The notes beneath the pieces are model-generated. The model worked only from the letters and a program-made list of their open reading frames with translations. It did not search any database and was not told the origin of the DNA. From an uncultured Candidatus Rokubacteria bacterium (GTDB lineage: Bacteria > Methylomirabilota > Methylomirabilia > Rokubacteriales > DASRDR01), in contig CAWDVE010000012.1 in NCBI GenBank assembly GCA_963805625.1, forward strand, positions 32,001 through 96,000: DNA of 64,000 bases. The letters run 5' to 3'. The position numbers and the translations under genes are program-made. Of this stretch, positions 1 to 64,000 are shown piece by piece (within the stretch, counting starts at the first letter, position 1; every line of letters begins with the position of its first letter).

Positions 1-964
1 CCCGGAAGGAGCTCCGGACGATGGTCACGACCACGTTGTCTTCGGTGGCGAGGCCGCCGCCCACGGCGTCCGGATCGCCCGCGTTGAACCGATTCGTCGC
101 GTTCTCCGAGACCTCCGAGTCCTGGAGCAGCACCGTGGACGTCCCAAACGGCGACCCGTAGGAGCCGATGATCCCGATGCCCCCGCCCGCGAAGACGGAG
201 CGGTTCTTCCGGATGGTCGAGCTCAGAAACGTCAGCGCGGAGTTGTTAGCGTGCACGCCTCCGCCGCTCCCGTGGGCCACGGCGTACCCGGACACATTGT
301 TCTGGATGATCGTGTTCCGGAACGTCGGCCGGGACCCGCCGACGAGGATGCCGCCGCCGAACCGCGGGGCCGCGTTGCTGTCGAAGAGGCAGTTCTCGAA
401 GACGGCATTCGAGTTCGCGAGGACGCCGCCGCCGCCATCCATGGCGGCCGAGTTCCCGAGGAAGTGCACGTTGGCGAACGTGGGGGACGAGCCGGCCACG
501 GAGAAGCCGCCGCCGATGCCGGGGAACGCGCTGCCGACGCCGACCACCGCGAGGGATTCGATGCGGATCGTGCCGGTCGCGCTGTTCATGTTGAAGCCCG
601 AGAAGCCGGTCCCGTTGCCGACCAGGGCCGTCGAGCCGGGGCCGGCTCCACGGATCGTCATCGACCGCGGGGTGTGCGCGATGTTCACCGCCTCGGGGTA
701 ATGGCCGGCCGCCACGTCGATCACGGTGCCGTCCGGCAGCGCGCCGGACACGACCGCGTTGACCGCAGCCTGGATCGTCGGGAACTGCCCGGGGACCGTC
801 ACGGCCTCGGCCCGTACGCTCAGAAGGAGCAGGGCCAAGACGCAAAATGTCATAGCGACCCGCAGCACGGTCAGAGTCCGCCCGGGGGCGGAAAGGTGGC
901 CCTTCAAGCGGTCCAGGTGGTGTTGATCCAGCTGATTTCCTGATCCAAACCAGGAAGGTCCCAT
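1..964 (-). CDS. Secreted right-handed parallel beta-helix repeat protein (partial, runs off the window start)
   Basis: Manually translated and not in the ORF track: signal-like MTFCVLALLLLSVRAEA, then VPGQFPTIQAAVNA...GHYPE and repeated N-x-A-x-x-GGG(I/V) motifs. Start is at 964 (GGAGAGG upstream) or 853. Confidence 0.75.
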   Translation of the reverse strand, partial: MGPSWFGSGNQLDQHHLDRLKGHLSAPGRTLTVLRVAMTFCVLALLLLSVRAEAVTVPGQFPTIQAAVNAVVSGALPDGTVIDVAAGHYPEAVNIAHTPRSMTIRGAGPGSTALVGNGTGFSGFNMNSATGTIRIESLAVVGVGSAFPGIGGGFSVAGSSPTFANVHFLGNSAAMDGGGGVLANSNAVFENCLFDSNAAPRFGGGILVGGSRPTFRNTIIQNNVSGYAVAHGSGGGVHANNSALTFLSSTIRKNRSVFAGGGIGIIGSYGSPFGTSTVLLQDSEVSENATNRFNAGDPDAVGGGLATEDNVVVTIVRSSFR

Positions 965-1131
965 GTCAGCCCGCCTCTCCGAGACCACCAGGAATTTACC
1001 CAGCGGCCGTTCCACGGCCGCCCTCGGGCGCCTGCAGTCATGCAAGCCCCGAGCCTCCTTGGTCGTGGGCTTCGGCGGGCTGTGACATAAGGGGAAGGAC
1101 ACTTCCAGTATTATTACCGGGCACACGCGCC

Positions 1132-3729
1132 ATGGTGCCGATGACCGTCCTCCCCGCAAGGCTCCGGCAGACGGCCCGTCGCGTGATCACTTGGGGCAGC
1201 TCCCCACGGACCTGGGCGTGCCTGGCCCTCGCGGGCGCCCTCGCCGCAATGGTGGCGTCCCTGGTGGACCGGCGCGTCCTCTTCGAGCTCCGGCCGGCAC
1301 GCTATGCGGTATGGGTCGAGCACTTCGCCAGCGGAGTCCGGGCCGTGGACGTACGGACTCAGCCAGAAGCGGCCGACACCGATCTCCCCTACATCCTTCC
1401 CGGCCCGGCGGACTCGTGGGCCGGCGGGGTGCCGCACACGCTCCGATTCCGCTTGCCTGCCCGCCCCGATGGGCGCCTCGCGCTCGACCTTTGGGCCGTC
1501 GAGACGCACGACGAGCTGCCGCCCGTTCTGACGATCGCGCTGGACCAGGTGGTTGTGGCGGTCATCCACACGCGGCGGGGCACTGGCCGGCCGCCGCCCC
1601 ACCGGGAGCGCGGCGTGCGCTCCCACTACCGGGTGACCCTCCCGGCCGCCGCGTCGCGAGCCGCCGCCGAGCCCACGTTGACGATCACCACGACGTCAGG
1701 CTCGTGGATCATGTGGGAGCGGATCCGCCTCACGGAAGGTCGCCCGACGCCGGCGCTCGGCCACCTCGCTCGCGCCGGTCCACCCCCGCTGCTCCCCGCT
1801 CTCCTGCTGGGCGCGAGCCTCGCGGCGCTCGTAGGCGGCGCGGTCGTTGGAGCCCGTCACCCCCAGCCGGCCGACGCGATCCCCGCCCAGAGCGGCGCGG
1901 TCGTCGGAGTTCCCGCCGGGCTTCTCCTGGTGCTCCTCGGATGGGCGACAACGGCGCCCGACGCCGCAGGCGTCATCACTCGCGAGCCTCGATGGGTCTG
2001 GATCGCCTCGCCGTGGCTCTTGGTGGTCCTCCCGCCGGCGCTGGCCCGACTGAGCGCCTGGCGCGCACGTGTCGCGCGGGACGTCGCGCTGACGCCGGCC
2101 GCGGTCCCCCCGCCGCTCTCGCCCGGAGAGCTGGCGGGCGCGGGCCTCGCCTACACGACGCTGACGCTCCTCCTGACGCGGCCCGGCGCCGCCCGGTTCA
2201 CAACCCACTTCATGGCCGATGGCGGCGATGGCCTCAACAATGTCTGGGGGCTCTGGTGGGTCAAGACCGCCCTGCTCGGCGGCCAGTGGCCGTGGTGGAC
2301 CGACCGGCTCTTTGCCCCTGACGGCGTGTCGCTCTACTTCCACACGCTCGCCTTCCCCCTCGGCGTCCTGTCTCTCCCGTTCCAGGTCGTGTTCCCGATC
2401 ACGGTCGCCCACAACGTCGTGGTGATGGCGACCTTCGTGCTCGGCGGAGTGACGGCCTACGGCCTGGTGCGGTCCTGGATCCCGGACGCGAAGGCGGCCT
2501 TCCTCGCCGGCAGCCTCTTCACGTTCTCGCCGTTCCACTTCGCCCAGGGGATCGGCCACCTGTCACTGATCGCCGTCTTCTGGCTGCCTCTCTACGCGTG
2601 GGCGCTGCTCCGTGCCTGCGAGACCGGCACGCGGCGCCCCGCGGCCGTCGCGGGCGCCGTCCTGGTCGGCGTACTGCTCACCGACTACTACGCCACCCTC
2701 GACTGCCTGCTCGTGACACCGCTCGTCGCGCTGTGGCGGCGCGCCTGGCGGGGCCCGCTCCTGACGATGACCGCGTTCGGCGTGTTCGCCCTGCCCTTCG
2801 CGCTGCCGATGCTCTGGACCTGGTACAGGACGCCGTACGTGGGCGCCCACGATGCCACGGCGGCGTCGGCGGATCTCTTGGCCTGGTTCGTGCCGGGACC
2901 CGTCTCGCTTTGGGCGTCGATCTCCGCGCCGGTCTGGCGTCAGTTCAGCCTCAACGTCCCTTCGGAGAGCGGTCTCTACCTCGGGATCCTCCCCCTCGCG
3001 ATCGTGGCAGTGTCCCTGTCCGTTGGCGTCGCGAAGGTCTCGGCCCTGACGCTCGGCGCGGGGGTCTTCGCGCTGCTCGCCATGGGGCCCTGGCTCCACG
3101 TCGGGGGATGGATCTCTCCGGTGCCGCTCCCGTACCGGGCGCTCGAGGTCCTGCCGTTCCTGAAGCTCGCCGGGGTCCCGGCCCGCTTCGGTGTGATGGT
3201 GTACCTCTGCCTGGCGCTCGCAGTTGGCGTCGGGGTGGCGGCTCTGTGGCGGCGCCGATCCCCGCGTCAGCGATGGGGCATCTTTCTAACCTTGCTCGCG
3301 GCGCTGCTGCTCGACTACGCCCCGCAGCCCTACCAGACCGAGCGGTACGCCATTCCGCCCTTCTACGCCGAGCTCGGCCGGCAGCCCGACGAGGGCGAGA
3401 GCCTCATGGATCTGCCCCCGCACCCCCACTGGCCGTTCCCGCTCGGGATGCTCTACCAGACCGTGCACGGCCGGCGCCTCGTCGGCGGTCACGTGGCTCG
3501 GTTCCCCCGGGCTCAGTACGAGGCCTTCTACGCGCACCCGGTCATCCGGTTTCTCGCCAGGTCGGTGAGCTGCTCGGAAGTGCTCCGTCGCGACATGCTG
3601 AGCCGGCTTCGGCACGACCGGGTTCGTTGGATCATCGTCCGCCACCCCGAGCACCGCGCGCTCGGCGAGTGTCTCGAGATCCAGCCGACGATGCGGGACG
3701 GGATCATCGTGTTCGGCCCCCTCTGGTGA
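1132..3729 (+). CDS. Multi-pass GT-C-like (YfhO-like) membrane glycosyltransferase with N-terminal CBM-like beta domain
   Basis: DG-x-NNVWGLWW, LFAPDG-x-SLYFH, FSPFH, R-x-PARF and GG-H-x-AR motifs. The N-terminal PYILPGPADSWAG...SGSWIMW segment resembles polysaccharide lyase family 4 domain III. Confidence 0.6.
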   Translation: MVPMTVLPARLRQTARRVITWGSSPRTWACLALAGALAAMVASLVDRRVLFELRPARYAVWVEHFASGVRAVDVRTQPEAADTDLPYILPGPADSWAGGVPHTLRFRLPARPDGRLALDLWAVETHDELPPVLTIALDQVVVAVIHTRRGTGRPPPHRERGVRSHYRVTLPAAASRAAAEPTLTITTTSGSWIMWERIRLTEGRPTPALGHLARAGPPPLLPALLLGASLAALVGGAVVGARHPQPADAIPAQSGAVVGVPAGLLLVLLGWATTAPDAAGVITREPRWVWIASPWLLVVLPPALARLSAWRARVARDVALTPAAVPPPLSPGELAGAGLAYTTLTLLLTRPGAARFTTHFMADGGDGLNNVWGLWWVKTALLGGQWPWWTDRLFAPDGVSLYFHTLAFPLGVLSLPFQVVFPITVAHNVVVMATFVLGGVTAYGLVRSWIPDAKAAFLAGSLFTFSPFHFAQGIGHLSLIAVFWLPLYAWALLRACETGTRRPAAVAGAVLVGVLLTDYYATLDCLLVTPLVALWRRAWRGPLLTMTAFGVFALPFALPMLWTWYRTPYVGAHDATAASADLLAWFVPGPVSLWASISAPVWRQFSLNVPSESGLYLGILPLAIVAVSLSVGVAKVSALTLGAGVFALLAMGPWLHVGGWISPVPLPYRALEVLPFLKLAGVPARFGVMVYLCLALAVGVGVAALWRRRSPRQRWGIFLTLLAALLLDYAPQPYQTERYAIPPFYAELGRQPDEGESLMDLPPHPHWPFPLGMLYQTVHGRRLVGGHVARFPRAQYEAFYAHPVIRFLARSVSCSEVLRRDMLSRLRHDRVRWIIVRHPEHRALGECLEIQPTMRDGIIVFGPLW

Positions 3730-3736
3730 GGAGCGG

Positions 3737-5701
3737 TCACGGGCCCAGCCACCGGACGGGCTGGAGCGCCACGCCGAGGCGTCGCGTATCGCGGTTGAGG
3801 CCGAGCGCGGCCGGAACGAAGCTGTAGGCCACGCCGATCTCGAGCCGGACGGGGGCGCCGACGGGCCGGCCCACCGGGACGTCGAGCGTCCGCCACCCCG
3901 GGGTGTCGAGGCGAAGCCGGGCGACCGGCACTCCGTCGAGTCGCACGCGCACCTCCTGGGGTCGGCCGGTCCACCGGGGATCGGGCCCCGCGAGGGTGAT
4001 CCGCAGCGTCCGGCCTTCGACCGGGAGCGTGAGCCACGCGCCGCCCCCGGTCCACCGAAGGATGCCCTCGGACGGATGGAGGCCCCAGGCCGGGGCGATC
4101 GGCCACCGTGCGAGCGCGTGCAGCCGGACGCCGAGCAGCACCAAGACCACGATCCCGGCCGCGAGCAGCCATCGGCCCGGGACGCGCCGCAGGGGGCGCG
4201 CGGCTCCCGTGAGCCCGACCAGGAGGCCCAGCGCGATCCAGAAGTAGCACTGCATCGCGCGCATGAGGAAGGTGAACTGGAGCAGCCCGTAGACCAGCCA
4301 ACCCGTGAGGGAGACGAGGAGGAGCGCTGCCGCAGGCGGCGCGGTCCGCCGCCAGACGGCCCGGACGGCGTGCGGCAGGGTGGCGGCCAGGAGCCCGCCA
4401 AACCCGAGGAGCCCCAGCAGGCCCTGCTCGACTAGGAACTGCGCGTAGAGGAAGTGCGTCGACCAGGTGCCGAACTGCATCTCGGGCCAGGTGGAGTAGA
4501 AGCGGAAGAGGTTGAAGAAGCGGCCGGTGCCGATCCCTAGGAGCGGCTCCTCCAGGAAGATCCGCCAGGTCACGCCCAAGAGATGCGTGCGGACGATGTC
4601 GCCCGCCTGCCACTTGGAGACGAGCTGGCGGGCCACGCGGGGGCCGAGGGGGGAGAGCGCGAGAACCGCGGCGCCGGCGAGGAGGAGGACGGCCACCGTC
4701 GCCGTCATCGCCCGCCAGCGGACGCTCGCGACGTCGTAGCGCAGGCGTCCGGCGACCGCCAGGAGCAGGAGAAGATCGAGCGCCAGCACCAGGAAGGCGC
4801 CTCGCTGGCCCGTCAGCACGATCCCGAGGCCCCCCAGTGCCAGTGCCCCGAATCCGAGCGCCCGCGCCCATACCGGCGCTCGCTCGACCAGGACCAGCCC
4901 GGCCAGCGGCAGGTAGGACGTCGCGTACTGGGCGAAGTAGGACACGTTGAACCCGAACCCGGTGAATCCGCTCGTCAGCGGGCCGCCGATCCACGCGGTG
5001 AAGAAGCTGGCCCCGGGCCACGGATTCACGTGGTAGTGCCAGAGTCCGAATCCGACCACGGAGACCTGCACCGCCGCGACGGCGACCGACAGCCGGAGCA
5101 GGCGCTCCCGCGGCCAGTCCTCCCCGGCGACGACCACGTAGAGCGCGGCGCCGGCCAGGAGGGTCAGCACCATGTGGACGTAGTAGAAGCGGGTCCACAG
5201 CTCGCCGCGGACGATCAGCCGGAGGACGTCCCGCCACGGCGAGAGCTGGAACTCGAGCCACAGCTCGCGTCCATCGAGCGGCAGGGCGAGCACGGCCGAC
5301 GCGCAGAAGAGGGCCAGGAACGGCCAGCCCGGCGCGCGCAGCGGGCGGCGCCCCGCCAGGTGACTGACGGCCGCCCTGGCGAGCGTGAGGAGGAGGAGGC
5401 CCAGGAGGAGAACGAAGTACGCCCGGTGGTCCTCTCCGTTGAAGACCGGCGGCAGAAGGAACAGGAGGAGGACGCCGTTGCTCGCGCCGCAGCCGACCAG
5501 CCCCGCCGAGAAGAGGACGAAGGCCGCCGCCGTCAGCCGCTCCGACGTCGGGACCGGGACGCCGGCCGCCACCAGCGCCGCCGCCAGCGCCGCGATGACG
5601 CCGAGCCCGGCGGCGACCGCGAGCGGGTCGAGCGGGACGTCCCCGGCGAGGGCCCGGCGCCAGGCGCCGGGGCGACCCGTGCCCGAGCCCGCGACTGCCA
5701 A
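3737..5701 (-). CDS. O-antigen ligase (Wzy_C/WaaL) family protein
   Basis: TGQRGAFL, RTHLLGVTWRIFLEEPLLGIGTGRF and THFLYAQFLVEQGLLG motifs, with many TM segments. Start uncertain (ORF is open to 5977). Confidence 0.75.
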   Translation of the reverse strand: MAVAGSGTGRPGAWRRALAGDVPLDPLAVAAGLGVIAALAAALVAAGVPVPTSERLTAAAFVLFSAGLVGCGASNGVLLLFLLPPVFNGEDHRAYFVLLLGLLLLTLARAAVSHLAGRRPLRAPGWPFLALFCASAVLALPLDGRELWLEFQLSPWRDVLRLIVRGELWTRFYYVHMVLTLLAGAALYVVVAGEDWPRERLLRLSVAVAAVQVSVVGFGLWHYHVNPWPGASFFTAWIGGPLTSGFTGFGFNVSYFAQYATSYLPLAGLVLVERAPVWARALGFGALALGGLGIVLTGQRGAFLVLALDLLLLLAVAGRLRYDVASVRWRAMTATVAVLLLAGAAVLALSPLGPRVARQLVSKWQAGDIVRTHLLGVTWRIFLEEPLLGIGTGRFFNLFRFYSTWPEMQFGTWSTHFLYAQFLVEQGLLGLLGFGGLLAATLPHAVRAVWRRTAPPAAALLLVSLTGWLVYGLLQFTFLMRAMQCYFWIALGLLVGLTGAARPLRRVPGRWLLAAGIVVLVLLGVRLHALARWPIAPAWGLHPSEGILRWTGGGAWLTLPVEGRTLRITLAGPDPRWTGRPQEVRVRLDGVPVARLRLDTPGWRTLDVPVGRPVGAPVRLEIGVAYSFVPAALGLNRDTRRLGVALQPVRWLGP

Positions 5702-5952
5702 GGGCGGATTGGACGGTTCCAATCGGAGGGTGGCGTCTCGGCCGGCGTGATCGACGCCGGTATTGTCGGTGCGTCCCGCGAGGGAGTCAAGCGCGGCGCG
5801 CAGGAGCGGACGGGCGCGCCCCCGCAGTCCGGCGATCCGGGGCCTCCGCCATTGGGTGTGGGCGCGTCTCCTCCCGCTCGGTAGCATTTCAGATGCCGCG
5901 ATACCGGTTTTGGTCTTATCCTCGCGGGGGGGCGCGCGGAGAGTTGGGACCT

Positions 5953-8409
5953 GTGCACGGGTCGACGGAAGCATCACCCGCGCGACTCCGGACCCGCCAG
6001 ATTCTTTTCACCGTCCCATTGTGGCTCGCCCTAACCTTCCTCGTCCAAGCCACCCCGCCGTGGCACCTCGACCGGGTGATCTGGGGTACGCAAGGGATGG
6101 ACGGGCGATTCAACCTGTGGGTCCTCTCCTGGGTTCACCACGCCCTGACCCACGCTCCCTTCACGCTCTTCGACGCGAACATCTTCTACCCGGCGCGCGA
6201 CACCCTGGCGCTCGGGGACCACCAGCTGGCGAACCAGCTCTTCTTCGCCCCGGCGTATGCCCTGACCGGGTCGCCCGTCATCGGCACGAACGCCGTCACC
6301 ACCGCCCAGTTCGCCCTGGCCGGGCTCGCCACCATGCTCCTCGCCCACCGGCTTTCCGGCTCGCTGGCCGCCGCGGTCGTGGCCGGAGCCATGTTCGCGT
6401 TCTCTCCGGTTCGGATGGTACAGCTCGGACGGCCGAGCCTCTTGGTCGCCTTCTGGACGCCCCTCGCCCTGTACTTCCTGGACCGTTTCCTGGAGAGTCG
6501 CACCTGGCGGGATCTCCTGGCCGGCAGCCTCTGCGTGGGGCTCCAATTCCTCGCCGCGGCGTACCACGGCTACTTCCTGCTCGTTGCGATCCTCGTGTGG
6601 GTCTGTGGCCGCGCCATCGCACGGCCCGAGGTGCGGCGAGTCGCCGTCCTCGCCAGGGGCATGCTGGGGCTGGGTCTGGCCGGAGCGCTGGTCCTGCCGT
6701 TCAGCCTGCCATATCTCCGGGTTCGCTCGGAGTACGGCGCACTGCAGGTGCCGCTCGAGGCTCTGAGCGAGGCGTCCGCCGGTTGGCTGAGTTACCTCGC
6801 GACGCGGCGTGACAACCTCCTGTACGGACGGGTTCTCGACTTCCCGCAGGCGGGATTCTCCGGCGGGTACGCCGGCGAGAAGTGGCTCTTCCCCGGATTT
6901 CTCTGCGTTGCGCTGACGGCCCTGGGCCTGGCCGTCTCGCTCCGGAGGACCGGCGTGGGCCACCGGCGGGCGTGGTTGCCCGCCGCGCTCGCGGCCACCG
7001 CCTTCCTCCTCTCACTGGGCCCTGTGATCCGCGTGGCGGCCCGGGCGGTGCCGTCGCCGTATCTGCTGCTGTGGCACTTCCTCCCCGGATTTTCGTCGAT
7101 TCGGGTCCCGGCCCGATTCGCGATGTTGGCGGCCCTCGGGCTCAGCCTCTCGGCCGCAGTGGGCTATCGCTGGGTCGAGGATCGGCTCACCGGCCGCACG
7201 CTTCGGCTCGCTGTGTTCGGCCTGGCCTTGGGCGTGGTCCTGCTGGAGTCGACGTTCTCCCATCTCCGCCCGGGGCCGGTTCCGACGCGGGCGCAGATCC
7301 CCGAGGAATACCGGTGGCTGGCCACGCACGGCGTCGGAGCCCTGTTGGAGTTGCCCACCGGCGAGGGCGACGACGCGGTGCAGTCCCTGGAGCGGGAGAC
7401 CTGGTACATGTATTTCAGCGTCTATCACTGGCGACCCCTGGTGAACGGGTACAGCGGCTACCCCCCTGCGCCCGCCGCCGACTTGCAGGAGCGCGTGGCC
7501 GCTCTGCCTTCGGCGGAGAGCCTGCGCTACCTCCAGGCCGTCGGCGTGCTGCAGATCTTGGTCCACCGCGACTCGCGCCGGTACGAGCCGCTGCTCGCCG
7601 GGGTTCGCGAGGTCGCCGGCGCGAGCCTCAAGGCGTTCCCGAGCGGCGGCGTGCTCGTGACCCTACCGGAGTTGCCCCGGGGAGAGGACGTCGACGCAGG
7701 CCTGCTCGTGCCCGACCGCCTGCGGGCCGGCGATGAGGCCTACCTTGCCGTGCTATTCACGAACCGCGGTTCGCGCCACTGGGTGAATCCGACCGAGCGG
7801 GCCTGCCGGGTCGCGCTCGAGTGGACGGTCGGGAGCGGCCACGTCCGGGCTCACGCGTCCATCCTGCCACCGGTCGCGCTGGATCCCGGGGAAAGCCGGG
7901 AGCGGCCCCTGCGTGTGGAAGTCCCTACGGGACCGGGGCCGGCGGGGCTGCACAGCACCGTGATCTGCAACTGGGATCCGCGCTCTCCGCGGCGGTGGGC
8001 TCAAGACGTGGGGCTCCAGCTCACGGACGACCTGGGGACCGGCGAGGAGGCGACGGAGGGCCTCGACGCCCGATACGTCGGATACGACCTGCCATCGGCC
8101 GCCTGCGCCGGCTGTTCCATCCTCATCCGGCTCCAGGCTCGGAACACGGGGGCTCTGGTCTGGAGGCGAGCAGGCCTGGTGCGGCTCGGCCTCCTCTGGA
8201 CGACGGAAGCCGGAGGGGTGGCTCTCGAGTGGCGTGCTTCCCTCCCACGCGATGTGTATCCCGGTCAAGTGGTCCCGATCGTGGCGCCGGTCCCCACACC
8301 TCGGGCCCCCGGCCGCTACCGCCTGATCGTGGACCTCCTCCAGGAAGGGAAGACGTGGTTCATGAACCGCGGGGTGACGCCGGTGGTCGCGACCATCACG
8401 CTCTCCTGA
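5953..8409 (+). CDS. YfhO-like GT-C membrane protein with C-terminal Ig-like domains
   Basis: DGRFNLWVLSW, FDANIFYP, IRVPARF and VNGYSGY motifs. The C-terminal N-x-G...W...PG...PG-x-Y beta-sandwich repeats resemble NBR1-like Ig domains. GTG start has GGAGAG upstream (ORF open from 5893). Confidence 0.65.
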   Translation: MHGSTEASPARLRTRQILFTVPLWLALTFLVQATPPWHLDRVIWGTQGMDGRFNLWVLSWVHHALTHAPFTLFDANIFYPARDTLALGDHQLANQLFFAPAYALTGSPVIGTNAVTTAQFALAGLATMLLAHRLSGSLAAAVVAGAMFAFSPVRMVQLGRPSLLVAFWTPLALYFLDRFLESRTWRDLLAGSLCVGLQFLAAAYHGYFLLVAILVWVCGRAIARPEVRRVAVLARGMLGLGLAGALVLPFSLPYLRVRSEYGALQVPLEALSEASAGWLSYLATRRDNLLYGRVLDFPQAGFSGGYAGEKWLFPGFLCVALTALGLAVSLRRTGVGHRRAWLPAALAATAFLLSLGPVIRVAARAVPSPYLLLWHFLPGFSSIRVPARFAMLAALGLSLSAAVGYRWVEDRLTGRTLRLAVFGLALGVVLLESTFSHLRPGPVPTRAQIPEEYRWLATHGVGALLELPTGEGDDAVQSLERETWYMYFSVYHWRPLVNGYSGYPPAPAADLQERVAALPSAESLRYLQAVGVLQILVHRDSRRYEPLLAGVREVAGASLKAFPSGGVLVTLPELPRGEDVDAGLLVPDRLRAGDEAYLAVLFTNRGSRHWVNPTERACRVALEWTVGSGHVRAHASILPPVALDPGESRERPLRVEVPTGPGPAGLHSTVICNWDPRSPRRWAQDVGLQLTDDLGTGEEATEGLDARYVGYDLPSAACAGCSILIRLQARNTGALVWRRAGLVRLGLLWTTEAGGVALEWRASLPRDVYPGQVVPIVAPVPTPRAPGRYRLIVDLLQEGKTWFMNRGVTPVVATITLS

Positions 8410-8777
8410 ACGCCCCGCCGGAGTCGCGCAGCGCCTGAACCATCCTCGCCTGTCGGGCGGCGGCGACGGGTCGGCGCCCGGACCGGCGCGCTCAGTGGCC
8501 TCGCCGACGGGCTGCGGACGCTCCTGGCACGCGGGGCGGCGGGGCAGCGCTTCTCGACCCCCAGCTTGGCGAAGACGTGGTCCCCGCGCGTGAGCCCGGG
8601 CGCCTTCGGTGATGGGGCGTCGGGGAGCGCGTGGTGCTCGCGCGGAAGGTCCGTGACGGCCTCGGCGTTCCGGCAGGTCGGGACGGTCGGCGGGTCGTGG
8701 ACGACGGCGGGCTGGCCCGGTGCCGCGCCGAACCGGGGGGCCGTGAGGGGACCTGGGCTATCATGTGAGCCAGCCGG

Positions 8778-9602
8778 ATGACGCATCAGTCGACGCTTCG
8801 CCAGTTCCTGATCGGGCCGTTCCACCTGCTGCTCGCCCACCGTGGCACGATCCAGGCCTTCGTGCGGCGGGACATCCGCGGCCGCTACGTCGCGTCGGTC
8901 CTGGGGCTGTCGTGGGCGGTCATCCAGCCGCTCACCCTGCTGGCGCTCTACACCTTCGTCTTCGCCTACATCCTCAAGATCCGGCTGAGCGCGAGCGGGT
9001 CCACGGCGGGCTTCGCCGTCTACCTCATCTGCGGCATGCTGCCGTGGCTGGCGTTCGCCGAGGGCCTCGGCCGCTCAGCGACGGTGATCCTCGAGCACAC
9101 GCACCTCATCAAGAAGGTCGTCTTTCCCGCCGAGATCCTGCCAGCCTACGTGGTGGTCTCGGCCTTCGTGATGCAGCTCGTCGGCCTCGTCCTGCTCCTG
9201 GCGGGGGTCGGGCTCTTCTACCAGGGTCCGGGCTGGTCCCTCGTCCTGCTCCCGGTCGTTATCCTCCTCCAGTTCCTCCTCACCGTCGGGCTCGGCTGGT
9301 TCCTCGCCAGCGTCAACGTCTTCCTCCGCGACGTCGGCCAGGCCCTGGGACTGATCCTCACGGTCTGGATGTTCCTGACGCCGATCTTTTACCCGGCCGC
9401 GCTCGTGCCCGACCACGTCCGGTGGCTGCTCACGCTGAACCCGATGTTCCACGCGGTCGAGGCTTACCGGCGCGTCGTCCTCGATGCCCAGCCGCCGGAC
9501 GCCATCCACCTCGTCGTGCTGGCGGCGACGGCGCTGCCGGCGTTCCTGGCCGGCCACTGGTTCTTCCGCCGCTCGAAGCACGCGTTCGTGGACGTCCTCT
9601 GA
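8778..9602 (+). CDS. wzm: Polysaccharide ABC exporter permease
   Basis: RDIRGRYVASVLGLSWAVIQPL, IKKVVFP, FLTPIFYP and LNPM motifs. Confidence 0.92.
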   Translation: MTHQSTLRQFLIGPFHLLLAHRGTIQAFVRRDIRGRYVASVLGLSWAVIQPLTLLALYTFVFAYILKIRLSASGSTAGFAVYLICGMLPWLAFAEGLGRSATVILEHTHLIKKVVFPAEILPAYVVVSAFVMQLVGLVLLLAGVGLFYQGPGWSLVLLPVVILLQFLLTVGLGWFLASVNVFLRDVGQALGLILTVWMFLTPIFYPAALVPDHVRWLLTLNPMFHAVEAYRRVVLDAQPPDAIHLVVLAATALPAFLAGHWFFRRSKHAFVDVL

Positions 9603-10885
9603 TGCCCGGGCCGGCGGTCGAGCTCGAGCACGTCTCGAAGGCGTACAAGATCTACGCCCACCCCCGGCACCGCCTCCTCGAGGCGCTCACGCGGGGCCGG
9701 CGCCGGTACCACTCGGACTTCTGGGCGCTCCGGGACGTGACGGTCCAGGTGAACCGGGGCTCCACGCTCGGCATCATCGGGATGAACGGCTCGGGCAAGA
9801 GCACGCTGCTCCAGGTAGCAGCGGGGATCGTACAGCCCACCCAGGGCCGGGTGGCCGTCCAGGGGCGCGTCGCGTCGCTCCTGGAGCTGGGCGCCGGCTT
9901 CAATCCGGAGTTCACCGGCCGCGAGAACGTCCTCATGCACGGGGCGGTGCTCGGCTTCAGCCGCGAGGAGATGACCCGGCGGCTGCCCGCCATCCAGGCC
10001 TTCGCCGAGATCGGCCCGTTCTTCGACCAACCGGTCAAGACGTACTCGAGCGGCATGTTCGTGCGGCTCGCCTTCGCGGGCGCGATCCACATCGACCCCG
10101 ACGTCCTCCTCGTCGACGAGGCGCTGGCCGTGGGCGACGCGGTCTTCCAGCACCGGTGCATCCGCCGCATCCGGGAGTTCCAGGAGCAGGGCAAGACGAT
10201 CCTGTTCGTGAGCCACGACATGGCGATGGTCAAGGCCGTCTGCTCGCGGGCGGTCTTCCTCGACGCCGGCCGGGTGCAGGCCGACGGGGAGCCCGGCGAG
10301 ATCGCCCAGCTCTACCACGCCCACGTGGCCGGCCTCGAGGCCCGGCGGCGCGAGCTCGCGCCGGCCGCCGGCCAGGCGCCGGCGGGCGGGCGACCGGCGG
10401 CCTTCCGGGCCGACCCGGCCTTCGACCAGCGGGTCGGGCTGTTCCGCCACGGCACCGGTGCCGCCCGCATCCGGAACGTCGAGGTGCTCGACGAGGAGGG
10501 GCGCCCCATCGCGGCGGCCGAGTTCGACCAGCCGGTCACGCTGCGCGTGCACCTCGAGTTCCACGCCGAAACGCCTTACAGCATCCTGGGATACTATCTG
10601 CGCGACAAGACCGGCACCGACGTGGTGGGAACGAACACCTACGAGGAGAACGTGCCGATGCCGACGCGGCAGGCCGGCGATACGCTGGTGGTCGACTTCC
10701 GGCAGCGGTGGCCGCTCATGCCTGGCAGCTACAGCGTGACGGTGGCCCTGGCCTACAATCGCGTCTCCCCCGCCTATTTCGACTGGATCGACAACGCCCT
10801 GGTGGTGGAGGTGCTGCCGCCGCCGGGCGGCAAGGCCATCCACGCGAAGGTTTGGCTGCCGGTCGAGATCGACGTGCACCGCTGA
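9602..10885 (+). CDS. wzt: Polysaccharide ABC exporter ATPase with C-terminal carbohydrate-binding (Wzt_C) domain
   Basis: GMNGSGKSTLL, YSSGMFVRLAF, DEALAVGD and VSHD motifs. TGATG coupling to wzm. Confidence 0.92.
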   Translation: MPGPAVELEHVSKAYKIYAHPRHRLLEALTRGRRRYHSDFWALRDVTVQVNRGSTLGIIGMNGSGKSTLLQVAAGIVQPTQGRVAVQGRVASLLELGAGFNPEFTGRENVLMHGAVLGFSREEMTRRLPAIQAFAEIGPFFDQPVKTYSSGMFVRLAFAGAIHIDPDVLLVDEALAVGDAVFQHRCIRRIREFQEQGKTILFVSHDMAMVKAVCSRAVFLDAGRVQADGEPGEIAQLYHAHVAGLEARRRELAPAAGQAPAGGRPAAFRADPAFDQRVGLFRHGTGAARIRNVEVLDEEGRPIAAAEFDQPVTLRVHLEFHAETPYSILGYYLRDKTGTDVVGTNTYEENVPMPTRQAGDTLVVDFRQRWPLMPGSYSVTVALAYNRVSPAYFDWIDNALVVEVLPPPGGKAIHAKVWLPVEIDVHR

Positions 10886-10889
10886 CGCC

Positions 10890-12038
10890 ATGACGGAGCG
10901 CTACCGGGGCCACCTCGACGACGGCGCGGACAACGCGCACACACGCGTGGTCCGCCTGGTGGGCGAGCGGACGAATGTGCTGGAACTGGGCTGCGCGAGC
11001 GGCTACATGTCCCGGGCGCTCGTCGAGCGACGCGGCTGTCGGGTGACGGGCGTCGAGCGGGACGCCGACGCGGCCGAGTCCGCGCGGAAGGCATGCAGCC
11101 GCGTGATCGTGGCCGACGTCGAGACGCCCGATTGGTCGGCCGAGCTCGGCGGTGAGCGCTTCGACGTGGCCGTTTGCGCGGACGTTCTGGAGCACCTCCG
11201 CGACCCTGTCGCGCTGCTCCGCCGTCTGCGGGAGCACCTGGCCCCGGCCGGCTACGTCGTGGCGTCGATCCCCAACGTCGCGCACGCGGCGGTCCTCGCC
11301 GAGCTCCTGCAAGGCCGCTTCCCGTACCGGCCCATCGGACTCCTGGACGAGACGCACCTCCGGTTCTTCACCCGCGAGAGCGTCTTCGAGTGCTTCGAGC
11401 GGGCCGGCTTCGTCGTCGCTCACCTGGAGCGCGTCCAGGTCGAGCCCGAGGCGACCGAGTTCAGGACCGACCCGGCGCGACTTCCGCCGGAGGTGTGGCG
11501 GGCCATCCGCGCCGGCGAAGAGAGCACGACCTACCAGTTCGTGCTCACCGCCCGTCCAGCCGGGGACGGCGGCGGCACGATCCCGATCCGCGAGGCGCTC
11601 GCCGACGCCGGGTTGACCATGAGGGCCCGCGGCGGCCCGCTCGCGCCGGGGACCGCGGACGAGGCGGCCTACTGGCGCTGCCGGGTCGACGGCCTGATCG
11701 AGGCTCTGCTGGGTCGGCTCCGGTTCCTCGAGGCGGACCGCGACCGGCGCACCGTGGAGCTGGAGGAGCAGCGCGCGCAGATGGTCCATCACGAGACCCA
11801 CGCCCGCCTCCTCGAGACCCACGCCCGCCTCCTCCAGGACGAGATCGACCGCCGCGACGCGCGCGACGACGCGCGGCTCGAAGAGATCCGGCTCCTCGAG
11901 GCCCAGCTGGCGGAGGTGAAGTCCGGCGCCGGCTGGCGGTTCCTCGAGCGGGTCCGCCGGATCCGGGCCGCCAGCGCCCCGCCGGGCACCTGGCGGGAGC
12001 GCCTCTACGTGCGCTTGGTGGGGGGCGGCCGTCCGTGA
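10890..12038 (+). CDS. Class I SAM methyltransferase with C-terminal coiled coil (possible glycan chain-capping enzyme)
   Basis: VLELGCASG, DVLEHL and GLLDETHLRFFT motifs, followed by a heptad-rich tail and W-R-F-L amphipathic end. Confidence 0.75.
   Translation: MTERYRGHLDDGADNAHTRVVRLVGERTNVLELGCASGYMSRALVERRGCRVTGVERDADAAESARKACSRVIVADVETPDWSAELGGERFDVAVCADVLEHLRDPVALLRRLREHLAPAGYVVASIPNVAHAAVLAELLQGRFPYRPIGLLDETHLRFFTRESVFECFERAGFVVAHLERVQVEPEATEFRTDPARLPPEVWRAIRAGEESTTYQFVLTARPAGDGGGTIPIREALADAGLTMRARGGPLAPGTADEAAYWRCRVDGLIEALLGRLRFLEADRDRRTVELEEQRAQMVHHETHARLLETHARLLQDEIDRRDARDDARLEEIRLLEAQLAEVKSGAGWRFLERVRRIRAASAPPGTWRERLYVRLVGGGRP
11792..11833 (+). repeat. Exact 21-bp tandem duplication (ETHARLL x2)
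   Basis: cgagacccacgcccgcctcct occurs twice in tandem. Confidence 0.9.
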
Positions 12039-12787
12039 TGGAGCGGGCCGAGCCGACGGCCGGCGAGCGCGCGGCGCGCGAGGTCGCGCACTGGCGCCGC
12101 GTCGCCGAGCGAGCCGAGCTGTACTGGGGCTGGGGGACGCCGGCCGGCCAGCGGCGCGCGGCGCGCCGGGTGCGCTTCCTGCTAGAGCGGGCGGCCATCA
12201 CCCCGAGCTCCCACTGCCTCGAAGTAGGCTGCGGCACCGGGCTCTTCACCGAGGCGCTGGCCGCGACGGGCGCCCGGATCGACGCCCTGGACCTCTCGTC
12301 CGACCTGCTTGCCCGGGCCCGGCGCCGGGTCGACCGTCCGAACGTCGCCTTCGTTCTCGGCAACGCGGAGACCGGAGAGGGGTTCCGCGGCCCCTACGAC
12401 GCCGTCGTCGGGATCAGCGTCCTCCACCACCTGGACCTTTCGGCGGCGCTCCCGGCGCTGACCCGCGTGCTCCGGCCGGGCGGGCGGTTCGTCTTCAGCG
12501 AGCCGAACATGCGCAACCCGCAGGTCTGGCTCCAGAAGCGCGTCGGCTGGGTCAAGCGGCTGGCGGGGGACTCGCCCGACGAGACTGCCTTCTACCGCGG
12601 CGAGCTCGCAGCCCTGCTCGAGCGCCACGGCCTCTCGCGCGTGGAGGTCGTGGCCTTCGACTGGCTCCATCCCTCGACACCGCGGCCGCTGATCCCGCTG
12701 ATGGAGGGTCTCGGCCGCGCGCTGGAGCGGGTGCCCGGCCTCCGCCAGTTCGCGGGCAGCCTGGCCCTCAGCGCGGTCAAACAGTAG
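12038..12787 (+). CDS. Class I SAM methyltransferase
   Basis: CLEVGCGTG, SVLHH and LRPGG motifs. TGATG-coupled to the upstream gene. Confidence 0.85.
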   Translation: MERAEPTAGERAAREVAHWRRVAERAELYWGWGTPAGQRRAARRVRFLLERAAITPSSHCLEVGCGTGLFTEALAATGARIDALDLSSDLLARARRRVDRPNVAFVLGNAETGEGFRGPYDAVVGISVLHHLDLSAALPALTRVLRPGGRFVFSEPNMRNPQVWLQKRVGWVKRLAGDSPDETAFYRGELAALLERHGLSRVEVVAFDWLHPSTPRPLIPLMEGLGRALERVPGLRQFAGSLALSAVKQ

Positions 12788-12832
12788 GTCGTCGGCCCGC
12801 TTCGCCTACGACCCCGCCCTTCGTCGGCGGCG

Positions 12833-14500
12833 TCAACGTCGGCGCCGAGTGACGGCGCCGAGACGCGAGCGCACCCGCGGCCACAGCTCCCCCCAGCCGC
12901 CCGCCCAGTAGAGGTAGGCCGCGCGCTGGGTGAGGCTCTTCTGCGGGTTCCGGACGTCGGCGACCGGCCGGGCGCAGTACGTCCGGAGCGCGAGACTGCC
13001 CGCGGCTCGGCGGTCGCCCAGGCTTAACGCGCCGAACTCCCGCGCGGTCGCCGCGCTGGCCCACGCGGTGACGGCATTGCCGGCCGACCCGCCCGGCGCC
13101 TCCAAGGACAGCAGGTAGCGCCGACCGCCGGAGCCCGCGATCGGCTCGAACTCGAAGCGGCGGAAGGCGTTGTCCACGACGTCCGCGGCGTCGAAGCGCT
13201 GGACGACCACCGCCCGGCCCGATTGTGCCTCGGTGAGGCGGAGGATCACCTCGCCCGTGTTCACCCGCCCGAAAGTCGCGAACTGAACCTCGACGGCCGA
13301 GAGATGGTCCCGCCGCGGGCGGAAGGGCTGCCGGAGCACGGCGCCGGCCACCAGCTCGCCCACCGGCACCTGTCCGAGGGGCTGGGCGACATCAGGCTCG
13401 GGGCGCAGCTGGAAGCGGGGCAGCGTCGCCTGCTTCTGCCCGATGAAGGTGACGTATTCGGCGCCGTCCGGATAGGCCTCGCGCCACGCGTGGTAGAGCA
13501 GGCCGACGATCTCCTGCGCGTGCTCGAATGCCGCCGGCGCTTTTCCCTGGTGGAGCCAGTACGCGGTGCTCAGCATGTCGAGGAACGTATATCGCGTGTC
13601 GAGGTACCGGATGTGGAGGAACCGCTGCGCCTGGAGGAGAGTCTCCCCGAGGCTCACGTCCTCGTGCGCCGACCCGCCCGTGGGGAACCCGGCCATCACA
13701 TCGGGATCGCTCACCCGGTGCTTCGGGACCACCTGGGTCTCGACCCAGCGCCCGAGCGACGCGGCCAGCCGATCGGCCTGGTCGTTCCGCTGGTGGTGGT
13801 CGTCGACCGCGAGGCAGCCCCCGACCTTCAGCACCCGGTAGACCTCCTCCATGCGTCGAGCCAGCTCCGGGATGTGGTGCAGGCTGTGGAGGGCGTATGC
13901 CACGTCGAAGGCCTCGTCGCGGAACCGGACGAACCCGAGCCCGGCGCAGAGATACTCGACGAAGACGCCGGCCCCGATCGCGTAGCGCTTCGCCAGCCGG
14001 ATCACATCGAGCGACGGGTCGAACGCGACCACCTCGAAGCCGCGCCGGGCGAGGTAGAGTGACGACCAGCCGGCGCCGCAGCCGATGTCCAGCACGGTCC
14101 GACAGTCCCGGATCAGCGGATGGTCGGCCATGAAGGAGTGCGGGCCCTGGCGCTCGCCCGGCGGCTGGGGCGAGGTCTCGAACACCCCGTGGGCGAGGAA
14201 GGGGGGGAATCCGTCGCGCAGGTCGAAGTGGCCGCGGAGCCCCTGGCCGAGCGCAAAGCGGTAGAAGCTCCCCCAGTAGCGGCCGTCGGCCTTCACGCCC
14301 TCGGGCATGAGGGCGTTGTAGGAGAGAACGTAGTCCTCGATCGGCAGCGCGAGACCGCACCGGCACTCGACGGCCCCCGCCTTCACCTCCTCGACGGGTC
14401 CGGCGGCGTAGCCGACCCGCTCGACCTCCCGAGCGGCGAGCCCGAGGTCGTCGGCGCCGCAGCGGGGACACCGGAGGACGCTCAAGAGTTCCCGGCGCAT
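12833..14500 (-). CDS. SAM methyltransferase with Trm112-like N-terminal Cys motif and C-terminal beta domain
   Basis: LRCPRCG...CRCG, VLDIGCGAGW, SLHH and LKVGG motifs. Confidence 0.75.
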   Translation of the reverse strand: MRRELLSVLRCPRCGADDLGLAAREVERVGYAAGPVEEVKAGAVECRCGLALPIEDYVLSYNALMPEGVKADGRYWGSFYRFALGQGLRGHFDLRDGFPPFLAHGVFETSPQPPGERQGPHSFMADHPLIRDCRTVLDIGCGAGWSSLYLARRGFEVVAFDPSLDVIRLAKRYAIGAGVFVEYLCAGLGFVRFRDEAFDVAYALHSLHHIPELARRMEEVYRVLKVGGCLAVDDHHQRNDQADRLAASLGRWVETQVVPKHRVSDPDVMAGFPTGGSAHEDVSLGETLLQAQRFLHIRYLDTRYTFLDMLSTAYWLHQGKAPAAFEHAQEIVGLLYHAWREAYPDGAEYVTFIGQKQATLPRFQLRPEPDVAQPLGQVPVGELVAGAVLRQPFRPRRDHLSAVEVQFATFGRVNTGEVILRLTEAQSGRAVVVQRFDAADVVDNAFRRFEFEPIAGSGGRRYLLSLEAPGGSAGNAVTAWASAATAREFGALSLGDRRAAGSLALRTYCARPVADVRNPQKSLTQRAAYLYWAGGWGELWPRVRSRLGAVTRRRR

Positions 14501-14504
14501 GGCG

Positions 14505-15695
14505 CTACAGCTCCACCTTGTTGACGAAGTCGAGAACGAAGGCCGGCTCGCCCCGCAAGATCTCCCCCACCCGACGCGCCCGCGTGTCGGGCTCGAAGCG
14601 GAGCTTGCTCGCGCACAGGGCCTGGAGCGCTTGGGCGATCTCGCCGGGCCGGCGGTCCCCCGTCACGACCCAGAGCCGGCGGTACATCGCCTCCAGCGTG
14701 TCGAGGGTGTAAAGGGGGGCGTAGCGCACCGGGTCGAAGTGCGACAACTCCCCCACCGAGAAGCGGAGGATCACGCCGTCGCCGACGACGCGCCGGCGCT
14801 GGAGCCGGCGCCGGGCGCCCCAGAAGCGGGGCAGCTCGAGCCACGCCCGGGCCATCGCCCGCACGCCGGTGGTCCAGAACGGCTGGCGGCGGAGCGCCTT
14901 GGCGAGGTGCGTGAGGGTCCGGCGGGCGAGGACGCGGAGGGCCCGGCGCGTCTCAAAGTTCTTCACGATCGTCCGCAGGAGGTTCCGCTCGATCAGGTAG
15001 TACTTGAACGAGTAGTCGAGGTGGCGGACCGACGCCGAGTGGACGTGGGCGACGACGGCCCGGGGCGCGGTGCGGAAGTGCCAGCCGAGCATATCGGCGC
15101 GGTAGCACCAGTCCACGTCCTCGTAGTACATGAAGTAGCGCTCGTCGAGGGGTCCGACCGCGTCCTCCGCGAAGGCCGCCTTCCGGAACAGCGCGGCGGC
15201 GAAGCAGGCGCCGAATACCCGCTCGCTGACGTCGTACTGGCCGACGTCGAGCTGGCCGATCCCCATGTTGTACGCGGCGCCGGCCCCGTTGATGAGGGTC
15301 CCGACGTTGTCGATGAGGTGGCGGTCGTGCATGAACACCGTCTTGGGCGCCACCCCGGCGGTCCGCTCGTCCTGCCGGAGGACCTTGAGCAGCTCGGCGA
15401 CGCAGGTGGGCTCCAGGTCGACGTCGAAGTTCAGCAGCAGGACCAGCTCGCCCCGGGCCGCCTGGATCCCCCGGTTCATCCCGCCCGCGAAGCCGTAGTT
15501 GCGATCGAGCCGCACGAGCCGCACGTCGGGGTGGGCGGCCGTCACCGCCTCGAGCGACCCCGGCCGGGACCCGTTGTCGACGAGGAGGATCTCGAGACGG
15601 CCGTACGTCTGGGTGGCTAGCGAGCCCACGCAGCGTCCGAGGGTCTCGGCCTCGGCGTGGTAGTTCAGCACGATGGCGGAGATCAGCGGATCCAC
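14505..15695 (-). CDS. Glycosyltransferase family 2
   Basis: ISAIVLNY, VDNGS, NYGFAGGMN, LNFD and FMYYEDVDW motifs. GTG start inferred. Confidence 0.9.
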   Translation of the reverse strand: MDPLISAIVLNYHAEAETLGRCVGSLATQTYGRLEILLVDNGSRPGSLEAVTAAHPDVRLVRLDRNYGFAGGMNRGIQAARGELVLLLNFDVDLEPTCVAELLKVLRQDERTAGVAPKTVFMHDRHLIDNVGTLINGAGAAYNMGIGQLDVGQYDVSERVFGACFAAALFRKAAFAEDAVGPLDERYFMYYEDVDWCYRADMLGWHFRTAPRAVVAHVHSASVRHLDYSFKYYLIERNLLRTIVKNFETRRALRVLARRTLTHLAKALRRQPFWTTGVRAMARAWLELPRFWGARRRLQRRRVVGDGVILRFSVGELSHFDPVRYAPLYTLDTLEAMYRRLWVVTGDRRPGEIAQALQALCASKLRFEPDTRARRVGEILRGEPAFVLDFVNKVEL

Positions 15696-16861
15696 CCGGC
15701 CTCCCGCGCCACCTCGCCGATCACCTGGTCGTAGCCCGCCACGGCGCGCTCCCACGAGAACCGCGCCGCCCAGGCGCGGGCCCGCTCACCCATCTCCCGC
15801 CGGAGGGCCTCGTCGCGCACCAGGCGGCGGGCGGCCGCCTCGAAGGCGGTCATGTCGCGGACGAGGAAGGCCGTCTCCCCGTCGCGCACCACCTCGGGGT
15901 GCGCCCCCGCGTCGAGCGCGACCGCCGGCTTGCCGAAGCGCTGGGCCTCGACCAGCGGCATGTCGAAACCTTCCCAGGAGGACGCGGTCACGTAGACGTC
16001 GGCGGCGCTGTAGATCGCGCCCATCGCCTCGAGGGGCGCGGACAGCCAGCAGCGGAAACCGTGGGAGGCCAGCCACGCCTCGTCCTCGCGGTCGCCGAAG
16101 CCCACGGCCAGGAGCTGCACGCGCTCCCCGGAGGCGCGAAGCCGCTCGACGCACTCCACGAGCTGGGCCGTCCCCTTGTAGGGCTGCCGCCGGGGGTTGA
16201 TGCGCCCCACGTAGAGGAGGAGCACCTCGTCCTTCGCCACGCCGATCTTCTCCCGCACCGCCGCCCGCGCCTCGTCGGCGTCGCCGCTGACCGCGTAGTG
16301 GTCGGTCCCCGGATGGATCACCCGGGCCCGGCGCCGGAGGAAGAACGGCAGCCGGTCTCGGAGGTAGTGCGAGATCGTGACGACGCGGCGGGCCAGCGGG
16401 AAGTAGCCGTAGTGCTGGGCGAGATGGACGTACAGGAACTCGGCCTTCAGCCAGAGCGGGAAGCCGACCGTCGAGCAGACGCCATACTCCACGACGAGGA
16501 ACGGCCTCCGGAGGAACGGGCCCAGCGCGAAGAACGGGAACGTCTGGATGACGAACAGGTCCACGTCGGCCCCGCGCAGGAGCGGGAGCTTACGGAGGGC
16601 GTTCCGCTCGTAGAAGGGGAAGATCGGCGTCGCCGGGATGGCGAGCGGGACGATCCGGTACGGTCCGCCGTCGAACGTCCCGTCCGACCGCGAGGTGAAG
16701 ACCGTCACCTGGTGGCCGCGCGCGCTGAGCCCCTCGGCCGTCTTGTGGACGACGAGGTCCACGCCGAAGCCGAGGAGCATCCGCTCGGTGAGGAAGCCGA
16801 TCCGGAGGGGAGGCGTCGCGGAGGCCGTCACTGGCCGCAAGACACGCGCAGTATACCCCAA
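15683..16861 (-). CDS. Glycosyltransferase family 4
   Basis: YVGRI...YKG and WEGFDMPLVEA (EX7E) motifs. Confidence 0.88.
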   Translation of the reverse strand: MGYTARVLRPVTASATPPLRIGFLTERMLLGFGVDLVVHKTAEGLSARGHQVTVFTSRSDGTFDGGPYRIVPLAIPATPIFPFYERNALRKLPLLRGADVDLFVIQTFPFFALGPFLRRPFLVVEYGVCSTVGFPLWLKAEFLYVHLAQHYGYFPLARRVVTISHYLRDRLPFFLRRRARVIHPGTDHYAVSGDADEARAAVREKIGVAKDEVLLLYVGRINPRRQPYKGTAQLVECVERLRASGERVQLLAVGFGDREDEAWLASHGFRCWLSAPLEAMGAIYSAADVYVTASSWEGFDMPLVEAQRFGKPAVALDAGAHPEVVRDGETAFLVRDMTAFEAAARRLVRDEALRREMGERARAWAARFSWERAVAGYDQVIGEVAREAGWIR

Positions 16862-16916
16862 TCCCCCGGGCCTCCAGCCCGGTCGGGACCGCTCGGCGGT
16901 CGCCCCGGAGCGACCG

Positions 16917-17456
16917 TCAGGGCGCGGGCTGGGGCTCGGACGCCGGCGGCACGTACGCCGGGGGTGTGGCCGGCGGGATGTACACCGGCGGCCTCGCCGG
17001 TGGCACGTATACCGGGGGCGTGGCCGGCGGGATGTACACGGGCGCCGTCGCGGGCGGCACGTAGACCGGCTCGGTCGCGTTCGTCCCCTCGGCCGGAGCG
17101 GCCAGCGCGGCCGGGGAGGGCGGCGCGTCGCTCCCGCGCTCGACGACGATCACGCGGCGGGCGACGCCCGTGGACTCGAAGACGAGGGCGTAGCCGCCCA
17201 GCTCGAGCGTCTGGAGGAACCGGCGCAGGAACTGCTCGAACGGCAGCCGCTCGACGCGGAGCGTGACCGTCCGGTCCCGGGCGGGCGCCGGCAGCACGAT
17301 GTCCACGCCGGCTGCGCGGCGGATCGCCTCCACGGCGGCCGGCACGGGCGTCGCCTCGAACGTCGCGGACACGAGCTCGCCGTCGACCTCCACGGTCGCC
17401 CGCGCCCCCGGCGGCGCGGCGAGCAGGAGGGCGCCGACGATCAGCCAGACCCGCAT
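16917..17456 (-). CDS. Secreted protein with secretin/STN-like N-domain and Pro/Tyr-rich repeat tail
   Basis: Signal peptide, then an N0/STN-like segment (AVEAIRRAAGVDIV...VTLRVERLPFEQFLRRFL) and five VY(V/I)PPAxxP repeats. Confidence 0.55.
   Translation of the reverse strand: MRVWLIVGALLLAAPPGARATVEVDGELVSATFEATPVPAAVEAIRRAAGVDIVLPAPARDRTVTLRVERLPFEQFLRRFLQTLELGGYALVFESTGVARRVIVVERGSDAPPSPAALAAPAEGTNATEPVYVPPATAPVYIPPATPPVYVPPARPPVYIPPATPPAYVPPASEPQPAP
16930..17066 (-). repeat. Degenerate 27-bp tandem repeat x5 encoding VY(V/I)PPA(T/R/S)xP
   Basis: VYVPPATAP VYIPPATPP VYVPPARPP VYIPPATPP AYVPPASEP. Boundaries approximate. Confidence 0.8.
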
Positions 17457-17475
17457 GACCCCAGGATACTCCCTC

Positions 17476-19113
17476 TCAGTACGCCAGGAAGCCTGGACCC
17501 GTCGGCTCGCCCGAGATCGTGTAGCCGAGGACGTGCGGGCCCCCGCCCGGCCCGGCGCCGGTGATGATCTCGGCGGCGCCGTCGCCAGTGACGTCCCCGG
17601 CTGCGACGAACACCCCGCCGGTGAAGGCCGGGTCGTACGCGTAGAACTCGGCGAGCGAAGCTAGGCCGCTGCCGGTCCAGGTCAGCGCGCGGACGTGGGG
17701 GCCGCCGCCCCGGCCGGGACCCGTGATGATCTCGGCGGCGCCGTCGCCAGTGACGTCCCCGGCTGCGACGAACACCCCGCCGGTGAAGGCCGGGTCGTAC
17801 GCGTAGAACTCGGCGAGCGAAGCTAGGCCGCTGCCGGTCCAGGTCAGCGCGCGGACGTGGGGGCCGCCGCCGGGGCCGGGGCCGGTGATGACATCGGCCT
17901 GGCCGTCACCGTCGACGTCCCCGACGGCGACGCGGACGCCGCCCGCGAAGGCCGCGGCGTAGGCGAGGAAGTCGAAGACGGGCTCGACGCCGCCCGGGGC
18001 GTTGGGATTGTAGCGGAGGACGCGGACGTGCGGGCCCCCGCCGCGACCCGCGCCGGTGACAATGTTCTTGGCGGTGGGCCCCTCCACGGGTCCGCAGGCG
18101 ACGAAGACGCCGCCGTTGAAGGCGGGGTCGTAGGCGAAGAACTCGGCGAGCGACATCCCGGTAGCCCCGTCGAGCAGCCGCACGTGCGGCCCGCCGCCGG
18201 CCCCGGGGCCGAGGAGCAGGTCGTCGACGCCGTCATTGTTGAAGTCGCACGCCGCCACGCGGACGCCGCCGAGGAAGCCGCTGCTGTAGACGCCCAGGCC
18301 CGCGTCGACGGGCGTGTGCGGGGCCGTCCCCGCGAATCGACGGGCGATTGGCGCGAGGCCCGGGCCGAACCCGGTCAGGATCTGCCGAGCGCCCATGGAC
18401 CCGGTGAAGCCGGCAACGGTGACCCCGCCCAGCAGGGCGCGCGACTCGGTGATCGCCGCGCTCACCGCCGGCTGCCACGCCGCCGCCAGCACCTGGTAGC
18501 CCTGCTGCGTCGGATGCAGGTTGTCCGAGCCGTAGAGCCCCGGATCGTTCAGGGGCGTGAACGTGTTGACGAACCGGACGCCCTCCGCCGCGGCGACCCC
18601 GGGCAGCAGGGCGTTGACCTGGGCGATGATGTCGCGGGCGTCGGGTGCAAAATCACGGTGGTTGGGGATGATGGCGCCGAGGATCGGGATCGAGGAGCTC
18701 ACCTTGGCGAGGCGGATCATGGCCCGCAGGTTCGCGACGATGACGGCGGGCGGCGTGTCGAAGGTCGCGTCGTTGGTGCCTTCCATGATGAGGACGAACC
18801 CCGGGTGATCCTTCGCCAGGACCCCCGCCAGCCGGGCCAGTCCCTCGCTCGTCGTCTCACCGCCCTTGCCGCGGTTCGCGACGACGAAGCCGGGATGGGC
18901 GGGGGCGAGGAGCGCCTGGAGCACGGCGGGGTACGGCTGGGCGGCCATGCCGTCGGCGAGCGTCCCGAGGGTGATGCTGTCCCCGACCGCCACGGCCACG
19001 TTCGGATTGTTCCCGCCGAAATCCGGCGGCAGCCAGAACCCAGCCGCGGCCGCGTCGACCGCCATGCCCACGCCGGCGGCGAGCGCGACGACGGTCAACC
19101 ACCACATCGCCAT
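17476..19113 (-). CDS. Secreted SGNH/GDSL hydrolase fused to FG-GAP-like beta-propeller repeats
   Basis: GDSIT, G-x-GGET, GTND and DNLHP catalytic motifs, followed by repeated GD-x-DGDG..DIITG-x-GPGGGPHV. Confidence 0.88.
   Translation of the reverse strand: MAMWWLTVVALAAGVGMAVDAAAAGFWLPPDFGGNNPNVAVAVGDSITLGTLADGMAAQPYPAVLQALLAPAHPGFVVANRGKGGETTSEGLARLAGVLAKDHPGFVLIMEGTNDATFDTPPAVIVANLRAMIRLAKVSSSIPILGAIIPNHRDFAPDARDIIAQVNALLPGVAAAEGVRFVNTFTPLNDPGLYGSDNLHPTQQGYQVLAAAWQPAVSAAITESRALLGGVTVAGFTGSMGARQILTGFGPGLAPIARRFAGTAPHTPVDAGLGVYSSGFLGGVRVAACDFNNDGVDDLLLGPGAGGGPHVRLLDGATGMSLAEFFAYDPAFNGGVFVACGPVEGPTAKNIVTGAGRGGGPHVRVLRYNPNAPGGVEPVFDFLAYAAAFAGGVRVAVGDVDGDGQADVITGPGPGGGPHVRALTWTGSGLASLAEFYAYDPAFTGGVFVAAGDVTGDGAAEIITGPGRGGGPHVRALTWTGSGLASLAEFYAYDPAFTGGVFVAAGDVTGDGAAEIITGAGPGGGPHVLGYTISGEPTGPGFLAY
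17561..17871. repeat. Nucleotide-identical 149-bp direct repeat (17561-17709 and 17723-17871; 162-bp period)
   Basis: Direct comparison of the two copies. It encodes a duplicated propeller blade. Confidence 0.85.
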
Positions 19114-19288
19114 CCCTCCCGTTCGAGCGCGTGGCTCTTTTCGGCCTCTCGGCCCCAGGCCTTATACCGTAGGAACGCCACGCCGTCCACCCGACCCGTC
19201 CCCGGTGCACCGTCCGGCGTCGTCCGCCGCGGTCACCCCCGGGTTCTTCGCGTACTGAGGCCCGGCAGGCAAGCCATCGCGACCAACA

Positions 19289-20287
19289 TCATGGCGCGGT
19301 GACCAGGGCCCGGAGCTGAGCCCGGTACGGGAACGGCCGGAGCCACGGGCGGAGCGGCGAGGGCCCCGGCTGGCGCCGCGCCTGGATCCGGCGCCGCGCG
19401 GCGAAGGCCCCCGGCACGAGCCGGACGAAATCCAGATACCCCATCAGGGCGCTCGGGTGGCTCAGCGCGTAGTCGGCGGCGCGGGCCAGCTCGGTGACGA
19501 GGATCGCGGGCAGGTCCCGCAGGACGTCGGCCGGGCGCTCGTTGCGCAGCATCATGAGGTAGCGGTTCTTCAGCGAGTGCCGGAGGACCCAGGGGGTCTT
19601 CATCCGGCGCTTCCCCCGGTGCCCGCGCTCGTGGGTGCAGACGGCCGCCGGCACGTACCAGGCCTTCCAGCCCCGGAGGCGCGCGCGCCAGTCGAGGTCG
19701 ACGTCCTCCAGGTAGGCGAAAAACGCGCTCGCGAAGTACTCGTCCCCGACCCGCACGTCCTCCAGCATCGCCCGCCGGTACAGGGCCGCCGCGGCGCACA
19801 CGCCGAACACCTCACCGGGCTCGTCGAGCTGGCCGACGTCGGGCTCCTGCTCCCCCCGGTTCAGCGGGATTCGGTTCCGGTGGAAGGCGTGCCCGGCCGA
19901 GTCGATGAGCGGCGGACCGCTCCCGACCGCCGGCCGGATGAGCTTGCCGGTGACGCTGCCCACCCGGGAATCGGCCTCGGCCGCCGCTACCGCCCGCTCG
20001 AGGTAGTCCGGCGCCGGGTAGGCGTCGGGATTGAGGAGGAGGAGGTAGGGCGCCGTCGTCCGGCGGACCAGCTCGTTGGCGGCGGCCGCGAACCCGATGT
20101 TGACGGACGAGACGTGCACGGCGGCCCCGAGCCGCCGCGCGAGGTCCGCCGAGCCGTCGCCGGAGGCGTTGTCCCAGACGACCAGCTCCACGGGGGGACA
20201 GGATTGCGCCCGGACCGCCCCGAGGCAGCGATCGAGGTGGGCCGCGCTCTCGTAGGTGACGACGCCGACGGAGACCTCTCGAGCCAC
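19289..20287 (-). CDS. Glycosyltransferase family 2
   Basis: VSVGVVTY, WDNASGD, NIGFAAAAN, LNPD and FAYLEDVDL motifs. GTG start inferred. Confidence 0.9.
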   Translation of the reverse strand: MAREVSVGVVTYESAAHLDRCLGAVRAQSCPPVELVVWDNASGDGSADLARRLGAAVHVSSVNIGFAAAANELVRRTTAPYLLLLNPDAYPAPDYLERAVAAAEADSRVGSVTGKLIRPAVGSGPPLIDSAGHAFHRNRIPLNRGEQEPDVGQLDEPGEVFGVCAAAALYRRAMLEDVRVGDEYFASAFFAYLEDVDLDWRARLRGWKAWYVPAAVCTHERGHRGKRRMKTPWVLRHSLKNRYLMMLRNERPADVLRDLPAILVTELARAADYALSHPSALMGYLDFVRLVPGAFAARRRIQARRQPGPSPLRPWLRPFPYRAQLRALVTAP

Positions 20288-20382
20288 GAGCGCCCCGCAG
20301 TGTAGCAGACGGCCGCGATCCCTGGCCGACACCGCCCCGGCGCCGGCGACCGGGGCCCGGGACGGCGGCGGTCGCGCCTCCC

Positions 20383-22152
20383 TCACTCGGCGGGCTGGAA
20401 CAGCTCCTCGCCGCGCTGGAGCCGGAGCGCGATCTGGTACGTCTGGCGCAGGGCGCGCGGGGTCGGGGTGTGCGCCGCCTCGAAGCGCGCGAGGGCGACC
20501 AGCGCGCGGCGGGCGGCCGCCGGCCGCCTGGCCTTGAGAGCCGCGTGCTGCCGGAGCGCGCCCTCCAGCTCCTGGTAGTCGTGGAAGCCCGCGTCCTCCC
20601 GCAGGACCGCCCGGCCCAGGCTCTCGATCATCGGACGATCGTCGCGGGTGGATCGGAGGTGGGCGTCGACGAGGCGGCCGGCGGGCGCCACCTGCTGCTC
20701 GCGGTCCAGGAGCTCCAGCAAGGCCGCCGGCGCGTCGGGCGCCTCGGCCGGGGCCGCGTCGGCCGGCTCCTCGTCGGGGAGGCGGCTCGGCGGCACGTTC
20801 AGGAACCGGTCCAGGTAGATCCGCATCGCCGCGTGGAACAGCCCGCGCGCCAGCTCGCGCGAGGGGGCCCGCACGAGCGCCTGGTGGAGGGCGTTGCACG
20901 AGCTGAAGGTGTTGTGGACCGTGTCCCAGTCGCCGAACTCGTTGCTGGTCGGGAACCGCGCGATCCGGAGGCTGCTGGTGTGCGCCACCGCCTGGCCGAG
21001 CTCCGCCAGCGCCGTCCCCCGCCGGACGGCGGCCAGGAGCGCATCGACGATGGGCCCGGGCTCGTCCCCCAGCAGGACCGCCACGAGCTCGTCGAACTCG
21101 CCGGGGCCGAGCGGCCCGCCGCGGCGCGCATCGTCGTCGATGAGGGGCGCGAGTGCCTCGAAGGCCGGCTCGAGCAGGGCAGGCAAGTCGATCGGCCGGC
21201 GCCATGCGCTCCGCTCCTCGCTCCGCTCGGCGCGGCAGAGGCCGCCGACGAGGCTCGGCAGGATCGCCGGCGCCTCGGCCCAGCCGAGATGATCGAGGAG
21301 CTCAAAGGCCTTGACGCTGAAGTCCAGCGTGTGGCCGGCGTCGACGAAGTAGTGGTCGGTGACCGCCGCCAGCAGGAGGTCGGCCAGAGCTCCCGCCGGC
21401 GCCCCCGCGTCGATCGCCGTGCAGAGCGCCCGCTCGGCGCCGTCGGCGTCCCGCACCTCCACGGAGTCCCGGAACCAGGCCTTCAGCCGGGCCGGTGACC
21501 GGGGGGCCCTGGGCAAGGGCTCGAGACCGAAGCGCGGCGGGCGCCCGGCGCAATCCTCGGCCACCCGGACGAGACCGTGGAGGAGCGCGAGGGGCCGCTC
21601 GTCCGCGGCCAGAGCCGGCAGGACGTTCGCCATCGCGGTGAGGATGCTCAGGCCCGGACCCCAGCCGGCCGCGCGGTAGCGGGCGCCGAAGCGGGCCCCC
21701 ACGCGCACGATCTCCGGCGGCTCGGCGCCCCCGGCCAGGAGAGCCAGGGCCGCCTTGGCGAGCGCGAGCGCGAGCCGGTCCTCGAGCCCCTGCTCGAGCC
21801 GGCGCCGCCACTCGGCCGCGCGGTCGCTCTCGGGGCGCACCTCGACGAACACCTCGCCATCCCTGACGACCGTCGGATAGGACCGGACGTCGCCCGCGAA
21901 CGGGTCGAGCGTGCCCCCGCAGGCCAGATCGAACCGGGCGTGATGCCAATGGCACGTCAAGAGCCCGTCCCGAACCGTCCCTCGGCTGAGCGGAAAGCCC
22001 ATGTGCGGGCAGCGGTTGTCCACCGCCCAGGCCTGACCCTCGTGCCAGAACACGGCCACGCCGTGGCGGCCGGCGCTGACGACCAGGCACCCCTTCGCCT
22101 TCAGCTCGTCGAGGGATCCCGCACGGACCAGGCGCGACGGGACCTCGCTCAT
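20383..22152 (-). CDS. Rieske [2Fe-2S] domain protein with large helical C-terminal region
   Basis: NRCPHMGFPL...TCHWHHARFDL Rieske motif, with conserved His residues in helical repeats (GHTLDF, VHNTF, GFHDYQ). Confidence 0.85.
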   Translation of the reverse strand: MSEVPSRLVRAGSLDELKAKGCLVVSAGRHGVAVFWHEGQAWAVDNRCPHMGFPLSRGTVRDGLLTCHWHHARFDLACGGTLDPFAGDVRSYPTVVRDGEVFVEVRPESDRAAEWRRRLEQGLEDRLALALAKAALALLAGGAEPPEIVRVGARFGARYRAAGWGPGLSILTAMANVLPALAADERPLALLHGLVRVAEDCAGRPPRFGLEPLPRAPRSPARLKAWFRDSVEVRDADGAERALCTAIDAGAPAGALADLLLAAVTDHYFVDAGHTLDFSVKAFELLDHLGWAEAPAILPSLVGGLCRAERSEERSAWRRPIDLPALLEPAFEALAPLIDDDARRGGPLGPGEFDELVAVLLGDEPGPIVDALLAAVRRGTALAELGQAVAHTSSLRIARFPTSNEFGDWDTVHNTFSSCNALHQALVRAPSRELARGLFHAAMRIYLDRFLNVPPSRLPDEEPADAAPAEAPDAPAALLELLDREQQVAPAGRLVDAHLRSTRDDRPMIESLGRAVLREDAGFHDYQELEGALRQHAALKARRPAAARRALVALARFEAAHTPTPRALRQTYQIALRLQRGEELFQPAE

Positions 22153-22304
22153 CGCTCGGGCCCCCTCTGGAGATCGTCAACGATGGCGACGCGCCGGGCG
22201 GGATCGCGCGGGAGCTCCCGGAACAGCCAGGGCAGGAGCCGGCCCGGGGGCAGCGGCCGTGTGATGCCGGGGATCACCACCGCGCTGCGGCGCGCCGTGC
22301 TCAC
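22149..22304 (-). CDS. Putative 51-aa small ORF coupled to the Rieske gene
   Basis: GGAGG followed by GTG, encoding (V/M)STARRSAVVIPGITRPLPPGRLLPWLFRELPRDPARRVAIVDDLQRGPER. Its TGA overlaps the Rieske ATG (ATGA). Confidence 0.35.
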   Translation of the reverse strand: MSTARRSAVVIPGITRPLPPGRLLPWLFRELPRDPARRVAIVDDLQRGPER

Positions 22305-22608
22305 CTCGCCGTTCCTCCGTCCATCAGTCGCGAGCCTATCATGGGCGCTCCGATCTGGACGGGGTGCGCAGCGGTACGCTACGATGCGCCATGTCCTTCA
22401 GGCCGACGCGGCGTGATCCTCGACGCCGGTCTCCCGCTCCACATGACAGGGCTAGGATGCCTGTCGACCCCGATGGGGACGGGGAGGTCGAGGAACTGGC
22501 GGTCGCGGTCGAGCGGGCGCTCGTGACGGCGTTGGCCTCGCGCCTCGTGATGCCGGGGGGTCCCGCCCACGCCACGGAGCGCCGCTCCTGCCGACATCGC
22601 CGCGACGG

Positions 22609-23478
22609 GTGGCGTCGTCACCGCTCCTCTTGACGCCGGCTCCCGCTCGGCCCGAGTTGGTCAGGGAGCGCACGCGGCGGAGCTTCGGCTACCAGTGGAC
22701 CGCCTTCGGGCGGATGAGCGACCAGTTCCGCGAGGACTTCCTCACCTACGTCGACCCGGTTCGGCCCGAGTTCTTCCCCGGCAAGCGGGGGCTCGACGCC
22801 GGGTGCGGGTTCGGCCGCCATCTCGTCCACGCGGCTGACTTCGGGGCCCGGATGGTGGGGCTCGACTTCAGCCGTGCCATCGAGCGCGCCCGTGAGATCG
22901 CCGAGGGCCGCCCCCGCATCGCGCTGGTCCAGGGCGACCTTGAGGCGCCGCCGTTCCGCGCGGACGCCTTCGACTTCGTCTACAGCCTCGGGGTGCTGCA
23001 CCACCTGCCGGATCCGGAGGCGAGCTTCCGCGGACTCCTGCCGCTCGTCCGCCCCGGCGGCGCCATCTTCATCTGGGTCTACAGCACGGCGCGGCGGACC
23101 ACGAACCGGCTCCTCGAGACCGTTCGCCGGGTCAGCGCGCGGCTCCCGCTTCCGGCCACGCGGGCGCTGTCCCTTGGCGCCGCAGTCGTGGACTGGGGCG
23201 CATTCATCCTGCCGTACCGGATCGCTCGTCGTGCCCTGGGTCCGCGCGTGGACCGCGTCCCGCTCCCCCGGCTGAGGCTCTACGCGCGTTACCCGTTCCA
23301 CGTGGTGTGGGCGGACTGGTTCGACCGGCTGGCGGCGCCGATCCGCCACTACTACGACGGGGAGGACCTCGCCGGCTGGGCCCGCCGGGCGGGCCTGGTC
23401 AACGTGACGATCTCCCCGACGGGGCTCCACGGCTGGCGCCTCTACGGCGAGGTGCCGGCGGGACCTGAATCCGGGTAA
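22609..23478 (+). CDS. Class I SAM methyltransferase
   Basis: SFGYQW, LDAGCGFGRH, GVLHH and WFDRL motifs. Start uncertain. Confidence 0.85.
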   Translation: MASSPLLLTPAPARPELVRERTRRSFGYQWTAFGRMSDQFREDFLTYVDPVRPEFFPGKRGLDAGCGFGRHLVHAADFGARMVGLDFSRAIERAREIAEGRPRIALVQGDLEAPPFRADAFDFVYSLGVLHHLPDPEASFRGLLPLVRPGGAIFIWVYSTARRTTNRLLETVRRVSARLPLPATRALSLGAAVVDWGAFILPYRIARRALGPRVDRVPLPRLRLYARYPFHVVWADWFDRLAAPIRHYYDGEDLAGWARRAGLVNVTISPTGLHGWRLYGEVPAGPESG

Positions 23479-23658
23479 GGTGATGCGGCCCGCCCTCGGC
23501 GCCGAGAAGGCTCCGCCAGGCAGCCGTGCTCAGTGTGACCTCGCCACGACGCCATCAGGGGGCCTCATCACCGGGGGCCGGCGGGATGCTCGTCGCGCAG
23601 TAGCCGCGCCGTGTCCATGCGGGCGGCGGCGCGTCTGCGGGTCGGTCCCGGGAACGCT

Positions 23659-24987
23659 GTGATACGCCGCTCAAGGCCGGATGCGGCCACGCCGATCCGC
23701 ACGCCGTTACGACGAGGCTTCCTGTGGATGAGCGTGGCCAATGTGAGCTATGGACTGTCCCAGTTCGCGATGCTGGTCCTCATCGCCAAGCTAGGGACCG
23801 CGGAGAAGGTCGGCCAGTTCGCCCTTGGCCTTGCGATCGCCACACCGATCATCATGTTCACGAACCTGCACCTTCGGGAGATTCAGGCGACGGACGCCAC
23901 TGGCCGCTTCGCGTTCGCAGATTACCTTTGCCTACGGCTCGCAGGTGTCGGGATGGCCATCGCGACCGTGGCAGCCTTTGCCTTCGGTGGGCCCCACGCC
24001 GCTGATACCGCGCTGGCAGTCTTCTGGGTCGGTGTTGGGCGAGCGACCGATGCCGTGGGGGACGTGTACCATGGCTTGCTCCAGAAGCATGAGCGGATGG
24101 ACCGGATCGGGAAGTCCGGACTGTTGAAGGCTGGGGCCTGCCTGGCCGCACTGGCAGCCGGCTTCCACATGAGCCGTGGCAGCGTGGCGTGGGCCGCAGC
24201 TGCGGTCGCGGCGGCGTCCGCCGTCGTCCTGGCACTGTACGATGCGCGCGCCCCCCGGGTGGTGTTCGGTCCGGCGCCGATGCCTTCGAGCCGCGCCGCA
24301 GCCAGTGCGGATGGTAGGACGAAGGCGGCCGTGAGACTGGCCCGGCTTGCGTGGCTGGCGCTCCCGCTCGGAGTGGTGATGGCACTCGTCTCGTTGAACT
24401 CGAGCGTGCCTCGATACTACGTGGAACGGCATCTCGGCCGGCGCAGCCTGGGCCTGTTCGCGGCGATGGCGCAACTGATGGCCGTGGGAAGCATGCTAGT
24501 CTCGGCCCTTGGGCAGTCGATGAGCAGTCGCCTAGCCCGTTACTATGCCCGACGCAAGCGATCGGCGTTCCTCCACCTCATCCTGCGGCTGGGAGGGGCG
24601 GCCGTTCTGGTGGGTGGCGGCGGCGTGCTCGTGGCTGTTCTCGGCGGGCGAAGCCTGTTGACGTGGCTTTACCGCCCGGAGTATGGCGAATACGCGGACG
24701 TGTTCGCCTGGCTGATGGTCGGGGGGGGGGTCTCGCACGTCGCGGGCGCGTTGGGACATGGAATGACTGCGACCCGGTACTTCGCCGCGCAGGTCCCGCT
24801 GTTCGTGATCACGACCTTGGCGACCGCATTGGCGTGCACGTGGTTGGTGCCGGAAAAGGGTCTCATGGGCGGCGCCCTCGCCGTGCTGTTCGGCATGATC
24901 GTACAGCTCGCTGGCGGCGTGGCGATCGTTGCCCATGCGCTGCGCGCGCTGCCGAACACGCGGCGCGTACGCACCTCGAACGAATGA
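23659..24987 (+). CDS. wzx: Oligosaccharide flippase (Wzx / polysaccharide biosynthesis protein)
   Basis: Roughly 12 TM segments, with LIAKLG..VGQFALGLA and PRYYVERHLG..LGLFAA motifs. Start approximate. Confidence 0.82.
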   Translation: MIRRSRPDAATPIRTPLRRGFLWMSVANVSYGLSQFAMLVLIAKLGTAEKVGQFALGLAIATPIIMFTNLHLREIQATDATGRFAFADYLCLRLAGVGMAIATVAAFAFGGPHAADTALAVFWVGVGRATDAVGDVYHGLLQKHERMDRIGKSGLLKAGACLAALAAGFHMSRGSVAWAAAAVAAASAVVLALYDARAPRVVFGPAPMPSSRAAASADGRTKAAVRLARLAWLALPLGVVMALVSLNSSVPRYYVERHLGRRSLGLFAAMAQLMAVGSMLVSALGQSMSSRLARYYARRKRSAFLHLILRLGGAAVLVGGGGVLVAVLGGRSLLTWLYRPEYGEYADVFAWLMVGGGVSHVAGALGHGMTATRYFAAQVPLFVITTLATALACTWLVPEKGLMGGALAVLFGMIVQLAGGVAIVAHALRALPNTRRVRTSNE

Positions 24988-24994
24988 GCGTCGG

Positions 24995-25750
24995 GTGAAG
25001 TGGCTGCGCCGGTTGGCCGAGTACGCCTATTATGGAACGCGCGCGCTCGAGGTGGGTGTGCCAGTCTGGCGGCTACCCATCATTCGGAACGTGGTCAACC
25101 TGATCGATGCGCTCTCGCGGATGCCCGTGAACATGCCGATGCGGATCGTCGACGTCGGCGCCCACCGGGGTGAGTGGGCCGTGGCGTGCGCGAAGCTCTT
25201 TCCGAGGGCACGGATCCTGTCTCTGGAGCCCGTCCCCGAATACTATCGGGAGGCGGCGGGTCGGGCCTCCCGGTTCCCGCAGTGGGAGGTCCTGTGCACG
25301 GCAGCTGGCCAGGAGCGTGGGACTCGCCTGATCGACGTCAGAGGGCTCCGCTCCTCCTTCAGGCGCGTCGCGGGTGAGCAGTTTCCGGAGTGGGCCAGCA
25401 GCACGGATGCCTCCCAAGGTGGCCAGCAGGTCGACGTGGAGACCTTGGACGAGCTGCTTGTGCAAAGGGAGTTCTACCCGGTGGATCTGCTGAAGATCGA
25501 CGCAGAAGGATTCGAGCGGGAGATCCTGCTCGGAGCGAACGACACGCTTCGGCATACGCGGCAGGTCCTCATCGAAGTGCGGTTCTACGAGCTGTTCGAG
25601 GGTGGTCCGTTGTTCTGGGAGGTGCACGAAATGCTGGGTGCGCACGGGTTCGTCCTGATGCACTTGAGGCCGTGCAAGGGCACCTGTCTCTGGGCAGACG
25701 CCACATATGCGAAAGCCGATCGGGCGTCAGGGCTGAAGTCAGCTCCGTGA
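24995..25750 (+). CDS. FkbM family methyltransferase
   Basis: VDVGAHRG, LEPVP, TLD and LLKIDAEGFEREILLG motifs. Confidence 0.9.
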   Translation: MKWLRRLAEYAYYGTRALEVGVPVWRLPIIRNVVNLIDALSRMPVNMPMRIVDVGAHRGEWAVACAKLFPRARILSLEPVPEYYREAAGRASRFPQWEVLCTAAGQERGTRLIDVRGLRSSFRRVAGEQFPEWASSTDASQGGQQVDVETLDELLVQREFYPVDLLKIDAEGFEREILLGANDTLRHTRQVLIEVRFYELFEGGPLFWEVHEMLGAHGFVLMHLRPCKGTCLWADATYAKADRASGLKSAP

Positions 25751-26937
25751 TAAATATCGCGCACGTGATCACGGGCCTCGACACCGGTGGGGCCGAGATG
25801 ATGCTGCTCAAGCTCGTCTCGGGAATTGACTCCCGATCGTTCCACTCGAGCGTGATCTCCCTGACCGATGTAGGACCCGTGGGCGAGAGGATCCGTTCGC
25901 TCGGCGTGCCCGTCTGCTCCATGGGAATGCGCCGCGATGTGCCCGACGTATGGGCTCTCCTGCGACTGATGAGGCGGCTGCGGAACGAGGCGCCTCAGGT
26001 CGTCCAGACCTGGATGTACCATGCCGACCTGGTGGGGGGGGTGGCGGCGCGGCTGGCTCGGCGAAGCATCGCGATCGCGTGGAATGTACAGGCGGGCCAC
26101 CTAGTCGGGAGTCCGGTCCGGCGCAGAACCCTCTCGATCGTGCGGACCTGCGCCAGGCTGTCCCGATGGGTGCCGGATCGGATCGTCTGTTGCGGTGACA
26201 TGGTCCGGCGCATGCATCGGGAATCCGGATACGCTGACAGCAAGATCGAAGTGATCCCGAACGGCACGGAAACCGCGGTCTTCAAGCCGGATCCGGTCGC
26301 GCGCGCCTCGTTTCGCCGGGAGCTCGGCGCGGAGGATCGGGATGTGGTGGTCGGCATCCCGGCTCGGTTCGACCCGATGAAGGACCATCGCACGTTCATC
26401 GAGGCGGCGGGGATGCTGCTCGCGGAGCGTCCCGAGGCGCGGTTCGTGCTCTGCGGCGACAACATGACCGAGCAGAACACGACCCTGAACGAATGGCTCG
26501 GTGCCGCGAGGCTCCGTGCGCGCTGCCACCTTCTCGGTCGGCGTGACGACATGCCGCGGGTATACGCCGGCCTCGACGTGGCCTCGCTGTCATCGGCGTA
26601 CGGTGAAGGATGCCCGAACGCGATCGGCGAGGCGATGGCGTGCGGCGTGCCGTGCGTGGTGACCGATGTGGGGGATTGCCGGCATCTCGTCGGCGAGACC
26701 GGCGGAGTGGTCCCGGTGCGCAGTCCGGCCCTGCTCGCGGCGGCCTGGCGGGAGCTGGTCGACGGGGGCCCACTGGCTCGCGAGGCTCTCGGACGCGCCG
26801 CGCGACGACGGATCGAGCGGCATTACGACATCGCAACGATCGTCCGTCGGTACGAGGGCCTCTATCGGGACCTGGCCCGAGCGTCGAGGACGGTCGCGCG
26901 AGCACACCCGGCACCGAGGAATGCCGCGCGATCATGA
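25747..26937 (+). CDS. Glycosyltransferase family 4
   Basis: HVITGLDTGGAE, TWMYHADL, ARFDPMKDH and GEGCPNAIGEAMACG motifs. GTGA-coupled. Confidence 0.92.
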   Translation: MINIAHVITGLDTGGAEMMLLKLVSGIDSRSFHSSVISLTDVGPVGERIRSLGVPVCSMGMRRDVPDVWALLRLMRRLRNEAPQVVQTWMYHADLVGGVAARLARRSIAIAWNVQAGHLVGSPVRRRTLSIVRTCARLSRWVPDRIVCCGDMVRRMHRESGYADSKIEVIPNGTETAVFKPDPVARASFRRELGAEDRDVVVGIPARFDPMKDHRTFIEAAGMLLAERPEARFVLCGDNMTEQNTTLNEWLGAARLRARCHLLGRRDDMPRVYAGLDVASLSSAYGEGCPNAIGEAMACGVPCVVTDVGDCRHLVGETGGVVPVRSPALLAAAWRELVDGGPLAREALGRAARRRIERHYDIATIVRRYEGLYRDLARASRTVARAHPAPRNAARS

Positions 26938-27117
26938 CCCGGCGTGACCGTGACGCGGCGGGGGGGCCGCGGAACCGGCTCGCCGGGGGGTGCGGCAGGG
27001 GCCCCGAAGCGCTACACTCGGACGGCTTGCACGGGAGGGTCACCCTCACGCCATGGCGCTGCTCCCCGGCGCTCCGGGGCTCCCGGTCACCGGGCGAGAC
27101 GCCGGACGAGGTGTAGG

Positions 27118-29088
27118 ATGTGCGGGATCGCCGGCCGCCTGAACTTCCGCTCGGGGGCGCCCGTCGAGGCGGCCGTCGTGGGGCGGATGTCGGCTCTCCT
27201 CGCGCACCGGGGGCCGGACGGCGAGAGTGTCCACGTGGACGGCCCGGTCGGCCTCGGCCACCGGCGGCTGGCGATCATCGATCTGAGCCCGCTCGCCGGC
27301 CAGCCGATGGCGACCGCGGACCGGTCGGTGTGGATCACCTACAACGGGGAGATCTACAACTTCCTCGAGCTCCGGCGGGAGCTCGAGGGCCTGGGCCACC
27401 GGTTCCGCTCCCAGTCCGACACCGAGGTCATCCTGGCCGCGTACCGGGAGTTCGGCGTCGACTGCGTCACGCGGCTCCGGGGGATGTTCGCCTTCGCGAT
27501 CTGGGACGCCGCGACGCGCGCCCTCCTCCTCGCGCGCGACCGGCTCGGCAAGAAGCCCCTCCACTATCTCCTTGACCGGGACGGCATCGCCTTCGCGTCC
27601 GAGCCGAAGGCCTTCCTGGCCGACCCCGGCTTCACGCCGCGCCCGAACCTCGAGGCCCTCTCCTACTACCTCACCTACCAGTACGTGCCGTGCCCCCAGT
27701 CGGCGTTCCAGGGGATCCGGAAGCTGCCACCCGCCCACTACCTGCTCGTCCGGGACGGGCGGGTGAGCGTCACGCGATACTGGCGCCTGCGTTACGACCG
27801 CAAGGTGACCCTGTCGGAGGACGAGGCCGTCGAGGAGCTCAGGCGGCGCCTGCGGGATGCCGTCCGCTGCCGCCTCGTCAGCGACGTGCCACTCGGCGCC
27901 TTCCTGAGCGGCGGTATCGACTCCAGCGCCGTCGTGGCTCTCATGGCGGAGAGCGGAACGGCGCCGGTGAAGACGTTCTCCATCGGCTTCGAGGAGGCGA
28001 CGTACGACGAGCGCCGGTACGCGCGGATGGTGGCCGAGCGCTACGGGACGGACCACCACGAGTTCGTGGTGCGGCCCCAGGCCGTCGACATCCTGCCGAA
28101 GCTCGCCTGGCACTACGACGAGCCGTTCGCGGACTCCTCGGCCATCCCGACCTACTACGTGGCCGAGCTGACGCGCCGGCACGTCACGGTCGCCCTCAAC
28201 GGGGACGGCGGCGACGAGAACTTCGCGGGATACGAGCGCTACGCCGCGCACGTCGCGGCCGCGTGGTACGAGCGCCTCCCCCGCGCGGTCCGCGGAGCGC
28301 TGGCCACCACCGCGCGGCTGGTGCCGACCGGGCCGCGCACGCCCCGGCTCGCCGCCCGCGGCCGCCGCTGGATCGAGAGCCTGGGGGATCCGCGGGAGCG
28401 GCGGTACGCCCGCTGGATGAGCCACTTCCACGCCGGCCTGAAGCGGGAGGTGTGCACGGAGGAGTTCCTACGCTCAGCGGGCGGCGGGGAGGCGGAGGCG
28501 CTGCTGGTCGACGCGTACCGCGACTCGGACGCGCCGGACCTCGTGGACGCGACGCTGGACGTCGACGTCCGCACGTACCTGCCCGACGACCTCCTGGTCA
28601 AGGTGGACATCGCGACGATGGCGCACGGGCTCGAGGGCCGCTCGCCGCTCCTGGATCACGAGCTCATGGAGTTCTGCGCGAGCCTGCCGTCGTCGATGAA
28701 GCTCCGGGGCTTCTCGAAAAAGCGCATCTTCAAGCGGGCGGTCAGGGACCTGCTTCCCCGCGAGGTGATCGGGCGCCGGAAGATGGGCTTCGCCGTCCCG
28801 CTCGACCGGTGGTTCCGGGGCGAGCTGCGCGACGTGGCCCGGGACGTGATCCTGGGCCGGCGAGCTCGCGAGCGGGGGTACTTCCGTCAGGCCGCGGTGG
28901 AGCGGCTCGTTCGGGAGCATCTGGACGGCGTCCGGAACTGGCACTACCAGCTCTGGAATCTCCTGATGCTCGAGCTGTGGCACGAGGTGCACGTCGATGC
29001 GCGCGGGGGCACGGGCACCGACGGCCGATCCGCCCACACCCGGGACGCCGCCGGCGGGGTGCGGTCCGCTCCCCCCGTGCGCATCTGA
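27118..29088 (+). CDS. asnB: Asparagine synthase (glutamine-hydrolysing)-type amidotransferase, probably for glycan amidation
   Basis: N-terminal MCGIAG, HRGPD, HRRLAIID, YNGEIYN, LSGGIDSS and GDGGDENFAGY motifs. Confidence 0.93.
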   Translation: MCGIAGRLNFRSGAPVEAAVVGRMSALLAHRGPDGESVHVDGPVGLGHRRLAIIDLSPLAGQPMATADRSVWITYNGEIYNFLELRRELEGLGHRFRSQSDTEVILAAYREFGVDCVTRLRGMFAFAIWDAATRALLLARDRLGKKPLHYLLDRDGIAFASEPKAFLADPGFTPRPNLEALSYYLTYQYVPCPQSAFQGIRKLPPAHYLLVRDGRVSVTRYWRLRYDRKVTLSEDEAVEELRRRLRDAVRCRLVSDVPLGAFLSGGIDSSAVVALMAESGTAPVKTFSIGFEEATYDERRYARMVAERYGTDHHEFVVRPQAVDILPKLAWHYDEPFADSSAIPTYYVAELTRRHVTVALNGDGGDENFAGYERYAAHVAAAWYERLPRAVRGALATTARLVPTGPRTPRLAARGRRWIESLGDPRERRYARWMSHFHAGLKREVCTEEFLRSAGGGEAEALLVDAYRDSDAPDLVDATLDVDVRTYLPDDLLVKVDIATMAHGLEGRSPLLDHELMEFCASLPSSMKLRGFSKKRIFKRAVRDLLPREVIGRRKMGFAVPLDRWFRGELRDVARDVILGRRARERGYFRQAAVERLVREHLDGVRNWHYQLWNLLMLELWHEVHVDARGGTGTDGRSAHTRDAAGGVRSAPPVRI

Positions 29089-29104
29089 GCGGTCCAGAGG
29101 CCCC

Positions 29105-30310
29105 GTGGACGGCTCGGCGCCGGCGGCGCGGATTGCGAGGCCGGGGGGGAGCCGGACCCTTCTGCGCTGGGCGATCACGGGGTTGGTGGTCGCCTTCGCC
29201 GGCGGGACCATCCTCCTCCTGGCGCGCGACGGGGTCCGGCTCGGCGCTGATTCCCCCCGCTACGTGGATGGGGCCGAGCACCTGCTGGCCGGGCACTGGC
29301 CGGAAGGGCTTCGGTGGGCCTACGTGGGCTACATCACCGTGGTCGCCGTCGTCCGGAGCCTCGGCGGAGACCTGCCGGCCGTCGTCGGGCTTCACATCGG
29401 TGTGGCCGCGATCGCGGGGCTCGGGCTCTGGTCCCTCGGCGTGACCCTGGGAGGCCCGCTCGGCGGGCTCGTCGCCGCCGCGTTCCTGCTCGGCAATCCC
29501 GATGTCCTCCGATGGCATGCGTACATTCTCACCGACTCGCTGTACACGTCGGCCGTGGTGATCGGAGCCTGGGTGACCTGGCGCGCCGCCGAGCGGGGCG
29601 GCCTCTGGTACGGGGCCGCCCTCCTCGTGCTGGTCCCCGCCGGGCTCTTGCGCCCGACGGGCGTGCTGCTCCTGCCCGTGGCCGGCGCCTTCTGGGCGGT
29701 CCGGGGCGCGGCCGCCCGCGACTGGCGGCGCGTCACGCTCGGGCTGGCGACCGCGGCGGCCGCCGTGACGCTGACGCTGGGGGTCGCGCCGTTTCGCGCT
29801 CCCGCGGGGCGCATTCCTGGCCGATTGCTCGAGAGTGGGAAGGTGCTCTACGGGAATCCAGCGTTCCAAGTCGAGATGCCGGCGCGCTCCGCGCCAGACG
29901 GCGAGGGGTGGTCTGGCGCCATCCGGTACGTCGCCCGGCACCCGGGCCCGTCGGCGACGGTGATCCTCCGGCGGGTGGTGATGGAGCTCGCCCATGTTCG
30001 TCCCTACTACAGCTGGCGTCATAACCTCGTGATCGTGGCCACACTCCTCCCGCTCTACGCGCTGGCCGCCGCCGGGATCGCCGCGACCTGGCGCCACCCG
30101 CTGACCCACCTCCTCCTCGCGCTGATCGGCGCGCACCTCTTGCTCGTGGGCGCCACGCTCGCGGACTACGACGGCCGCTTCCTCCTGCACTTCCTTGGAC
30201 CGATTGCGACCCTCGCGGGGGCGGGACTCGCGGCCCTCACCCGCCGCCGTGCGCCGACGGGCGGAGCCGCGGCCCCGTACAACGCAAGTGCCGTGACGAT
30301 GGATCGGTGA
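29105..30310 (+). CDS. GT-C-like membrane protein (GT39/ArnT-like)
   Basis: DSPRY, ILTDSLY and LLRPTG motifs, multi-pass. Start approximate. Confidence 0.6.
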   Translation: MDGSAPAARIARPGGSRTLLRWAITGLVVAFAGGTILLLARDGVRLGADSPRYVDGAEHLLAGHWPEGLRWAYVGYITVVAVVRSLGGDLPAVVGLHIGVAAIAGLGLWSLGVTLGGPLGGLVAAAFLLGNPDVLRWHAYILTDSLYTSAVVIGAWVTWRAAERGGLWYGAALLVLVPAGLLRPTGVLLLPVAGAFWAVRGAAARDWRRVTLGLATAAAAVTLTLGVAPFRAPAGRIPGRLLESGKVLYGNPAFQVEMPARSAPDGEGWSGAIRYVARHPGPSATVILRRVVMELAHVRPYYSWRHNLVIVATLLPLYALAAAGIAATWRHPLTHLLLALIGAHLLLVGATLADYDGRFLLHFLGPIATLAGAGLAALTRRRAPTGGAAAPYNASAVTMDR

Positions 30311-31731
30311 GCGCGCCCTACGACGACGTCCTCGTGACGGGGCGGGCCCTCCGGCGGCCCGCCGCGGTCCTCTGGGTCGCCGTCTTCCTGTATGCGGCGC
30401 TGGCCGCCATCCTCGTCCAGACCGTCGTCCTGCCGTACTGGGCACCCCGGTGGCACGCCGGACACGGGCTCCTGGCGGGCCTCGATGCAGTTTCCTTCCA
30501 CGAGGTCGCGGTGCGGCAGGCCGAGGCCATCCGTCGAGATGGCTGGTTGACCTGGACCCTCCGGCCCGAGGGCCACCTCGCGGCCGGCGTCCTGAGCCCG
30601 CTCTACGCGCTGACGGTGCCCGAGCCCTGGGTGCTCATCCCGGTCAACGCGGCGCTCCACGCGACGGCGGCGGTCGTGCTCTTCCGCATCCTGGAGATGC
30701 TCGCGCCGGTGCGGGTCGCGCTCCTGGGGGTCCTCCCGCTCGTCCTCTTCCCGTCGTCGCTCACTTGGTACGCGCAGATCCACAAGGACGGCTTCGCGGT
30801 GCTGGGCGCCCTGCTCGCGGCCCTGGGGTGGGCGAGAGTTGCCCGGGCCGCTCGCGACCCGGCGGCCAGCCTCGGCCGCGGGCTGCTGCCCATCGTGGTC
30901 GGCGCGGGCGCAGTGTGGCTAGCGCGCCCGTATCTCGTCGACGTGCTGTTCGGTCTCGGCATCGGCCTGGCCGCGCTCGTCACAGGCATGGTCCTGGTCG
31001 GTGCCGCCAGAGGGCGCCGGGCCGCGGGGACAGCCGGCCGAGCCGTCATCCGGACCTGGGCGGCGGCGCTGGTGACCTGGTCGCTCGTCGCGCTGCCGGG
31101 AGGGCACAGCTACATCGACGCGCCCCAGATGGAAGGCGGCGCCAACACACCGACACCGCCGGCCGGCGAGGCGCCGTCGGGGGGCTGGACGCGAAGCCGC
31201 TGGTTGCCGCCGGTCGTCGACCGCGGGCTCGAGAGCCTCGTGCAGGCGCGTTCCGGGTTCGCGCGCGCTCAGGCGGGCTCGCTCGTGGATGCCGACGTCA
31301 AGCTCACGAGCGCTGCTGAGGTGACAGCCTACCTGCCCCGGGCGCTGCAGGTGGCCCTCTTCGCGCCGTTCCCGTCCCAGTGGGCGGGCGGGGTCACTCC
31401 CGGGGCCTCGGTCATGCGCCGCGTGGCCGGCGCCGAGGTGCTCCTGCTCTATCTGGCGGTGGCGATCCTTCCCTGGGGGCTCTGGCGCTGGCGGGACCGC
31501 CCGGAACTGCACGTGCTCGTAGTCTACTGTCTCGGCATGATGCTCGTCTACGCCCTCGCCGTCCCGAACGTCGGGGCGCTGTACCGGTTCCGCTACCCGT
31601 TCGAGACTCTACTCATCGGCCTGGCCGTGGCGCTCGCCCTCGTCCGCTCCGCCCCGCGCGGCTCGCCCCCGACGCGCGAGGCGACGGGGACGCGACGCGG
31701 GGCCGGGCCCGGCCGGCCGGGGGCCCCCTGA
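30307..31731 (+). CDS. Wzy-like polysaccharide polymerase/membrane protein
   Basis: Multi-pass protein with D..FH, QIHKD, LFAPFP.QW and C-terminal NVGALYRFRYP motifs, located in the wzx operon. Confidence 0.55.
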   Translation: MSAPYDDVLVTGRALRRPAAVLWVAVFLYAALAAILVQTVVLPYWAPRWHAGHGLLAGLDAVSFHEVAVRQAEAIRRDGWLTWTLRPEGHLAAGVLSPLYALTVPEPWVLIPVNAALHATAAVVLFRILEMLAPVRVALLGVLPLVLFPSSLTWYAQIHKDGFAVLGALLAALGWARVARAARDPAASLGRGLLPIVVGAGAVWLARPYLVDVLFGLGIGLAALVTGMVLVGAARGRRAAGTAGRAVIRTWAAALVTWSLVALPGGHSYIDAPQMEGGANTPTPPAGEAPSGGWTRSRWLPPVVDRGLESLVQARSGFARAQAGSLVDADVKLTSAAEVTAYLPRALQVALFAPFPSQWAGGVTPGASVMRRVAGAEVLLLYLAVAILPWGLWRWRDRPELHVLVVYCLGMMLVYALAVPNVGALYRFRYPFETLLIGLAVALALVRSAPRGSPPTREATGTRRGAGPGRPGAP

Positions 31732-31763
31732 GGCCGGCGGGCGCCGTGCGAGAGGCCGGCGGC

Positions 31764-32960
31764 GTGGTGGCCCGCGAGCGCGTGGAGCGGATACGCGTCC
31801 TGCGTGTCATTGCACGCCTCAACGTGGGAGGGCCCGCGCTCCACACAACGCTGCTCACCGAGCGGCTCGATCCTCGTCGCTACGACGCGCGCCTCGTCAC
31901 GGGGACGGAGGAGCCGGGCGAGGGGAACTATCTCGCGCTCCACGGCAAGGCCCCGGAGCGCGTCATCGTCCTCCCCACGCTCGGGCGAGAAGTGCGCGGC
32001 GTGGCCGATGGCCTCACCCTCGCCGCGCTCGTCCGCCTCATGCGACGCGTGCGCCCGCACGTGGTCCACACGCACACCGCCAAGGCCGGGACGCTGGGCC
32101 GCCTGGCGGCCCGCCTCGCGTGCGTCCCCGTCGTCGTGCACACCTATCACGGGCACGTCTTCCACGGATACTTCTCCCCGGCCCGGGCGCGGATCTTCCT
32201 CGGAGTGGAGCGGATGCTGGCCAGGTGGACCGACTGCCTGCTCGCGGTCAGCGAGACGGTGCGCCGGGAGCTCCTGGCCCTCGGCGTAGGCTCGCCGGCC
32301 CGGTTCCGCGTGGTGCCGCTCGGCCTCGACCTCGATCGCTACCGGGGGGCGGACGCCGCGCGGGGGAGCCTGCGGGGCGAGCTCGGCCTGCCGCCCGAGG
32401 CCCCGGTGGTGACGATCGTCGCCCGGCTGGTCCCCATTAAGGCGCACGAGGTGTTCCTGGAGGCCGCGCGGCGGGTCCACCAGGCGCTGCCCGCGAGCCG
32501 GTTCCTGATCGTCGGGGACGGGGAGCGGCGCGCGGCGCTCGAGGCGCTCGCGGCCGACCTCGGGCTCGGCACGAGCGTCCGCTTCCTGGGCTGGCGCCGG
32601 GACCTCGAGCGCGTCTACGCGGACGCCACGGTGGTCGCGTTGACCTCGCGCAACGAGGGCTCTCCCGTCTCGCTCATCGAAGCGATGGCGGCGGGGCGCC
32701 CGATCGTGGCCGCCCGTGTCGGCGGAGTGCCCGACCTCGTCGAGGACGGCGTGACCGGGTGCCTCGTGCCGCCTGACGACCCCGGCGCGCTGGCGGCGGC
32801 ATTGGTCACCCTGCTGCAGAACCCCGAGCGCCGCCGGACGCTCGGCCTGGCCGCGCGCGAGCGCGTGGTCCCAGCCTTCGCCGCGGAGCGGCTGGTCGCC
32901 GACGTGGACGCACTCTACGCCGAGCTCCTGGGCGCCAAGGGCGTCACGGTGCCGTCGTGA
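31764..32960 (+). CDS. Glycosyltransferase family 4
   Basis: IARLNVGGPA, HTHTAKAG, ARLVPIK and NEGSPVSLIEAMAAG motifs. Confidence 0.92.
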   Translation: MVARERVERIRVLRVIARLNVGGPALHTTLLTERLDPRRYDARLVTGTEEPGEGNYLALHGKAPERVIVLPTLGREVRGVADGLTLAALVRLMRRVRPHVVHTHTAKAGTLGRLAARLACVPVVVHTYHGHVFHGYFSPARARIFLGVERMLARWTDCLLAVSETVRRELLALGVGSPARFRVVPLGLDLDRYRGADAARGSLRGELGLPPEAPVVTIVARLVPIKAHEVFLEAARRVHQALPASRFLIVGDGERRAALEALAADLGLGTSVRFLGWRRDLERVYADATVVALTSRNEGSPVSLIEAMAAGRPIVAARVGGVPDLVEDGVTGCLVPPDDPGALAAALVTLLQNPERRRTLGLAARERVVPAFAAERLVADVDALYAELLGAKGVTVPS

Positions 32961-33400
32961 GCGGGCTGGGGCGTTCCTGGTTCCTGGCATCGTTTCGACG
33001 CCACCCTCGTCTGCGAGCGCGGCGCGACGCGGGCCGGGCTCCTGAAGCACCCGCGCGAGGATCGCTGGCACCGGCGCCTCGAGCCGACCCCAGGCGGCGT
33101 CGCCATGATGGCGACGATCCGGCGCTCGCCTCGCCGGGCGCGCCCCGGATCGATTCCTGCCCCTGATCCTGGCCGCGCTCGCGATGGGTCTCGTAGGCCC
33201 AGTCGACGACCCGCGCCCCGTGCGTGGGGATCACCAACGCCTTCTACTGGACAAGATGGATGGGCTTCCCGCCGGCACAGCCGCGATCACCGGTCGCCGT
33301 CCTCTACGTCTTCCGCTGCGCGCCGGACCGCGAGGGCTGGTCGGCTCACCGGGCACCGGATCTGTTGAGGTCGTCGCGCTGCTGACGGTGGCCGCCGGGG
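32957..33400 (+). pseudogene. Decayed MraY/WecA-like polyprenyl-phosphate sugar-1-phosphate transferase
   Basis: Fragments in shifting frames: GLLKHPREDRWHRR, MGLVGPVDD and ITNAF//LLDKMDGLPAG (MraY-type NAxNxxDxxDG motif). Much shorter than an intact gene and GTGA-coupled to the GT4. Confidence 0.65.
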
Positions 33401-33531
33401 CCTTCGGGACGGTGGCCTTCGTCCGGAAACTCGAAGGCGACGCCCAGGCTCCGACATCGGCGGGCGGGGCCGGCACCGGCGGATCGCGAGCCCGGATCTC
33501 CACGCGGTCGCAAGCTTCACCCCGGGTGCTA

Positions 33532-34804
33532 AGTACACCGAATCATGAATTCGTTCCGGGTTTTAGCCGGTAGCCGCCAGCCTCCGCTGACGGCGGACTT
33601 TCGCCAGCAGCTTCTGGGCCGTGTAGGTCCACTGGATCGGCTGAGCTCGGCGGTTGCGCTCGGCGAAGAAGGCCCGAATGCGCTGACGCACGTGAGTGGT
33701 GCTGTCAAAGTCGTTCGGCGTGAGCGCTTTCCGTTGCAGCTCGCTGAACACGATCTCGATCTGGTCGAGCCAGGACGCGTGGACGGGCAACCAGTGGAGG
33801 TGGACGGGGAAGGGCAGGTCGAGCGTCGTGATCCAGGTCGGCAGGCGCTTCGGGGCATGGGTGGAGCCGTTGTCCAGGATCAGGTGGAGGCTGCGGATCC
33901 TCCGACACCAGACGCTCCCGAAGAGCATCCGCAGGAAGCTCTGGAACTCGACGAAGCGCTTGCGCTCAAAGCAGCGGGCCAGGGTTTCGCCGGTGTGCAC
34001 CAGCAGGCCGCCAAACAACTGCACCGCGCCCTGGCGCTGGTAGCGATCCGGCAGGTACATCGGGCGACCGGGGCGTGCCGGGGTCGTGCGCCCACAGGCC
34101 CGTCGGGCCTGGATCGACGTCTTTTCATCCGCGCAGACGATGAGGTGCCCCGTCCGGGCGAGCGCCTGGGCCCGCTCGTAGAGGGTCAGAATCGGGATGG
34201 CCCGTTCGAGGAAGTGCGGATCGGTGGGGCGTTGCCAGCTGTGGTATTGCCACGGCTTGATGCGCTCGGCCTGGAGCCAGCGCTGGATGGTAACGCCTGA
34301 GATGCGCCGGACAATGCCGCGCTGGACGACCGTGCGGGCGAGTTCGGTAGCCGACCAGCGGGAGAGTGGCTTACCGGAATCCCGCGGCAGCGTGCAGGCC
34401 AACGCGGTGACCTGCGCTCGAACCGCTGAGGGGGAAAAAGCGTGGTCCCCCGGGCCGGGGCGCGTCCTGCAGGGCCGGCCCCGCCCGGCTGCGCCCTCGC
34501 CACTTGCGCACCGTCCGATCCGTGCACCCCACGGCTCGGGCAATGGCCGCGTTGCTCCAGTCCGGGTGCTCATAGGCCAGGAGCAGAATCTTCGCCCGCA
34601 CCACTGCCGCATAGGGAGCGGTGCGCCGACGGGTGAGGCGTTGGAGTTCCCGGTACTCCGGCGCCGTCAGAGCCACCTTGTGTCGCGGCTTCGGTCCACG
34701 GCGCGCCACGATGCGCCGTCCCCCCGCACCCATCGAACACACGATAGCGCGCGGGCATCCGGAACCCCAAGGAAACCCGGAACGAATTCATGATTCGGTG
34801 TACT
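33532..34804. mobile_element. IS630-family insertion sequence with 32-bp perfect terminal inverted repeats
   Basis: agtacaccgaatcatgaattcgttccgggttt (33532-33563) and its reverse complement (34773-34804). TA, within CTAAG, lies at both junctions. Confidence 0.92.
33563..34709 (-). CDS. IS630 transposase split into HTH ORF and DDE ORF joined by a +1 frameshift at T5C5
   Basis: ORF1 has RAKILLL...IARAVG..TVRKWR...DAPRPG. ORF2 has ADEKTSIQA, LILDN and SWLDQIE. The overlap contains TTTTTCCCCC (34430-34439, minus strand). Confidence 0.88.
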
Positions 34805-35029
34805 AAGATCGCCGCATGACGCGCGCCCAGATGGCGATCCTGCAGACCGCGCTGGCGGCGACCCGTCGGCGGTCGCCCACCTCCGGCTGGCGCACGACCC
34901 CGGGCTCCGCGCCGCCGAGCCGCGCGAGATCGCGCCGCCCGGCGATGGCGTGAGCAACGTGGGCTTCCGCCGTCGGACGTCGCGACGGCGGGTCATCTGG
35001 GAAGATCGGCACAGCCCCAAGGGCCCGCC

Positions 35030-37480
35030 GTGCCCGCCCGCGCGCCTCCGGCTCCCCTCCCCGCTGGTCGCGTGGGCACCCTTCGCCGGAAACGTCCACC
35101 ACGACTGGCTCCGCTCCCCGACGGTCGGCCGGGCCCGCGTCCGAGGCTTCACGCGAACCGGGTGGGGCCGGCGCTTCGCCCGATCCTGACTCGCGACGCC
35201 GGGTCACCGCCTACCTCCGCCCCGCCTCCGACCCCTGGTGGCTCGGACCGCGAGGTCGCCGCCCCGGTTCTCGGTCTCCCGCGCCGTCGGCGCGGAGGGG
35301 CGCGGGCCGAGGCGACGGCGCTCCTCGCCCTCTACGGGTTGCTCCTCGTCGTCCCGTCGGCCAACTACCACCTCTTCGACGGCCTGCCTGCGAGCCGCGT
35401 GCCCGAATTCCTCGGGCTCGCCCTGCTCATCCCTTTGGTCGTCAGCCGGGCCCTCCGCCGCCTGTACGGCCGGCTCGTCGGCGGGTGGCCGGTGACGCGA
35501 CGTGCCCTCTTGGCGCTCGGCGCGGTCGCCCTCGCGGCGAAGGTCGTCCTGCTCGCCTCGGGGACTCATGCGGGCTTCCTGGCTTGCTACCGTTCGCCCA
35601 TCGCCGCGCCGCCCGCCGGACCCTGCGAGAAGTCATACGAGAACCCGTTCTCCCGCTTCGGCGTCACGCGGATCGACCGGCGTCTCGACTTCATCCCGGC
35701 CAACTGGGACCTGTCCTTCATCAACTCGCTGCGGTTCAACATCTATCACTGGGTCGCGGGCAACGTCGTCCGGGATCGTCTCCCCCTGGCCGCGACCTGG
35801 ACCGGGACGGTCGCGCGCTCGCGCGCCTGGACGGCCGAGGTACGCTACGTCGGCGCCGCCACCGTCCAGGTCGACTCGATGGAGCCGACGAGGCTCCGCC
35901 CCCGCTACGACACGCTGGCCGTCGCCCACGTGCCCATCCCCGCCGGCCGCCATCGCCTCGTCGTCACCTACGAGTTCGACGACGGCTCCCGAGTCGGCGA
36001 CGGGCACACGCGGGGCCCCTACGCCACCATTCGGCTGGCCCGGCTGAGCGAAGCGCCGGGCCCGGCGATGCCGGTGAGGCCGGTGCGACCGCCGCGGGCG
36101 TGGCGGTGGACCGGCGCGGCGGTCGACGCGGTCGTCGTCCTCCTCGCGGCGACGGTGGCCGGGGCGTGCGCCGTCGCTATGGCCCGCGAGGCGTGGATCC
36201 CGGCCGTCGTCGCGGTCGCGGCGGCCGGCAGCCACCTCTGGGACGGACGGCTGCCCGTCGTTCCGTCGCACTCGTGGTTCTTCCTCCTGCTCGCGCTCCT
36301 TTTCGCGCATCTCGCCCTGGGCGTCCGCCCGCAGCGGCTGCTGGGCGCCTACCTCGGCATCCTTGCGGCAGCCTTCTTCCTGGCGTGGCGGCGACTCGGC
36401 CGGTTGAACGTCGTCCAGTACCGGGCGGCCGGCGATGACTGGCTGACGTACGAGTCCTTCGCGCGGTCCATCCTCGAGACCTGGTCGCTCCGGGGCGCCG
36501 AGGACGTCTTCTACTACCAGCCACTCTTCCGCTACGTCCGCTTCGCCGAGCATTTCGTGCTGGGGGACGGCGATCCGTTCCTCCTGACGTGGGCGGTCGT
36601 GACGCTCACGTGGAGCCTATTCTGGCTCGGCGCGGTCGCGATCGGGCGGCGGCGCGCGTCGTTCCGGACCATCGTCCTCACCTTCGCCGGTCTGCTGCTG
36701 GTGCTGCTGGCGACCTCCCCGACGGTCCTCGACCTGGTGCACGCGGGAGTCTCCGAGTATCCAACCTGGATCGCGCTGCCCTTCTTACTGCCGATGCTCT
36801 TCGTGTCGTCCTCGACGAGGGCCTGGCTGCTGGGGGCGACCCTGCTGGGCCTCTCGCTCCTGACGAGAACGAACCAACTGCCGGCCGTCCTGGCGACGCT
36901 CGGGCTTTTCCTGTGGCGGGGCTGGCGGATCCGACCCCGCGCGGCCATCGCGGCCGGGCTCATGTTCGGCGCTGTCGCGCTGCTTCCCACGCTTCACAAC
37001 TACTACTACGGCGGTCGCCTGGTGCCGCTGACGACCAGCGCCGGGATCCCGGCGAATCTCGTGCTCCCGCCCGTGCGGTTGCTCGACGTCGCCCGCGACG
37101 CGGAGGTGCGGACGCGGCTCCGGACGCAGGTCGAGCGGATGCTGTACGTCGGTGGGTCCGACCGCGTCTTCGGGATGGCGGTCCGCGGGCTGCAGGTGCT
37201 GTGGGTGGTCACGGTCGGGGCGTGGGCGGTGACTGGCCGTGCGAGCTTGCCCCTCGCGCTACTGGTGGGCCTCCCCGTCTGCTACCTCGTTCCCCACGTC
37301 TTCTACCAAGCGACGCACGGCTATCCGCGGCACTTCCTCATTGGCTACCTCGCCATGGGGGCGGTCGTCCTCCTGGCCGAAGCGGGCTCGCGAGGCATTG
37401 CCCGGTCCGCGGCTCCGGCGATCGAATCGACGCCGCGAGAAGCGCCCATCATCCGGACGAGTCGGGGACCAATGGGCTGA
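35030..37480 (+). CDS. Large multi-pass membrane protein (GT-C-like) with PA14-like extracellular domain
   Basis: RIDRRLDF...ATWTG...G-x-H-x-L-x-V-x-Y beta domain, followed by GDDWLTYE, FYYQPLFRY and many TM segments. Start uncertain. Confidence 0.5.
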   Translation: MPARAPPAPLPAGRVGTLRRKRPPRLAPLPDGRPGPRPRLHANRVGPALRPILTRDAGSPPTSAPPPTPGGSDREVAAPVLGLPRRRRGGARAEATALLALYGLLLVVPSANYHLFDGLPASRVPEFLGLALLIPLVVSRALRRLYGRLVGGWPVTRRALLALGAVALAAKVVLLASGTHAGFLACYRSPIAAPPAGPCEKSYENPFSRFGVTRIDRRLDFIPANWDLSFINSLRFNIYHWVAGNVVRDRLPLAATWTGTVARSRAWTAEVRYVGAATVQVDSMEPTRLRPRYDTLAVAHVPIPAGRHRLVVTYEFDDGSRVGDGHTRGPYATIRLARLSEAPGPAMPVRPVRPPRAWRWTGAAVDAVVVLLAATVAGACAVAMAREAWIPAVVAVAAAGSHLWDGRLPVVPSHSWFFLLLALLFAHLALGVRPQRLLGAYLGILAAAFFLAWRRLGRLNVVQYRAAGDDWLTYESFARSILETWSLRGAEDVFYYQPLFRYVRFAEHFVLGDGDPFLLTWAVVTLTWSLFWLGAVAIGRRRASFRTIVLTFAGLLLVLLATSPTVLDLVHAGVSEYPTWIALPFLLPMLFVSSSTRAWLLGATLLGLSLLTRTNQLPAVLATLGLFLWRGWRIRPRAAIAAGLMFGAVALLPTLHNYYYGGRLVPLTTSAGIPANLVLPPVRLLDVARDAEVRTRLRTQVERMLYVGGSDRVFGMAVRGLQVLWVVTVGAWAVTGRASLPLALLVGLPVCYLVPHVFYQATHGYPRHFLIGYLAMGAVVLLAEAGSRGIARSAAPAIESTPREAPIIRTSRGPMG

Positions 37481-39302
37481 CCAGTCGTGCGAAGTAGGCG
37501 CTTTTCTCGACGACGTCCGCGTAGGACCCCGCCGCGGTGACCATGCCGTCTTCGAGGACGATGATCTGATCGCAACCGGCGATGGCGGAGGCCCGGTGCG
37601 TCACGGCGACGACGGTCCGCGGCTGATCGCGTCGGAGGGCCGCCCTGATCACCGTGGCCTCCCCATACGGATCCAGGGCGGAGGTCGCCTCGTCCAGGAC
37701 GAGGAGGCTGGGGTCGGAGTAGAGCGCCCGCGCCACGGCCAACCGCTGCCGCTGGCCGCCGCTCAGCGCCGACCCTCGCTCACCGAGCTGCGTGTGGAGC
37801 CCGCGCGGGAGCTGTTGGACCAGCTCCCAGAGCCCGACCTCCTCGAGCACGTGCTCGACACGGTCCTCGTCGATCGCGTCGGCGAAGAGCACGACGTTCC
37901 GGAGGATCGAGTCGTTGAAGATGTAGGGCTCCTGGGACACGACCCCGACGCCAGCCTGCCAGCCAGGTTCGAGTCCGCCCAGCGGCCGGCCGTCCAGTAG
38001 CACCTCGCCCGAAGTCGGCTCGAGCAATCCGACCAGGAGATCGACGAACGTGCTCTTCCCGGCACCGCTCGGCCCGACGATCCCCACGAAGCTGCCGGCC
38101 TCGATTCGGACCGTCACGTCACGCAGGGCCGGACGCTTCGACTCCTCGTACCAGGACGACACGCGCCAGAACTCGATGGCGACGTTCAGCACGGGAGGCC
38201 TCTTCGCCGGGCCGGTGCCGCCAGTGTATCGAGGACCGGCGGCGCCTCGAACGGGGACGTCCTGCAGCACCTGGTCGACGAACGGGAGACCGGCGCGAAC
38301 ATTCGCGAGATTGGTCGCGCTCCGGCCCGCCAGGGGCAACAGCCGGACGAGCGCGTACGCGAAGAGTCCGAGCATCGTCAGGACACGAGGCGTGTCGTAT
38401 TCCAGGCCGATCGTGAAGATGATGAGACTCGCGACTAGTATCATCGTGACACCCTCGATCACGATGCGCGGCAGGTCGACGAGGATCGCCCGATAACGGT
38501 TGGCGGCGGCCACCTTGGCGCGCTCCTCCCGGTGGCTGGACACCACGGGCGCCTCATGGTGGCGGAGGGTGATCTCGCGGCGTCCCTGCAGGACCTGATC
38601 CACGAACAGGTTCGCCGAGCGATCGTGCCGCTCGATGAGCGCGGTCGCTTCGTGGAGACGCGGGTTGACCGCCCTGACCAGCACGACGATCACGCCGGCC
38701 ACGAACGCCGCGGCGGCCAGCGTCCCCCACGGCGAGGCCACCACCATGACCGAGAGGATCGATGCGATGACGGCCGCGTCCGTAAGGAACTGGACGCCGG
38801 GCCGGAACACCTGCCACGCGACGAGCGTGGCGAGCTGCGAGACCCGCCGCTGGAGGTCCGCGACGCGGCGCTGCCTGAACCTGGCATACGGCATGCTCAC
38901 GTAGGCCCAGAGGAGGGCTTCGCCGATGACGATACCGGTCTCGACCGTCGCCGAGGAGGCGGCCGCCGTCAGCGCGAGAGTCAGGGCGGCCCGGAGCAGG
39001 AAGACGGCGACGACCACGGCCGTCACCAGAGCGGCCGTCGACGCCCCCACGAGGAGGAGCGGCGCTTCCGTCGCCCACGGCAGCAACGCCCGGGAGCCGG
39101 ACCCGGCCGACTGCGTCGCCAGCCGGATCACGTTGAGGAAGAGCGCGGTCGTGGCCAGCTCCGCCAGGGAGCAGAGACCGGTGAGGACCATCAGAAGAAC
39201 CCATCGGCGACGGACACGGCGGGGCAGCAGCCTGTAGATGGCCCGCGCCCGCGCCCACACCGACGCGGACGTGACCGGATCGCCCGCGTCCACCCGTGGC
39301 AT
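37449..39302 (-). CDS. ABC exporter, fused permease and ATPase
   Basis: GPSGAGKST, LSGGQRQRLAVARALY, LDEATSALD and VTHR motifs, with an N-terminal TM domain and no C39 peptidase domain. Start is at 39302 or 39452. Confidence 0.9.
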   Translation of the reverse strand: MPRVDAGDPVTSASVWARARAIYRLLPRRVRRRWVLLMVLTGLCSLAELATTALFLNVIRLATQSAGSGSRALLPWATEAPLLLVGASTAALVTAVVVAVFLLRAALTLALTAAASSATVETGIVIGEALLWAYVSMPYARFRQRRVADLQRRVSQLATLVAWQVFRPGVQFLTDAAVIASILSVMVVASPWGTLAAAAFVAGVIVVLVRAVNPRLHEATALIERHDRSANLFVDQVLQGRREITLRHHEAPVVSSHREERAKVAAANRYRAILVDLPRIVIEGVTMILVASLIIFTIGLEYDTPRVLTMLGLFAYALVRLLPLAGRSATNLANVRAGLPFVDQVLQDVPVRGAAGPRYTGGTGPAKRPPVLNVAIEFWRVSSWYEESKRPALRDVTVRIEAGSFVGIVGPSGAGKSTFVDLLVGLLEPTSGEVLLDGRPLGGLEPGWQAGVGVVSQEPYIFNDSILRNVVLFADAIDEDRVEHVLEEVGLWELVQQLPRGLHTQLGERGSALSGGQRQRLAVARALYSDPSLLVLDEATSALDPYGEATVIRAALRRDQPRTVVAVTHRASAIAGCDQIIVLEDGMVTAAGSYADVVEKSAYFARLVSPLVPDSSG

Positions 39303-39537
39303 CACGATCGGCGGCGCGACGCTCGACCGCTCAGGGAGCGCGCCGGGACACGACCCCACGAATGGCTCGTCGTGGGCGGCCCCATACTTTCGGTGCCCGC
39401 CGTCGGACCTCGGCCTCGAGGCCGCCCGGACATCGATGGCGGCCCGATCCACGATCCACGCCGGCGCCCAGGAGCGCCGATGGGCCCGCTTTGGGCGTGG
39501 GCATCACCGGGTCGATGGCCTCGGCACGGCGGCGGGT

Positions 39538-40728
39538 TCAGTGATGATGGTGCTCGTACGCCCCCGCGGCGAGCCGGAAGAGGCGAAGGGGGTAGTGGAG
39601 GAATGACAGCGCGCGCGGCAGTCTCCGCGCTGCCCAGTCCTCGACCGTGAGGGTCGTCATCGCCAGCCAGCAGTACCGGACCCGATGGCGCCACCGCTCC
39701 CGGACGCGGAGCTGGAATCGGGCCTGCTCGAGGAGGCCGGAGGGGCGGCCGTCGTCCCGAAACAGCCGCGCCCGGACCGCGGCTGCCAGCGTAGGGACGA
39801 CGGCGTCCACCTCCGCCCGCCGCCGCACCGGCCCGGGCATCGGGGCGCCGAGCAGGTCCGCGGCCACTCGGAGCCCCAGCGCGAGCATCCGCTCGCTGGC
39901 AGCTTGCCGGGCCTCCGCCACCATTCGCGCCCAGTCGAGGCCGGGCCGGGCCCGCGTCAGCTCGGCGATGTCGCAGATCCAGATCAGGCGCTCCCACATG
40001 TGCTTGGCTCCGTGCTCGCAGAGGCTCGGCAGGAGGACCTCGGGCGCTAGCGTCGTGACGGTGGTGCCGGCAATCGTGACCGGCTCGAGCCGCTCCCAGA
40101 GTCGCTTGGGCTCGAGGAGCAGCGAGACGTGCCGCGGCGAGATCTCCCAGTGCAGCTCCACCATGGCCGATCGGTCGGGGCGCACCAGCGAGTAGGCGTG
40201 CTGGGACTCGACCAGCGCCTGCTCCTGGCTCTGGCTGAGCGCCACGTTCGGACGGAAGCCCTCGGCGACCAGGACGTCCTTCGCGCGTAGCACCTCCTGC
40301 TTGTTCACCAGGATGTCGAGATCGGAGAAGTCCCGGAGGCCGACGTGGCCGTAGGCCGTCATGGCCAGGGCCGGGCCGCGGTAGGGGATGGCCGGGATGC
40401 CCTCAGCGGTGAAGCGTTTCAGGATGGAGCAGAGCTGAAGGGCCAGGAAGAGGTTGCGGCGCTGGGTCTTCTCGAAGCTTTCCCTGAGGCGCTCGGGCAC
40501 CCCGGCGGGGAGCAGGCCGGGCTCCACCCCCTTGAGGTGCCAATGCACCAGTGGCAGCACCCCGTGCCATCGGGCCGTTCGGAGGATGTACTCCCAGTCG
40601 AGCTCCCGGTCGAGAAGCCCACGGAGGCGCTCGGCCGTCGGCGGGTCCATCCGCGTGCGCGCGCAGGCCAGCAGGAGCTCGCCCTCGGGACGGGAGCTGG
40701 TGGGTCCCGCCGGGGTGCCGGGTGACAC
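39538..40728 (-). CDS. Nucleotidyltransferase family protein (NTP_transf_5-like, lasso-cluster type)
   Basis: WHGVLPL, PYRGPALA..YG...LRDFSDLDILV, VELHW and HGAKH.W.RL.W..D motifs. Confidence 0.88.
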   Translation of the reverse strand: MSPGTPAGPTSSRPEGELLLACARTRMDPPTAERLRGLLDRELDWEYILRTARWHGVLPLVHWHLKGVEPGLLPAGVPERLRESFEKTQRRNLFLALQLCSILKRFTAEGIPAIPYRGPALAMTAYGHVGLRDFSDLDILVNKQEVLRAKDVLVAEGFRPNVALSQSQEQALVESQHAYSLVRPDRSAMVELHWEISPRHVSLLLEPKRLWERLEPVTIAGTTVTTLAPEVLLPSLCEHGAKHMWERLIWICDIAELTRARPGLDWARMVAEARQAASERMLALGLRVAADLLGAPMPGPVRRRAEVDAVVPTLAAAVRARLFRDDGRPSGLLEQARFQLRVRERWRHRVRYCWLAMTTLTVEDWAARRLPRALSFLHYPLRLFRLAAGAYEHHHH

Positions 40729-40964
40729 TATGGATTTCAGCCCTGAGCGCTCGCCTGGGTTTCGCGGTGGGTTGAACGACGAGCCCGGGTCGTCACCCCA
40801 GAATCCTACATCAGGGCGTCAGCCTGACCAAGACGCCGCCCATGTGTCGAGCCATCGCAGGGAGAGGCTGAGGTTCCTGGCCCCATTGCCGAGGACACCT
40901 CGACGCCGGGGTCCGGGTCCATCTGCCACCGAGGCACGAGAAAGGGGCGCCCAGAAAGTTCTTC

Positions 40965-40994
40965 TTGACACCCTCCGCGGTTCCACGCTAAAGG
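40965..40994 (+). promoter_or_regulatory. Possible sigma70 promoter of the RRE-precursor operon
   Basis: Perfect TTGACA at 40965-40970 in the divergent intergenic region. The -10 element is weak (TAAAGG at 18-bp spacing). Confidence 0.35.
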
Positions 40995-41017
40995 TATCTT
41001 CCAGCGTGAGGGAACTC

Positions 41018-41293
41018 ATGTCCAATGCGTTCGTCGCAGCAAGGGGGTTGGAAACGACCCCCCTTGAGGAAGGCGCCGTCCTGTTCCATCCAAAGCTCGG
41101 CAAGTTCGTCATGCTCAATCGATCGGCGGCCTTCCTTTGGAGCGAACTGGCGACGCCCAAGACGGAGGAGGAGCTGGCCCGTCGCTTCGCGGCCAACTTC
41201 ACCGATGCGGCGCCGGAGACGTCTCGGCAGGACGTGCGTGAGGCCCTGGCCAAGCTGCGGGAGTTGGAGCTCGTCTCCCCGGCTGAGGCCTAA
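41018..41293 (+). CDS. Stand-alone PqqD-family RiPP recognition element (RRE)
   Basis: 91 aa: EEGAVLFHP..GKFVMLNRSAAFLWSEL..PKT.EEL...F......DVREALAKLRELELV. GAGGGA RBS upstream. Confidence 0.9.
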   Translation: MSNAFVAARGLETTPLEEGAVLFHPKLGKFVMLNRSAAFLWSELATPKTEEELARRFAANFTDAAPETSRQDVREALAKLRELELVSPAEA

Positions 41294-41319
41294 CACAACC
41301 AACCCGGGGAGGCCAACAG

Positions 41320-41466
41320 ATGGATCAGCAGGCGACGGCGCGGTACGAGCGGCCCTCGATCACAGTGATGGACGAAGAGGAGCTGCTGAAGGTCTTCCAG
41401 ATGACGGCAGCGGAGATCAGCGTGGCGTCCTGCTGGTGGAACGCCTGCCCGACCGGTTGCCCGTAA
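41320..41466 (+). CDS. Putative RiPP precursor peptide, 48 aa: MDQQATARYERPSITVMDEEELLKVFQMTAAEISVASCWWNACPTGCP
   Basis: Manually translated. GGGGAGG RBS lies 7 nt upstream of the ATG, directly after the RRE gene. YxxPxI RRE-binding motif, acidic leader and Cys/Trp-rich C-terminus. Confidence 0.88.
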   Translation: MDQQATARYERPSITVMDEEELLKVFQMTAAEISVASCWWNACPTGCP

Positions 41467-41492
41467 CGCCCACATCCTCGATCGTTCGAGCT

Positions 41493-41531
41493 CACGGCCT
41501 CGGTGCTCCGGCAACGGACGCCGAGGCCGTG
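41493..41531 (+). terminator. Strong stem-loop downstream of the precursor (mRNA stabiliser or leaky terminator)
   Basis: CACGGCCTCGGTG-C-TCCG-[GCAA]-CGGA-CGCCGAGGCCGTG forms about 17 bp of stem with a GNRA tetraloop, followed by a poor U-tract (tgttg). Confidence 0.7.
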
Positions 41532-41601
41532 TGTTGATGAGCGCCTTCTTGCGAATCCTGGGCGTCGCGGCCTGCGACTGACGCGAAGCGGGGGACAAGG
41601 A

Positions 41602-42420
41602 ATGGGAGCAGCGGCTCAGTACGCCACGAAGGTCGTACGTGGAGTGACTCTCCGTGCGGACCCGGCCCGCGAGGCCTGCTTCAAGGTCGTGAACGACGCC
41701 ACCGATCTGGCGGACTATGCGGACATGTCGCCGGTGGCCCGGCGTCAGCGGCTCCACAAGCACATGCACAACGAGATGCAGAGTCTCGAGATGGCGGCGC
41801 AGTCCGTGGCCGACTTCCCCGACGCGCCGTGGGACGTCAGGATGGGGCTGGCCCGCCAGTGCTGGGACGAGACCCGGCACTCTCAAATCCTCCACCGGCG
41901 GCTCCGGGAGGTCGGGGGCTACAAGGGCGAGTTCCCGGTGATGAACTTCGAGTGGAGCATCACCTGCATGATGGACTCTCTCTCCGCGCGGCTGGCCATC
42001 CAGAACCGCACGTTCGAGGGGGGGGAGATCGACCTCCTGCGGCATCTTGTCGGCGTGTGGCGGGAAGAGGGCGACAACGACACCGCCGATCTCCTCGACG
42101 GGATCCTCGTCGACGAGATCCAGCACGTCCGCCTGGCCAACGAGTGGTTCAAGCAGATGTCCCGGCAGGATCCGACGGTGCTGCTGAAGCTGGCCGCGGC
42201 CGTCAACTTCCTGAAGCGCGTCACCCAGGCGTTCCAGCCGGCTCCCGGCGAGGTGAATGCCGCCGGCGTGAACCTCACCGGCTTCGAGCATGTCGAGATG
42301 CTCTCGAACGTCGAGGACCGGCTCCGCGCGGGATTCACGGAGCGGGAGATCGCCCAGATCCAGCTTCAGGAGAGCCAGCTGCGGGCCTCTGCGGCAGCAG
42401 AGAAGACCGCCGTATCCTAG
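41602..42420 (+). CDS. Ferritin-like diiron protein (DUF455-like), paralogue 1
   Basis: Four-helix diiron ligand pattern: HNEMQSLE, WDETRH, NRTFEGG and DEIQHV. Confidence 0.8.
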   Translation: MGAAAQYATKVVRGVTLRADPAREACFKVVNDATDLADYADMSPVARRQRLHKHMHNEMQSLEMAAQSVADFPDAPWDVRMGLARQCWDETRHSQILHRRLREVGGYKGEFPVMNFEWSITCMMDSLSARLAIQNRTFEGGEIDLLRHLVGVWREEGDNDTADLLDGILVDEIQHVRLANEWFKQMSRQDPTVLLKLAAAVNFLKRVTQAFQPAPGEVNAAGVNLTGFEHVEMLSNVEDRLRAGFTEREIAQIQLQESQLRASAAAEKTAVS

Positions 42421-42437
42421 ATACGGCCGGCGACCGG

Positions 42438-43547
42438 GTGTCAACCGCCGTCGGACTCGGCCGGTGGAACGCGACGCTCGAGCGCGTCCTGGAGGCGCCG
42501 GAGCCGCGGCCCCGCCAGACTGAACCAGTCTGGTTCCGGTTCGGCGACGGGTTCTTGGAGGTCGTCTCCGACCACGAGCCGCTCCTCCGCGACCTCGAGG
42601 CCTTCTACGGGGACTGCGGGATCGCCGAGCCTCCCGCAGAGGGATGTCGGGTCCGCTGCACCGCGAGCCTGCTCCCCGGCGTCCCGTTGCTGTCCCTCTC
42701 GTTCAGCGGGCCACGCCAGCCCGATCTGATCGAGGTCGCGCGGAGCCCCTACCGGTTTCGCCGGCGCGAGCCGTACATCGAGGCTCCCGGCCCGGCGCCC
42801 GGCTGGCGCCTGCTGGTGAATCGCGATGCGGACGACCGCCTCCTCATCGCGACCAACGGCCGGGTGAGCTTGGTCAACCTCGACGAAGCGCCGGCCGAGT
42901 TCGTCGTCGACCTGGTCGTCTCCGCGGCCCAGAGTATCCAGACCGGGGTGCTGTTCCTCCACGCCGGCTCCGTGGGCGTCGGCGGAACGGGCGCCCTGAT
43001 CATCGCCCCGACCAACGGGGGCAAGTCGACGACCACCCTCGCCCTGGCGCGGCGCGGCCATGCCTTCCTCGGCGACGACGTGGCGGCGGTGCGGCTGGCC
43101 ACCCGCGAGCTGCTGCCGTTCCCGAGGTCGGCCGGGCTGCGGGAAGGATCCCTGGCCCGATCCCTGGAGGGGCAGGTGCAGGGGTGCCGCCACGTGCGCG
43201 CCACGAACCGTCACGGGATCGAGCGGGCCGTCGTGCGGGTCAGCGATCTCTTCCCCTGGTCGGTCAGCGGCCCGCTGCCCCTCCGGTTCGCGTTCGTCCT
43301 CGACGGGCTGGCGGAGAGCGCCGCGATCTCGGAGTTCCGGCCTGGGCTCGGCGAGCTGCCCCGGCTCCAGTCGACGGTGACCGACACGTCGACATCCTGG
43401 GGGCTCTCGCCCGGGCGTGACCTGATGCTGTTCCTCTCGGTGGTGAACCTTCTGTCCGGCCTGCGCTGCCATCTCGTGCAGCGCGGCTCCCCGGACGAGA
43501 CCGCACGCGTCATCGAAGCCGCCATCATGGAGGGAACATGTACCTGA
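42438..43547 (+). CDS. HPr kinase-related P-loop kinase
   Basis: LFLHAGSV....GALIIAPTNGGKSTTTLALARRG..FLGDD..V......LPFPR. GTG start inferred. Confidence 0.8.
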   Translation: MSTAVGLGRWNATLERVLEAPEPRPRQTEPVWFRFGDGFLEVVSDHEPLLRDLEAFYGDCGIAEPPAEGCRVRCTASLLPGVPLLSLSFSGPRQPDLIEVARSPYRFRRREPYIEAPGPAPGWRLLVNRDADDRLLIATNGRVSLVNLDEAPAEFVVDLVVSAAQSIQTGVLFLHAGSVGVGGTGALIIAPTNGGKSTTTLALARRGHAFLGDDVAAVRLATRELLPFPRSAGLREGSLARSLEGQVQGCRHVRATNRHGIERAVVRVSDLFPWSVSGPLPLRFAFVLDGLAESAAISEFRPGLGELPRLQSTVTDTSTSWGLSPGRDLMLFLSVVNLLSGLRCHLVQRGSPDETARVIEAAIMEGTCT

Positions 43548-44098
43548 ACGTGAAGGAGCGGGGCGACCACGTAGCCACCTTTCGCTGGATCGAGGTGCGC
43601 CTGATGGAGATGTTGGCCGCCTGGGTCCCCACCACGCCCGAGATGGAGGTGAAGCTCGTCTTCGGAGCCCACATCTGGGAGGCCGCGCAGCATGCGGACG
43701 CGCTGGGGAAGCGGACCCACGAGCTGCGGCTGCCCCTCCACGACAGCCTCGAGCCCGCCCGTGGGTACGTCGACTTGCTCACGGAAGTGGCCAGGACGAC
43801 CGACACCAGCAAGCGGATCGCCGCGTTCTACGATTGCCTGCTCCCGGGCCTCGAGCAGCGCTTCCGGCGTTACATCGAGCGGGTCGACACGCTCCTGGAC
43901 GGCCCCACCGTCCGGATCCTCGAGCGGATCATGGGCGACATGGCCCGCATGACGGCCGACTGTCGCGCCCTCCTAGAGGAGGTGCCGGCCGTCAAGCTCA
44001 AGGACCACAAGTGGCTCGATGCGCTGCGCCAGCGCGAGGCAGGTCTCGGTGACATCATCGTCCACCGGGTGTCGAGCCCGGCGGCGGTCCCGGCGTGA
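43538..44098 (+). CDS. Short ferritin-like protein with degenerate metal ligands, paralogue 2
   Basis: WIEVRLMEMLAAWVPTTPEMEVKL.FGAHIWEAAQHADALGKR..EL. The second ExxH is absent. GGAGG RBS, and the gene overlaps the kinase stop. Confidence 0.6.
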   Translation: MYLNVKERGDHVATFRWIEVRLMEMLAAWVPTTPEMEVKLVFGAHIWEAAQHADALGKRTHELRLPLHDSLEPARGYVDLLTEVARTTDTSKRIAAFYDCLLPGLEQRFRRYIERVDTLLDGPTVRILERIMGDMARMTADCRALLEEVPAVKLKDHKWLDALRQREAGLGDIIVHRVSSPAAVPA

Positions 44099-44808
44099 GC
44101 GTCATGGCCAGCATCGGCACGATCGTGGTGCGCGGTGGCGTCACTCTGCGAGCGAGCCCGGCTCGAGACTCCTGCTTCAGGATCGTCACCGACCAGGCCG
44201 ACATGGTGAAGCATCCCGACGGGTCGCTCGAAGCGCGTCGGGAGCAGCTGCACAGCGATGTGAACAACGAGCTCCAGAGCCTGGAGATCGCCGCCCAGTC
44301 GATCGTCGACTTTCCCGAAGCGCCCTGGGAGCTGCGCCTCGAACTGGCCCGCCAGTGCTGGGACGAGGTACGCCACGCCCGCCTGTTCCTCGGCCGGCTT
44401 CTCGCGCTCAAGGGATACCTGGGGGAGTTCCCCATCATCAACCAGGAGTGGGGCGTCGTCTGCATGTTCGACTCCCTCCCGGCGAGACTTGCGGTCCAGA
44501 ACCGGATCTTCGAGGGCCTGTCACTCGACGTCTTCAAGGAGAGCGTCGAGGTGTGGGCGGGCTGGGGCGATCCCGAGACGGCCGAGGTCATGGAAGGCGT
44601 CATGGTCGACGAGATCCGGCACGCGGCATTTGCCCAGGAGTGGCTTCGCCGCCTGGGAGCCGGTAACCCGGGCGTGACGCTCAAGGCCGTGGCGGCCATG
44701 AGCCAGCTGAAGACGATGAGCATCGCCTTGACCCCCGCCGGGCAGAAGATGGAGCACGAGATCCCGGTCAACACCGAGGACCGGCGTCACGCCGGGCTTC
44801 CCATCTGA
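44095..44808 (+). CDS. Ferritin-like diiron protein (DUF455-like), paralogue 3
   Basis: NNELQSLE, WDEVRH, NRIFEG and DEIRH motifs. Clearly similar to 41602-42420 (VRGGVTLRASPARDSCF versus VRGVTLRADPAREACF). Confidence 0.8.
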   Translation: MSVMASIGTIVVRGGVTLRASPARDSCFRIVTDQADMVKHPDGSLEARREQLHSDVNNELQSLEIAAQSIVDFPEAPWELRLELARQCWDEVRHARLFLGRLLALKGYLGEFPIINQEWGVVCMFDSLPARLAVQNRIFEGLSLDVFKESVEVWAGWGDPETAEVMEGVMVDEIRHAAFAQEWLRRLGAGNPGVTLKAVAAMSQLKTMSIALTPAGQKMEHEIPVNTEDRRHAGLPI

Positions 44809-44816
44809 GTTCGCCC

Positions 44817-45560
44817 ATGAGTACGCCTCAGGACGCCGCTCGCCCTCCGCTCGACCCGGCGCTGTTCGCCGATGGCCCGGCGCGCGATTCGCGGTTCGCG
44901 GTGAAGGACCGCTGGATTGAGATGGCCAACACCCCGGCCGACCATCCCCTTCATCAGATGGAATTCACGCATCGCCAGATGAACGAGGAGATCAACGGCC
45001 TCGAGTGCTCGGCGCGCGGCCTGAGCGACTTCCCGGACGCGGCCTGGGAGCTCCGGATGGCGCTGGCCAGGCAGTGCGTCGACGAGGCGCGCCACGTCAA
45101 GATGTTCCGGCGCCTCCTCGAGCGCCTCGGAGGGCACGTCGGGCAGTTCCCGGTGCTCAACTTCCAGTACCGCATCATCACGAAAGCGGACAGCCTGATC
45201 GGCCGGCTGACGATCCAGAATCGTACGTTCGAGGCTGGCGGGCTCGACGCCGTCTCCGCGGTGGTCGAGCAGATGCGGGCGAGGGGCGACGACGACCTCG
45301 AGCTGTTCTTCGACTCCCAGCTGGCCGACGAGATCCTCCACGTGCGCTTCGCCAACGAGTGGATTCGCCGGCTGATCCACGAAGACCCGCGAAACGTTCT
45401 CCGGATGGGGAGCGCGATGACGGCCGCGGCGAAGGCGTTCAAGCAGGTGATGGGAAGGGAAGGGACGGAAGGAGTCAGCTATCCCACCGACAGACAGGCT
45501 CGTTTGGAGGCGGGGTTCACCCCCAGTGAGGTCGAGATGGACGCGGGGTCCAAGGCCTAG
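44817..45560 (+). CDS. Ferritin-like diiron protein (DUF455-like), paralogue 4
   Basis: NEEINGLE, VDEARH, NRTFEAGGLD and ADEILHV motifs, with a C-terminal ARLEAGFT as in DUF455. Confidence 0.82.
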   Translation: MSTPQDAARPPLDPALFADGPARDSRFAVKDRWIEMANTPADHPLHQMEFTHRQMNEEINGLECSARGLSDFPDAAWELRMALARQCVDEARHVKMFRRLLERLGGHVGQFPVLNFQYRIITKADSLIGRLTIQNRTFEAGGLDAVSAVVEQMRARGDDDLELFFDSQLADEILHVRFANEWIRRLIHEDPRNVLRMGSAMTAAAKAFKQVMGREGTEGVSYPTDRQARLEAGFTPSEVEMDAGSKA

Positions 45561-45594
45561 CCAACTCGGTCGACCCGGCGACACAGCCGTCCGA

Positions 45595-46200
45595 ATGACG
45601 AGGTCGCTCAGCGAGGCGGACACGGCGACGTCCCGTCCTGATCCGGTCCAGGCGGTCGCGGCTTTCTTCCGGGAGGATCCGGCGCGCATCCTCGCTGTCG
45701 CTTCGAGCCTCCGAGGCCCCGACCGCAGCATCGAGTCCACCGTCGAGGGTAAGAGCATGGGGCGGACGCTCCCGCCCGGCTCTCGGATCCGCATCGAGCT
45801 GGCCGATCGACCCGGTTACGAGGTCGGGGAGGTGGTCGCGTTCCTGGCCCGGGGCAAGGTCGTCGTGCACCGGGTGGTGCACAAGAGCCAGCGGGGTGCG
45901 GCTCGCGGCCGGCTCCTCACGCGGGGCGACGCCGCGCTGGTCCCCGACCCGGCGATCGACGTGGCGAGCGTCCTGGGCGCGGTGACCGCGATCGACCGTG
46001 ACGGAGGCTGGGTGCCGCCGGATGGACGGCCCCGCCGATCGCTCCCCGCTCGAGTCGTGGCCTCGCTCGCGCTGGCCATCGTCGCGCGCGTGCTGGAGGC
46101 GAGCCCTCGGGCCGCGGACGTCGTCGTGCGGCTGCTCCACCGAGGACGGCCGCTCCATGCGGCGTGCCTGCGTCACGGCGGGCGAGGGGTGGCACCATGA
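45595..46200 (+). CDS. S24/S26 family (signal-peptidase-like) Ser/His peptidase
   Basis: VEGKSMGRTL..G, GEVVAF, VVHRVV and TRGD motifs. No N-terminal TM anchor. Confidence 0.82.
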   Translation: MTRSLSEADTATSRPDPVQAVAAFFREDPARILAVASSLRGPDRSIESTVEGKSMGRTLPPGSRIRIELADRPGYEVGEVVAFLARGKVVVHRVVHKSQRGAARGRLLTRGDAALVPDPAIDVASVLGAVTAIDRDGGWVPPDGRPRRSLPARVVASLALAIVARVLEASPRAADVVVRLLHRGRPLHAACLRHGGRGVAP

Positions 46201-46961
46201 AGCTGGTCGCCCAGACCTCGCAGTTCCACGTCTATGACGACGTCCTGCTGGAGAAGGATTTCCGCGCGGTTTGGAACTACGTCCAGCTCGAATCGTACGT
46301 GCCGGTACACCACGACGGCTGGGTGAAGGTCTGGCGCATCTCCGACGGCGTCCCGCTGGGCGCGTTGGCGACCGTGCTCTACGAGAGCCCCAAGCGTCCG
46401 GCCGGATCGGAGGACGCCAAGGGCACCCGCATCTATCCCACGCACACGGGGCTCGACCGGGTGCTGGAAGCCCTCAGGACCCATGCCGACCAGCTGGCCG
46501 ACCTCGTCGGCAAGTGGGGCGCCGATTTCGACAACGTGAGCGCTCGTGCGTTCCTCTATCCGCAGGGGACGGGGCTGTCCTGGCACGAGGACGCGGTCAA
46601 CTACACCGGCGGGTACGCCTTCTACGCGCATCCGGAATGGAACGTCCAGTGGGGCGGCGAGCTCCTCGTCGCCGACGAGTCCGCCAGGTCCCAGCATTTC
46701 GAGGACGACCGGCTCCCGGTTCTTACGCGCACGGAGGAGGGGCTCCGGCTCACCAAGGTGCGCATCCCGCCGTTCCTCGACAATGCGCGCCAGAATACCG
46801 TGCTCGCGCAGCGCGGCATGGGATGCTACATCACTCCGAAGCCCAACCGACTGGTCGTGATCGCTGCCGGGAACGCCCACATGATCAACCGGGTCCACCC
46901 GGCCGCCGGAGACCACGTCCGCTGCACGATCGCGGGCTTCTTCATCTCCTCCAAGGTTTGA
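46197..46961 (+). CDS. Fe(II)/2-oxoglutarate oxygenase (prolyl-4-hydroxylase-like)
   Basis: LSWHED, Y.HPEWNVQWGGEL, PKPNRLVV...H.I..V and R.TIAGFF motifs. ATGA-coupled. Confidence 0.85.
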   Translation: MKLVAQTSQFHVYDDVLLEKDFRAVWNYVQLESYVPVHHDGWVKVWRISDGVPLGALATVLYESPKRPAGSEDAKGTRIYPTHTGLDRVLEALRTHADQLADLVGKWGADFDNVSARAFLYPQGTGLSWHEDAVNYTGGYAFYAHPEWNVQWGGELLVADESARSQHFEDDRLPVLTRTEEGLRLTKVRIPPFLDNARQNTVLAQRGMGCYITPKPNRLVVIAAGNAHMINRVHPAAGDHVRCTIAGFFISSKV

Positions 46962-47017
46962 CCGCGAGCGGAAGCATGCGTCGGCCGCTGCCAAGGGCCG
47001 CCTGAGACCGTCGGCCC

Positions 47018-48721
47018 ATGCGGGGTGGCTTCGTCGTCTGCCTGAACGGAAACGGGCGCCTTCTCGACCAGGTCGTCGAGCACGTGCGCTGGCACCACGG
47101 CAAGGGCATCCGGGATCACCGCGATGGCCTGGAGATCGCCGCCCTCGTCGACGGCGCCGACGGCCCGGCCATCGAGATCGGAGCCGGCCGGACCGTCCTG
47201 GTCCATGGCGCCGCCCCGGCGCCCCTCGCCGAGCTCCAGCGCCGCGGGACGCGGTTCGCGGCGATCGAGTGGGACGGAGTGCGATTGCGCGCCAGCCGGG
47301 ATCCGATGGGCCTCGCCCCGCTGTTCTACCGGGCGTATCAGGGAGTCGTGTGGCTTGCCACGGAAGTGCAGCCCCTGGTCGCCCTGGGACGCGCGGCTCC
47401 GGACCTGGAAGCGCTCACGGCCAGGACCGCGTTCACCCCGATCGACGATCGGACGGGCTGGGAGGGCATCGGGCGCGTGCTCCCCGGGTCGACGCTCGAG
47501 TTCGGCCCCGATCGGCAAGTCTCCTCCGCCCGCTACTGGCAACCGGCCGAGGCCCTCGGTCGGTACCGGGGCAGTCGCGCCGAGGCGCTGGCGGAGTTCC
47601 GGGAGCGGTTCCGCACGGCGGTGGGGCGGTGCTACGAGCCCGGTGGCGGCATCCTGCTCAGCGGGGGTCTCGACTCGGCGGCGGTGGCCCTGACGGCGGC
47701 CGAGCAGGGGCAAACCCGCCCGCATCTGGTGCATGTCCACTTCCCCGACCTTCCCGAGACGCACGAGCAAGGATACGCCAGTGCGGTGGCGGCCGCCGTT
47801 GGCGCTCCGCTCCACGTCGTCCCCGGGCAGGTCGACCCCTGGGACGTGGACCCCGAGCTCGACGGCTGGGGAGGGATCGCTTACAGCTGGGTGCCCTACG
47901 GCATGGAGGACCCCGCCCTGGCCCACATGGCGGCCTCGGGTGTCACGGTGGCGCTGGACGGCCACGATGGAGATGGCGCCCTCGGTCCCCTCGGCTCCAA
48001 CTGGGGCGACATGATCCTGAAGGGGGAGCTTCGCCAAGTCGCCGCGCTGGCCGTGCGCCATGGCGCGTGGGCGCTCGTCCGCGGGGTCGCCGTCGATTTC
48101 CTTCCGCCGTACGCCTGGTTACGCCGGCTGGCCGGCCGCCCTCCCCGAGCAACCTACATGCAGTCGGTCGCTCACTACTTTCGCGGGCCCCTCCGCGACC
48201 GCAGCCTCGCGGCCGACATCGAGCGGTGGACGTGGCCGTCGAGGCGCTGGGGGGTGCGGCAGCTCCAGCCGCTGCTTCCGCGTGCGACGATCTCCTTCGA
48301 GCAGAAGGAGCTCGAGGCGGCTCGCCACGGCCTCGACATGCGCCATCCCTTTGCCGACCGTGAGCTGGTCGAGTTCCTCATCTCGCTCCCGTCGGCCGTG
48401 AAGAGCGATCCGATGCGTCCCAAGGCGATCCTCGTGGACAGCCTGAGCGACCTGCTTCCCAAGGCCGTCCAGCAGCGCCCAAAAAGCGACTACATGGCCG
48501 CCGTCCGACAGCGGGTGGACCCGGCCGCCTGCATCGAGAGGATCCGGGCCTCGGGCGTTCGCCTGCCGGGCATCGAGTACGGACGACTCCTGGACGACGC
48601 CCGGCTCGATCCCAACGGGCTGCCGCTGTTCTTCCTCGTCAATCTCACCCGGATCCACGCGTTCGCCCAGCGGGCCCTCGAAGCGGCCGGCGGCTCCGGG
48701 AAGGGGGCGCCCCATGTCTGA
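47018..48721 (+). CDS. Asparagine-synthetase-related ATP-dependent amide ligase (lasso-cyclase-like), lacking the glutaminase Cys
   Basis: RDPMGLAPLFY, LSGGLDS, GHDGD and RHPFADRELVEF motifs. The N-terminus is MRGG rather than MCG. Confidence 0.82.
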   Translation: MRGGFVVCLNGNGRLLDQVVEHVRWHHGKGIRDHRDGLEIAALVDGADGPAIEIGAGRTVLVHGAAPAPLAELQRRGTRFAAIEWDGVRLRASRDPMGLAPLFYRAYQGVVWLATEVQPLVALGRAAPDLEALTARTAFTPIDDRTGWEGIGRVLPGSTLEFGPDRQVSSARYWQPAEALGRYRGSRAEALAEFRERFRTAVGRCYEPGGGILLSGGLDSAAVALTAAEQGQTRPHLVHVHFPDLPETHEQGYASAVAAAVGAPLHVVPGQVDPWDVDPELDGWGGIAYSWVPYGMEDPALAHMAASGVTVALDGHDGDGALGPLGSNWGDMILKGELRQVAALAVRHGAWALVRGVAVDFLPPYAWLRRLAGRPPRATYMQSVAHYFRGPLRDRSLAADIERWTWPSRRWGVRQLQPLLPRATISFEQKELEAARHGLDMRHPFADRELVEFLISLPSAVKSDPMRPKAILVDSLSDLLPKAVQQRPKSDYMAAVRQRVDPAACIERIRASGVRLPGIEYGRLLDDARLDPNGLPLFFLVNLTRIHAFAQRALEAAGGSGKGAPHV

Positions 48722-49475
48722 CGCCGCGGCGGGGACGGGTTCGGCCGCGTCCGCGCTCGCGCGGGACGGCTTCGCCGGTCCGTTCCCGCTCGGGACCCCG
48801 GCCCAGATGAGCGTCGTGGCCCTCCAGCTGTTCAAGTCGGTGTTCACCCGGCCGGGACCCTTCGCCGACGACCCCTTCCTCGATCGCCACCTCGATTCGC
48901 CGCTGGTCGCCCACCTGGCCACGCATCCCGCGATCCTCGCCCGGGTCGAGCCGCTCCTGGGCGGCGACCTCGTCGCCTGGCGATCGATCTTCTTCGCCAA
49001 GGGCCCGACGAGCCGGGAAGTGCCGTGGCATCAGGACGGCCACTTCTGGAACCTCGATCCGCCGATCACGCTCACCGCGTGGCTCGCGATCGACCGCGCC
49101 CACGGCGCCGATCACTGCATGGAGGTCGTGCCCGGCTCCCACCGGACGGCGCTTCCGCACGTCCCGTCGGCTCCGGGATCCCAGTTCCCGGAGAGCACCG
49201 CCCCCGGGTCCTTCGACCTCTCCCGAGCGATCGAGCTGCCGGTGGATGCCGGGATGTTCGTCCTGTTCGACCAGCGCCTCGTGCACCGTTCGAAGGGAGG
49301 CGGCCAGGCGCGGCGCCTCGCCCTTTCGGTGAGGATCGCCCCCGCGCACGTCCGGATCCCCCCCCACTTGCTGCCTCCGGGTGGCCGCGTGCTGCCTTTT
49401 GGGTGGAGGTCCCTCGCCGAGTCACCCCTCGAGGCCTCCCGGTCCGCCTCGTCCGACCCGCGCCGCGCCTCGTGA
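48714..49475 (+). CDS. Phytanoyl-CoA dioxygenase (PhyH)-family Fe(II)/2OG oxygenase
   Basis: FFAKGP..VPWHQDG.FW, TAWLAID, VVPGSH and LVHRS..RRLA motifs. Confidence 0.88.
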   Translation: MSDAAAGTGSAASALARDGFAGPFPLGTPAQMSVVALQLFKSVFTRPGPFADDPFLDRHLDSPLVAHLATHPAILARVEPLLGGDLVAWRSIFFAKGPTSREVPWHQDGHFWNLDPPITLTAWLAIDRAHGADHCMEVVPGSHRTALPHVPSAPGSQFPESTAPGSFDLSRAIELPVDAGMFVLFDQRLVHRSKGGGQARRLALSVRIAPAHVRIPPHLLPPGGRVLPFGWRSLAESPLEASRSASSDPRRAS

Positions 49476-50341
49476 CGCGCCCCGGCGACGCCAGCCCGGC
49501 CGACGCCGCCATGCGGGAGGCGCGCGAGCAGTCCTGGTTCCACACGATCAATCTTCCCGACGGCAGCAGCACGCGCGGTGTCTTCGACAACCGGGGCGTG
49601 GCCCGGCTGGTGCAGTGGCCGGCCGGCCTGCCCGGCGGCCGGTGTCTCGACGTCGGGACGTGTGACGGCTTCTGGGCCTTCGAGATGGAGCGCCGCGGCG
49701 CCGCCGAGGTCACCGCGATCGACGTGGACGACCCCGCCCACCTCGACTGGTCGTGGGAGTCCCGCCGCAACCCAGACGCCACGCAGGCATGGCGGGCGCG
49801 TCGGGGCCACCGCTTCGACATCGCCCGCCGCGCTCTGGGGTCGCGGGTGAACCGGGTGGCCTGCTCCGTCTACGATCTCGACCCGTCCGTCCACGGCCGG
49901 TTCGACGTGGTCTTCTGCGGGACCCTGCTGGTGCATCTCCGGGACCCGGTCCGGGCGCTCGAGCGCATGCGCGAGGTCTGCGCGGGCGAGCTCGTTCTCG
50001 TCGAGTGCATCGACGCGGTCCTGGACGTGGTCGCCTGGCGGGTGCCTTGCGCCCGATTCACCCCGGCGGCCGAGCAGTGGTGGCGGCTCAATCGGGCCGG
50101 GCTCCTCCGCATGCTGCGGGTCGCCGGCTTCGACGTGCTGTGGGCGAGCCGCCGGTTTCACACGCCGTTCGGGCCGAGCGTGCTGCTTCACCCGTCCCGG
50201 CGGTTCGGGCCGCTCCGCGCCGGCCGGGCGGCGGTGGCCCAGGTGCTGCGGGCGTTCCCGAGCGCCCCGGTCCTGGCCGATGCCGCCGGGCTGGCGCTGG
50301 GCACGTACGACGTCGCCGTCCGCGCCCGGCCCCGACCGTGA
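49472..50341 (+). CDS. Class I SAM methyltransferase (CmoB/DUF1698-like)
   Basis: WFHTINL, RCLDVGTCDGFWAFEMERRGA and FDVVFCG.LLVHLRDP motifs. GTGA-coupled (alternative ATG at 49511). Confidence 0.85.
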   Translation: MTRPGDASPADAAMREAREQSWFHTINLPDGSSTRGVFDNRGVARLVQWPAGLPGGRCLDVGTCDGFWAFEMERRGAAEVTAIDVDDPAHLDWSWESRRNPDATQAWRARRGHRFDIARRALGSRVNRVACSVYDLDPSVHGRFDVVFCGTLLVHLRDPVRALERMREVCAGELVLVECIDAVLDVVAWRVPCARFTPAAEQWWRLNRAGLLRMLRVAGFDVLWASRRFHTPFGPSVLLHPSRRFGPLRAGRAAVAQVLRAFPSAPVLADAAGLALGTYDVAVRARPRP

Positions 50342-50468
50342 GCCGAGCGGTCCTGGTGAGCCGTCCTCGGGCGGCCGGTCCGGCGCGGTGGCGGGTCCCG
50401 GGGGTCCTCCGCTGCTGCCGGCCGAACGCCCTCTCGCGACTGCCGCTCAGAGTACTGCCGAAGTTGGC

Positions 50469-52523
50469 CTAGTGTCGCCGAGGATCCAACCCGAGGAATG
50501 GACCAAGCGGCGGGAGGCCATCGGCCGGGCGTCCGCCGGGCCCTGTCATGGGGATCTCGTCGAGGCGCTCGCACCCGCCGATCCCTAAGCCGCACTTGGG
50601 CCCGATCGAGTCAGCGGAGCTGCCGGTCGGCACGAGCAGCTGCGGGTGATCGAACGGTGCCTGCTCCTGGCGCACCCGCTCGTCGGTCAAGCTCCGCAGG
50701 AAGTCAACCAAGCGCTGGCCGTCGACCGCGTCGAACTCCATGAAGGACATGATCGGGTTCACGTCGGCGGCATTGACATCGGTGAAATCTCCGCGGCGGC
50801 GGTAGAACTCGAGGACCTGCTGCAGGGTGGCCTGGCCCCCGTTGTGAAAGTACGGCCCGGTGAGCTCCACGTTGCGGAGGAAGGGGATCTTGAAGGCTCC
50901 CTGCACCAGATCCCGGCCGTCGATCGGGCAGTCGCGGTTCGTGGCATTGCCACAAGGGGGGAGCGGCGGCGCGAACAACAGACCAGCGACCGCCGCCCGG
51001 GTGATGCTGAGCGGTTGACCGAGGACGACGGCGCCGCGGCCCACGTCCTCGCTGGTAGGACGCACCCCGATGTTGGCGAAGCCCGCTTCGTTGAACGCGA
51101 CGATGGGCATCTCGATCAGCTTGCCGTCCACGACCTGCACGGTCGTGGACAGCACGGGCCCGGCGGCGGCAGCGCCCAACTCGGGCCCCCCGTGGCAGAG
51201 GGCACAGTTGCCCCTTCCGACTCCGGCGAAGACGTCCCCGGCCGAAAAGGGATTCTTGATGAACGCGATCAGCCCCAGAAGCTGATCCTCGGTCAGGGCC
51301 GCATCGTCGCCATCCATGAAGCGGTCGAACGGGGTCTGGTCGGAGACGAGCAGTGACTCGTAGAGCTGGATGGCGAGACCGAAGAAGAGGCTGAAGTTGT
51401 TCTCCATCTGCGTGAAATCCCCCGCCCGCTTGGTCGAGGCCCACCACCGGGGTTCGAAGGCCCGCTCGATGAGGGCGGCGTACGTGGTGTCGAGCCCCGG
51501 CGGGCCACCCACGCGGGCGTCCGAGAGGGTGGTGGCGCGTGACAGGGGCCCCAGCACGCTGTCCCGCGGCGAGACGAGCTGCAAGCCAAGCGGTCGAAGC
51601 GAGAGCATCTTTCGTCCGAGCTGGGCGAACGTGCGACCATCGAACGACATCTCGACCGCCGAAAGCGGCGGCTCGACGGCCTGTGAGGCCAGGCTGGCGT
51701 GGTCGATGCTCACCGGGATCTTGACGAGGGTGGCATTCGTCGGATCCTCGACGAACACGCCCGCGGTACCATCGAGCGGCCCGAACGGGCTCGACCCGTT
51801 GAAGCCGCTCTTCGCCCGACCGTCCCAGAAGCTGTCCGGGCTGAAGACGGCGTTGATGACCGAGGGTGCGTTGCGGGGCTCGACCTGGCGAACAGCCCTG
51901 CCGTCTACTTCGAACACCGGATCGGACCTGGGCTCGCCGGCATCCGCGGCGTTGCCGGCGACGATCGCCGTGAGCGTGGCCCTGAATGCGCCCTGGGAGC
52001 CGACGACGTCATTGGTGTCGGCCAGCACGGTTCGTCGAGAGAAGTCGAGCGGGCCCCCGGTGTCGACGCGGTGGAGGGGGAAATCGCTCGGCTCGAGCGC
52101 GTAATTCGGAGCGAAGCGCGGGTGGCCGGTCTCGGTCCTCCTCACCCCCGCACCCGGGTTGCCGAAGCGAGTGTCGCCAGCGTTGACGCCCGGGTTGATC
52201 TGGTTCCTGACCCGGCTGTCGGCCCCGGCGTGGAAATGACAGGAGGCGCACGCTTGGCCATCGGAGCCCACCTGCATGTCCCAGAAGAGGGCCTTGCCGA
52301 GCTGACGGGCGGCAGTCCGACCGTCGTCGGTGTCGCGGATGAACTCGTGGAGATTGCTCGGCGTGGGCACGGCAACCCGGGCCAGGCTACCCAGTCTGGC
52401 GGCGCGTGCCTCCGCCCGGATGCCGGTCCGATTCAGCCTGGCACCGACTTCGCCGCCGGCGTGTGCGCTGCCCAGGACAACGAGGCAGAGCCCCCAGGCG
52501 AGTGACGGCGCCGCCCACGTCAT
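50469..52523 (-). CDS. Secreted di-heme cytochrome c peroxidase / MauG family protein
   Basis: Signal peptide, LGKALFWD, CASCH, RNAPSVIN, FWDGRA, CALCH and FKIP.LRNVELTGPYFHNG motifs. Confidence 0.88.
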   Translation of the reverse strand: MTWAAPSLAWGLCLVVLGSAHAGGEVGARLNRTGIRAEARAARLGSLARVAVPTPSNLHEFIRDTDDGRTAARQLGKALFWDMQVGSDGQACASCHFHAGADSRVRNQINPGVNAGDTRFGNPGAGVRRTETGHPRFAPNYALEPSDFPLHRVDTGGPLDFSRRTVLADTNDVVGSQGAFRATLTAIVAGNAADAGEPRSDPVFEVDGRAVRQVEPRNAPSVINAVFSPDSFWDGRAKSGFNGSSPFGPLDGTAGVFVEDPTNATLVKIPVSIDHASLASQAVEPPLSAVEMSFDGRTFAQLGRKMLSLRPLGLQLVSPRDSVLGPLSRATTLSDARVGGPPGLDTTYAALIERAFEPRWWASTKRAGDFTQMENNFSLFFGLAIQLYESLLVSDQTPFDRFMDGDDAALTEDQLLGLIAFIKNPFSAGDVFAGVGRGNCALCHGGPELGAAAAGPVLSTTVQVVDGKLIEMPIVAFNEAGFANIGVRPTSEDVGRGAVVLGQPLSITRAAVAGLLFAPPLPPCGNATNRDCPIDGRDLVQGAFKIPFLRNVELTGPYFHNGGQATLQQVLEFYRRRGDFTDVNAADVNPIMSFMEFDAVDGQRLVDFLRSLTDERVRQEQAPFDHPQLLVPTGSSADSIGPKCGLGIGGCERLDEIPMTGPGGRPADGLPPLGPFLGLDPRRH

Positions 52524-53107
52524 GGCCTGACGATCCCTCCGCTCGCCTGCAGCGCGCCGACTCTCCCGGGTGGTCGGGCCGCGCGTCGCCGCTTGCCCTG
52601 CGCCACGGGGCCGTGCGTCAGGGCTTCCTCCTCAACAAGGCGGATCGGTGCCGAGCGATGAGGAAAACGTTCGCTCGAACTCGGAGTGCCGTTCCAGGAG
52701 ATGGCTGCTGACCGAGAGGGGCCCGCCCGCTCGGCGCGGAGCAGGCCGCGCGTATCGATCAAGCCATTCTGCGCCAGGCGGAAGGTTGCCCGGGGCGACC
52801 AGACGGGTGCAGAGTTCCATCTCACGGAACGCGTGGCCCTCGCGATGTTCATGCTCGAGAATGACCGTCGCCGCGCCTGGAGCAGAGGCCACCCGGCCCC
52901 TGGCTCGTGATGTCTTCGTTCACGAGCGCTTCCGGTGCCGGAAGACGCGCCTGGCCATCCACCCTCATGCTCCCCGTACTCCGCCGGTGCGCCGCCGGCT
53001 ATGATAACAGTCGTGATCGGCGGTCGTGAACGGGTCGTCCGACCGGGTATCGGCGAGCGCCGGCCTGCTCGAGTACGCGCCGATGGCCTGCGGTCCGTGG
53101 GGAAGTC

Positions 53108-54262
53108 TCAGGGTCCGGGAAAGCTGTCGCCACTCCCCGTCCGCGGGTTCTGGGAGCGATCATTGCCGGTGCCGGATGCCCGATCGCCTGGCGTTCTTCG
53201 GCGCAGCGTCCGAAGGGTCGGGAGCACCACGGTCTCAACCAGCCGGCGAGCGAGTCTGCCCGGGATTACGACGGGGTGGACGAGCATCTGACGGTCGGGA
53301 TATACGAAGAATGCGGGGCTGTCGGGGTAGTTGGTGGCAGAGTACAACCACGTAGCGGCACTCTCATGGAAGACCTGCACGGAGTCGACCTCGAGGAGCA
53401 GCCCCGGGGAAAACTGCGCGAAGCGCTCGTCGTAGGTCATCTTGAGGCTGAACAGCCGTTCACCGGCAAGGACGTCGCACCTCATCGCTACCGTCGCGCC
53501 TGCTGCTTCCAGACTGAGCAAGCGGAGGCGATTGTCCGCGGCGAAAGCGGAACACACCGCGCGGAAGAAGTCTCCCTCACCGGCGATCGACAGCATGGCC
53601 GTTCTCGCGAGCCCCTTCCACCCGGCCGCCTCCATGGCCAGGAATCTCTCGACGGCCTGGGGCTCGGACCCCCGGTCGACGATCCGAAGCCGATCGCCGA
53701 GGACGCGCTCGAAGTTCCGGCGCTTCTGTCCCAGCTTCCGTCTCGTCCTCCCCATCAGGGTCTCATGGAGGTAGGTCGGACTCGGGCGGCGCTTGACAAA
53801 CGGGCAGATCGACGGCTCGGGCTCCAGGCTGGAACAGCGGGTTCCCTTCACCGCAGCCAGCAGCGCAGGTCCCACGGTCCCGTCCACCGGAATTCGGTGA
53901 AGGCGGAGTATCCGGCGAGGGCTCCAGCGAGTCGCGAGGAGCTCGATTGCCGTACGCAGGCCATCTTCAGCGTAGGCCGGATCCACGTGGGGGATCCCGA
54001 GGACATTCGGGATCCCCCACGCCGGCAGGCGAAACCGCGATATGCGCTCGTGGCTGTAGAGGGGAAGGCACGCGACCATGTCCGCCCCCTCCGAGATGGT
54101 GGCCAGCGTCACGGGGGTCCTCCGATGCCGGACCGTCGCTTCCAGATACGCGGGTTCGAAGAACGGGTTCGGCTCGGCGGCCCGGCGCACGAGATCGTGC
54201 CACGCCGAGATCTGCGCCGGCTCCAGATCGGCAACCGAGACGAGGCGGGCACGAAGGCTCAC
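53108..54262 (-). CDS. GNAT family acyltransferase (CelD/BcsL-like)
   Basis: AAEPNPFFEP, FLAMEAAGWKG and K.TYDERFAQFSPGLLL motifs. Confidence 0.82.
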   Translation of the reverse strand: MSLRARLVSVADLEPAQISAWHDLVRRAAEPNPFFEPAYLEATVRHRRTPVTLATISEGADMVACLPLYSHERISRFRLPAWGIPNVLGIPHVDPAYAEDGLRTAIELLATRWSPRRILRLHRIPVDGTVGPALLAAVKGTRCSSLEPEPSICPFVKRRPSPTYLHETLMGRTRRKLGQKRRNFERVLGDRLRIVDRGSEPQAVERFLAMEAAGWKGLARTAMLSIAGEGDFFRAVCSAFAADNRLRLLSLEAAGATVAMRCDVLAGERLFSLKMTYDERFAQFSPGLLLEVDSVQVFHESAATWLYSATNYPDSPAFFVYPDRQMLVHPVVIPGRLARRLVETVVLPTLRTLRRRTPGDRASGTGNDRSQNPRTGSGDSFPGP

Positions 54263-54348
54263 ACGGTCCTCGGTGTGGAGTCAACCGGCACGTGGAGACC
54301 TGCGCCATCCAACCGCCGGTCCACATCGTCAGGCATGGTACCCGACTG

Positions 54349-55716
54349 ATGACCGACGGACCCCGGGGGCCAGCCTCTCGAGGCGGCGGCCATGGTCGGG
54401 CCGGAGCGATACCCGGACTGCCCATCATCTGCCCGTGGGACGACGAGCTTCCGTGCTCGCCTGCCTCGCCTTCGCCCGAGCGTCGCGTGAGCATGGCCTG
54501 TCTGGGTCGGCACGGCCGCTGGGGCAACACCCTGATGGGGTACTTCTTCCTCCAAGCGTTCGCGCACGTGCATCAGATGATCCCCGAAGTGCCCCGCTGG
54601 ATCGGTCAGGACCTCTTCGGCCGCCGGGATGATTCGATGGGCCAACTGCACCCTGTCATCCTGTACGACATGGTCAGTCAGATCTGCCAGGAATCTCACC
54701 ACCCAATGGTAACATTCGACCTCGCAGCCGGCCGCGCGCGCGTCGCGCGAGAACGATACGGGCGCAGACTCTTCGTCCTGCGAGATCCGCTCCTGACCCG
54801 TCCGCCGCATCCACTCCCGGCCACTTCCGTGGACCTCGAGGGCCCCTACCTCGTGCACACGCGCAACCTCTCCCCGCACCGCGACCTTCTGCGCCGCCTG
54901 GTGCAGCTCCTTCCCGCCCTCCGCCTACCATTGGAGGCCGCCTGGCGGGATCTTCGCGGTCGCGGTGACGCGGTCATCGGTGTGCACGTGCGCCGAAGTG
55001 ACTTCGATCTGGCCTTTTCTCAGCAGGGCTTCGAGTTCATCGCGCCGATCCAATCGTACCTCCGGTGGCTGGAGTGGGTGTGGGCCCGGTACGAGCGTCC
55101 CGTGCTCTTCGTCGCGAGTGACTCGCTCGAGCGGGTCCTGCCCGCGTTTGCCCGCTATCGACCGGTCACCAGCCGGGATCTGGCGATGCGCTTTCCGTCC
55201 CACCTGCTGCATCCGGATCTGCCTCCCGCCCACGTCGAGCGGGATGCCCGCTTCTTTCCCGACTGGTTCATACTCTCTCGCTGTGACGCGGTGGCGATCT
55301 CCAATAGCTCGTTTTCCTTCACCGCGTGCATGATGAACGAGACCGGCTCGGTATTCGTACGCCCGAGGTTCCGACAGAAGGAACTCGTGCCATTCGACCC
55401 ATGGGACAGTGAACCGCTGCTGTTTCTGCCCGAGACCAGGAACGTGCTGTTCGACATTCTACAGAGACTCTCCCTAGTCCAGCGTGGCCTCGGCACCCGA
55501 GCCACGTTGCCACATCTGCGACGGGCGCTCCGCTGGTACCGGGGGCTGCTCAGGGTGCGGGCGATGGCGTGTCGGCAGCTCTTGGGTCCGAGTGGACTCC
55601 GTCGGGAACTGCTCCGACCCGAGTTCTACCTGGCAAGGAGCCGGCGGTACGAGGGAGCGTCGGCTGCCGCCGCTGGACCGGCGATCGAGACGCTCGGGAA
55701 CCCTTCACGTACCTGA
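54349..55716 (+). CDS. GT11-like (alpha-1,2-fucosyltransferase-like) glycosyltransferase
   Basis: GRWGNTL, VIGVHVRRSDF and DWFILSRCD..AISNSSFSF motifs. Start uncertain (54349 or 54493). Confidence 0.7.
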   Translation: MTDGPRGPASRGGGHGRAGAIPGLPIICPWDDELPCSPASPSPERRVSMACLGRHGRWGNTLMGYFFLQAFAHVHQMIPEVPRWIGQDLFGRRDDSMGQLHPVILYDMVSQICQESHHPMVTFDLAAGRARVARERYGRRLFVLRDPLLTRPPHPLPATSVDLEGPYLVHTRNLSPHRDLLRRLVQLLPALRLPLEAAWRDLRGRGDAVIGVHVRRSDFDLAFSQQGFEFIAPIQSYLRWLEWVWARYERPVLFVASDSLERVLPAFARYRPVTSRDLAMRFPSHLLHPDLPPAHVERDARFFPDWFILSRCDAVAISNSSFSFTACMMNETGSVFVRPRFRQKELVPFDPWDSEPLLFLPETRNVLFDILQRLSLVQRGLGTRATLPHLRRALRWYRGLLRVRAMACRQLLGPSGLRRELLRPEFYLARSRRYEGASAAAAGPAIETLGNPSRT

Positions 55717-55850
55717 CGGCACCGCAACGCCTCGACGGGCCGGCGCCTCACCGAGTCGACGTCGCGGCTCAAAGGAACGATAGGACAGGGCGCGACGGTG
55801 CGGAACGTGAGGAGGGGACCTTCGGGGCGGTCGTTGGTCGGAGCGGCAAG

Positions 55851-56996
55851 GTGACACTCCGCGCGCTATTTCCATTCGGATGCAACAACGTGCGTGTCGG
55901 CCATATCCTCTTTTCCTTGGTGCGACACTTATCCGAGACCGATCTGCGGGCCGAGCTGTGGGTGATGCGGCGAGGGCCGCGGGTGCGCGCGACGTGTGTC
56001 CGCACGGCAATTCCAAGCAAGGTGGTTTCGGTGATCGAGCGTGCGAACAGGGTGATTCAGCCGCGGCTGAACTGGGCGCGCACGATCCTAGAGCATCGAT
56101 ACGCCGCCGCCTTCCAGCCGGGAGATGTGGCGTACGTGTACCGGGGGTGCTCGCTCGAGCTAATGCGTGCGCTGCAGGCCCGGGGCCATCCGGTCTTCCT
56201 CGAGCGCGCGATCATCATGGACCACATGGCCAAGCGGATCAGCGACGACGCCTTCACGCGCGCCGGCTGGCCGGTGGAGCCTCTCTTCGCGCAAAGCCGG
56301 CTGGACGCGGAACAGGCACAGGTCGACACCGCGGATTTCATCTTCAGCCCGAGCCCGGCGGTGACGGCCTCGCTGCGGGAGCGGGGGGTACCGGACGAGA
56401 AGATCCTGCAGACGAGCTATGGCTGGGATCCCGAGCGATTCCGGACGACGGCACGGGCGTTGCCGCCGACTGAGGGAGTGACGGTCCTCTTCGTGGGCAG
56501 CATTGAAATCCGGAAGGGCGCCCACCTCTTGCTGGAGGCGTGGAGGCGGGCCGGCATCACCGGCCGCCTCGTGTTGGCCGGCGAGATGGAGCCGTTGATT
56601 GCCAGGTACTGCGGGGAGCACTTGAAACGAAACGACGTGATCCATCTGCCCTTTCATCCCGATCCGGCGCCGGTGTACCGGTCGGCGAACATCTTCGGGT
56701 TTCCCACGCTGGAGGAGGGAAGCCCGCTGGTGAGCTACGAGGCGATCGGGAACGGGCTCCCGGTCGTCACGACGCCCATGGGGGCGGGGGACATCATCCG
56801 GCATCGGCGGGAGGGGCTGGTTGTCGAGCCACACGATCAGGACGCGCTGATCGGGGCGCTGCGGGAGCTGGCGCAGGATGCCGAGAAGCGGCGGGTAATG
56901 GGGGAAGCCGGACGGATTCGGGCGGCCGACTATACGTGGGACAAGGTCGCCCAGCGACGCTACCAACTCATCAAGAGGGCCCTGTCGGGGCTGTGA
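55851..56996 (+). CDS. Glycosyltransferase family 4
   Basis: LFVGSIEIRKG and EEGSPLVSYEA motifs. Start approximate. Confidence 0.88.
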   Translation: MTLRALFPFGCNNVRVGHILFSLVRHLSETDLRAELWVMRRGPRVRATCVRTAIPSKVVSVIERANRVIQPRLNWARTILEHRYAAAFQPGDVAYVYRGCSLELMRALQARGHPVFLERAIIMDHMAKRISDDAFTRAGWPVEPLFAQSRLDAEQAQVDTADFIFSPSPAVTASLRERGVPDEKILQTSYGWDPERFRTTARALPPTEGVTVLFVGSIEIRKGAHLLLEAWRRAGITGRLVLAGEMEPLIARYCGEHLKRNDVIHLPFHPDPAPVYRSANIFGFPTLEEGSPLVSYEAIGNGLPVVTTPMGAGDIIRHRREGLVVEPHDQDALIGALRELAQDAEKRRVMGEAGRIRAADYTWDKVAQRRYQLIKRALSGL

Positions 56997-57116
56997 GCAG
57001 CGTGTCGAACCCATGGCTTCGCGTTCGCACACCGATCACGATACTGCCCCGTCGGCTCAGGTCTCCCGCGTGAGTGTGGGGAACGGGCGACGCTGCTCTG
57101 ATGATCCTTGCCGATT

Positions 57117-58424
57117 AGGGATTGTCACGAAATAAATGTACCAGATAATGGGATCGTGGCTGCTAGGGTATCCCATGGATGGTGGCCGAGCAGGCCATTC
57201 GACGACGGTTCCGGCTGATCGAGCCGCACCTGGACGAGCGGCTGCGCCGGCTGGTGGCCGCGGCGGAAGTCGCGGCCGCGGACAGCGTGTCGGCGGTGGC
57301 CCGGGCCACAGGAGTGTCCCGGCGCGCCATTCGCGCTGGGGTCACGGAGCTGAAGGCCCGTGGCGCAGCGGCCCTGGCCCCGGGGCGGATCCGGCGTCCC
57401 GGAGGCGGGCGCAAGCGCACGGTCGACCAGGATCCGACGTTGGTGACGGACTTGGAAACGCTGATCGAACCCACGACGCGCGGGGATCCGCAGTCCCCGC
57501 TGCGGTGGACCTGCAAGAGCGTCCGGCGCCTGGCCGCCGAGCTGACCCGCCAAGGGCATCGCACGAGCCATCGGATGGTCGCCGCGTTGCTCCAGCAGTT
57601 GGGGTACAGCCTGCAGGCCAATCGGAAGACGATCGAGGGCACCCGGCACCCCGATCGCAATGCCCAGTTCGAGCACATCGCCGCCCGCGTCCAGGCCACG
57701 CTGCGCCAGGGCCAGCCGGCGATCTCTGTCGATACCAAGAAGAAGGAGCTCGTGGGGCCGTTCAAGAATGCCGGTCGCGAATGGCGGGCCCACGGGCAGC
57801 CTCGGCCGGTGCGGGTCCACGACTTCGTGCAGCCGGAGCTGGGGCGCGCCATTCCCTACGGGGTCTACGATCTGGGCGCCAACACCGGCTGGGTCAGTGT
57901 CGGCATCGACCACGACACGGCGGCGTTTGCCGTCGCGAGCATTCGCCACTGGTGGCAGGCCATGGGGCGCCGGGCCTATCCTCACGCCCGGCGGCTGCTG
58001 ATCACGGCCGACGCCGGCGGGAGCAACGGCGCCCGCCGGCGGTTGTGGAAGGTCGAGCTGCAGAAACTGGCGGACCGCCTCCACCTGCCCATCACGGTGT
58101 GTCATTTCCCGCCCGGCACGAGCAAGTGGAACAAGATCGAACACCGCCTGTTCTCCTTCATCACTCAGAACTGGCGCGGCCAGCCCCTGCTCAGTCACGC
58201 GGTCATTGTGAATCTGATCGCGGCCACCACGACCACCACGGGCCTCCGCGTGCGGGCGCGGCTGGACACGACCCGGTATCCCTCGGGCCTCAAGGTCAGT
58301 CGCGCCACCCTGGAGGCCGTCCGCCTGCGGCCCGATCCGTTTCACGGGGACTGGAACTACACGATCCTTCCCACCCAGTCGGCAAAGCGATAGCATCTGG
58401 TCCATTTATTTCGCACCGGGTCCT
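57117..58424. mobile_element. ISAzo13-family insertion sequence
   Basis: Imperfect IRs: cgaaataaatgtaccagat on the left versus the reverse complement cgaaataaatggaccagat on the right. Exact ends uncertain by a few bp. Confidence 0.85.
57179..58393 (+). CDS. ISAzo13 family transposase
   Basis: GDPQSPLRWT.KS, HPDRNAQF, ISVDTKKKE, ADAGGSN, SKWNKIEHRLFS and FHGDWNY motifs. Confidence 0.93.
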   Translation: MVAEQAIRRRFRLIEPHLDERLRRLVAAAEVAAADSVSAVARATGVSRRAIRAGVTELKARGAAALAPGRIRRPGGGRKRTVDQDPTLVTDLETLIEPTTRGDPQSPLRWTCKSVRRLAAELTRQGHRTSHRMVAALLQQLGYSLQANRKTIEGTRHPDRNAQFEHIAARVQATLRQGQPAISVDTKKKELVGPFKNAGREWRAHGQPRPVRVHDFVQPELGRAIPYGVYDLGANTGWVSVGIDHDTAAFAVASIRHWWQAMGRRAYPHARRLLITADAGGSNGARRRLWKVELQKLADRLHLPITVCHFPPGTSKWNKIEHRLFSFITQNWRGQPLLSHAVIVNLIAATTTTTGLRVRARLDTTRYPSGLKVSRATLEAVRLRPDPFHGDWNYTILPTQSAKR

Positions 58425-58434
58425 TAGCTCATGC

Positions 58435-58695
58435 TCACACTGAAAGTCCCGCGTGTGTCAAGAAGCTGAACGCCGGATGGAGTCGCGCCCGCACGCGCCG
58501 TAACCCGTGATGGAGCGGTCGCATGAGGCCACGGCGATCGGGCTCGCACAGGGTTTGGCGCACTCCCCCCTTGACGTTGCCCGGTGCGCTTCGATGGGAT
58601 TGAGTTCGGGGGTGTAGGCGGGCAGTCGTTCGACCGTGAACTCGGCCAAACGGATCACGGCTCCGGCTAGAGTGCCGAGACTGGACCATGCCCAC
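58435..58695 (-). pseudogene. IS630-family transposase remnant
   Basis: ERLPAYTPELNPIE C-terminal DDE motif. The remainder is eroded. Confidence 0.6.
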
Positions 58696-58872
58696 GGTCC
58701 ACGCAGCAGGTCGGCAGGTGCCGGGCCGGCCCGTCGGAACAGACCGCGAGTCTGCAGCCTCCGTCCCCGTTCACCACCGCTGGCGCGCTGCACACCGGTC
58801 GTCTATGCTACCGAGCACGTGAAGACAGTCGACGTCGCGAAGCGCGCGCGACGAGCGGGGTGACGTCTGGGC

Positions 58873-59814
58873 ATGACCGCGAGTCAGGTCGTCTCCGGAA
58901 CGAAGCCAGCCCACATTACCGCGGTCATCTGCCACTACAACCCGACGCGGCACGTCTACCTCCGGTACCTGGTCAGCCTGTGCGTGGCAGCCTTGCGGAG
59001 AGTCCCGGACGAGTTCCTGACGATCCTCGTCTGCGACGGAAGTCCCGAGCCCGACGGTCAGCTGGCCGCGACACTGGACGGCAGCAATGCCCGCTACCTC
59101 CACGCGGGCCGGCCGCTCTCGTTCGGCGGGACGTACAACCTGGGGATCGAGGCGGCTCAGACAGAGTACGTCGTTCTCATTGCCAACGACATTCTCATCT
59201 CCTCGCCCCAGGTACGGCAGCTGGTGATGGAGTTGCGCGATGAGGTGGGCTGTGCGATCCCGTATCTCACGCGCTCCGACTACGCCACCCAGTGCACTCG
59301 GCGGAGCCGCGTCCCGCCCCGCTGCTACCCGGCGTCGATGACCCTCAACGTCAACGCGTTTCGTCGAGACGTCCTCCGCAACGCGGGCAGCGTTCCCGAA
59401 GAGTTGTCCGGTTGCTTCAACGACATGGTGATGTTCCAACGGCTACGCAATCGAGTTTGTCGGATCGCTCTGGTCAATGTCGGGCACGTGGATCACCTGC
59501 GTGCCATAACGCGCCTCATCTCGTCGAACCTGAGCTACGAGCGCGACCTCGCGACCGCCCCCTCTCTAGCGCCTGACCTCTTTCATGGCATCCGGCCCAC
59601 GCAACAGAGGAACACGTGGGCTCGCCTGTACGCGAACGCGGCCCAGCGTCCTCTGTCCCGTCTCTTGTGGCTCTTGGTCGGTCACGTTCCCTGGGAACTC
59701 AGTCAGCACCGCGGACTAGGTTACTTAGCGGCCTGGATCGAACCCTACCTCGCCTGCAAGGCCAACGACTATCGGCGCGCCCTGCTCCGCCGACGCCGAC
59801 GATCCTCCGCCTGA
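58873..59814 (+). CDS. GT2/GT-A-like glycosyltransferase
   Basis: ITAVICHYN, VCDGS, SFGGTYNLG, IANDI and FNDM motifs. Confidence 0.7.
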   Translation: MTASQVVSGTKPAHITAVICHYNPTRHVYLRYLVSLCVAALRRVPDEFLTILVCDGSPEPDGQLAATLDGSNARYLHAGRPLSFGGTYNLGIEAAQTEYVVLIANDILISSPQVRQLVMELRDEVGCAIPYLTRSDYATQCTRRSRVPPRCYPASMTLNVNAFRRDVLRNAGSVPEELSGCFNDMVMFQRLRNRVCRIALVNVGHVDHLRAITRLISSNLSYERDLATAPSLAPDLFHGIRPTQQRNTWARLYANAAQRPLSRLLWLLVGHVPWELSQHRGLGYLAAWIEPYLACKANDYRRALLRRRRRSSA

Positions 59815-60304
59815 TGCCCAGGACAATCACGTGTAACGCATGCGTTGCCGACGAGCTGGCCGTGCCGACCTGGGGCGGAGGCCTCCTCCTCTGCGCGCTC
59901 TGTCCGCCTCGGGCCGTGGAGGTCTGCCTCAGCGCGCAGCCGAATTCGGTGCGGTCCGCGACAGGGCGGCGCCGCATTGCGGGTTGCGCGGCTCGCCGAC
60001 CGAGGTGCCGCCCTCCCTACCGTGCCGGCGATTTCTTCCGCCATCACATGGATCGCGATCTCGCGGAGCGACCTGCCGGCAGGTCTCGTGCACCGGGTCC
60101 GTCAATTCGGGCGCGAAGGTTCGCGGGCCTCCTCCCCTTCCTCTGCCTAGGCGCCGGGACCGAGACTCGATTCGTCAACCTCCTCGCCCCAGACCCCCGC
60201 GCGTGGAAGCTGACACAGAACCACATTCACGGTCCGGACACCGAGAAACCGCGGCTTATTCTCGGACCAGGGGTGACCCGCACGGTCACGGAGGCTTTGC
60301 CGAA

Positions 60305-61375
60305 ATGACGTCGTCAACCAGGAAGACCACTCGGCCTGCCTGGAGGCGGACCCTGAGGGACTACGTCAAACGTCGTCATCCCGGGCTGTGGTCCGCTTAC
60401 CTGACGGACGAGAGCCTGCTCAGGCGAGGCCGGTTCACGCTACAGCAGAAAGTCCTCTACCTCATGATGAAGTACGGCTTCCGACGGAAGGCCTTGGACC
60501 TCCCGCCGGTGCGCTGTTGGCGAGAAGCGCCGGTGGAGGCGCACATCCTGACGTGCCGGAAGGACTTGCTGGATGCGGTTTGGTGTCTGAAGACGTTCCT
60601 GGGGTTCACGCGGCTCCATGTGGACCTCTTCATCCACGAGGACGGCTCCCTCGACCATGCCGCCATCGAAACCTTACAGCGCCACTTCGTCGGGGCGCGG
60701 GTCATCCGGCGGGCAGAGGCCGACGGGATCGCCCGGGGACAGCTCGCACACTATCCGAACAGCCGCCGGTTCAGGTCCGCACGGGCGACCGCGATGAAGT
60801 TGTTCGACTTCCTTTTCGTCGCGCGGCGCGAGAAACTCCTACTTCTGGATTCGGACCTTCTCTTCTTCCGGGACGCCGTCGAAATCCATGAGCTCATCGC
60901 GCAGGATCACGCATTCTACATGCCGGACCGTTTCAATGCCTACGACCACACCGATGAACTCGTGGCGCGCTGTGGTGCAAGGCTACTCCCGAGGGTCAAT
61001 ACCGGTCTCGCATACGTCCCCAAGAGCTTGATCGACTGGGAGGTTATCGAAAGCTTCCTCCAGCTCTACGACGACGCCTTCGGCTATTGGACCGAGCAAA
61101 CGCTGTACGCGCTCCTCATGTCGAAGCACGGCGGCGAGTTCACGATGCTGTCGGACAAGCACCAAATCTCGTTCGCACCGCTCGACAGCGAGACCGTGAG
61201 CCATCACTTCGTCGACGACGGGTCGCGGGGGCGCCTCTACACACACGGCCTGCGGAGGATCAGGTCGCAGTACCATGAACTGTGGGCGGCTTGCCAACAG
61301 CTCGGAGCACCGACCGCCAGGCTGGGTGAAGGAGACGCGCTATCGCTCCCGCCGTCCCAGAAGGACGGCTCATAG
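60305..61375 (+). CDS. GT-A-fold (nucleotide-diphospho-sugar transferase-like) protein
   Basis: HEDGSL, KLFD, LLDSDLLFF, NTGL and EQTLYA motifs. Confidence 0.65.
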   Translation: MTSSTRKTTRPAWRRTLRDYVKRRHPGLWSAYLTDESLLRRGRFTLQQKVLYLMMKYGFRRKALDLPPVRCWREAPVEAHILTCRKDLLDAVWCLKTFLGFTRLHVDLFIHEDGSLDHAAIETLQRHFVGARVIRRAEADGIARGQLAHYPNSRRFRSARATAMKLFDFLFVARREKLLLLDSDLLFFRDAVEIHELIAQDHAFYMPDRFNAYDHTDELVARCGARLLPRVNTGLAYVPKSLIDWEVIESFLQLYDDAFGYWTEQTLYALLMSKHGGEFTMLSDKHQISFAPLDSETVSHHFVDDGSRGRLYTHGLRRIRSQYHELWAACQQLGAPTARLGEGDALSLPPSQKDGS

Positions 61376-62348
61376 GTCCTGTCTCTCACATATAGTTACA
61401 ATGAACACTGGTCATCCTTCAGATCGTCCTGGGGGCGGCCGCGGGGCAATCGACCAACGGGCTGGCCAAGGCGCTGGGGGAGTGGCCGGCCTGTTGAAGG
61501 ATGCGCCGCGCCCGGGGCGGCGTAAGCGGATCGGGTCGGAGAAGATGGACGTCATCGTGAATGCCACGCTGCACACGACCCCGCGGGACGCCGCCCACTG
61601 GAGCGTGCGGTCAATGGCCCAGGCCTAGCGAGTGAGTCCGGCGACGGTGCACCGGATCTGGCAGGCCGCCAACCTGCAGCCGCATCGCACGAGGGCCTTC
61701 ACTCTGAGTCGGGACCCGTACTTCGTCCGCAAGCTGCGGGACGCGCTCGGCCTCTACATGAATCCCCCCGCCAAGGCGTTGGTGTTGAGCGTCGACGAGA
61801 AGAGCCAGATCCAGGCCCTCGATCACACCCAGCCGATCCGGCCGTTGCGGCCGGGGCGGCCGGCGCGGCAGACCCATGACGACACGCGCCACGGCACGAC
61901 GACACTGTTCGCCGCCCTCAATGTCCTGGAGGGGCACGGGATCGAAGCGTGCCAGCCCCGCCACACGCACGCCGAGTTCCTCGTCTTCTTGGACAAGATC
62001 GATCGGGAGACGTCGCGCCGGCGGGACATCCATCTCATTCTGGACAACTGCCGCACGCACACGCACCCAACCGTGAAGACCTGGATGGGCGAGCACCCGC
62101 GGTTTCACGTCCACTTCACCCCCACCGGGGCGTCGTGGCTGAACCTCGTCGAGCGCTTCTTCGCCGAGATCACGCGCAAACGAATCCGGCGCGGGAACTT
62201 CCGCAGCGTCCCGGCCCTCGTCGCCGCGATTCGCACGTACATACGGGAGCACAACAAACATCCGCGTCCCTTCATCTGGACGGCGACGGCGACCGCTATC
62301 TTGCGTAAGATCAAGCATTGTAAACAAACGTTAGAGACAGGACACTAG
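61373..62348 (+). mobile_element. Degenerate IS630-family element (in-frame TAG at 61626-61628, truncated 5' part)
   Basis: DAPRPGR..HWSVRSMAQA*RVSPATVHRIW, VDEKSQIQALD, LILDN and SWLNLVERFF motifs. Imperfect IRs taggtcctgtctct / agagacaggacacta. Confidence 0.85.
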
Positions 62349-62622
62349 AGCTGAAGGCCACTGGCGACCTGCTTCGCGGTGACGATCGGACCGTGCTGGG
62401 TGAGCAGGCGGATATCCGCGCCGAGGCGGAGCCGTGACGTCACGCCCGCCGCCACGTTCCGCTCTTGCTCGTGACGTGCTCTCGAGTTGCGCGACGCGCT
62501 GACCACGGTGCGCCGCGGCCCCCCGCACCGGCCGGCCGGGGAGCCGCCCAGGACGAGCGCGCGGGACGTGCGCTGACCAGGGCGTGCTCGCGGCCCCTGC
62601 GTTCTCTCGGGTCTGTCACCCG

Positions 62623-63999
62623 TCATAGCCCCAAATCGATCGGCAAGTACTGGCCCAGATAAAACACCACCGATAGCGCCGGCAAGGCTAGACCCGTGCC
62701 TACGCCGAACCGGTAAAGGATCCGACGCCCTCGCTCACGGCACTCTTCCAATCCCTGCGCATACATCACGGCGCAAGGAACAAGCATCGGCAGAATGAAT
62801 CGCACATCCTGAGCAACTCCCCACTTTGTGCGAACCGTGAGAGCCACCAGGGCCACCATAGGAATAACGATGGCCAACACGACTGGCACCCCAACTCTCC
62901 GCCGCTGGCATGCCATCACGCCGAACAGCGCTAGCATGCCCGCCTCCACGAGAAGCACGCAGCCAATCACGGATGCTAGCCAAACATGTCGAAACGTGAA
63001 CTCCCCAAATAGCGTGGTCCGCAGGAAATAGTTGAGAAACGGCATGCCCGGCGGCGCTGCGCCCTTCCAGCGCACAAACGGCCACTCCAAGTACTCATGT
63101 AGATCGAATGTCACGTAGTGCCGAACTCCGAACGGGATGCGCCCCGACTCGCCGAAGTGCACCCCGGCACTGAGAGGCGCTCCGGTCATGTATTCGTAGA
63201 TCAGCCGCGACATGTTCAGCAGGGCGCAGGCCATCAAGACGCAGGCGCTGATGACGAGAGGACGCTGGACAAAGTATCCCACGGTGAATCTGCCGGCCAG
63301 CATGCCGGATGCCACGGTGCCGGCGATTATCGCGCCCAGGACCACCGCGTTCGACTTGACCAGAAGGGCCACCCCGAACAGAAAGACCGACCATGCCAGG
63401 CATTCCGGTCGTCGGCGACGATACCATCGTTCCAGATAGTAGAAGGAGGCCCCCCAGGCCGCATAGAGCGCGATGTCATTCGTGATTCGGGTCGCCATCA
63501 AGACGGAAACCGGCCAGAATAGCAGCTGTATCACGCCGACATGGTAGGCGAGCCGACGGGTGTCGACACCGTCCTTCAACGTGCGAAGTCCGTAGATCAG
63601 AAACATCGAATACAGCACCCACGCCAACAGGCGAATGGCGGTCAGCGGGTTCAGTTGCGGGAAGGCGCTTGCGGCAGCGTACACCCGCCCCGCGATAAAG
63701 TAGTAGAACGGAGGCTGAAAATGCTCCCACCCGCGGTACTGGAACGGTTCGCGCCACCGGTCCACCATGTGTTTGATGTACGCGATGTGGCCCGGCAAGT
63801 CGTTGGTATAGGCCAGGTTTGGATGAAAGCGCAGCCAATACATGAAATAGGCGGCTGCCACCACCATGGCGATCCGTGTCGTCCGAGGGAAGCCAAGCCT
63901 CCGCAACACCGTCTCCATGGCCCAGACCGCCAGAGCGAAAAGACCCAGACAGGCCAGCGTCGAGCCCCAATGGCCGCCCAGCAAGACGGGCCCACCCAT
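62623..63999 (-). CDS. GT-C (ArnT/PMT GT39-like) membrane glycosyltransferase, probably 5'-partial
   Basis: ND..GH..YI, FQPPFYY, ITND, K.N and RFILP motifs, multi-pass. Confidence 0.7.
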   Translation of the reverse strand: MGGPVLLGGHWGSTLACLGLFALAVWAMETVLRRLGFPRTTRIAMVVAAAYFMYWLRFHPNLAYTNDLPGHIAYIKHMVDRWREPFQYRGWEHFQPPFYYFIAGRVYAAASAFPQLNPLTAIRLLAWVLYSMFLIYGLRTLKDGVDTRRLAYHVGVIQLLFWPVSVLMATRITNDIALYAAWGASFYYLERWYRRRRPECLAWSVFLFGVALLVKSNAVVLGAIIAGTVASGMLAGRFTVGYFVQRPLVISACVLMACALLNMSRLIYEYMTGAPLSAGVHFGESGRIPFGVRHYVTFDLHEYLEWPFVRWKGAAPPGMPFLNYFLRTTLFGEFTFRHVWLASVIGCVLLVEAGMLALFGVMACQRRRVGVPVVLAIVIPMVALVALTVRTKWGVAQDVRFILPMLVPCAVMYAQGLEECRERGRRILYRFGVGTGLALPALSVVFYLGQYLPIDLGL

Positions 64000-64000
64000 G

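Follow-up and report, generated by a model that had tools for sequence, protein, structure and literature searches.

Here we report a gene cluster of an uncultured Candidatus Rokubacteria bacterium that may represent a new RiPP class, a reading to which we assign a probability of about 0.55. In this class, alpha/beta ferritin-like diiron maturases, made of DUF455 and a common subunit without ligands, would oxidise or cross-link a Trp-Trp motif. Their origin would be a housekeeping DUF455 pair that was adopted by the chassis of the linear polyphosphorylated peptides (LPP); the class would be widespread among bacteria from soil and sediment, and DUF455 would gain its first biochemical function. 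In the searchable open literature, no reaction is assigned to DUF455 and no ferritin-like diiron enzyme was found described as a RiPP maturase; nor, as the sequence-only reading had stated, was any DUF455-dependent RiPP found there (subscription journals lay outside the search). Co-expression offers a direct test of what DUF455 does and of the putative new peptide chemistry, because the enzyme, its predicted partner and a small candidate substrate occur side by side, and because the cultured bacterium Ramlibacter monticola KACC 19175 has one of these clusters (locus L005).

Gene content and order

The window, i.e. the whole stretch of 64,000 nucleotides that was analysed, contains the following features, which are surrounded by glycosyltransferase genes.

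37449..39452, minus strand: MsbA/HepA-like ABC exporter (PF00005 and PF00664); accessory, in 11/18 long loci
39538..40728, minus strand: NTP_transf_5 nucleotidyltransferase, LppN-like (PF14907, 204 bits); in 15/18 long loci
41018..41293, plus strand: discrete RRE, PqqD-like (PF05402, 56 bits, cutoff 23.4)
41320..41466, plus strand: putative 48-aa precursor, behind GGGGAGG (GC3 0.88)
41490..41534, plus strand: stem-loop 3' of the precursor stop (z -2.05 for the 135-nt gap; no U-tract)
41602..42420, plus strand: DUF455 paralogue D1, full E/ExxH/E/ExxH ligand set
42438..43547, plus strand: HprK-like P-loop kinase, LppK-like (PF07475 E 2e-5, TIGR04352 E 1e-9, both below cutoff)
43538..44098, plus strand: ligand-less ferritin-like four-helix bundle, here called the partner (model pLDDT 94.9)
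44095..44808 (start at 44095 or 44104), plus strand: DUF455 paralogue D2, full ligand set
44817..45560, plus strand: DUF455 paralogue D3 (ligands E58, E90, H93, E139, E172, H175)
45595..46200 (open frame from 45526), plus strand: archaeal-type signal peptidase I, S26 (TIGR02228 E 3e-9)
46197..46961, plus strand: P4H-like 2OG-Fe(II) oxygenase (PF13661/PF13640, 24 bits, cutoff 27); rare accessory
47018..48721, plus strand: Asn-synthetase-like ATP-dependent amide ligase without Cys1 (AsnB-like; PF00733, 104 bits); accessory
48714..49475, plus strand: PhyH-family 2OG-Fe(II) oxygenase (PF05721, 81 bits); accessory
49472..50341, plus strand: class I SAM methyltransferase (profile matches); accessory

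Every gene listed in the sequence-only reading was recovered at its position and in its order, as were the five overlaps: ATG at 43538 in the end of the kinase gene, GTGA at 44095, ATGA at 46197, ATG at 48714 in the end of the AsnB-like gene, and GTGA at 49472. The three DUF455 proteins scored 87–99 bits (cutoff 34.3), and the top NCBIfam matches of the exporter, MsbA and HepA, were both under their cutoffs. The kinase has conserved GK-T and GD motifs, and a close homologue of the P4H-like oxygenase was present only in loci L001 and L012. A sigma-70 promoter and a U-tract terminator were looked for at the cluster, and neither was found. Di-haem MauG/CcP-like genes lie close to the cluster, and also close to those of loci L016 and L083; they are neither conserved nor orthologous.

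Recurrence in other genomes

The check proposed with the sequence-only reading, whether a PqqD-like protein and a short peptide ORF recur across genomes, had a positive outcome: a block of RRE, precursor, DUF455 proteins, partner and S26 peptidase was found in several phyla, in taxa including Burkholderiales, Ramlibacter, Steroidobacteraceae, Acidimicrobiia and Gemmatimonadaceae. Since the loci were chosen through D3, this gene is present in all of them by construction. Using search profiles built from these same D3-anchored loci, and with the window included in each count, precursor, RRE and partner were detected in 28/28 loci with at least 4.3 kb upstream, the partner in 48/48 loci with at least 1.7 kb upstream, and S26 in 60 of the 61 loci with at least 600 nt downstream. 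The kinase was present in 23 of the 28 loci; the DUF455 proteins, which are the constant enzymes of the cluster, and the partner were never missing. Because peptide and gene order are kept in dozens of other loci, the cluster is not a chance assembly, and the recurrence supports the earlier assignment to a RiPP-type system with conserved RRE and precursor.

Stand-alone DUF455 loci (12–17 kb) served as control: matches to RRE, precursor, kinase or S26 occurred in 0/10, and the partner was adjacent in 10/10. Of the 201 genomes of the host phylum, 150 have a DUF455-family match, and in most cases this is a stand-alone DUF455/partner pair with no peptide; DUF455 therefore has a non-RiPP job and could use a small molecule here. 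The degenerate precursor pattern had no matches in viral contigs, and plasmids yielded five records, every one below 30% identity.

Precursor peptide and RRE

The precursor gene is single-copy in the genome of the window and encodes a leader with Y9xxP12 and F26-Q27-M28-T29, followed by the predicted core (T)AAEISVASCWWNACPTGCP with three Cys. The family consists of 145 clusters at 50% identity and keeps the pattern YxxP...FQx(T/S)...WW, with P12, L23, Q27, W39 and W40 invariant across 26 aligned precursors. The label "Cys/Trp precursor" holds for its Trp part, WW being present in 110 of 116 parsed family representatives; the Cys before it is optional, with CWW in just 32/116 and WW without preceding Cys in 78/116, and C38 is invariant among 27 distinct long-type segments. 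Many cores stop 1–3 residues past WW, and others have long Cys-rich tails. Differences from the window peptide, counted over 30 distinct DNA segments, fell on third (400), first (214) and second (156) codon positions.

The RRE has N34 in 39/39 and D72 in 35/39 sequences and matched TbiB1 with an E value of 0.002. RRE and precursor are fused in frame in 8 of 38 RRE frames, and more such fusions exist among family representatives of both core types; the cluster of Ramlibacter monticola KACC 19175 has one as well. Downstream of the precursor, 13 of 36 80-mers had z < -2 against mononucleotide shuffles, versus 0/40 coding controls; a likely role of the stem-loop is to stabilise the transcript over RRE and precursor. 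RNA-library contigs from three studies span RRE and precursor, but such contigs are no evidence of transcription or of its level.

The presence of tailoring genes goes with the sequence of the peptide: a gene for an HFCD Cys-decarboxylase-like flavoprotein was present in 9/12 loci in which the precursor has a C-terminal Cys (the other three contigs start less than 600 nt before the precursor) versus 0/30 others, and, among the 18 long loci, in 3/3 versus 0/15, counts that come from related loci and correspond to about two events. This co-variation, the fusions and the codon pattern are indirect signs that enzymes of the cluster may modify the precursor.

The peptide might alternatively be a scaffold for a small Trp-derived molecule (a PQQ/TTQ-type indolequinone cofactor or a bis-indole) that is fully excised. 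The many cores ending 1–3 residues after WW, the presence of several oxidases and the nearby di-haem genes agree with this; against it stand the single conserved protease, the lack of conservation and orthology of the di-haem genes, and the lack of a recurring cofactor-dependent dehydrogenase among 78 neighbouring proteins. The long Cys-rich tails and the link between HFCD and C-terminal Cys further point to a tail that stays on the peptide and undergoes modification, and we consider full excision unlikely.

DUF455 enzymes and their partner

The six ligands that define diiron enzymes (E, ExxH, E, ExxH; available part of PMC13061610) are invariant in D3 (89/89) and D1 (36/36) and kept in 41–42 of 42 D2 sequences. 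The seventh His of AurF-type N-oxygenases, which the same part of that source (PMC13061610) places at position -4 from the last Glu ligand, is replaced by Ile (D1), Val (D2) and Gln (D3). Four diiron proteins had been proposed, and three of them have full ligand sets; the fourth (43538–44098) has the ferritin-like fold and no metal ligands, the E90 equivalent being A/V/L, the second ExxH absent and the first Glu present in 21/57 sequences.

The D3 model, of moderate confidence (pLDDT 66), is a four-helix bundle closest to enzyme-type ferritin-like proteins, such as the ADO-like 6d9f (Z 13.3, rmsd 3.5, 195 aligned) and R2lox (Z 12.8), Z values near 13 being common for helical bundles. The DUF455 profile matched bacterioferritin (E 3e-6), and a sequence search for solved structures brought up no DUF455 relative. 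With Foldseek, neither the D3 nor the partner model had a match at E ≤ 0.001, the ferritin-like matches of the partner all having E > 0.001, and the homology of partner and D3 rests on the fold because their profile-profile comparison was not significant (probability 0.3).

PaaA/PaaC and the toluene monooxygenase hydroxylase combine catalytic alpha with metal-free beta subunits. Chains of both are among the fold matches of the D3 and partner models, and these enzymes share with the present system the four-helix bundle, the E/ExxH/E/ExxH pattern and the homologous ligand-less partner. The identity of known ferritin-like diiron oxygenases (PaaA/PaaC, toluene monooxygenase hydroxylase and the single-subunit ADO, R2lox and AurF/Dob3) to the proteins described here is 10–20%, and the present system differs from them in having no reductase or ferredoxin in the conserved block, an apparently ribosomal peptide as substrate, and no AurF-type seventh His.

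A complex was predicted for D1 and the partner with an ipSAE of 0.94 (best control 0.00). In a calibration that holds only roughly here because the alignments were custom-made, 116 of 157 solved complexes attained this mark, as did 2 of 215 mismatched pairs. At least 98% of contacts agreed between runs, and the pLDDT of the partner was at least 95. Within the partner, conservation is higher at interface columns (0.83) than elsewhere (0.63), and the surface on the DUF455 side is mostly kept in D1, D2 and D3. From these models, the partner is predicted to serve the DUF455 enzymes as structural (beta) subunit, which would account for the unannotated gene beside DUF455 in every locus examined. Long proteins joining partner and DUF455 (12 of 30 matches) had junk-like linkers in those that were read and were dismissed as frameshift artefacts; other matches read through into the adjoining carboxylase, and none of these proteins was taken as fusion evidence.

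Clusters carry 2–4 DUF455 paralogues; D2 is absent in some, and minimal clusters have two (D3 and one of D1/D2 type). D1 lies immediately 3' of every Cys-Trp-Trp precursor, and a DUF455 gene directly follows the precursor in 28/28 CWW cases versus 0/5 without Cys, again in related loci and hence not as independent events. This positional link, together with the invariant C38 and the three Cys of the window core, is in favour of a main chemistry at Cys, i.e. a Cys-Trp thioether or an MNIO-like oxazolone- or thiooxazole-like heterocycle in a metal-binding peptide. We regard this as rather improbable, and more so than excision: WW has no preceding Cys in most representatives (78/116), and five such loci still hold two DUF455 proteins, partner and RRE. 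A Cys-specific role of D1 is also weakened, since a sister gene of D1 lies behind the partner gene in clusters without the Cys.

Proposed pathway

Judged from sequences and models, DUF455/partner heterodimers probably oxidise the Trp-Trp core before RRE-guided cleavage by S26, the link between enzymes and peptide resting on co-occurrence. The RRE would bind the YxxP leader, as suggested by lasso and LPP precedent and by the natural RRE-precursor fusions. The alpha/beta complexes would then act on the WW core with O2, by ring hydroxylation and/or cross-linking; the two DUF455 paralogues of minimal clusters might serve one Trp each, and in CWW cores D1 may take the chemistry further, to the Cys.

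The S26 protein scored 37 bits with TIGR02228, under its cutoff of 51.85, and has the catalytic S77, H115, D135 and D141 in 65/65 sequences and, by hydropathy, no N-terminal membrane anchor. By analogy with LppS it is likely the leader peptidase and would cut in an RRE-dependent manner at FQx(T/S), just before or after T29. This site was preferred in view of the invariance of FQx(T/S) and of LppS cleavage after F-E-T; an Ala-X-Ala signal-peptidase cut just before xCWW was set aside. The unmodified segment T29–P48 has a monoisotopic mass of 2065.87 Da. The set of accessory enzymes differs between clusters: kinase and nucleotidyltransferase would add phospho or nucleotidyl groups to Ser/Thr, the AsnB-like ligase would use an external amine to convert a carboxylate into an amide, the 2OG oxygenases and the methyltransferase may tailor the product further, and the ABC transporter would export it, possibly linked to surface polysaccharide.

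Comparison with known systems

According to the available text of PMC13381572, the LPP chassis, with the lpp cluster of Paenibacillus alginolyticus as reference, consists of SpI peptidase, RRE, HprK-like kinase, NTase and MsbA-like ABC transporter in polysaccharide loci and is restricted to Bacillota. The S26/SpI protein LppS is its leader peptidase, and the precursor consensus is YxxPxVLxHQxIxFETxxS with a variable C-terminus and Ser3 as polyphosphorylation site (PMC13381572, same part). The window cluster has the archaeal-type SpI with Ser/His/Asp, a discrete RRE with the YxxP-binding Asn/Asp pair (N34/D72, equated with LppB N33/D70 by position, without alignment), and kinase, NTP transferase and MsbA-like transporter (relatives: 23/28, 15/18 and 11/18). 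It also shares the YxxP leader, the F..T motif at the C-terminal end of this leader, the polysaccharide-locus position and the patchy distribution. It differs in being found outside Bacillota, in its constant core of 2–4 DUF455 proteins and partner with a dispensable kinase, and in its precursor: the leader is about five residues longer and lacks HQ, FQx(T/S) has a longer spacing, A-A-E follows T29 with S34 as first Ser, RRE-precursor fusions occur, and WW is conserved. The cut site is uncertain, since a cut after Thr would put F at -4 and the leader thus departs from LPP spacing. A term search of six supplements of PMC13381572 returned no DUF455. With these loci the SpI/RRE chassis reaches far beyond Bacillota, and it would accommodate another core chemistry.

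The presence of all LPP genes, the position among glycosyltransferases and the common stand-alone DUF455/partner pairs are compatible with an LPP-like phosphopeptide cluster in which DUF455 and partner leave the peptide alone and, as the stand-alone pairs may do, make or recycle a small co-substrate or protect against oxidants. This is the least improbable of the alternatives, just ahead of the excised scaffold, and still unlikely: it is the kinase that is missing in 5/28 loci, never the DUF455 proteins and partner; 2–4 paralogues occur per cluster, with the position of D1 tracking Cys; and WW is near-invariant, whereas LPP C-termini are variable in the available text.

The proposed DUF455 system resembles MNIO (DUF692) RiPPs (methanobactin MbnBC, TglHI) and HDOs that modify ribosomal peptides, in which, in the available parts of PMC12141560 and PMC13108848, a non-haem multi-iron enzyme acts with a partner on a precursor. 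Families and folds are different, and the partner here is a paralogous bundle, not an RRE-bearing protein; the window proteins had no DUF692 or haem-oxygenase-like Pfam match.

The sequence-only reading had seen a lasso chassis that lost its B2 protease; the gene set is instead the published LPP chassis (available text of PMC13381572) and not a degenerate lasso cluster. As far as available descriptions go, paeninodin/pseudomycoidin-type lasso clusters share the YxxP leader, RRE, HprK kinase, NTase, ABC exporter and, in some loci, an AsnB-family protein. A lasso peptide with S26 in place of B2 and cyclisation by the AsnB-like protein would fit the leader, the Thr near the predicted junction and the AsnB-like protein without Cys1, but is highly improbable. 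No B2 transglutaminase-like peptidase was matched by Pfam or NCBIfam in 17 window proteins or 78 neighbours, and core positions 7–9 have no Asp/Glu (A-S-C if cut after T29, V-A-S if before), the sole acid lying at +3 or +4 and being Q/K in 7/27. The AsnB-like protein scored 92 bits with the lasso cyclase model (cutoff 525), and its gene is optional (9/18 long loci at ≥45% identity); its N-terminus is M/V-RGGF in 17/17 homologues, and SGG(L/Q)DS is kept in the 14/14 that are long enough.

All genes named in the sequence-only reading were found in the order and on the strand that it gave, with concordant Pfam/NCBIfam labels, and the five gene overlaps were verified in the window sequence. The 48-aa precursor ORF has a strong ribosome-binding site, a GC3 of 0.88 and a single copy in the host genome. 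Glycosyltransferases, a second asparagine synthetase and two transposases surround the cluster:

41018-41293 (+), PqqD-like domain (RRE)
41320-41466 (+), precursor
43538-44098 (+), ferritin-like partner protein
45595-46200 (+), signal-peptidase-like protein (S26), the likely leader peptidase
50469-52523 (-), di-haem MauG/MbnH-like protein, convergent with the cluster and outside the conserved block
19289-37480 and 53108-61375, polysaccharide-type island with several GT2/GT4 glycosyltransferases
26944-29088, full asparagine synthetase in the island
53108-54262, GNAT in the island
33563-34612 and 57179-58393, two transposases in the island

Di-haem genes unrelated to that of the window also lie near loci L016 and L083. 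RNA-library contigs (three libraries, 3 studies), which may derive from DNA, span the RRE-precursor junction with 6-54 differences over 423-576 nt.

The third of the three DUF455 (PF04305) paralogues, D1-D3, had 1754 relatives at E ≤ 0.001 among 2897 candidates. The alignment scan comprised 8 genome loci and 80 kept out of 376 confirmed metagenome loci; these 88, one further locus and the window make up 90 D3-anchored loci, with record titles that include Burkholderiales, cultured Ramlibacter monticola, Steroidobacteraceae, Acidimicrobiia, Gemmatimonadaceae and Candidatus Acidoferrum. Precursor, RRE and partner were present in 28/28 loci with at least 4.3 kb upstream (kinase in 23/28), the partner in 48/48 with at least 1.7 kb upstream, and S26 in 60/61 with at least 600 nt downstream; the profiles were made from the same loci, many of them related, so the counts are a measure of synteny, not a statistical test. 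The 18 longest precursor loci contained the NTase (15/18), ABC (11/18) and window-type AsnB-like (9/18) genes, and less frequently P4H, PhyH and methyltransferase genes. Given these counts, the constant core consists of RRE, precursor, two to four DUF455s, partner and S26.

From 42 loci, 33 distinct precursors were obtained, and 26 aligned precursors share the invariant residues P12, L23, Q27, W39 and W40. When 1.84 billion representatives were searched with a profile, 145 clusters were found; the representatives of 116 were parsed by pattern (29 unparsed or too long). The sequence-only reading had asked whether the RRE and a YxxP...CWW-type peptide recur; both genes do, and WW is kept in 110/116 parsed representatives, but only 32 have CWW. 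Long cores have nine residues from FQx(T/S) to WW, the last being Cys; short cores, the majority, mostly have four to six residues before WW and no Cys there. A DUF455 gene lies directly 3' of the precursor in 28/28 CWW and 0/5 Cys-less clusters, the D1-sister gene of the latter being further downstream. Two Cys-less clusters (L079:11887-13771, L090:5822-6757) lie beside fatty-acid-hydroxylase-family genes and several full asparagine synthetases.

Three lines of sequence evidence say that the peptide is the putative substrate of the cluster: divergence of its DNA biased to third codon positions, in-frame RRE-precursor fusions, and co-variation of an HFCD flavoprotein with a C-terminal Cys. Fusions were found in 8/38 RRE frames, R. 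monticola included, and in about a dozen cluster representatives; P0258, a 434-aa representative with an RRE and the precursor at its end, suggests a larger fusion. The flavoprotein (PF02441; weak CypD-family match) occurs in 9/12 loci with a Cys-ending precursor and 0/30 others, a pattern of about two events, since one clade accounts for eight of the nine and the remaining one, L106, is of the short-core type, with 56% identity.

L003:6175-6639, L005:6310-6771 and six other loci, RRE-precursor fusion genes
L057:3626-7799, L044:2964-6579 and L106:6104-6655, Cys-ending-precursor sub-family with HFCD flavoprotein

L057 additionally has an APH-type kinase (weak LxmK-like match) and methyltransferases, a gene set that may indicate decarboxylation of the C-terminus or AviCys-like chemistry.

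D1, D2 and D3 share 35-48% identity. Their six ligands (E58, E90xxH93, E139, E172xxH175 in D3) are invariant across D3 and D1 and kept in 41-42/42 D2 sequences; a passage of PMC13061610 assigns six such ligands to all ferritin-like diiron oxygenases and, to N-oxygenases, a seventh ligand, a His that is absent from the D1, D2 and D3 sequences. The D3 model (pLDDT 66) matched aldehyde-deformylating-oxygenase-like, R2lox, PaaA-like and monooxygenase hydroxylase chains (Z 12-13), matches that establish the predicted fold, not function. The fourth supposed diiron protein, the partner, is confidently modelled (pLDDT 94.9) as a ferritin-like bundle, with all structural matches at E > 0.001, but conservation shows it to lack the diiron ligands. 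In three runs a predicted D1-partner complex scored 0.94 (ipSAE), and the highest score among three controls was 0.00. The mark of 0.94 was reached by 116/157 solved complexes and 2/215 mismatched pairs, counts that are approximate owing to custom alignments. Contacts agreed by at least 98% between runs, with a partner pLDDT of at least 95. Sequence search found no solved structure of a DUF455 relative; ferritin-like dimers are solved, so recall by likeness may feed the prediction. The contact surface is largely kept in D1, D2 and D3 alike, which suggests that the partner may be a subunit shared by them, as in PaaA/PaaC.

S26 retains Ser, His and Asp in 65/65 sequences and has no N-terminal hydrophobic anchor by hydropathy. 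The AsnB-like protein lacks Cys1, so its amine is predicted to come from outside; in RiPP pathways, enzymes of AsnB type turn C-termini into amides or nitriles, according to passages of PMC13060819.

The origin from a lasso chassis first proposed was not supported: this is no lasso cluster, and the closest system is that of the linear polyphosphorylated peptides (LPP; PMC13381572). In LPP clusters, which are found within capsule loci of Bacillota, SpI-like LppS cleaves after F-E-T in an RRE-dependent manner and Ser3 is polyphosphorylated by LppK. By analogy, recruitment would be as in LPP and cleavage probably so. The chassis is shared, but the cluster is no LPP member: its leader does not fit the consensus, Ser3 is absent, its host range goes beyond Bacillota and its kinase is dispensable. 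The host also has a second RRE, HprK-like kinase and NTase group without DUF455 (L011:5982-9087, contig C13), possibly another LPP-chassis variant; the long ORF beside it resembles a radical SAM enzyme.

The cluster represents a real, widespread RiPP-type family on the known LPP chassis, apparently not yet described. Among the open-literature DUF455 papers listed, no title or abstract opening concerned RiPPs, and combined searches on RiPPs with ferritin-like, diiron or S26 proteins listed no such class, although subscription journals, bioRxiv supplements and image-only files could hold such a report; PF04305 had 0 matches there, and two DUF455 passages go no further than assigning a fold and mentioning the protein in proteomics. 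DUF455 was absent from the searched supplements of PMC10036551 (5 files), PMC7470986 (10 files) and PMC11117315 (3 files, the one row displayed being of VioB type), DUF455/PF04305 from 6 searched LPP supplements, and DUF455 and ferritin from a term search of the LPP main text (PMC13381572); the RRE-Finder main text mentions neither ferritin, S24 nor S26. HDOs are cited in ribosomal peptide modification in a passage of PMC13108848, a precedent for dimetal RiPP enzymes in general. The DUF455 proteins, members of an unassigned family, are candidate class-defining enzymes, and we rate a new RiPP class slightly above an even chance.

The best explanation, with a probability of roughly 0.6, is that the DUF455 proteins and their partner would oxidise Trp in the WW core, followed by leader removal by S26. 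Oxidation of Trp is favoured for three reasons: no core feature other than WW is conserved, no oxidases other than the DUF455s are constant, and alpha/beta ferritin-like enzymes are established catalysts of arene hydroxylation or epoxidation. The proposed enzyme-peptide link draws on gene co-occurrence; against it, the cluster encodes no electron donor, and DUF455/partner pairs also stand alone, with no peptide.

DUF455-family matches occurred in 150/201 genomes of the host phylum (the unpublished G058, G101 and G029 included, which enter no other claim), and cluster-type matches (better than 1e-90) in only 3 of them (the host, G086 and G068). The partner gene was adjacent in 10/10 stand-alone DUF455 loci (12-17 kb), and 0/10 had an RRE, precursor, kinase or S26 match. 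Because the pair is widespread without peptide genes and the cluster type so rare, the pair predates the peptide cluster and serves a different purpose, and the cluster is a specialised derivative of patchy occurrence. The host genome also has such a pair amid housekeeping genes (L009:8664-10028, contig C13), with, judging from translations, a DNA polymerase IV-like gene on one side and a biotin carboxylase-like gene on the other; as an alpha/beta diiron enzyme it may have a housekeeping role. Stand-alone pairs with a ligand-less partner (L009, L107-L116) are near-universal in the host order. A third, more distant partner-like sequence of the host (L010:6072-6422, contig C25; 29% over 114 aa) is also a weak D3 match.

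Follow-up and report, generated by a model that had tools for sequence, protein, structure and literature searches.

A RiPP precursor with a Trp-Trp pair and an associated candidate diiron module of DUF455 proteins in an uncultured Rokubacteria bacterium

Which product is encoded by a 48-codon open reading frame (ORF) of an uncultured Candidatus Rokubacteria bacterium, and which enzymes act on it? The ORF lies in the stretch of 64,000 nucleotides analysed here (the window), among the genes listed in Table 1. Translation of positions 41320-41466 (+) confirmed the frame, its GGGGAGG ribosome-binding site (RBS) and the features reported in a preliminary description of this DNA, namely the motif Y9-E-R-P12-S-I14, an acidic segment DEEELLKVF, the C-terminal sequence C38-W-W-N-A-C43-P-T-G-C47-P, and E32 as the sole acidic residue beyond position 21. 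The ORF almost certainly codes for a RiPP precursor. Across 54 distinct DNA sequences coding for the long form of the peptide (see below), the codons L23 to W40 vary mainly at the third position (0.079, 0.085 and 0.281 for the first, second and third codon positions, respectively). Among 2732 short RBS-preceded ATG ORFs of the window genome, only 11 contain YxxPx[LIV], and only 41320-41466 fits the family profile. The same genome harbors a second precursor-like family of four paralogous ORFs of 42-47 aa with RBS and the motif YEPPxIE...LTP.D...REV.[YF].G (G000 C10:524202(+), C10:1958989(-), C10:1830149(-) and C25:81252(-), minus positions being counted on the reverse strand). In four studies, RNA libraries yielded contigs of close relatives that lie over the RRE gene and the peptide, with a contig bridging both in each run; since DNA in these libraries is not excluded, expression is not separable from DNA carry-over, and the lack of such contigs over 40681-41004 or 42463-42867 proves nothing. 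A promoter and terminator scan called neither a sigma-70 promoter nor an intrinsic terminator. A perfect TTGACA, followed by an imperfect -10 element and uncalled by the scan, is located at window positions 40966-40971, about 50 nt upstream of the RRE start. The hairpin downstream of the precursor likely has a stabilising effect on the joint message of RRE and precursor; tested against mononucleotide shuffles only, it is strong at some related loci and missing from many.

Table 1 Features of the gene cluster in the window; the last column gives presence among 23 near-complete clusters
Feature	Coordinates	Strand	Properties	Clusters (n = 23)
MsbA-like ABC transporter (start uncertain)	37449..39452	-	TIGR02203, E 1.3e-71, under cut-off; divergent from operon	
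NTP_transf_5 nucleotidyltransferase	39538..40728	-	E 3.4e-60	16 (within fetched DNA)
Stand-alone PqqD/RRE, 91 aa	41018..41293	+	PqqD match, E 3.8e-15	21
RBS GGGGAGG	41306..41312	+	7 nt upstream of precursor ATG	
Precursor peptide, 48 aa	41320..41466	+	leader YxxP...L23-x-x-F26-Q27-x-T29; predicted core A30-P48 including S34 and W39-W40	
Strong RNA hairpin, 13+4 bp	41493..41531	+	3' of precursor gene; z -2.99 for 41460-41605	
FerA, DUF455 ferritin-like	41602..42420	+	E 3.3e-28; ligands E58, E90, H93, E139, E172, H175	23 (FerA-type)
HprK-related kinase	42438..43547	+	His / Walker A GKS / DD motif	21
FerX, no Pfam/NCBIfam family	43538..44098	+	ferritin-like fold; predicted FerA partner	23
FerB, optional third DUF455 protein	44095..44808	+	PF04305 match	15
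FerC, DUF455 protein, own clade	44817..45560	+	PF04305 match	23
Soluble SpI-like leader peptidase (S26, archaeal/SipW type)	45595..46200	+	TIGR02228, E 2.9e-9, under cut-off; triad S53, H91, D117 invariant in 14/14 aligned	21
2OG-Fe(II) oxygenase, accessory	46197..46961	+	homology	
Asparagine-synthetase-like protein (AsnB-like)	47018..48721	+	ATP site kept; N-terminal Cys missing	18
PhyH-family dioxygenase, accessory	48714..49475	+	homology	
SAM-dependent methyltransferase, accessory (start uncertain)	49511..50341	+	homology	

All 44 candidates of a word-index search were relatives of the peptide (E <= 2.5e-11), and a HMMER search of 1.84 billion representatives gave 87 matches to the peptide profile at E <= 0.001, four of which were set aside as long proteins. 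Comparison of the profile with NCBIfam and with PDB sequences yielded chance matches only, and no NCBIfam precursor model fits. Eight peptide loci come from genomes and 46 from metagenomes, with record titles naming Burkholderiales, Steroidobacteraceae, Chloroflexota and Acidobacteriota. Genome searches detected the peptide in 3 of 251 genomes of the window's phylum (its own genome counted), in 7 of 401 genomes of a second phylum (five of these with a true cassette) and in 3 of 401 genomes of a third group; weak matches in G432 and G375 and a second one in G646 showed neither a WW peptide nor DUF455. The distribution is patchy, because the peptide was absent from the 60 closest relatives searched. 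Loci L002 and L066 represent one contig, which is titled Candidatus Acidoferrum and placed by genome search in the window's own order. Transposase-like ORFs, recognised from translations only, are found at window positions 33563-34742, 57179-58393 and 61632-62348; they flank the polysaccharide/RiPP region on both sides, in line with a mobile island.

The 173 distinct peptides compared were selected with a pattern in which YxxP, L-x-x-F-Q-x-T and WW are obligatory. Under a looser pattern permitting WS, WW was kept in 173 of 174 peptides, a conservation which, like that of FQxT, is partly built into the search patterns and the profile. Six short HMMER matches (P0216, P0218, P0221, P0224, P0259 and P0265) have a fitting leader and no WW. 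Nine residues separate T29 from WW in the long form (n = 120), and five or six in the short form (n = 53). A cysteine immediately precedes WW in 116 of the 120 long forms; the short forms all lack it, and 47 of them have no cysteine after T29 at all. Three cysteines are present in 77 long forms, and the exact C-x4-C-x3-C arrangement, previously regarded as defining the core, occurs in 57. E32 gives way to Q, K, R or N in 16/120 long forms, and no short form contains an acid between T29 and WW. Since the cysteines and E32 vary and the short forms are Cys-free before WW, it is the Trp pair and not the cysteines that constitutes the constant feature of the core. The expectation that related loci would retain the YxxP and Cys/Trp positions thus held for YxxP and WW, in part owing to the search itself, and not for the distal cysteines. 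Position 34 is Ser in 110/120 long forms, and a matching Ser/Thr is found in 36 of the 41 short forms with a five-residue spacer; Ser at position 32 occurs in 0/120 long and 6/53 short forms. Ala31 is present in 160/173 peptides, while Asn41 and Pro44 are variable; among the modification sites listed in the preliminary description, Trp is likely and Ser plausible as a site of phosphorylation. The peptide ends one or two residues after WW in 40 of 173 relatives, some of them after a single residue. The precursors at L008:8985-9224, L033 and L044 carry tails of 35-46 residues after WW (Chloroflexota record), a possible follower or second domain.

These counts bear on the earlier suggestion that Cys-Trp cross-links lead to a Cys-rich metal-binding or quinone-type redox-cofactor peptide. 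The cysteine in front of WW and the three cysteines of many long forms would be compatible with it, as would a di-haem MauG/CCP-like gene near the clusters of the window, L036 and L037. However, the same enzyme core serves the 53 short forms that lack the cysteine before WW, the distal Cys motif is confined to fewer than half of the long forms, the di-haem gene accompanies only 3/23 clusters, and neither a dehydrogenase nor any other client gene is conserved across the clusters. With no conserved partner gene behind it, we consider such a product rather unlikely; within the long subfamily, a Cys-Trp cross-link may occur as an extra modification.

Docking of the leader on an RRE, also postulated before, is supported by the PqqD-like protein encoded directly upstream and by gene fusions. 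All 37 aligned RRE relatives match PqqD, and the best solved-structure matches are the lasso B1 proteins TbiB1 (5v1u) and TfuB1 (6jx3). The fetched DNA includes the RRE gene at 52 of 60 non-duplicate peptide loci, and at 15 of these 52 the RRE and the precursor form a single reading frame, mostly without a Met in the linker. Such fusions, which are strong genetic evidence for the RRE-peptide pairing, occur in the short form too (P0254, P0260); searches of the open-access literature returned no relevant description of RRE-precursor fusions.

The resemblance to lasso leaders suggests an atypical lasso peptide or macrolactam whose core starts at F26, with Tyr at -17, E32 as ring residue 7 and the AsnB-like protein as cyclase. 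In lasso leaders, YxxPxL spans -17 to -12 according to a published account (PMC10368454), and F26 sits 17 residues past Y9 in all 174 peptides; the AsnB-like protein keeps its ATP site, without the N-terminal Cys. Against this stand the residues found in place of E32, the lack of an acid between T29 and WW in the short forms, the lack of a B2 protease in the cluster, and the AsnB-like gene itself, which falls into three types and went undetected in 5/23 clusters, L047, L085 and L090 among them. Moreover, the AsnB-like protein scores 92 bits, as compared to a lasso-cyclase cut-off of 525 (NF033535). A lasso product is very improbable, in agreement with the preliminary description; a ring through E32 was attractive from the -17 register and was dropped because E32 proved variable. 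Of 9 genomes searched, 4 contain PF13471, the B2 protease family, which none of the scanned cluster ORFs matches. The window genome has one copy, on contig C16, whereas the cluster is on C12. The C16 copy belongs to a separate lasso-type cluster of RRE, B2 and AsnB-like genes (G000:C16:413867-416326), in which the YxxP pattern detected no precursor.

Gene content was compared in 23 near-complete clusters, defined as those whose DNA reaches FerC; they were chosen via the peptide and are related, so that the counts in Table 1 are not independent. FerX, a FerA-type protein and FerC occur in all of them and are thus more constant than the kinase (21), the AsnB-like protein (18) and the NTP transferase (16). 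The two clusters without peptidase are contigs ending at FerC, and L053 and L090 lack the kinase. Of the core set, L090 retains just RRE, peptide, FerA, FerX, FerC and peptidase. The Cys-free short-form clusters L064 and L081-L084 contain the same cassette, with a FerA-type gene downstream of FerX. A notion that FerA is specific to the Cys-containing form was rejected on account of this gene; its FerA-type assignment comes from a tree of a quick search only (branch 90, not starred), which did not include the FerA-type part of the L081 fusion. The flanks of L064, L081, L083 and L084 contain genes for a formyltransferase (three loci), a glutamine-dependent AsnB (four) and HTTM-domain proteins (three). 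In the window, the cluster is located among glycosyltransferase genes of a polysaccharide locus, and the di-haem MauG/cytochrome c peroxidase-like gene (50469-52523, -) converges on the operon.

The defining feature of the system, of which the preliminary description made no mention, is the diiron module of DUF455 proteins and FerX. FerA, FerB and FerC match Pfam PF04305 above the cut-off, have a ferritin fold with E/ExxH/E/ExxH ligands and are mutually 39-48% identical; the six ligands are invariant in 55/55 aligned DUF455 proteins. From these ligands we infer a dimetal centre and O2 chemistry, which would make the three proteins candidate diiron-carboxylate proteins. The FerA model (pLDDT 94) gave tied fold matches, with the VlmB homologue 6d9f at the top (Z 15.5, rmsd 3.8, 201 aligned residues) and aldehyde-deformylating oxygenase also among them; for FerA as well as FerX, many ferritin-like proteins tie as matches, storage proteins included (Z 14-16). 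FerX has 984 homologues, one of which, with 64% identity, is from the cultured Ramlibacter monticola (P0165), and a ferritin-like model (pLDDT 95). It lacks both ExxH motifs: in 48 aligned sequences, the first reads D/E-[VLAC]-A-Q-H and a Glu/His pair is missing from the second. ToMO chain B (1t0q_B; Z 15.3, rmsd 3.1, 176 aligned) is among the tied matches of FerX, and we take such ToMO-type chains to be metal-free structural subunits. FerX had no match at E <= 0.001 among PDB sequences or by Foldseek and none in a plasmid collection; since profile comparison of FerX with FerA gave a probability of just 0.3%, it is the fold alone that relates the two. No reductase or ferredoxin gene is conserved across the clusters.

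FerA and FerX are predicted to form a complex with a score of 0.94, the best of three controls scoring 0.00; the mark applied to this score was reached by 116 of 157 solved pairs and 2 of 215 mismatched pairs. The runs agreed in at least 98% of contacts, with a partner pLDDT of at least 94. The model supports binding, although resemblance to ferritin-like dimers of solved structure may account for its score. Of 28 FerA interface residues, 18 are kept in FerB and 15 in FerC, as compared to overall averages of 114/236 and 90/247. FerX forms the N-terminal part of FerX-DUF455 fusions: all 18 longer FerX homologues have a C-terminal DUF455-like part by BLAST, 16 of them by Pfam call. Proteins P0168-P0171, one labelled Candidatus Tectimicrobiota, are FerX-FerA-type fusions, and at L081 a FerA-type protein and FerC are joined in one 565-aa ORF. 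The window genome also encodes a DUF455-FerX pair without a peptide (G000:C13:270666-272060; L067:8667-10028), adjoining iron-sulfur cluster assembly-like and cysteine desulfurase-like genes. Because of this pair, the FerX-DUF455 combination is not RiPP-specific; FerX looks like a general DUF455 partner that was recruited to the WW-peptide clusters.

The diiron genes might accordingly be hitch-hikers acting on another substrate, e.g. of the surrounding polysaccharide pathway, and the peptide a plain phosphopeptide of the LPP type (linear polyphosphorylated peptides; Popov et al. 2026, PMC13381572). Genes of all five LPP core types occur in the cluster, the surroundings are rich in glycosyltransferases, and L067 illustrates FerX and DUF455 without a peptide. 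In all 23 clusters, however, the diiron genes point in the same direction as those for the precursor, kinase and peptidase and are interspersed among them; two clusters dispense with the kinase, and LPP cores vary, in contrast to the fixed WW. A product of phosphorylation only is therefore quite unlikely, and the diiron module probably acts on the peptide.

Tailoring tracks the peptide. MrsD/EpiD-type flavoproteins decarboxylate C-terminal Cys, and a gene for an EpiD/MrsD-like flavoprotein adjoins the RRE gene in each of the three clusters (of 23) with a Cys-ending peptide and in 0/20 others, five of which have less than 3 kb of upstream DNA; at L048 the peptide ends in Cys, yet there is no flavoprotein gene within 1.5 kb upstream. 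FerB occurs in 15 clusters, all with tails of at least eight residues after WW, and is absent from eight with tails of at most seven, a correlation read by eye and after the fact. A tryptophan halogenase gene follows the L007 cluster, and JmjC, Asp/Asn hydroxylase, formyltransferase, HTTM and fatty-acid-hydroxylase-like proteins are further exchangeable accessories. Tailoring specific to the tail implies that the tail is kept. This is of relevance for the possibility that the peptide is cut down to a small Trp-Trp-derived molecule, in an excision like that of PQQ or mycofactocin, or is consumed by the diiron enzymes as a sacrificial co-substrate. Such a fate would agree with the relatives ending directly behind WW, with WW alone being universal in the core and with several oxidases per operon. 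It is disfavoured by the tail-specific tailoring, the single conserved peptidase and the absence of a radical SAM enzyme from the core set, and we regard it as unlikely, albeit the least unlikely of the alternatives.

We favor, with moderate confidence, the reading that the intact peptide is modified at WW, yielding an LPP-like RiPP with an O2/diiron oxidation as primary modification. This reading builds on sequence conservation and gene linkage, on fusions, motifs and folds, and on a single predicted complex, from which we infer reactions and product. The RRE would bind YxxP, as suggested by the fusions and by the lasso and LPP RREs, and the HprK-like kinase would likely phosphorylate S34. 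FerA and FerC, supported by the ligand-less FerX in a predicted heteromeric enzyme, would then likely oxidise W39-W40 with O2, in the simplest case one Trp each, and FerB likely acts on the longer tail after WW. As to the exact chemistry, our leading candidate is one oxidation per Trp, a hydroxylation that may proceed to a cross-link, although we give it less than even odds. The SpI-like peptidase likely removes the leader and frees A30-P48. Previously, a cut after T29-A30 had been proposed, which presumes a lasso B2 protease, whereas the cluster encodes the SpI-like enzyme; we hold cleavage after A30 to be improbable. Signal peptidases obey a small-residue rule, and T29-x-A31 would fit it alternatively, so that cleavage after A31 is possible. 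Cleavage after T29, to which we assign an even chance, is proposed by analogy, because LPP are cleaved after F-E-T. Finally, accessory enzymes would decorate the core, and the ABC transporter likely exports the product.

A RiPP class takes its definition from the enzyme of the primary modification, and DUF455 is a widespread family of unknown function. Evenly balanced between acceptance and doubt, in our judgement, is the wider proposal of a new RiPP class, in which a multi-subunit ferritin-like diiron oxygenase would cross-link or oxidatively remodel the Trp-Trp pair, with two or three DUF455 catalytic chains and the metal-free FerX in a build resembling multicomponent monooxygenases, and with many precursors bearing their own RRE. 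If the proposal holds, DUF455 ferritin-like proteins would be RiPP-modifying oxidases, a first function for DUF455, and a defined 19-residue substrate with a minimal system of six genes (RRE, precursor, FerA, FerX, FerC and peptidase, as in L090) would be directly expressible. The SpI/RRE (LPP) chassis would then reach beyond Bacillota and carry exchangeable chemistry. FerX also matters for DUF455 in general, as the two occur fused or paired outside WW-peptide clusters. The open-access literature contained no characterised DUF455 member and no link of DUF455 or ferritin-like diiron proteins to RiPPs; newness is meant for this literature only, and a large mining study may already list these clusters.

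Among known systems, HPr-rel-A and SynChlorMet (TIGR04352/04353, TIGR04248/04249) likewise combine a PqqD protein with an HprK-related kinase; all scores are under cut-off (the RRE reaches 33 bits with TIGR04353, cut-off 35), and the clusters described here have no radical SAM enzyme. The pathways to PQQ, mycofactocin, CTQ and TTQ are marked by a radical SAM or MauG-type maturase along with a client dehydrogenase; here the core set has no radical SAM enzyme, a di-haem gene was seen near 3/23 clusters and no client is conserved. The ferritin-like diiron oxidases aldehyde-deformylating oxygenase, VlmB homologue 6d9f, R2lox and the two-subunit hydroxylases ToMO/T4MO/PaaAC share the four-helix fold and the E/ExxH/E/ExxH ligands with FerA, FerB and FerC, but sequence identity is at most 19% and no reductase gene is present here. 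These oxidases act on small molecules, and we know of none acting on a ribosomal peptide. Phosphorylated lasso peptides of the paeninodin and Bsf types (PMC10368454) share the YxxP leader, a B1-like RRE, an HprK-like kinase with the same His/GKS/DD motifs and, in many clusters, an AsnB-like protein; they differ from the present system by their B2 protease and conserved ring acceptor, since here no Asp/Glu is conserved at core positions 7-9 and the AsnB-like gene is variable.

The closest relatives in terms of gene content are the LPP, which PMC13381572 describes as restricted to Bacillota, with variable cores, a leader YxxPxVLxHQxIxFETxxS and phosphorylation of Ser3 as primary modification. 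That study demonstrated RRE-dependent cleavage after F-E-T as well as phosphorylation of Ser; the SpI-like peptidase cuts directly after Thr, and LppS bears TIGR02228. In the text and supplements searched, "DUF455" is absent from both, "PF04305" from the supplements and "ferritin" from the text, while the neighbourhood table counts Ferritin once. Shared with LPP are a discrete RRE, a SpI-like Ser-His-Asp peptidase (TIGR02228), an HprK-like kinase, an NTP transferase, an MsbA-like transporter, the polysaccharide-locus setting and a YxxP leader ending in F..T. By contrast, the WW-peptide system has a longer leader with an acidic helix, a fixed WW, a universal diiron module, a dispensable kinase and frequent RRE-precursor fusions, and it occurs in other phyla. 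Compared with the published LPP leader consensus, HQ is missing, F-Q-x-T replaces FET and the Tyr-Phe offset is 17 instead of 13; the Ser/Thr is at position 34 and not at core position 3. On leader consensus and Ser3, the WW-peptide cluster thus falls outside LPP while using the LPP chassis, and it represents an apparently undescribed RiPP family in which a known chassis is combined with a new candidate enzyme class.

Follow-up and report, generated by a model that had tools for sequence, protein, structure and literature searches.

A RiPP cassette on an LPP-type scaffold encoding three predicted diiron DUF455 proteins and a ligand-poor ferritin-like partner

Gene content of the locus and its relation to LPP

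The window, a 64,000-nucleotide stretch of a contig from an uncultured Candidatus Rokubacteria bacterium, carries a peptide biosynthetic cassette with the following features.

37449..39452, minus strand: LppD-like ABC exporter with membrane and ATPase domains (ABC_tran 109 bits; ABC_membrane 21 bits, under cut-off)
39538..40728, minus strand: LppN-like NTP_transf_5 nucleotidyltransferase (204 bits)
41018..41293, plus strand: stand-alone RRE of the PqqD family (profile match)
41320..41466, plus strand: precursor, 48 aa, with YxxP leader and putative FQxT cleavage site
41407-41463, plus strand: predicted core, 19 aa, Cys-Trp-Trp plus two more Cys (Trp-Trp at 41434-41439)
41490..41534, plus strand: stem-loop between precursor and F1 (folding z -2.05)
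41602..42420, plus strand: F1, ferritin-like DUF455 protein, 272 aa, six predicted diiron ligands, universal orthologue (clade support 0.96)
42438..43547, plus strand: LppK-like HPr-kinase-like protein with intact GKST and DD motifs (profile matches under cut-offs)
43538..44098, plus strand: F2, ligand-poor, 186 aa, universal, probable scaffold with ferritin-like fold (predicted fold, transitive homology)
44095 (GTG) or 44104 (ATG) to 44808, plus strand: F3, DUF455, six ligands, optional third catalytic gene
44817..45560, plus strand: F4, DUF455, 247 aa, six ligands, universal orthologue (clade support 0.998)
45595..46200, plus strand: LppS-like leader peptidase resembling S26 / archaeal-type signal peptidases (TIGR02228 E 2e-9, under cut-off)
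46197..50341, plus strand: variable tailoring block of four genes (Pfam profile matches)
46197-46961, plus strand: 2OG-Fe(II) oxygenase of the variable block (2/30 wide loci)
47018-48721, plus strand: asparagine-synthase-like protein of the variable block (21/30 wide loci)
48714-49475, plus strand: PhyH dioxygenase of the variable block (2/30 wide loci)
49472-50341, plus strand: methyltransferase of the variable block (3/30 wide loci)

The four ferritin-like open reading frames begin at 41602, 43538, 44095 and 44817, as a preliminary description had placed them, and they are not contiguous because the HPr-kinase-like gene (42438-43547) separates F1 and F2. The 3' end of this kinase gene shares 10 nt with the start of F2, and the F2 stop and F3 start overlap as GTGA. 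Candidate catalytic residues of the leader peptidase are S54, H92 and D112 or D118, and its GxSM and HR motifs are kept in 42/42 hits. Among 30 wide related loci, the peptidase is present in all 30, the RRE and the kinase in 28 each, the NTP transferase in 22 and the ABC exporter in 15; the counts of the tailoring genes in these loci indicate that the variable block is mostly not core. The stem-loop, whose counterparts reach z <= -2 in 19/47 related loci, is possibly an attenuator or transcript stabiliser. A MauG-family di-haem peroxidase adjoins the cluster in the window and in L091, and in these two loci only.

Ferritin-like oxygenases of this type usually require a ferredoxin or reductase. 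Neither is encoded among the cassette genes of the window, the 97 flanking ORFs of 13 loci include no reductase, ferredoxin or coupling protein except a flavin-reductase-like gene in L003, and a 2Fe-2S query matched only its own locus.

The gene cluster is a RiPP cassette whose scaffold (RRE and precursor together with HprK-like kinase, S26 peptidase, NTP_transf_5 and an ABC exporter) is that of the linear polyphosphorylated peptides (LPP), known from the lppA-K-B-S-D-N system in Paenibacillus alginolyticus (Popov et al. 2026, PMC13381572). All five core genes of LPP (archaeal-type signal peptidase, discrete RRE, HprK-like kinase, NTP transferase and ABC exporter) are common to both, as are the YxxP leader, a cleavage motif ending Phe...Thr and the surrounding polysaccharide genes. 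The peptides differ, in that the leader Tyr lies at -21 instead of at -16 as in the LPP consensus YxxPxVLxHQxIxFETxxS (PMC13381572), which the window family does not match, FQxT stands for FET, and 0/47 cores have Ser at position 3, the LPP phosphoacceptor, under the inferred cleavage. Unlike LPP, the window family has short cores with an invariant Trp-Trp (WW) and comes from records of phyla other than Bacillota. The main text of the LPP paper (PMC13381572) contains no mention of DUF455, ferritin or diiron, and its six supplements hold no DUF455/PF04305 and one 'Ferritin' domain count.

Kinase and nucleotidyltransferase tailoring is also found in the paeninodin and pseudomycoidin lasso clusters (PMC8498205), but the B2 protease and the Asp/Glu for ring closure that lasso peptides require are both absent from the window cluster. 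The genome's only match to the B2 protease family (PF13471) lies on contig C16, outside this cluster; no core has Asp/Glu at the 7-9 residue ring position under the inferred cleavage, many being without any acidic residue; and the asparagine-synthase-like gene scores 92 as a lasso cyclase against a model cut-off of 525.

The same cassette was found at 25 GTDB genome loci, in records of Acidobacteriota, alpha-, beta- and gamma-Pseudomonadota, Binatota and Chloroflexota, and in 80 retained metagenome loci, with a patchy occurrence (3/151, 5/401, 1/301 and 3/401 genomes).

Catalytic DUF455 proteins and the ligand-poor F2

F1, F3 and F4 match Pfam DUF455 (PF04305) at 99.3, 86.9 and 87.6 bits, above the gathering cut-off of 34.3, share 39-48% mutual identity and display the E...ExxH...E...ExxH pattern (E58, E90, H93, E139, E172 and H175 in F1 numbering), whereas F2 is without that set. 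The complete diiron ligand set and the shared motifs earlier quoted for these three proteins were thus confirmed. Of 223 distinct catalytic domains, 18 of them from non-RiPP homologues, 221 have the whole set and the other two show a gap at E58. From these sequences, F1, F3 and F4 are likely diiron enzymes; they form separate orthologous groups in the tree, and each of the 47 cores is paired with one F4-clade and one F1-clade gene. L084 holds a fourth catalytic gene although its core has only two Cys.

The AlphaFold models of F2 (pLDDT 93.3) and F4 (pLDDT 91.5) both gave ferritin-superfamily chains as top VIA matches with Z of about 15, modestly above the range reachable by unrelated helical bundles, and together with the DUF455 scores they bear out the ferritin-like assignment. 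The best matches of F4 are ADO-like chains (6d9f_A, Z 15.3, rmsd 3.9, 203 aligned), and for F2 a Dps-like protein and ADO score level with chain 1t0q_B of toluene/o-xylene monooxygenase (Z 15.5, rmsd 3.1, 176 aligned); all Foldseek E-values for the two models exceed 0.001. DUF455 has many members, with 1,296 proteins matching F1 at E <= 1e-30 in one search; it is a family whose database entries carry the name 'uncharacterized ferritin-like protein (DUF455 family)' and for which no function was found in the literature. In contrast to DUF455 elsewhere, the cluster has three DUF455 copies together with a ligand-poor protein and a 19-residue candidate peptide substrate, which it names for this functionally uncharacterised family.

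F2 matches no Pfam family above cut-off, and its direct similarity to the catalytic-gene profiles is not significant; it is tied to the catalytic paralogues transitively, via a homologue at another place in the genome that has decayed less, and by its predicted fold. The earlier label of degenerate paralogue holds to that extent. The motif WEAAQH, previously described as retained, does mark a ligand-poor protein, but only its His is in register with the catalytic ligands because the Glu falls at D89 and an Ala stands where the bridging E90 would be. E19, which may be the counterpart of E58, is kept in 18/66 F2 relatives, and the last His in 0/66.

A ligand-poor partner, as had been proposed, is borne out, F2 accompanying 47/47 cores (the HPr-kinase-like gene accompanies 43/47). 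Its median conservation is 56%, near that of the catalytic genes (61% and 63%), with the kinase, peptidase and RRE at 34-38%. The catalytic and ligand-poor gene pair also occurs outside RiPP clusters, adjacent in 18/18 loci examined, and single-chain F2-like/DUF455 fusions exist in distant proteins (an L026 ORF, P0004 and P0005). These fusions, and the fixed adjacency of the pair in the 18 non-RiPP loci, none of which showed a peptide, point to F2 as a partner of the enzyme more than of the peptide. Natural fusions, fixed pairing and conservation suggest that F2 is probably a physically bound scaffold, and the series from intact through partly decayed to ligand-poor subunits, with fusions, is a clear case of structural-subunit origin.

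PaaA/PaaC and the alpha/beta subunits of bacterial multicomponent monooxygenases similarly pair a catalytic and a metal-free subunit of one fold. The many ferritin-like chains that match the F2 and F4 models include 1t0q_B, 2inn_C, 1mhy_B and 3pvr, but at 8-16% identity and with smaller subunits here; F2-F4 match none of the PaaABCE or bacterial multicomponent monooxygenase Pfam families, and F1 none above cut-off (Phenol_Hydrox, 15.1 bits against 24.4). These systems also differ in acting on aromatic-CoA or hydrocarbon substrates, the likely substrate here being a peptide, and the window cluster is without their reductase, ferredoxin and coupling protein. MbnBC likewise comprises a catalytic and a partner subunit for multi-iron oxidation of a precursor, and the fold of MbnB differs from the ferritin-like one. 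VarO, proposed to desaturate a RiPP residue (PMC6511847), resembles the activity proposed for F1-F4 in helical-bundle iron oxidation of a precursor, but is described as heme-oxygenase-like, a fold distinct from that of ferritin-like oxygenases (PMC13108848). ADO and BioE, the latter described as a validated ferritin-like oxygenase with ligands E, ExxH, E and ExxH (PMC12704756), show the same six-ligand pattern as F1, F3 and F4; as reported, they are homodimers acting on fatty aldehydes or acyl-thioesters, unlike the assembly proposed below.

Covariation of the core peptide with the enzymes

Counts were drawn from 47 distinct cores in 56 complete loci, with core boundaries set by a cleavage site predicted from its likeness to that of LppA (PMC13381572). 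Trp-Trp is kept in every core, and in all 47 [YF]xxP sits 21 residues ahead of the FQx[TS] site; position -1 is T or S in 45/47 and core position 5 is S or T in 41/47. The precursor search profile included WW, so that WW-less precursors were harder to see; just 2 of the 58 F4 loci without a detected precursor have more than 250 nt ahead of the first gene recognised, and the WW invariance is therefore not mainly a detection artefact. Spacer length follows the F1 type, at 7 residues with the F1x subclade (8/8) and 11 residues with all other F1 genes (39/39).

An internal Cys follows WW in 26/29 F3-bearing cores versus 0/18 F3-less ones, and a downstream Cys/Trp/His rule, picked after viewing the data, also covers the three F3-bearing cores without a downstream Cys (29/29 versus 0/18). 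Sister clusters missing the third aromatic or Cys residue are also missing F3. The F3 contrasts comprise two independent pairs on well-supported branches (four on all branches), all concordant, with a sign-test p of 0.5; for the internal Cys alone there is a single supported pair, which agrees in about 0.8 of pairings. Of the earlier suggestions that separate enzymes serve separate residues and that paralogue number tracks Cys number, the first gains some support for F3 and the second is not supported, the invariant feature being Trp-Trp.

An HFCD-family flavoprotein (PF02441) lies near 6/7 cores ending in Cys versus 0/40 others, and in wide loci near 5/5 versus 0/25. These HFCD-like proteins keep the His region and have a degenerate second motif. 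As HFCDs are described as decarboxylating the C-terminal Cys of RiPP precursors (PMC8549060) and the gene is confined to Cys-ending cores, the gene cluster is tied to the peptide sequence. The F3/Cys and HFCD/C-terminal-Cys trends have 2-4 independent contrasts each and are not significant.

Proposed pathway and alternative explanations

The ferritin-like enzymes very probably act on the neighbouring peptide, and WW is likely to be their main target. We consider it reasonably probable that F1-F4 are the oxidative core of a RiPP pathway, in which F1 and F4 with F2 as scaffold oxidise Trp-Trp and F3 adds an oxidative step involving the downstream Cys; action of F3 at the downstream Cys is by itself only slightly favoured. 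The RRE would bind the YxxP leader and present the peptide as an LppB-like protein, F1 and F4 would each be bound to F2 in mixed heterodimers or one larger assembly, and their diiron sites would activate O2 and oxidise both Trp. Hydroxylation or desaturation would be the most plausible oxidation, giving an electrophilic Trp trapped by a nearby Cys thiol, an exact chemistry that we name with considerable doubt. F3 would close a further link from Trp to a downstream residue, usually Cys and in three clusters possibly Trp or His. The HprK-like kinase would phosphorylate Ser or Thr of the core, the S26 peptidase would cleave after FQxT, and NTP_transf_5 and the variable enzymes would tailor the peptide before export by the ABC transporter. 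Tentatively, the cluster may represent a new RiPP class defined by a modular diiron hetero-oligomer, in which one metal-free F2 serves interchangeable DUF455 subunits, one site each. The polycycles built would carry Trp-Trp / Trp-S-Cys (or Trp-aminovinyl-thioether) cross-links, and the hetero-oligomer would derive from an ancient DUF455 pair of one catalytic and one decayed member. The residue-level predictions are WW for F1/F4 and the downstream Cys for F3; their confirmation would place ferritin-like diiron enzymes beside P450s, radical SAM enzymes and MNIOs among the oxidases that define RiPPs, and would mean that oxidative cores can be exchanged on the LPP scaffold.

A fairly unlikely alternative is that independent homo-oligomeric enzymes serve one site each, with F2 as a peptide-binding adaptor, metallochaperone or folding helper. 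The kinase gene parting F1 from F2 in most clusters, the distinct orthologous groups of F1, F3 and F4 and the homodimeric state described for BioE (PMC12704756) are consistent with this, but the fusions, the invariable pairing in loci without a detected peptide and the conservation of F2 point to a partner of the enzyme. A peptide-derived, tryptophylquinone-like redox cofactor, to which the kinase and nucleotidyltransferase would attach a handle, is a quite improbable product in place of a secreted natural product. It would fit the PqqD-type RRE and YxxP leader common to PQQ precursors (PMC13381572) and the di-haem peroxidase, yet the latter is confined to two loci, the 97 flanking ORFs of 13 loci include no conserved client dehydrogenase, an ABC exporter frequently accompanies the cassette, the tails are hypervariable and the cassette is patchy among genomes. 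The invariant WW and nearby Cys also resemble the building blocks of TTQ and CTQ.

One enzyme per cysteine, each converting Cys as MbnBC-type enzymes do, is very improbable. Three enzymes and three Cys coincide in the window, which had earlier been read as suggestive, and three Cys occur in 17/29 three-enzyme clusters versus 0/18 two-enzyme clusters; the numbers nevertheless agree in only 20/47 cores, six Cys-free cores still keep F1, F4 and F2, and the Cys preceding WW is swapped for Val, Thr or Ser in 10/47, so that for F1 and F4 the sequences already disfavour this reading. Scarcely credible is the notion that the ferritin-like genes are passengers (iron storage, stress or small-metabolite enzymes) in an ordinary LPP-type cluster. 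A close homologous pair without any peptide is near-universal in the host's order (122/151 genomes), and the best PDB sequence matches are bacterioferritins (E about 1e-5), but RiPP-type orthologues are confined to the cassette wherever flanks are long enough, and the genes are interleaved and coupled with those for kinase and peptidase and vary with the core sequence. The four-gene layout is also present in the cultured Ramlibacter monticola KACC 19175 (L005).

Ferritin-like genes and their cassette

The cluster contains four ferritin-like genes, three of which (F1, F3, and F4) are referred to as catalytic, and is adjoined by a peroxidase gene:

from 41602 (+), F1, DUF455 (PF04305) gene
from 43538 (+), F2, ligand-poor gene
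from 44095 (GTG) or 44104 (ATG) (+), F3, DUF455 gene
from 44817 (+), F4, DUF455 gene
50469-52523 (-), MauG/CCP-family di-haem peroxidase gene

All four open reading frames, three intact and one degenerate in the preliminary description, were found at their expected positions, and the full ligand set ascribed to the intact ones (E...ExxH...E...ExxH) was present in each. F1, F3, and F4 scored above the cut-off as DUF455 members, with pairwise identities of 39-48%. All six ligands were retained in 221 of 223 catalytic domains, the other two being gapped at the first Glu; this set was dereplicated from all fetched loci, free of duplicates of the window and other loci and of the frameshifted L008 and L019. 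Besides the six ligands, the acidic residues E63 and D144 were almost invariant in these domains, and they are probably second-shell residues. No family match was found for F2. It had been described as keeping only WEAAQH; the motif is indeed present, but its Glu lies one position outside the ligand register. Among 66 relatives of F2, the first His was retained in 45 and the last His in none, and Glu was not common at the bridging position (E90 in F1). The 3' end of HprK overlaps the start of F2, which in turn overlaps the GTG start of F3.

Besides F1-F4, the cassette includes an RRE, a 48-aa precursor, an HPr-kinase-like gene, and an S26-like peptidase, together with NTP_transf_5, an ABC exporter, and a variable tailoring block, and it sits inside a glycosyltransferase-rich region. 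This is the same gene set by which clusters of linear polyphosphorylated peptides (LPP) are defined. In LPP biosynthesis, the kinase phosphorylates Ser3 and a signal-peptidase-like enzyme cleaves after F-E-T in an RRE-dependent manner, and a keyword search of the text and six supplements of that report returned no mention of DUF455 (PMC13381572). Since window-type clusters depart from LPP in leader spacing, cleavage motif, and phosphoacceptor, the cassette was regarded as having an LPP-like scaffold without being LPP by precursor definition. Assignment to the lasso clusters was rejected on the definitions of PMC8498205.

The literature searched, with subscription journals mostly outside it, yielded no function for DUF455, which was given only as a fold or family label in the parts consulted of PMC4520260 and PMC9988556. 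The cluster itself was undescribed in that literature under the topics DUF455, PF04305, ferritin-like RiPP, and scaffold, and an unseen report is possible. Both the LPP-like scaffold and the catalytic/structural architecture have precedent. The bolder reading that the cluster is defined by a new RiPP-defining enzyme type is held tentatively, as somewhat improbable.

Relationship of F2 to the catalytic genes

When profiles of F2 and the catalytic genes were compared directly, no significant similarity emerged, so paralogy had to be traced through an intermediate. A second pair in the host genome, consisting of a DUF455 gene and an F2-like gene downstream of it on contig C13, served this purpose. 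F2 matched the C13 partner (E 5e-33), this partner matched the catalytic gene beside it (E 9e-6, probability 83), and that gene matched the RiPP-type catalytic genes (E 4e-44), linking F2 transitively to its proposed paralogues. C13-type partners retained the first-helix Glu in 18/18, the first His in 17/18, and the second ExxH in 18/18 loci with the bridging Glu gone, which represents an intermediate stage of decay. The AlphaFold models of F4 and F2 were confident (pLDDT 91.5 and 93.3); the structural neighbours of F4 were ADO-like ferritin-superfamily chains (Z 15.3), and those of F2, from the same superfamily, were tied near Z 15-16 between a Dps-like protein, toluene monooxygenase chain B, and ADO. 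Foldseek returned the same families for both models, with E above 0.001. The fold predicted for both F2 and F4 says nothing on function.

Within the host's order, 122 of 151 genomes carried the C13-type DUF455 gene (including three unpublished genomes, G083, G055, and G038), and an F2-like gene followed it directly in all 18 loci compared (17 fetched relatives and the host). Usually the pair lay between iscS/iscU/cysE/dinB-like and biotin-carboxylase/carrier-like genes, as named by reading translations, and no peptide was detected near it in the 18 loci. The host copy (L112:7664-9028) comprises a single-copy DUF455 gene and a partly decayed partner. The pair merits study by itself. Host contig C25 carries a third ferritin-like gene with weak matches (L113:8072-8482; DUF455 29 bits, below the cut-off; F2 E 2.5e-6).

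Distant single-chain fusions of F2-like and DUF455 domains were found in an ORF of L026 and in proteins P0004 and P0005. The former (L026:4025-5633, Paenibacillus taihuensis) lies in a sugar ABC-transport region and is followed by a 2Fe-2S ferredoxin gene. Three apparent F2-F3 fusions (P0001-P0003) lost the reading frame midway and were left uncounted as probable assembly frameshifts.

Distribution of the cassette and variation of the core

Of the 26 genome loci found with F4, 25 carried the cassette and the remaining one was a Paenibacillus fusion gene, and 80 of 246 metagenome relatives from the F4 alignment were kept. The distribution was patchy: RiPP-type F4 occurred in 3/151 genomes of the host's order, host counted. 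In three further groups, the counts were 5/401, 1/301, and 3/401 genomes with the centre genome of each included, and family-wide genome sampling gained few clusters. The cluster is real, widespread, and directly testable. The 56 loci complete from precursor to F4 yielded 47 distinct cores; three copies of the window, three duplicates, L010, whose precursor is frameshifted, and L115, which is divided between contigs, had been removed before the count. The L014 core is from G153, an unpublished genome also represented in alignments A2-A4.

A Trp-Trp pair (WW) and F2 were each present in 47/47. In a tree of a subset of loci, each cluster had one gene of the F4 clade (support 0.998) and one of the F1 clade (0.96), with F3 as an optional, faster-evolving grade. 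Two-enzyme clusters (F1 and F4) had 0, 1, and 2 Cys in 6, 9, and 3 cores, and three-enzyme clusters had 1, 2, and 3 Cys in 3, 9, and 17 cores, the count omitting an extra catalytic gene of L084 beyond the peptidase. The idea that enzyme number tracks Cys number was therefore abandoned, the two being equal in only 20/47 cores and six cores of two-enzyme clusters being Cys-free. Instead, an internal Cys downstream of WW occurred in 26/29 cores with F3 versus 0/18 without; of the three exceptions, two had a third Trp and one had a His. The two/three-enzyme label changed four times on the F4 tree. Just 2 phylogenetically independent contrasts were available on supported branches and 4 across all branches; every one was concordant, but p was 0.5, and Fisher p-values, which overstate the association, were not relied on. 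A PF02441 (HFCD) flavoprotein was found near 6/7 Cys-ending cores, the seventh being on a short contig, versus 0/40 others. In the window, the core has a C-terminal Pro, and the contig carries no PF02441 gene.

L006 (2051-5971), L066, and L068 form a kinase-less, NTase-less lineage with an APH-family phosphotransferase; beside the HFCD gene of L006 and L066 lies a protein without a Pfam match, whose N-terminal motif we take to be sulfotransferase-like. Fatty-acid-hydroxylase-family (membrane diiron) genes accompany clusters among L017, L096, L105, L116, L136, L137, and L025, whose short-core members also have an unnamed membrane protein. The fourth catalytic gene of L084 lies at 8348, and L086 (212-4117) has a second kinase/F2/peptidase set downstream, with an apparently broken F2.

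Possible chemistry and genomic surroundings

Ferritin-like diiron enzymes catalyze hydroxylation, desaturation, and C-C bond cleavage, and BioE has the same six ligands as the DUF455 catalytic genes (PMC12704756). Because WW is the sole invariant oxidisable feature and two catalytic genes are universal, F1 and F4 would most simply be read as oxidising the Trp pair of the core. HFCD-type enzymes decarboxylate a C-terminal Cys, which then normally adds onto an unsaturated residue (PMC8549060), and no lanthipeptide-type dehydratase was recognised among the flanking genes scanned. An oxidised Trp might serve as the electrophile, which would fit the HFCD and F3 patterns alike. A precedent is VarO, a helical-bundle enzyme for which desaturation of a RiPP residue has been proposed (PMC6511847); its heme-oxygenase-like fold is distinct from the ferritin-like one (PMC13108848). 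Phosphorylation of a new hydroxy-Trp by the kinase was downgraded, since an ordinary acceptor is at hand, with S/T at core position 5 in 41/47. That F2 would be a bound scaffold for the catalytic subunits is argued from the fusions, its fixed pairing, its presence in all clusters counted, and its conservation (median identity 56% versus 34-38% for kinase, peptidase, and RRE).

In RNA libraries from four studies, contigs from close relatives span the RRE-precursor stretch (e.g. 41012-41463, 15 differences) and cover pieces of F1-F4; they were not taken as expression evidence because their word shares were small (0.05-0.11), the comparison had no silent control, and contigs of this kind can neither rank expression nor exclude a DNA origin. 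A link between the cluster and the MauG-like peroxidase was downgraded, only two loci having one beside the cluster (the window and L091:694-2043). Window ORFs at 33563-34612 (-) and 57179-58393 (+) are presumably transposases, IS630-like and ISAzo13-like, and their bracketing of the polysaccharide/RiPP region is consistent with an acquired island. Elsewhere in the host genome, a second NTP_transf_5 (C13, 568886-570022, 46% identical), a second RRE-like gene (C13, 241086-240856), and a lasso B2-like protease (contig C16, 415543-415851) suggest further RiPP loci.
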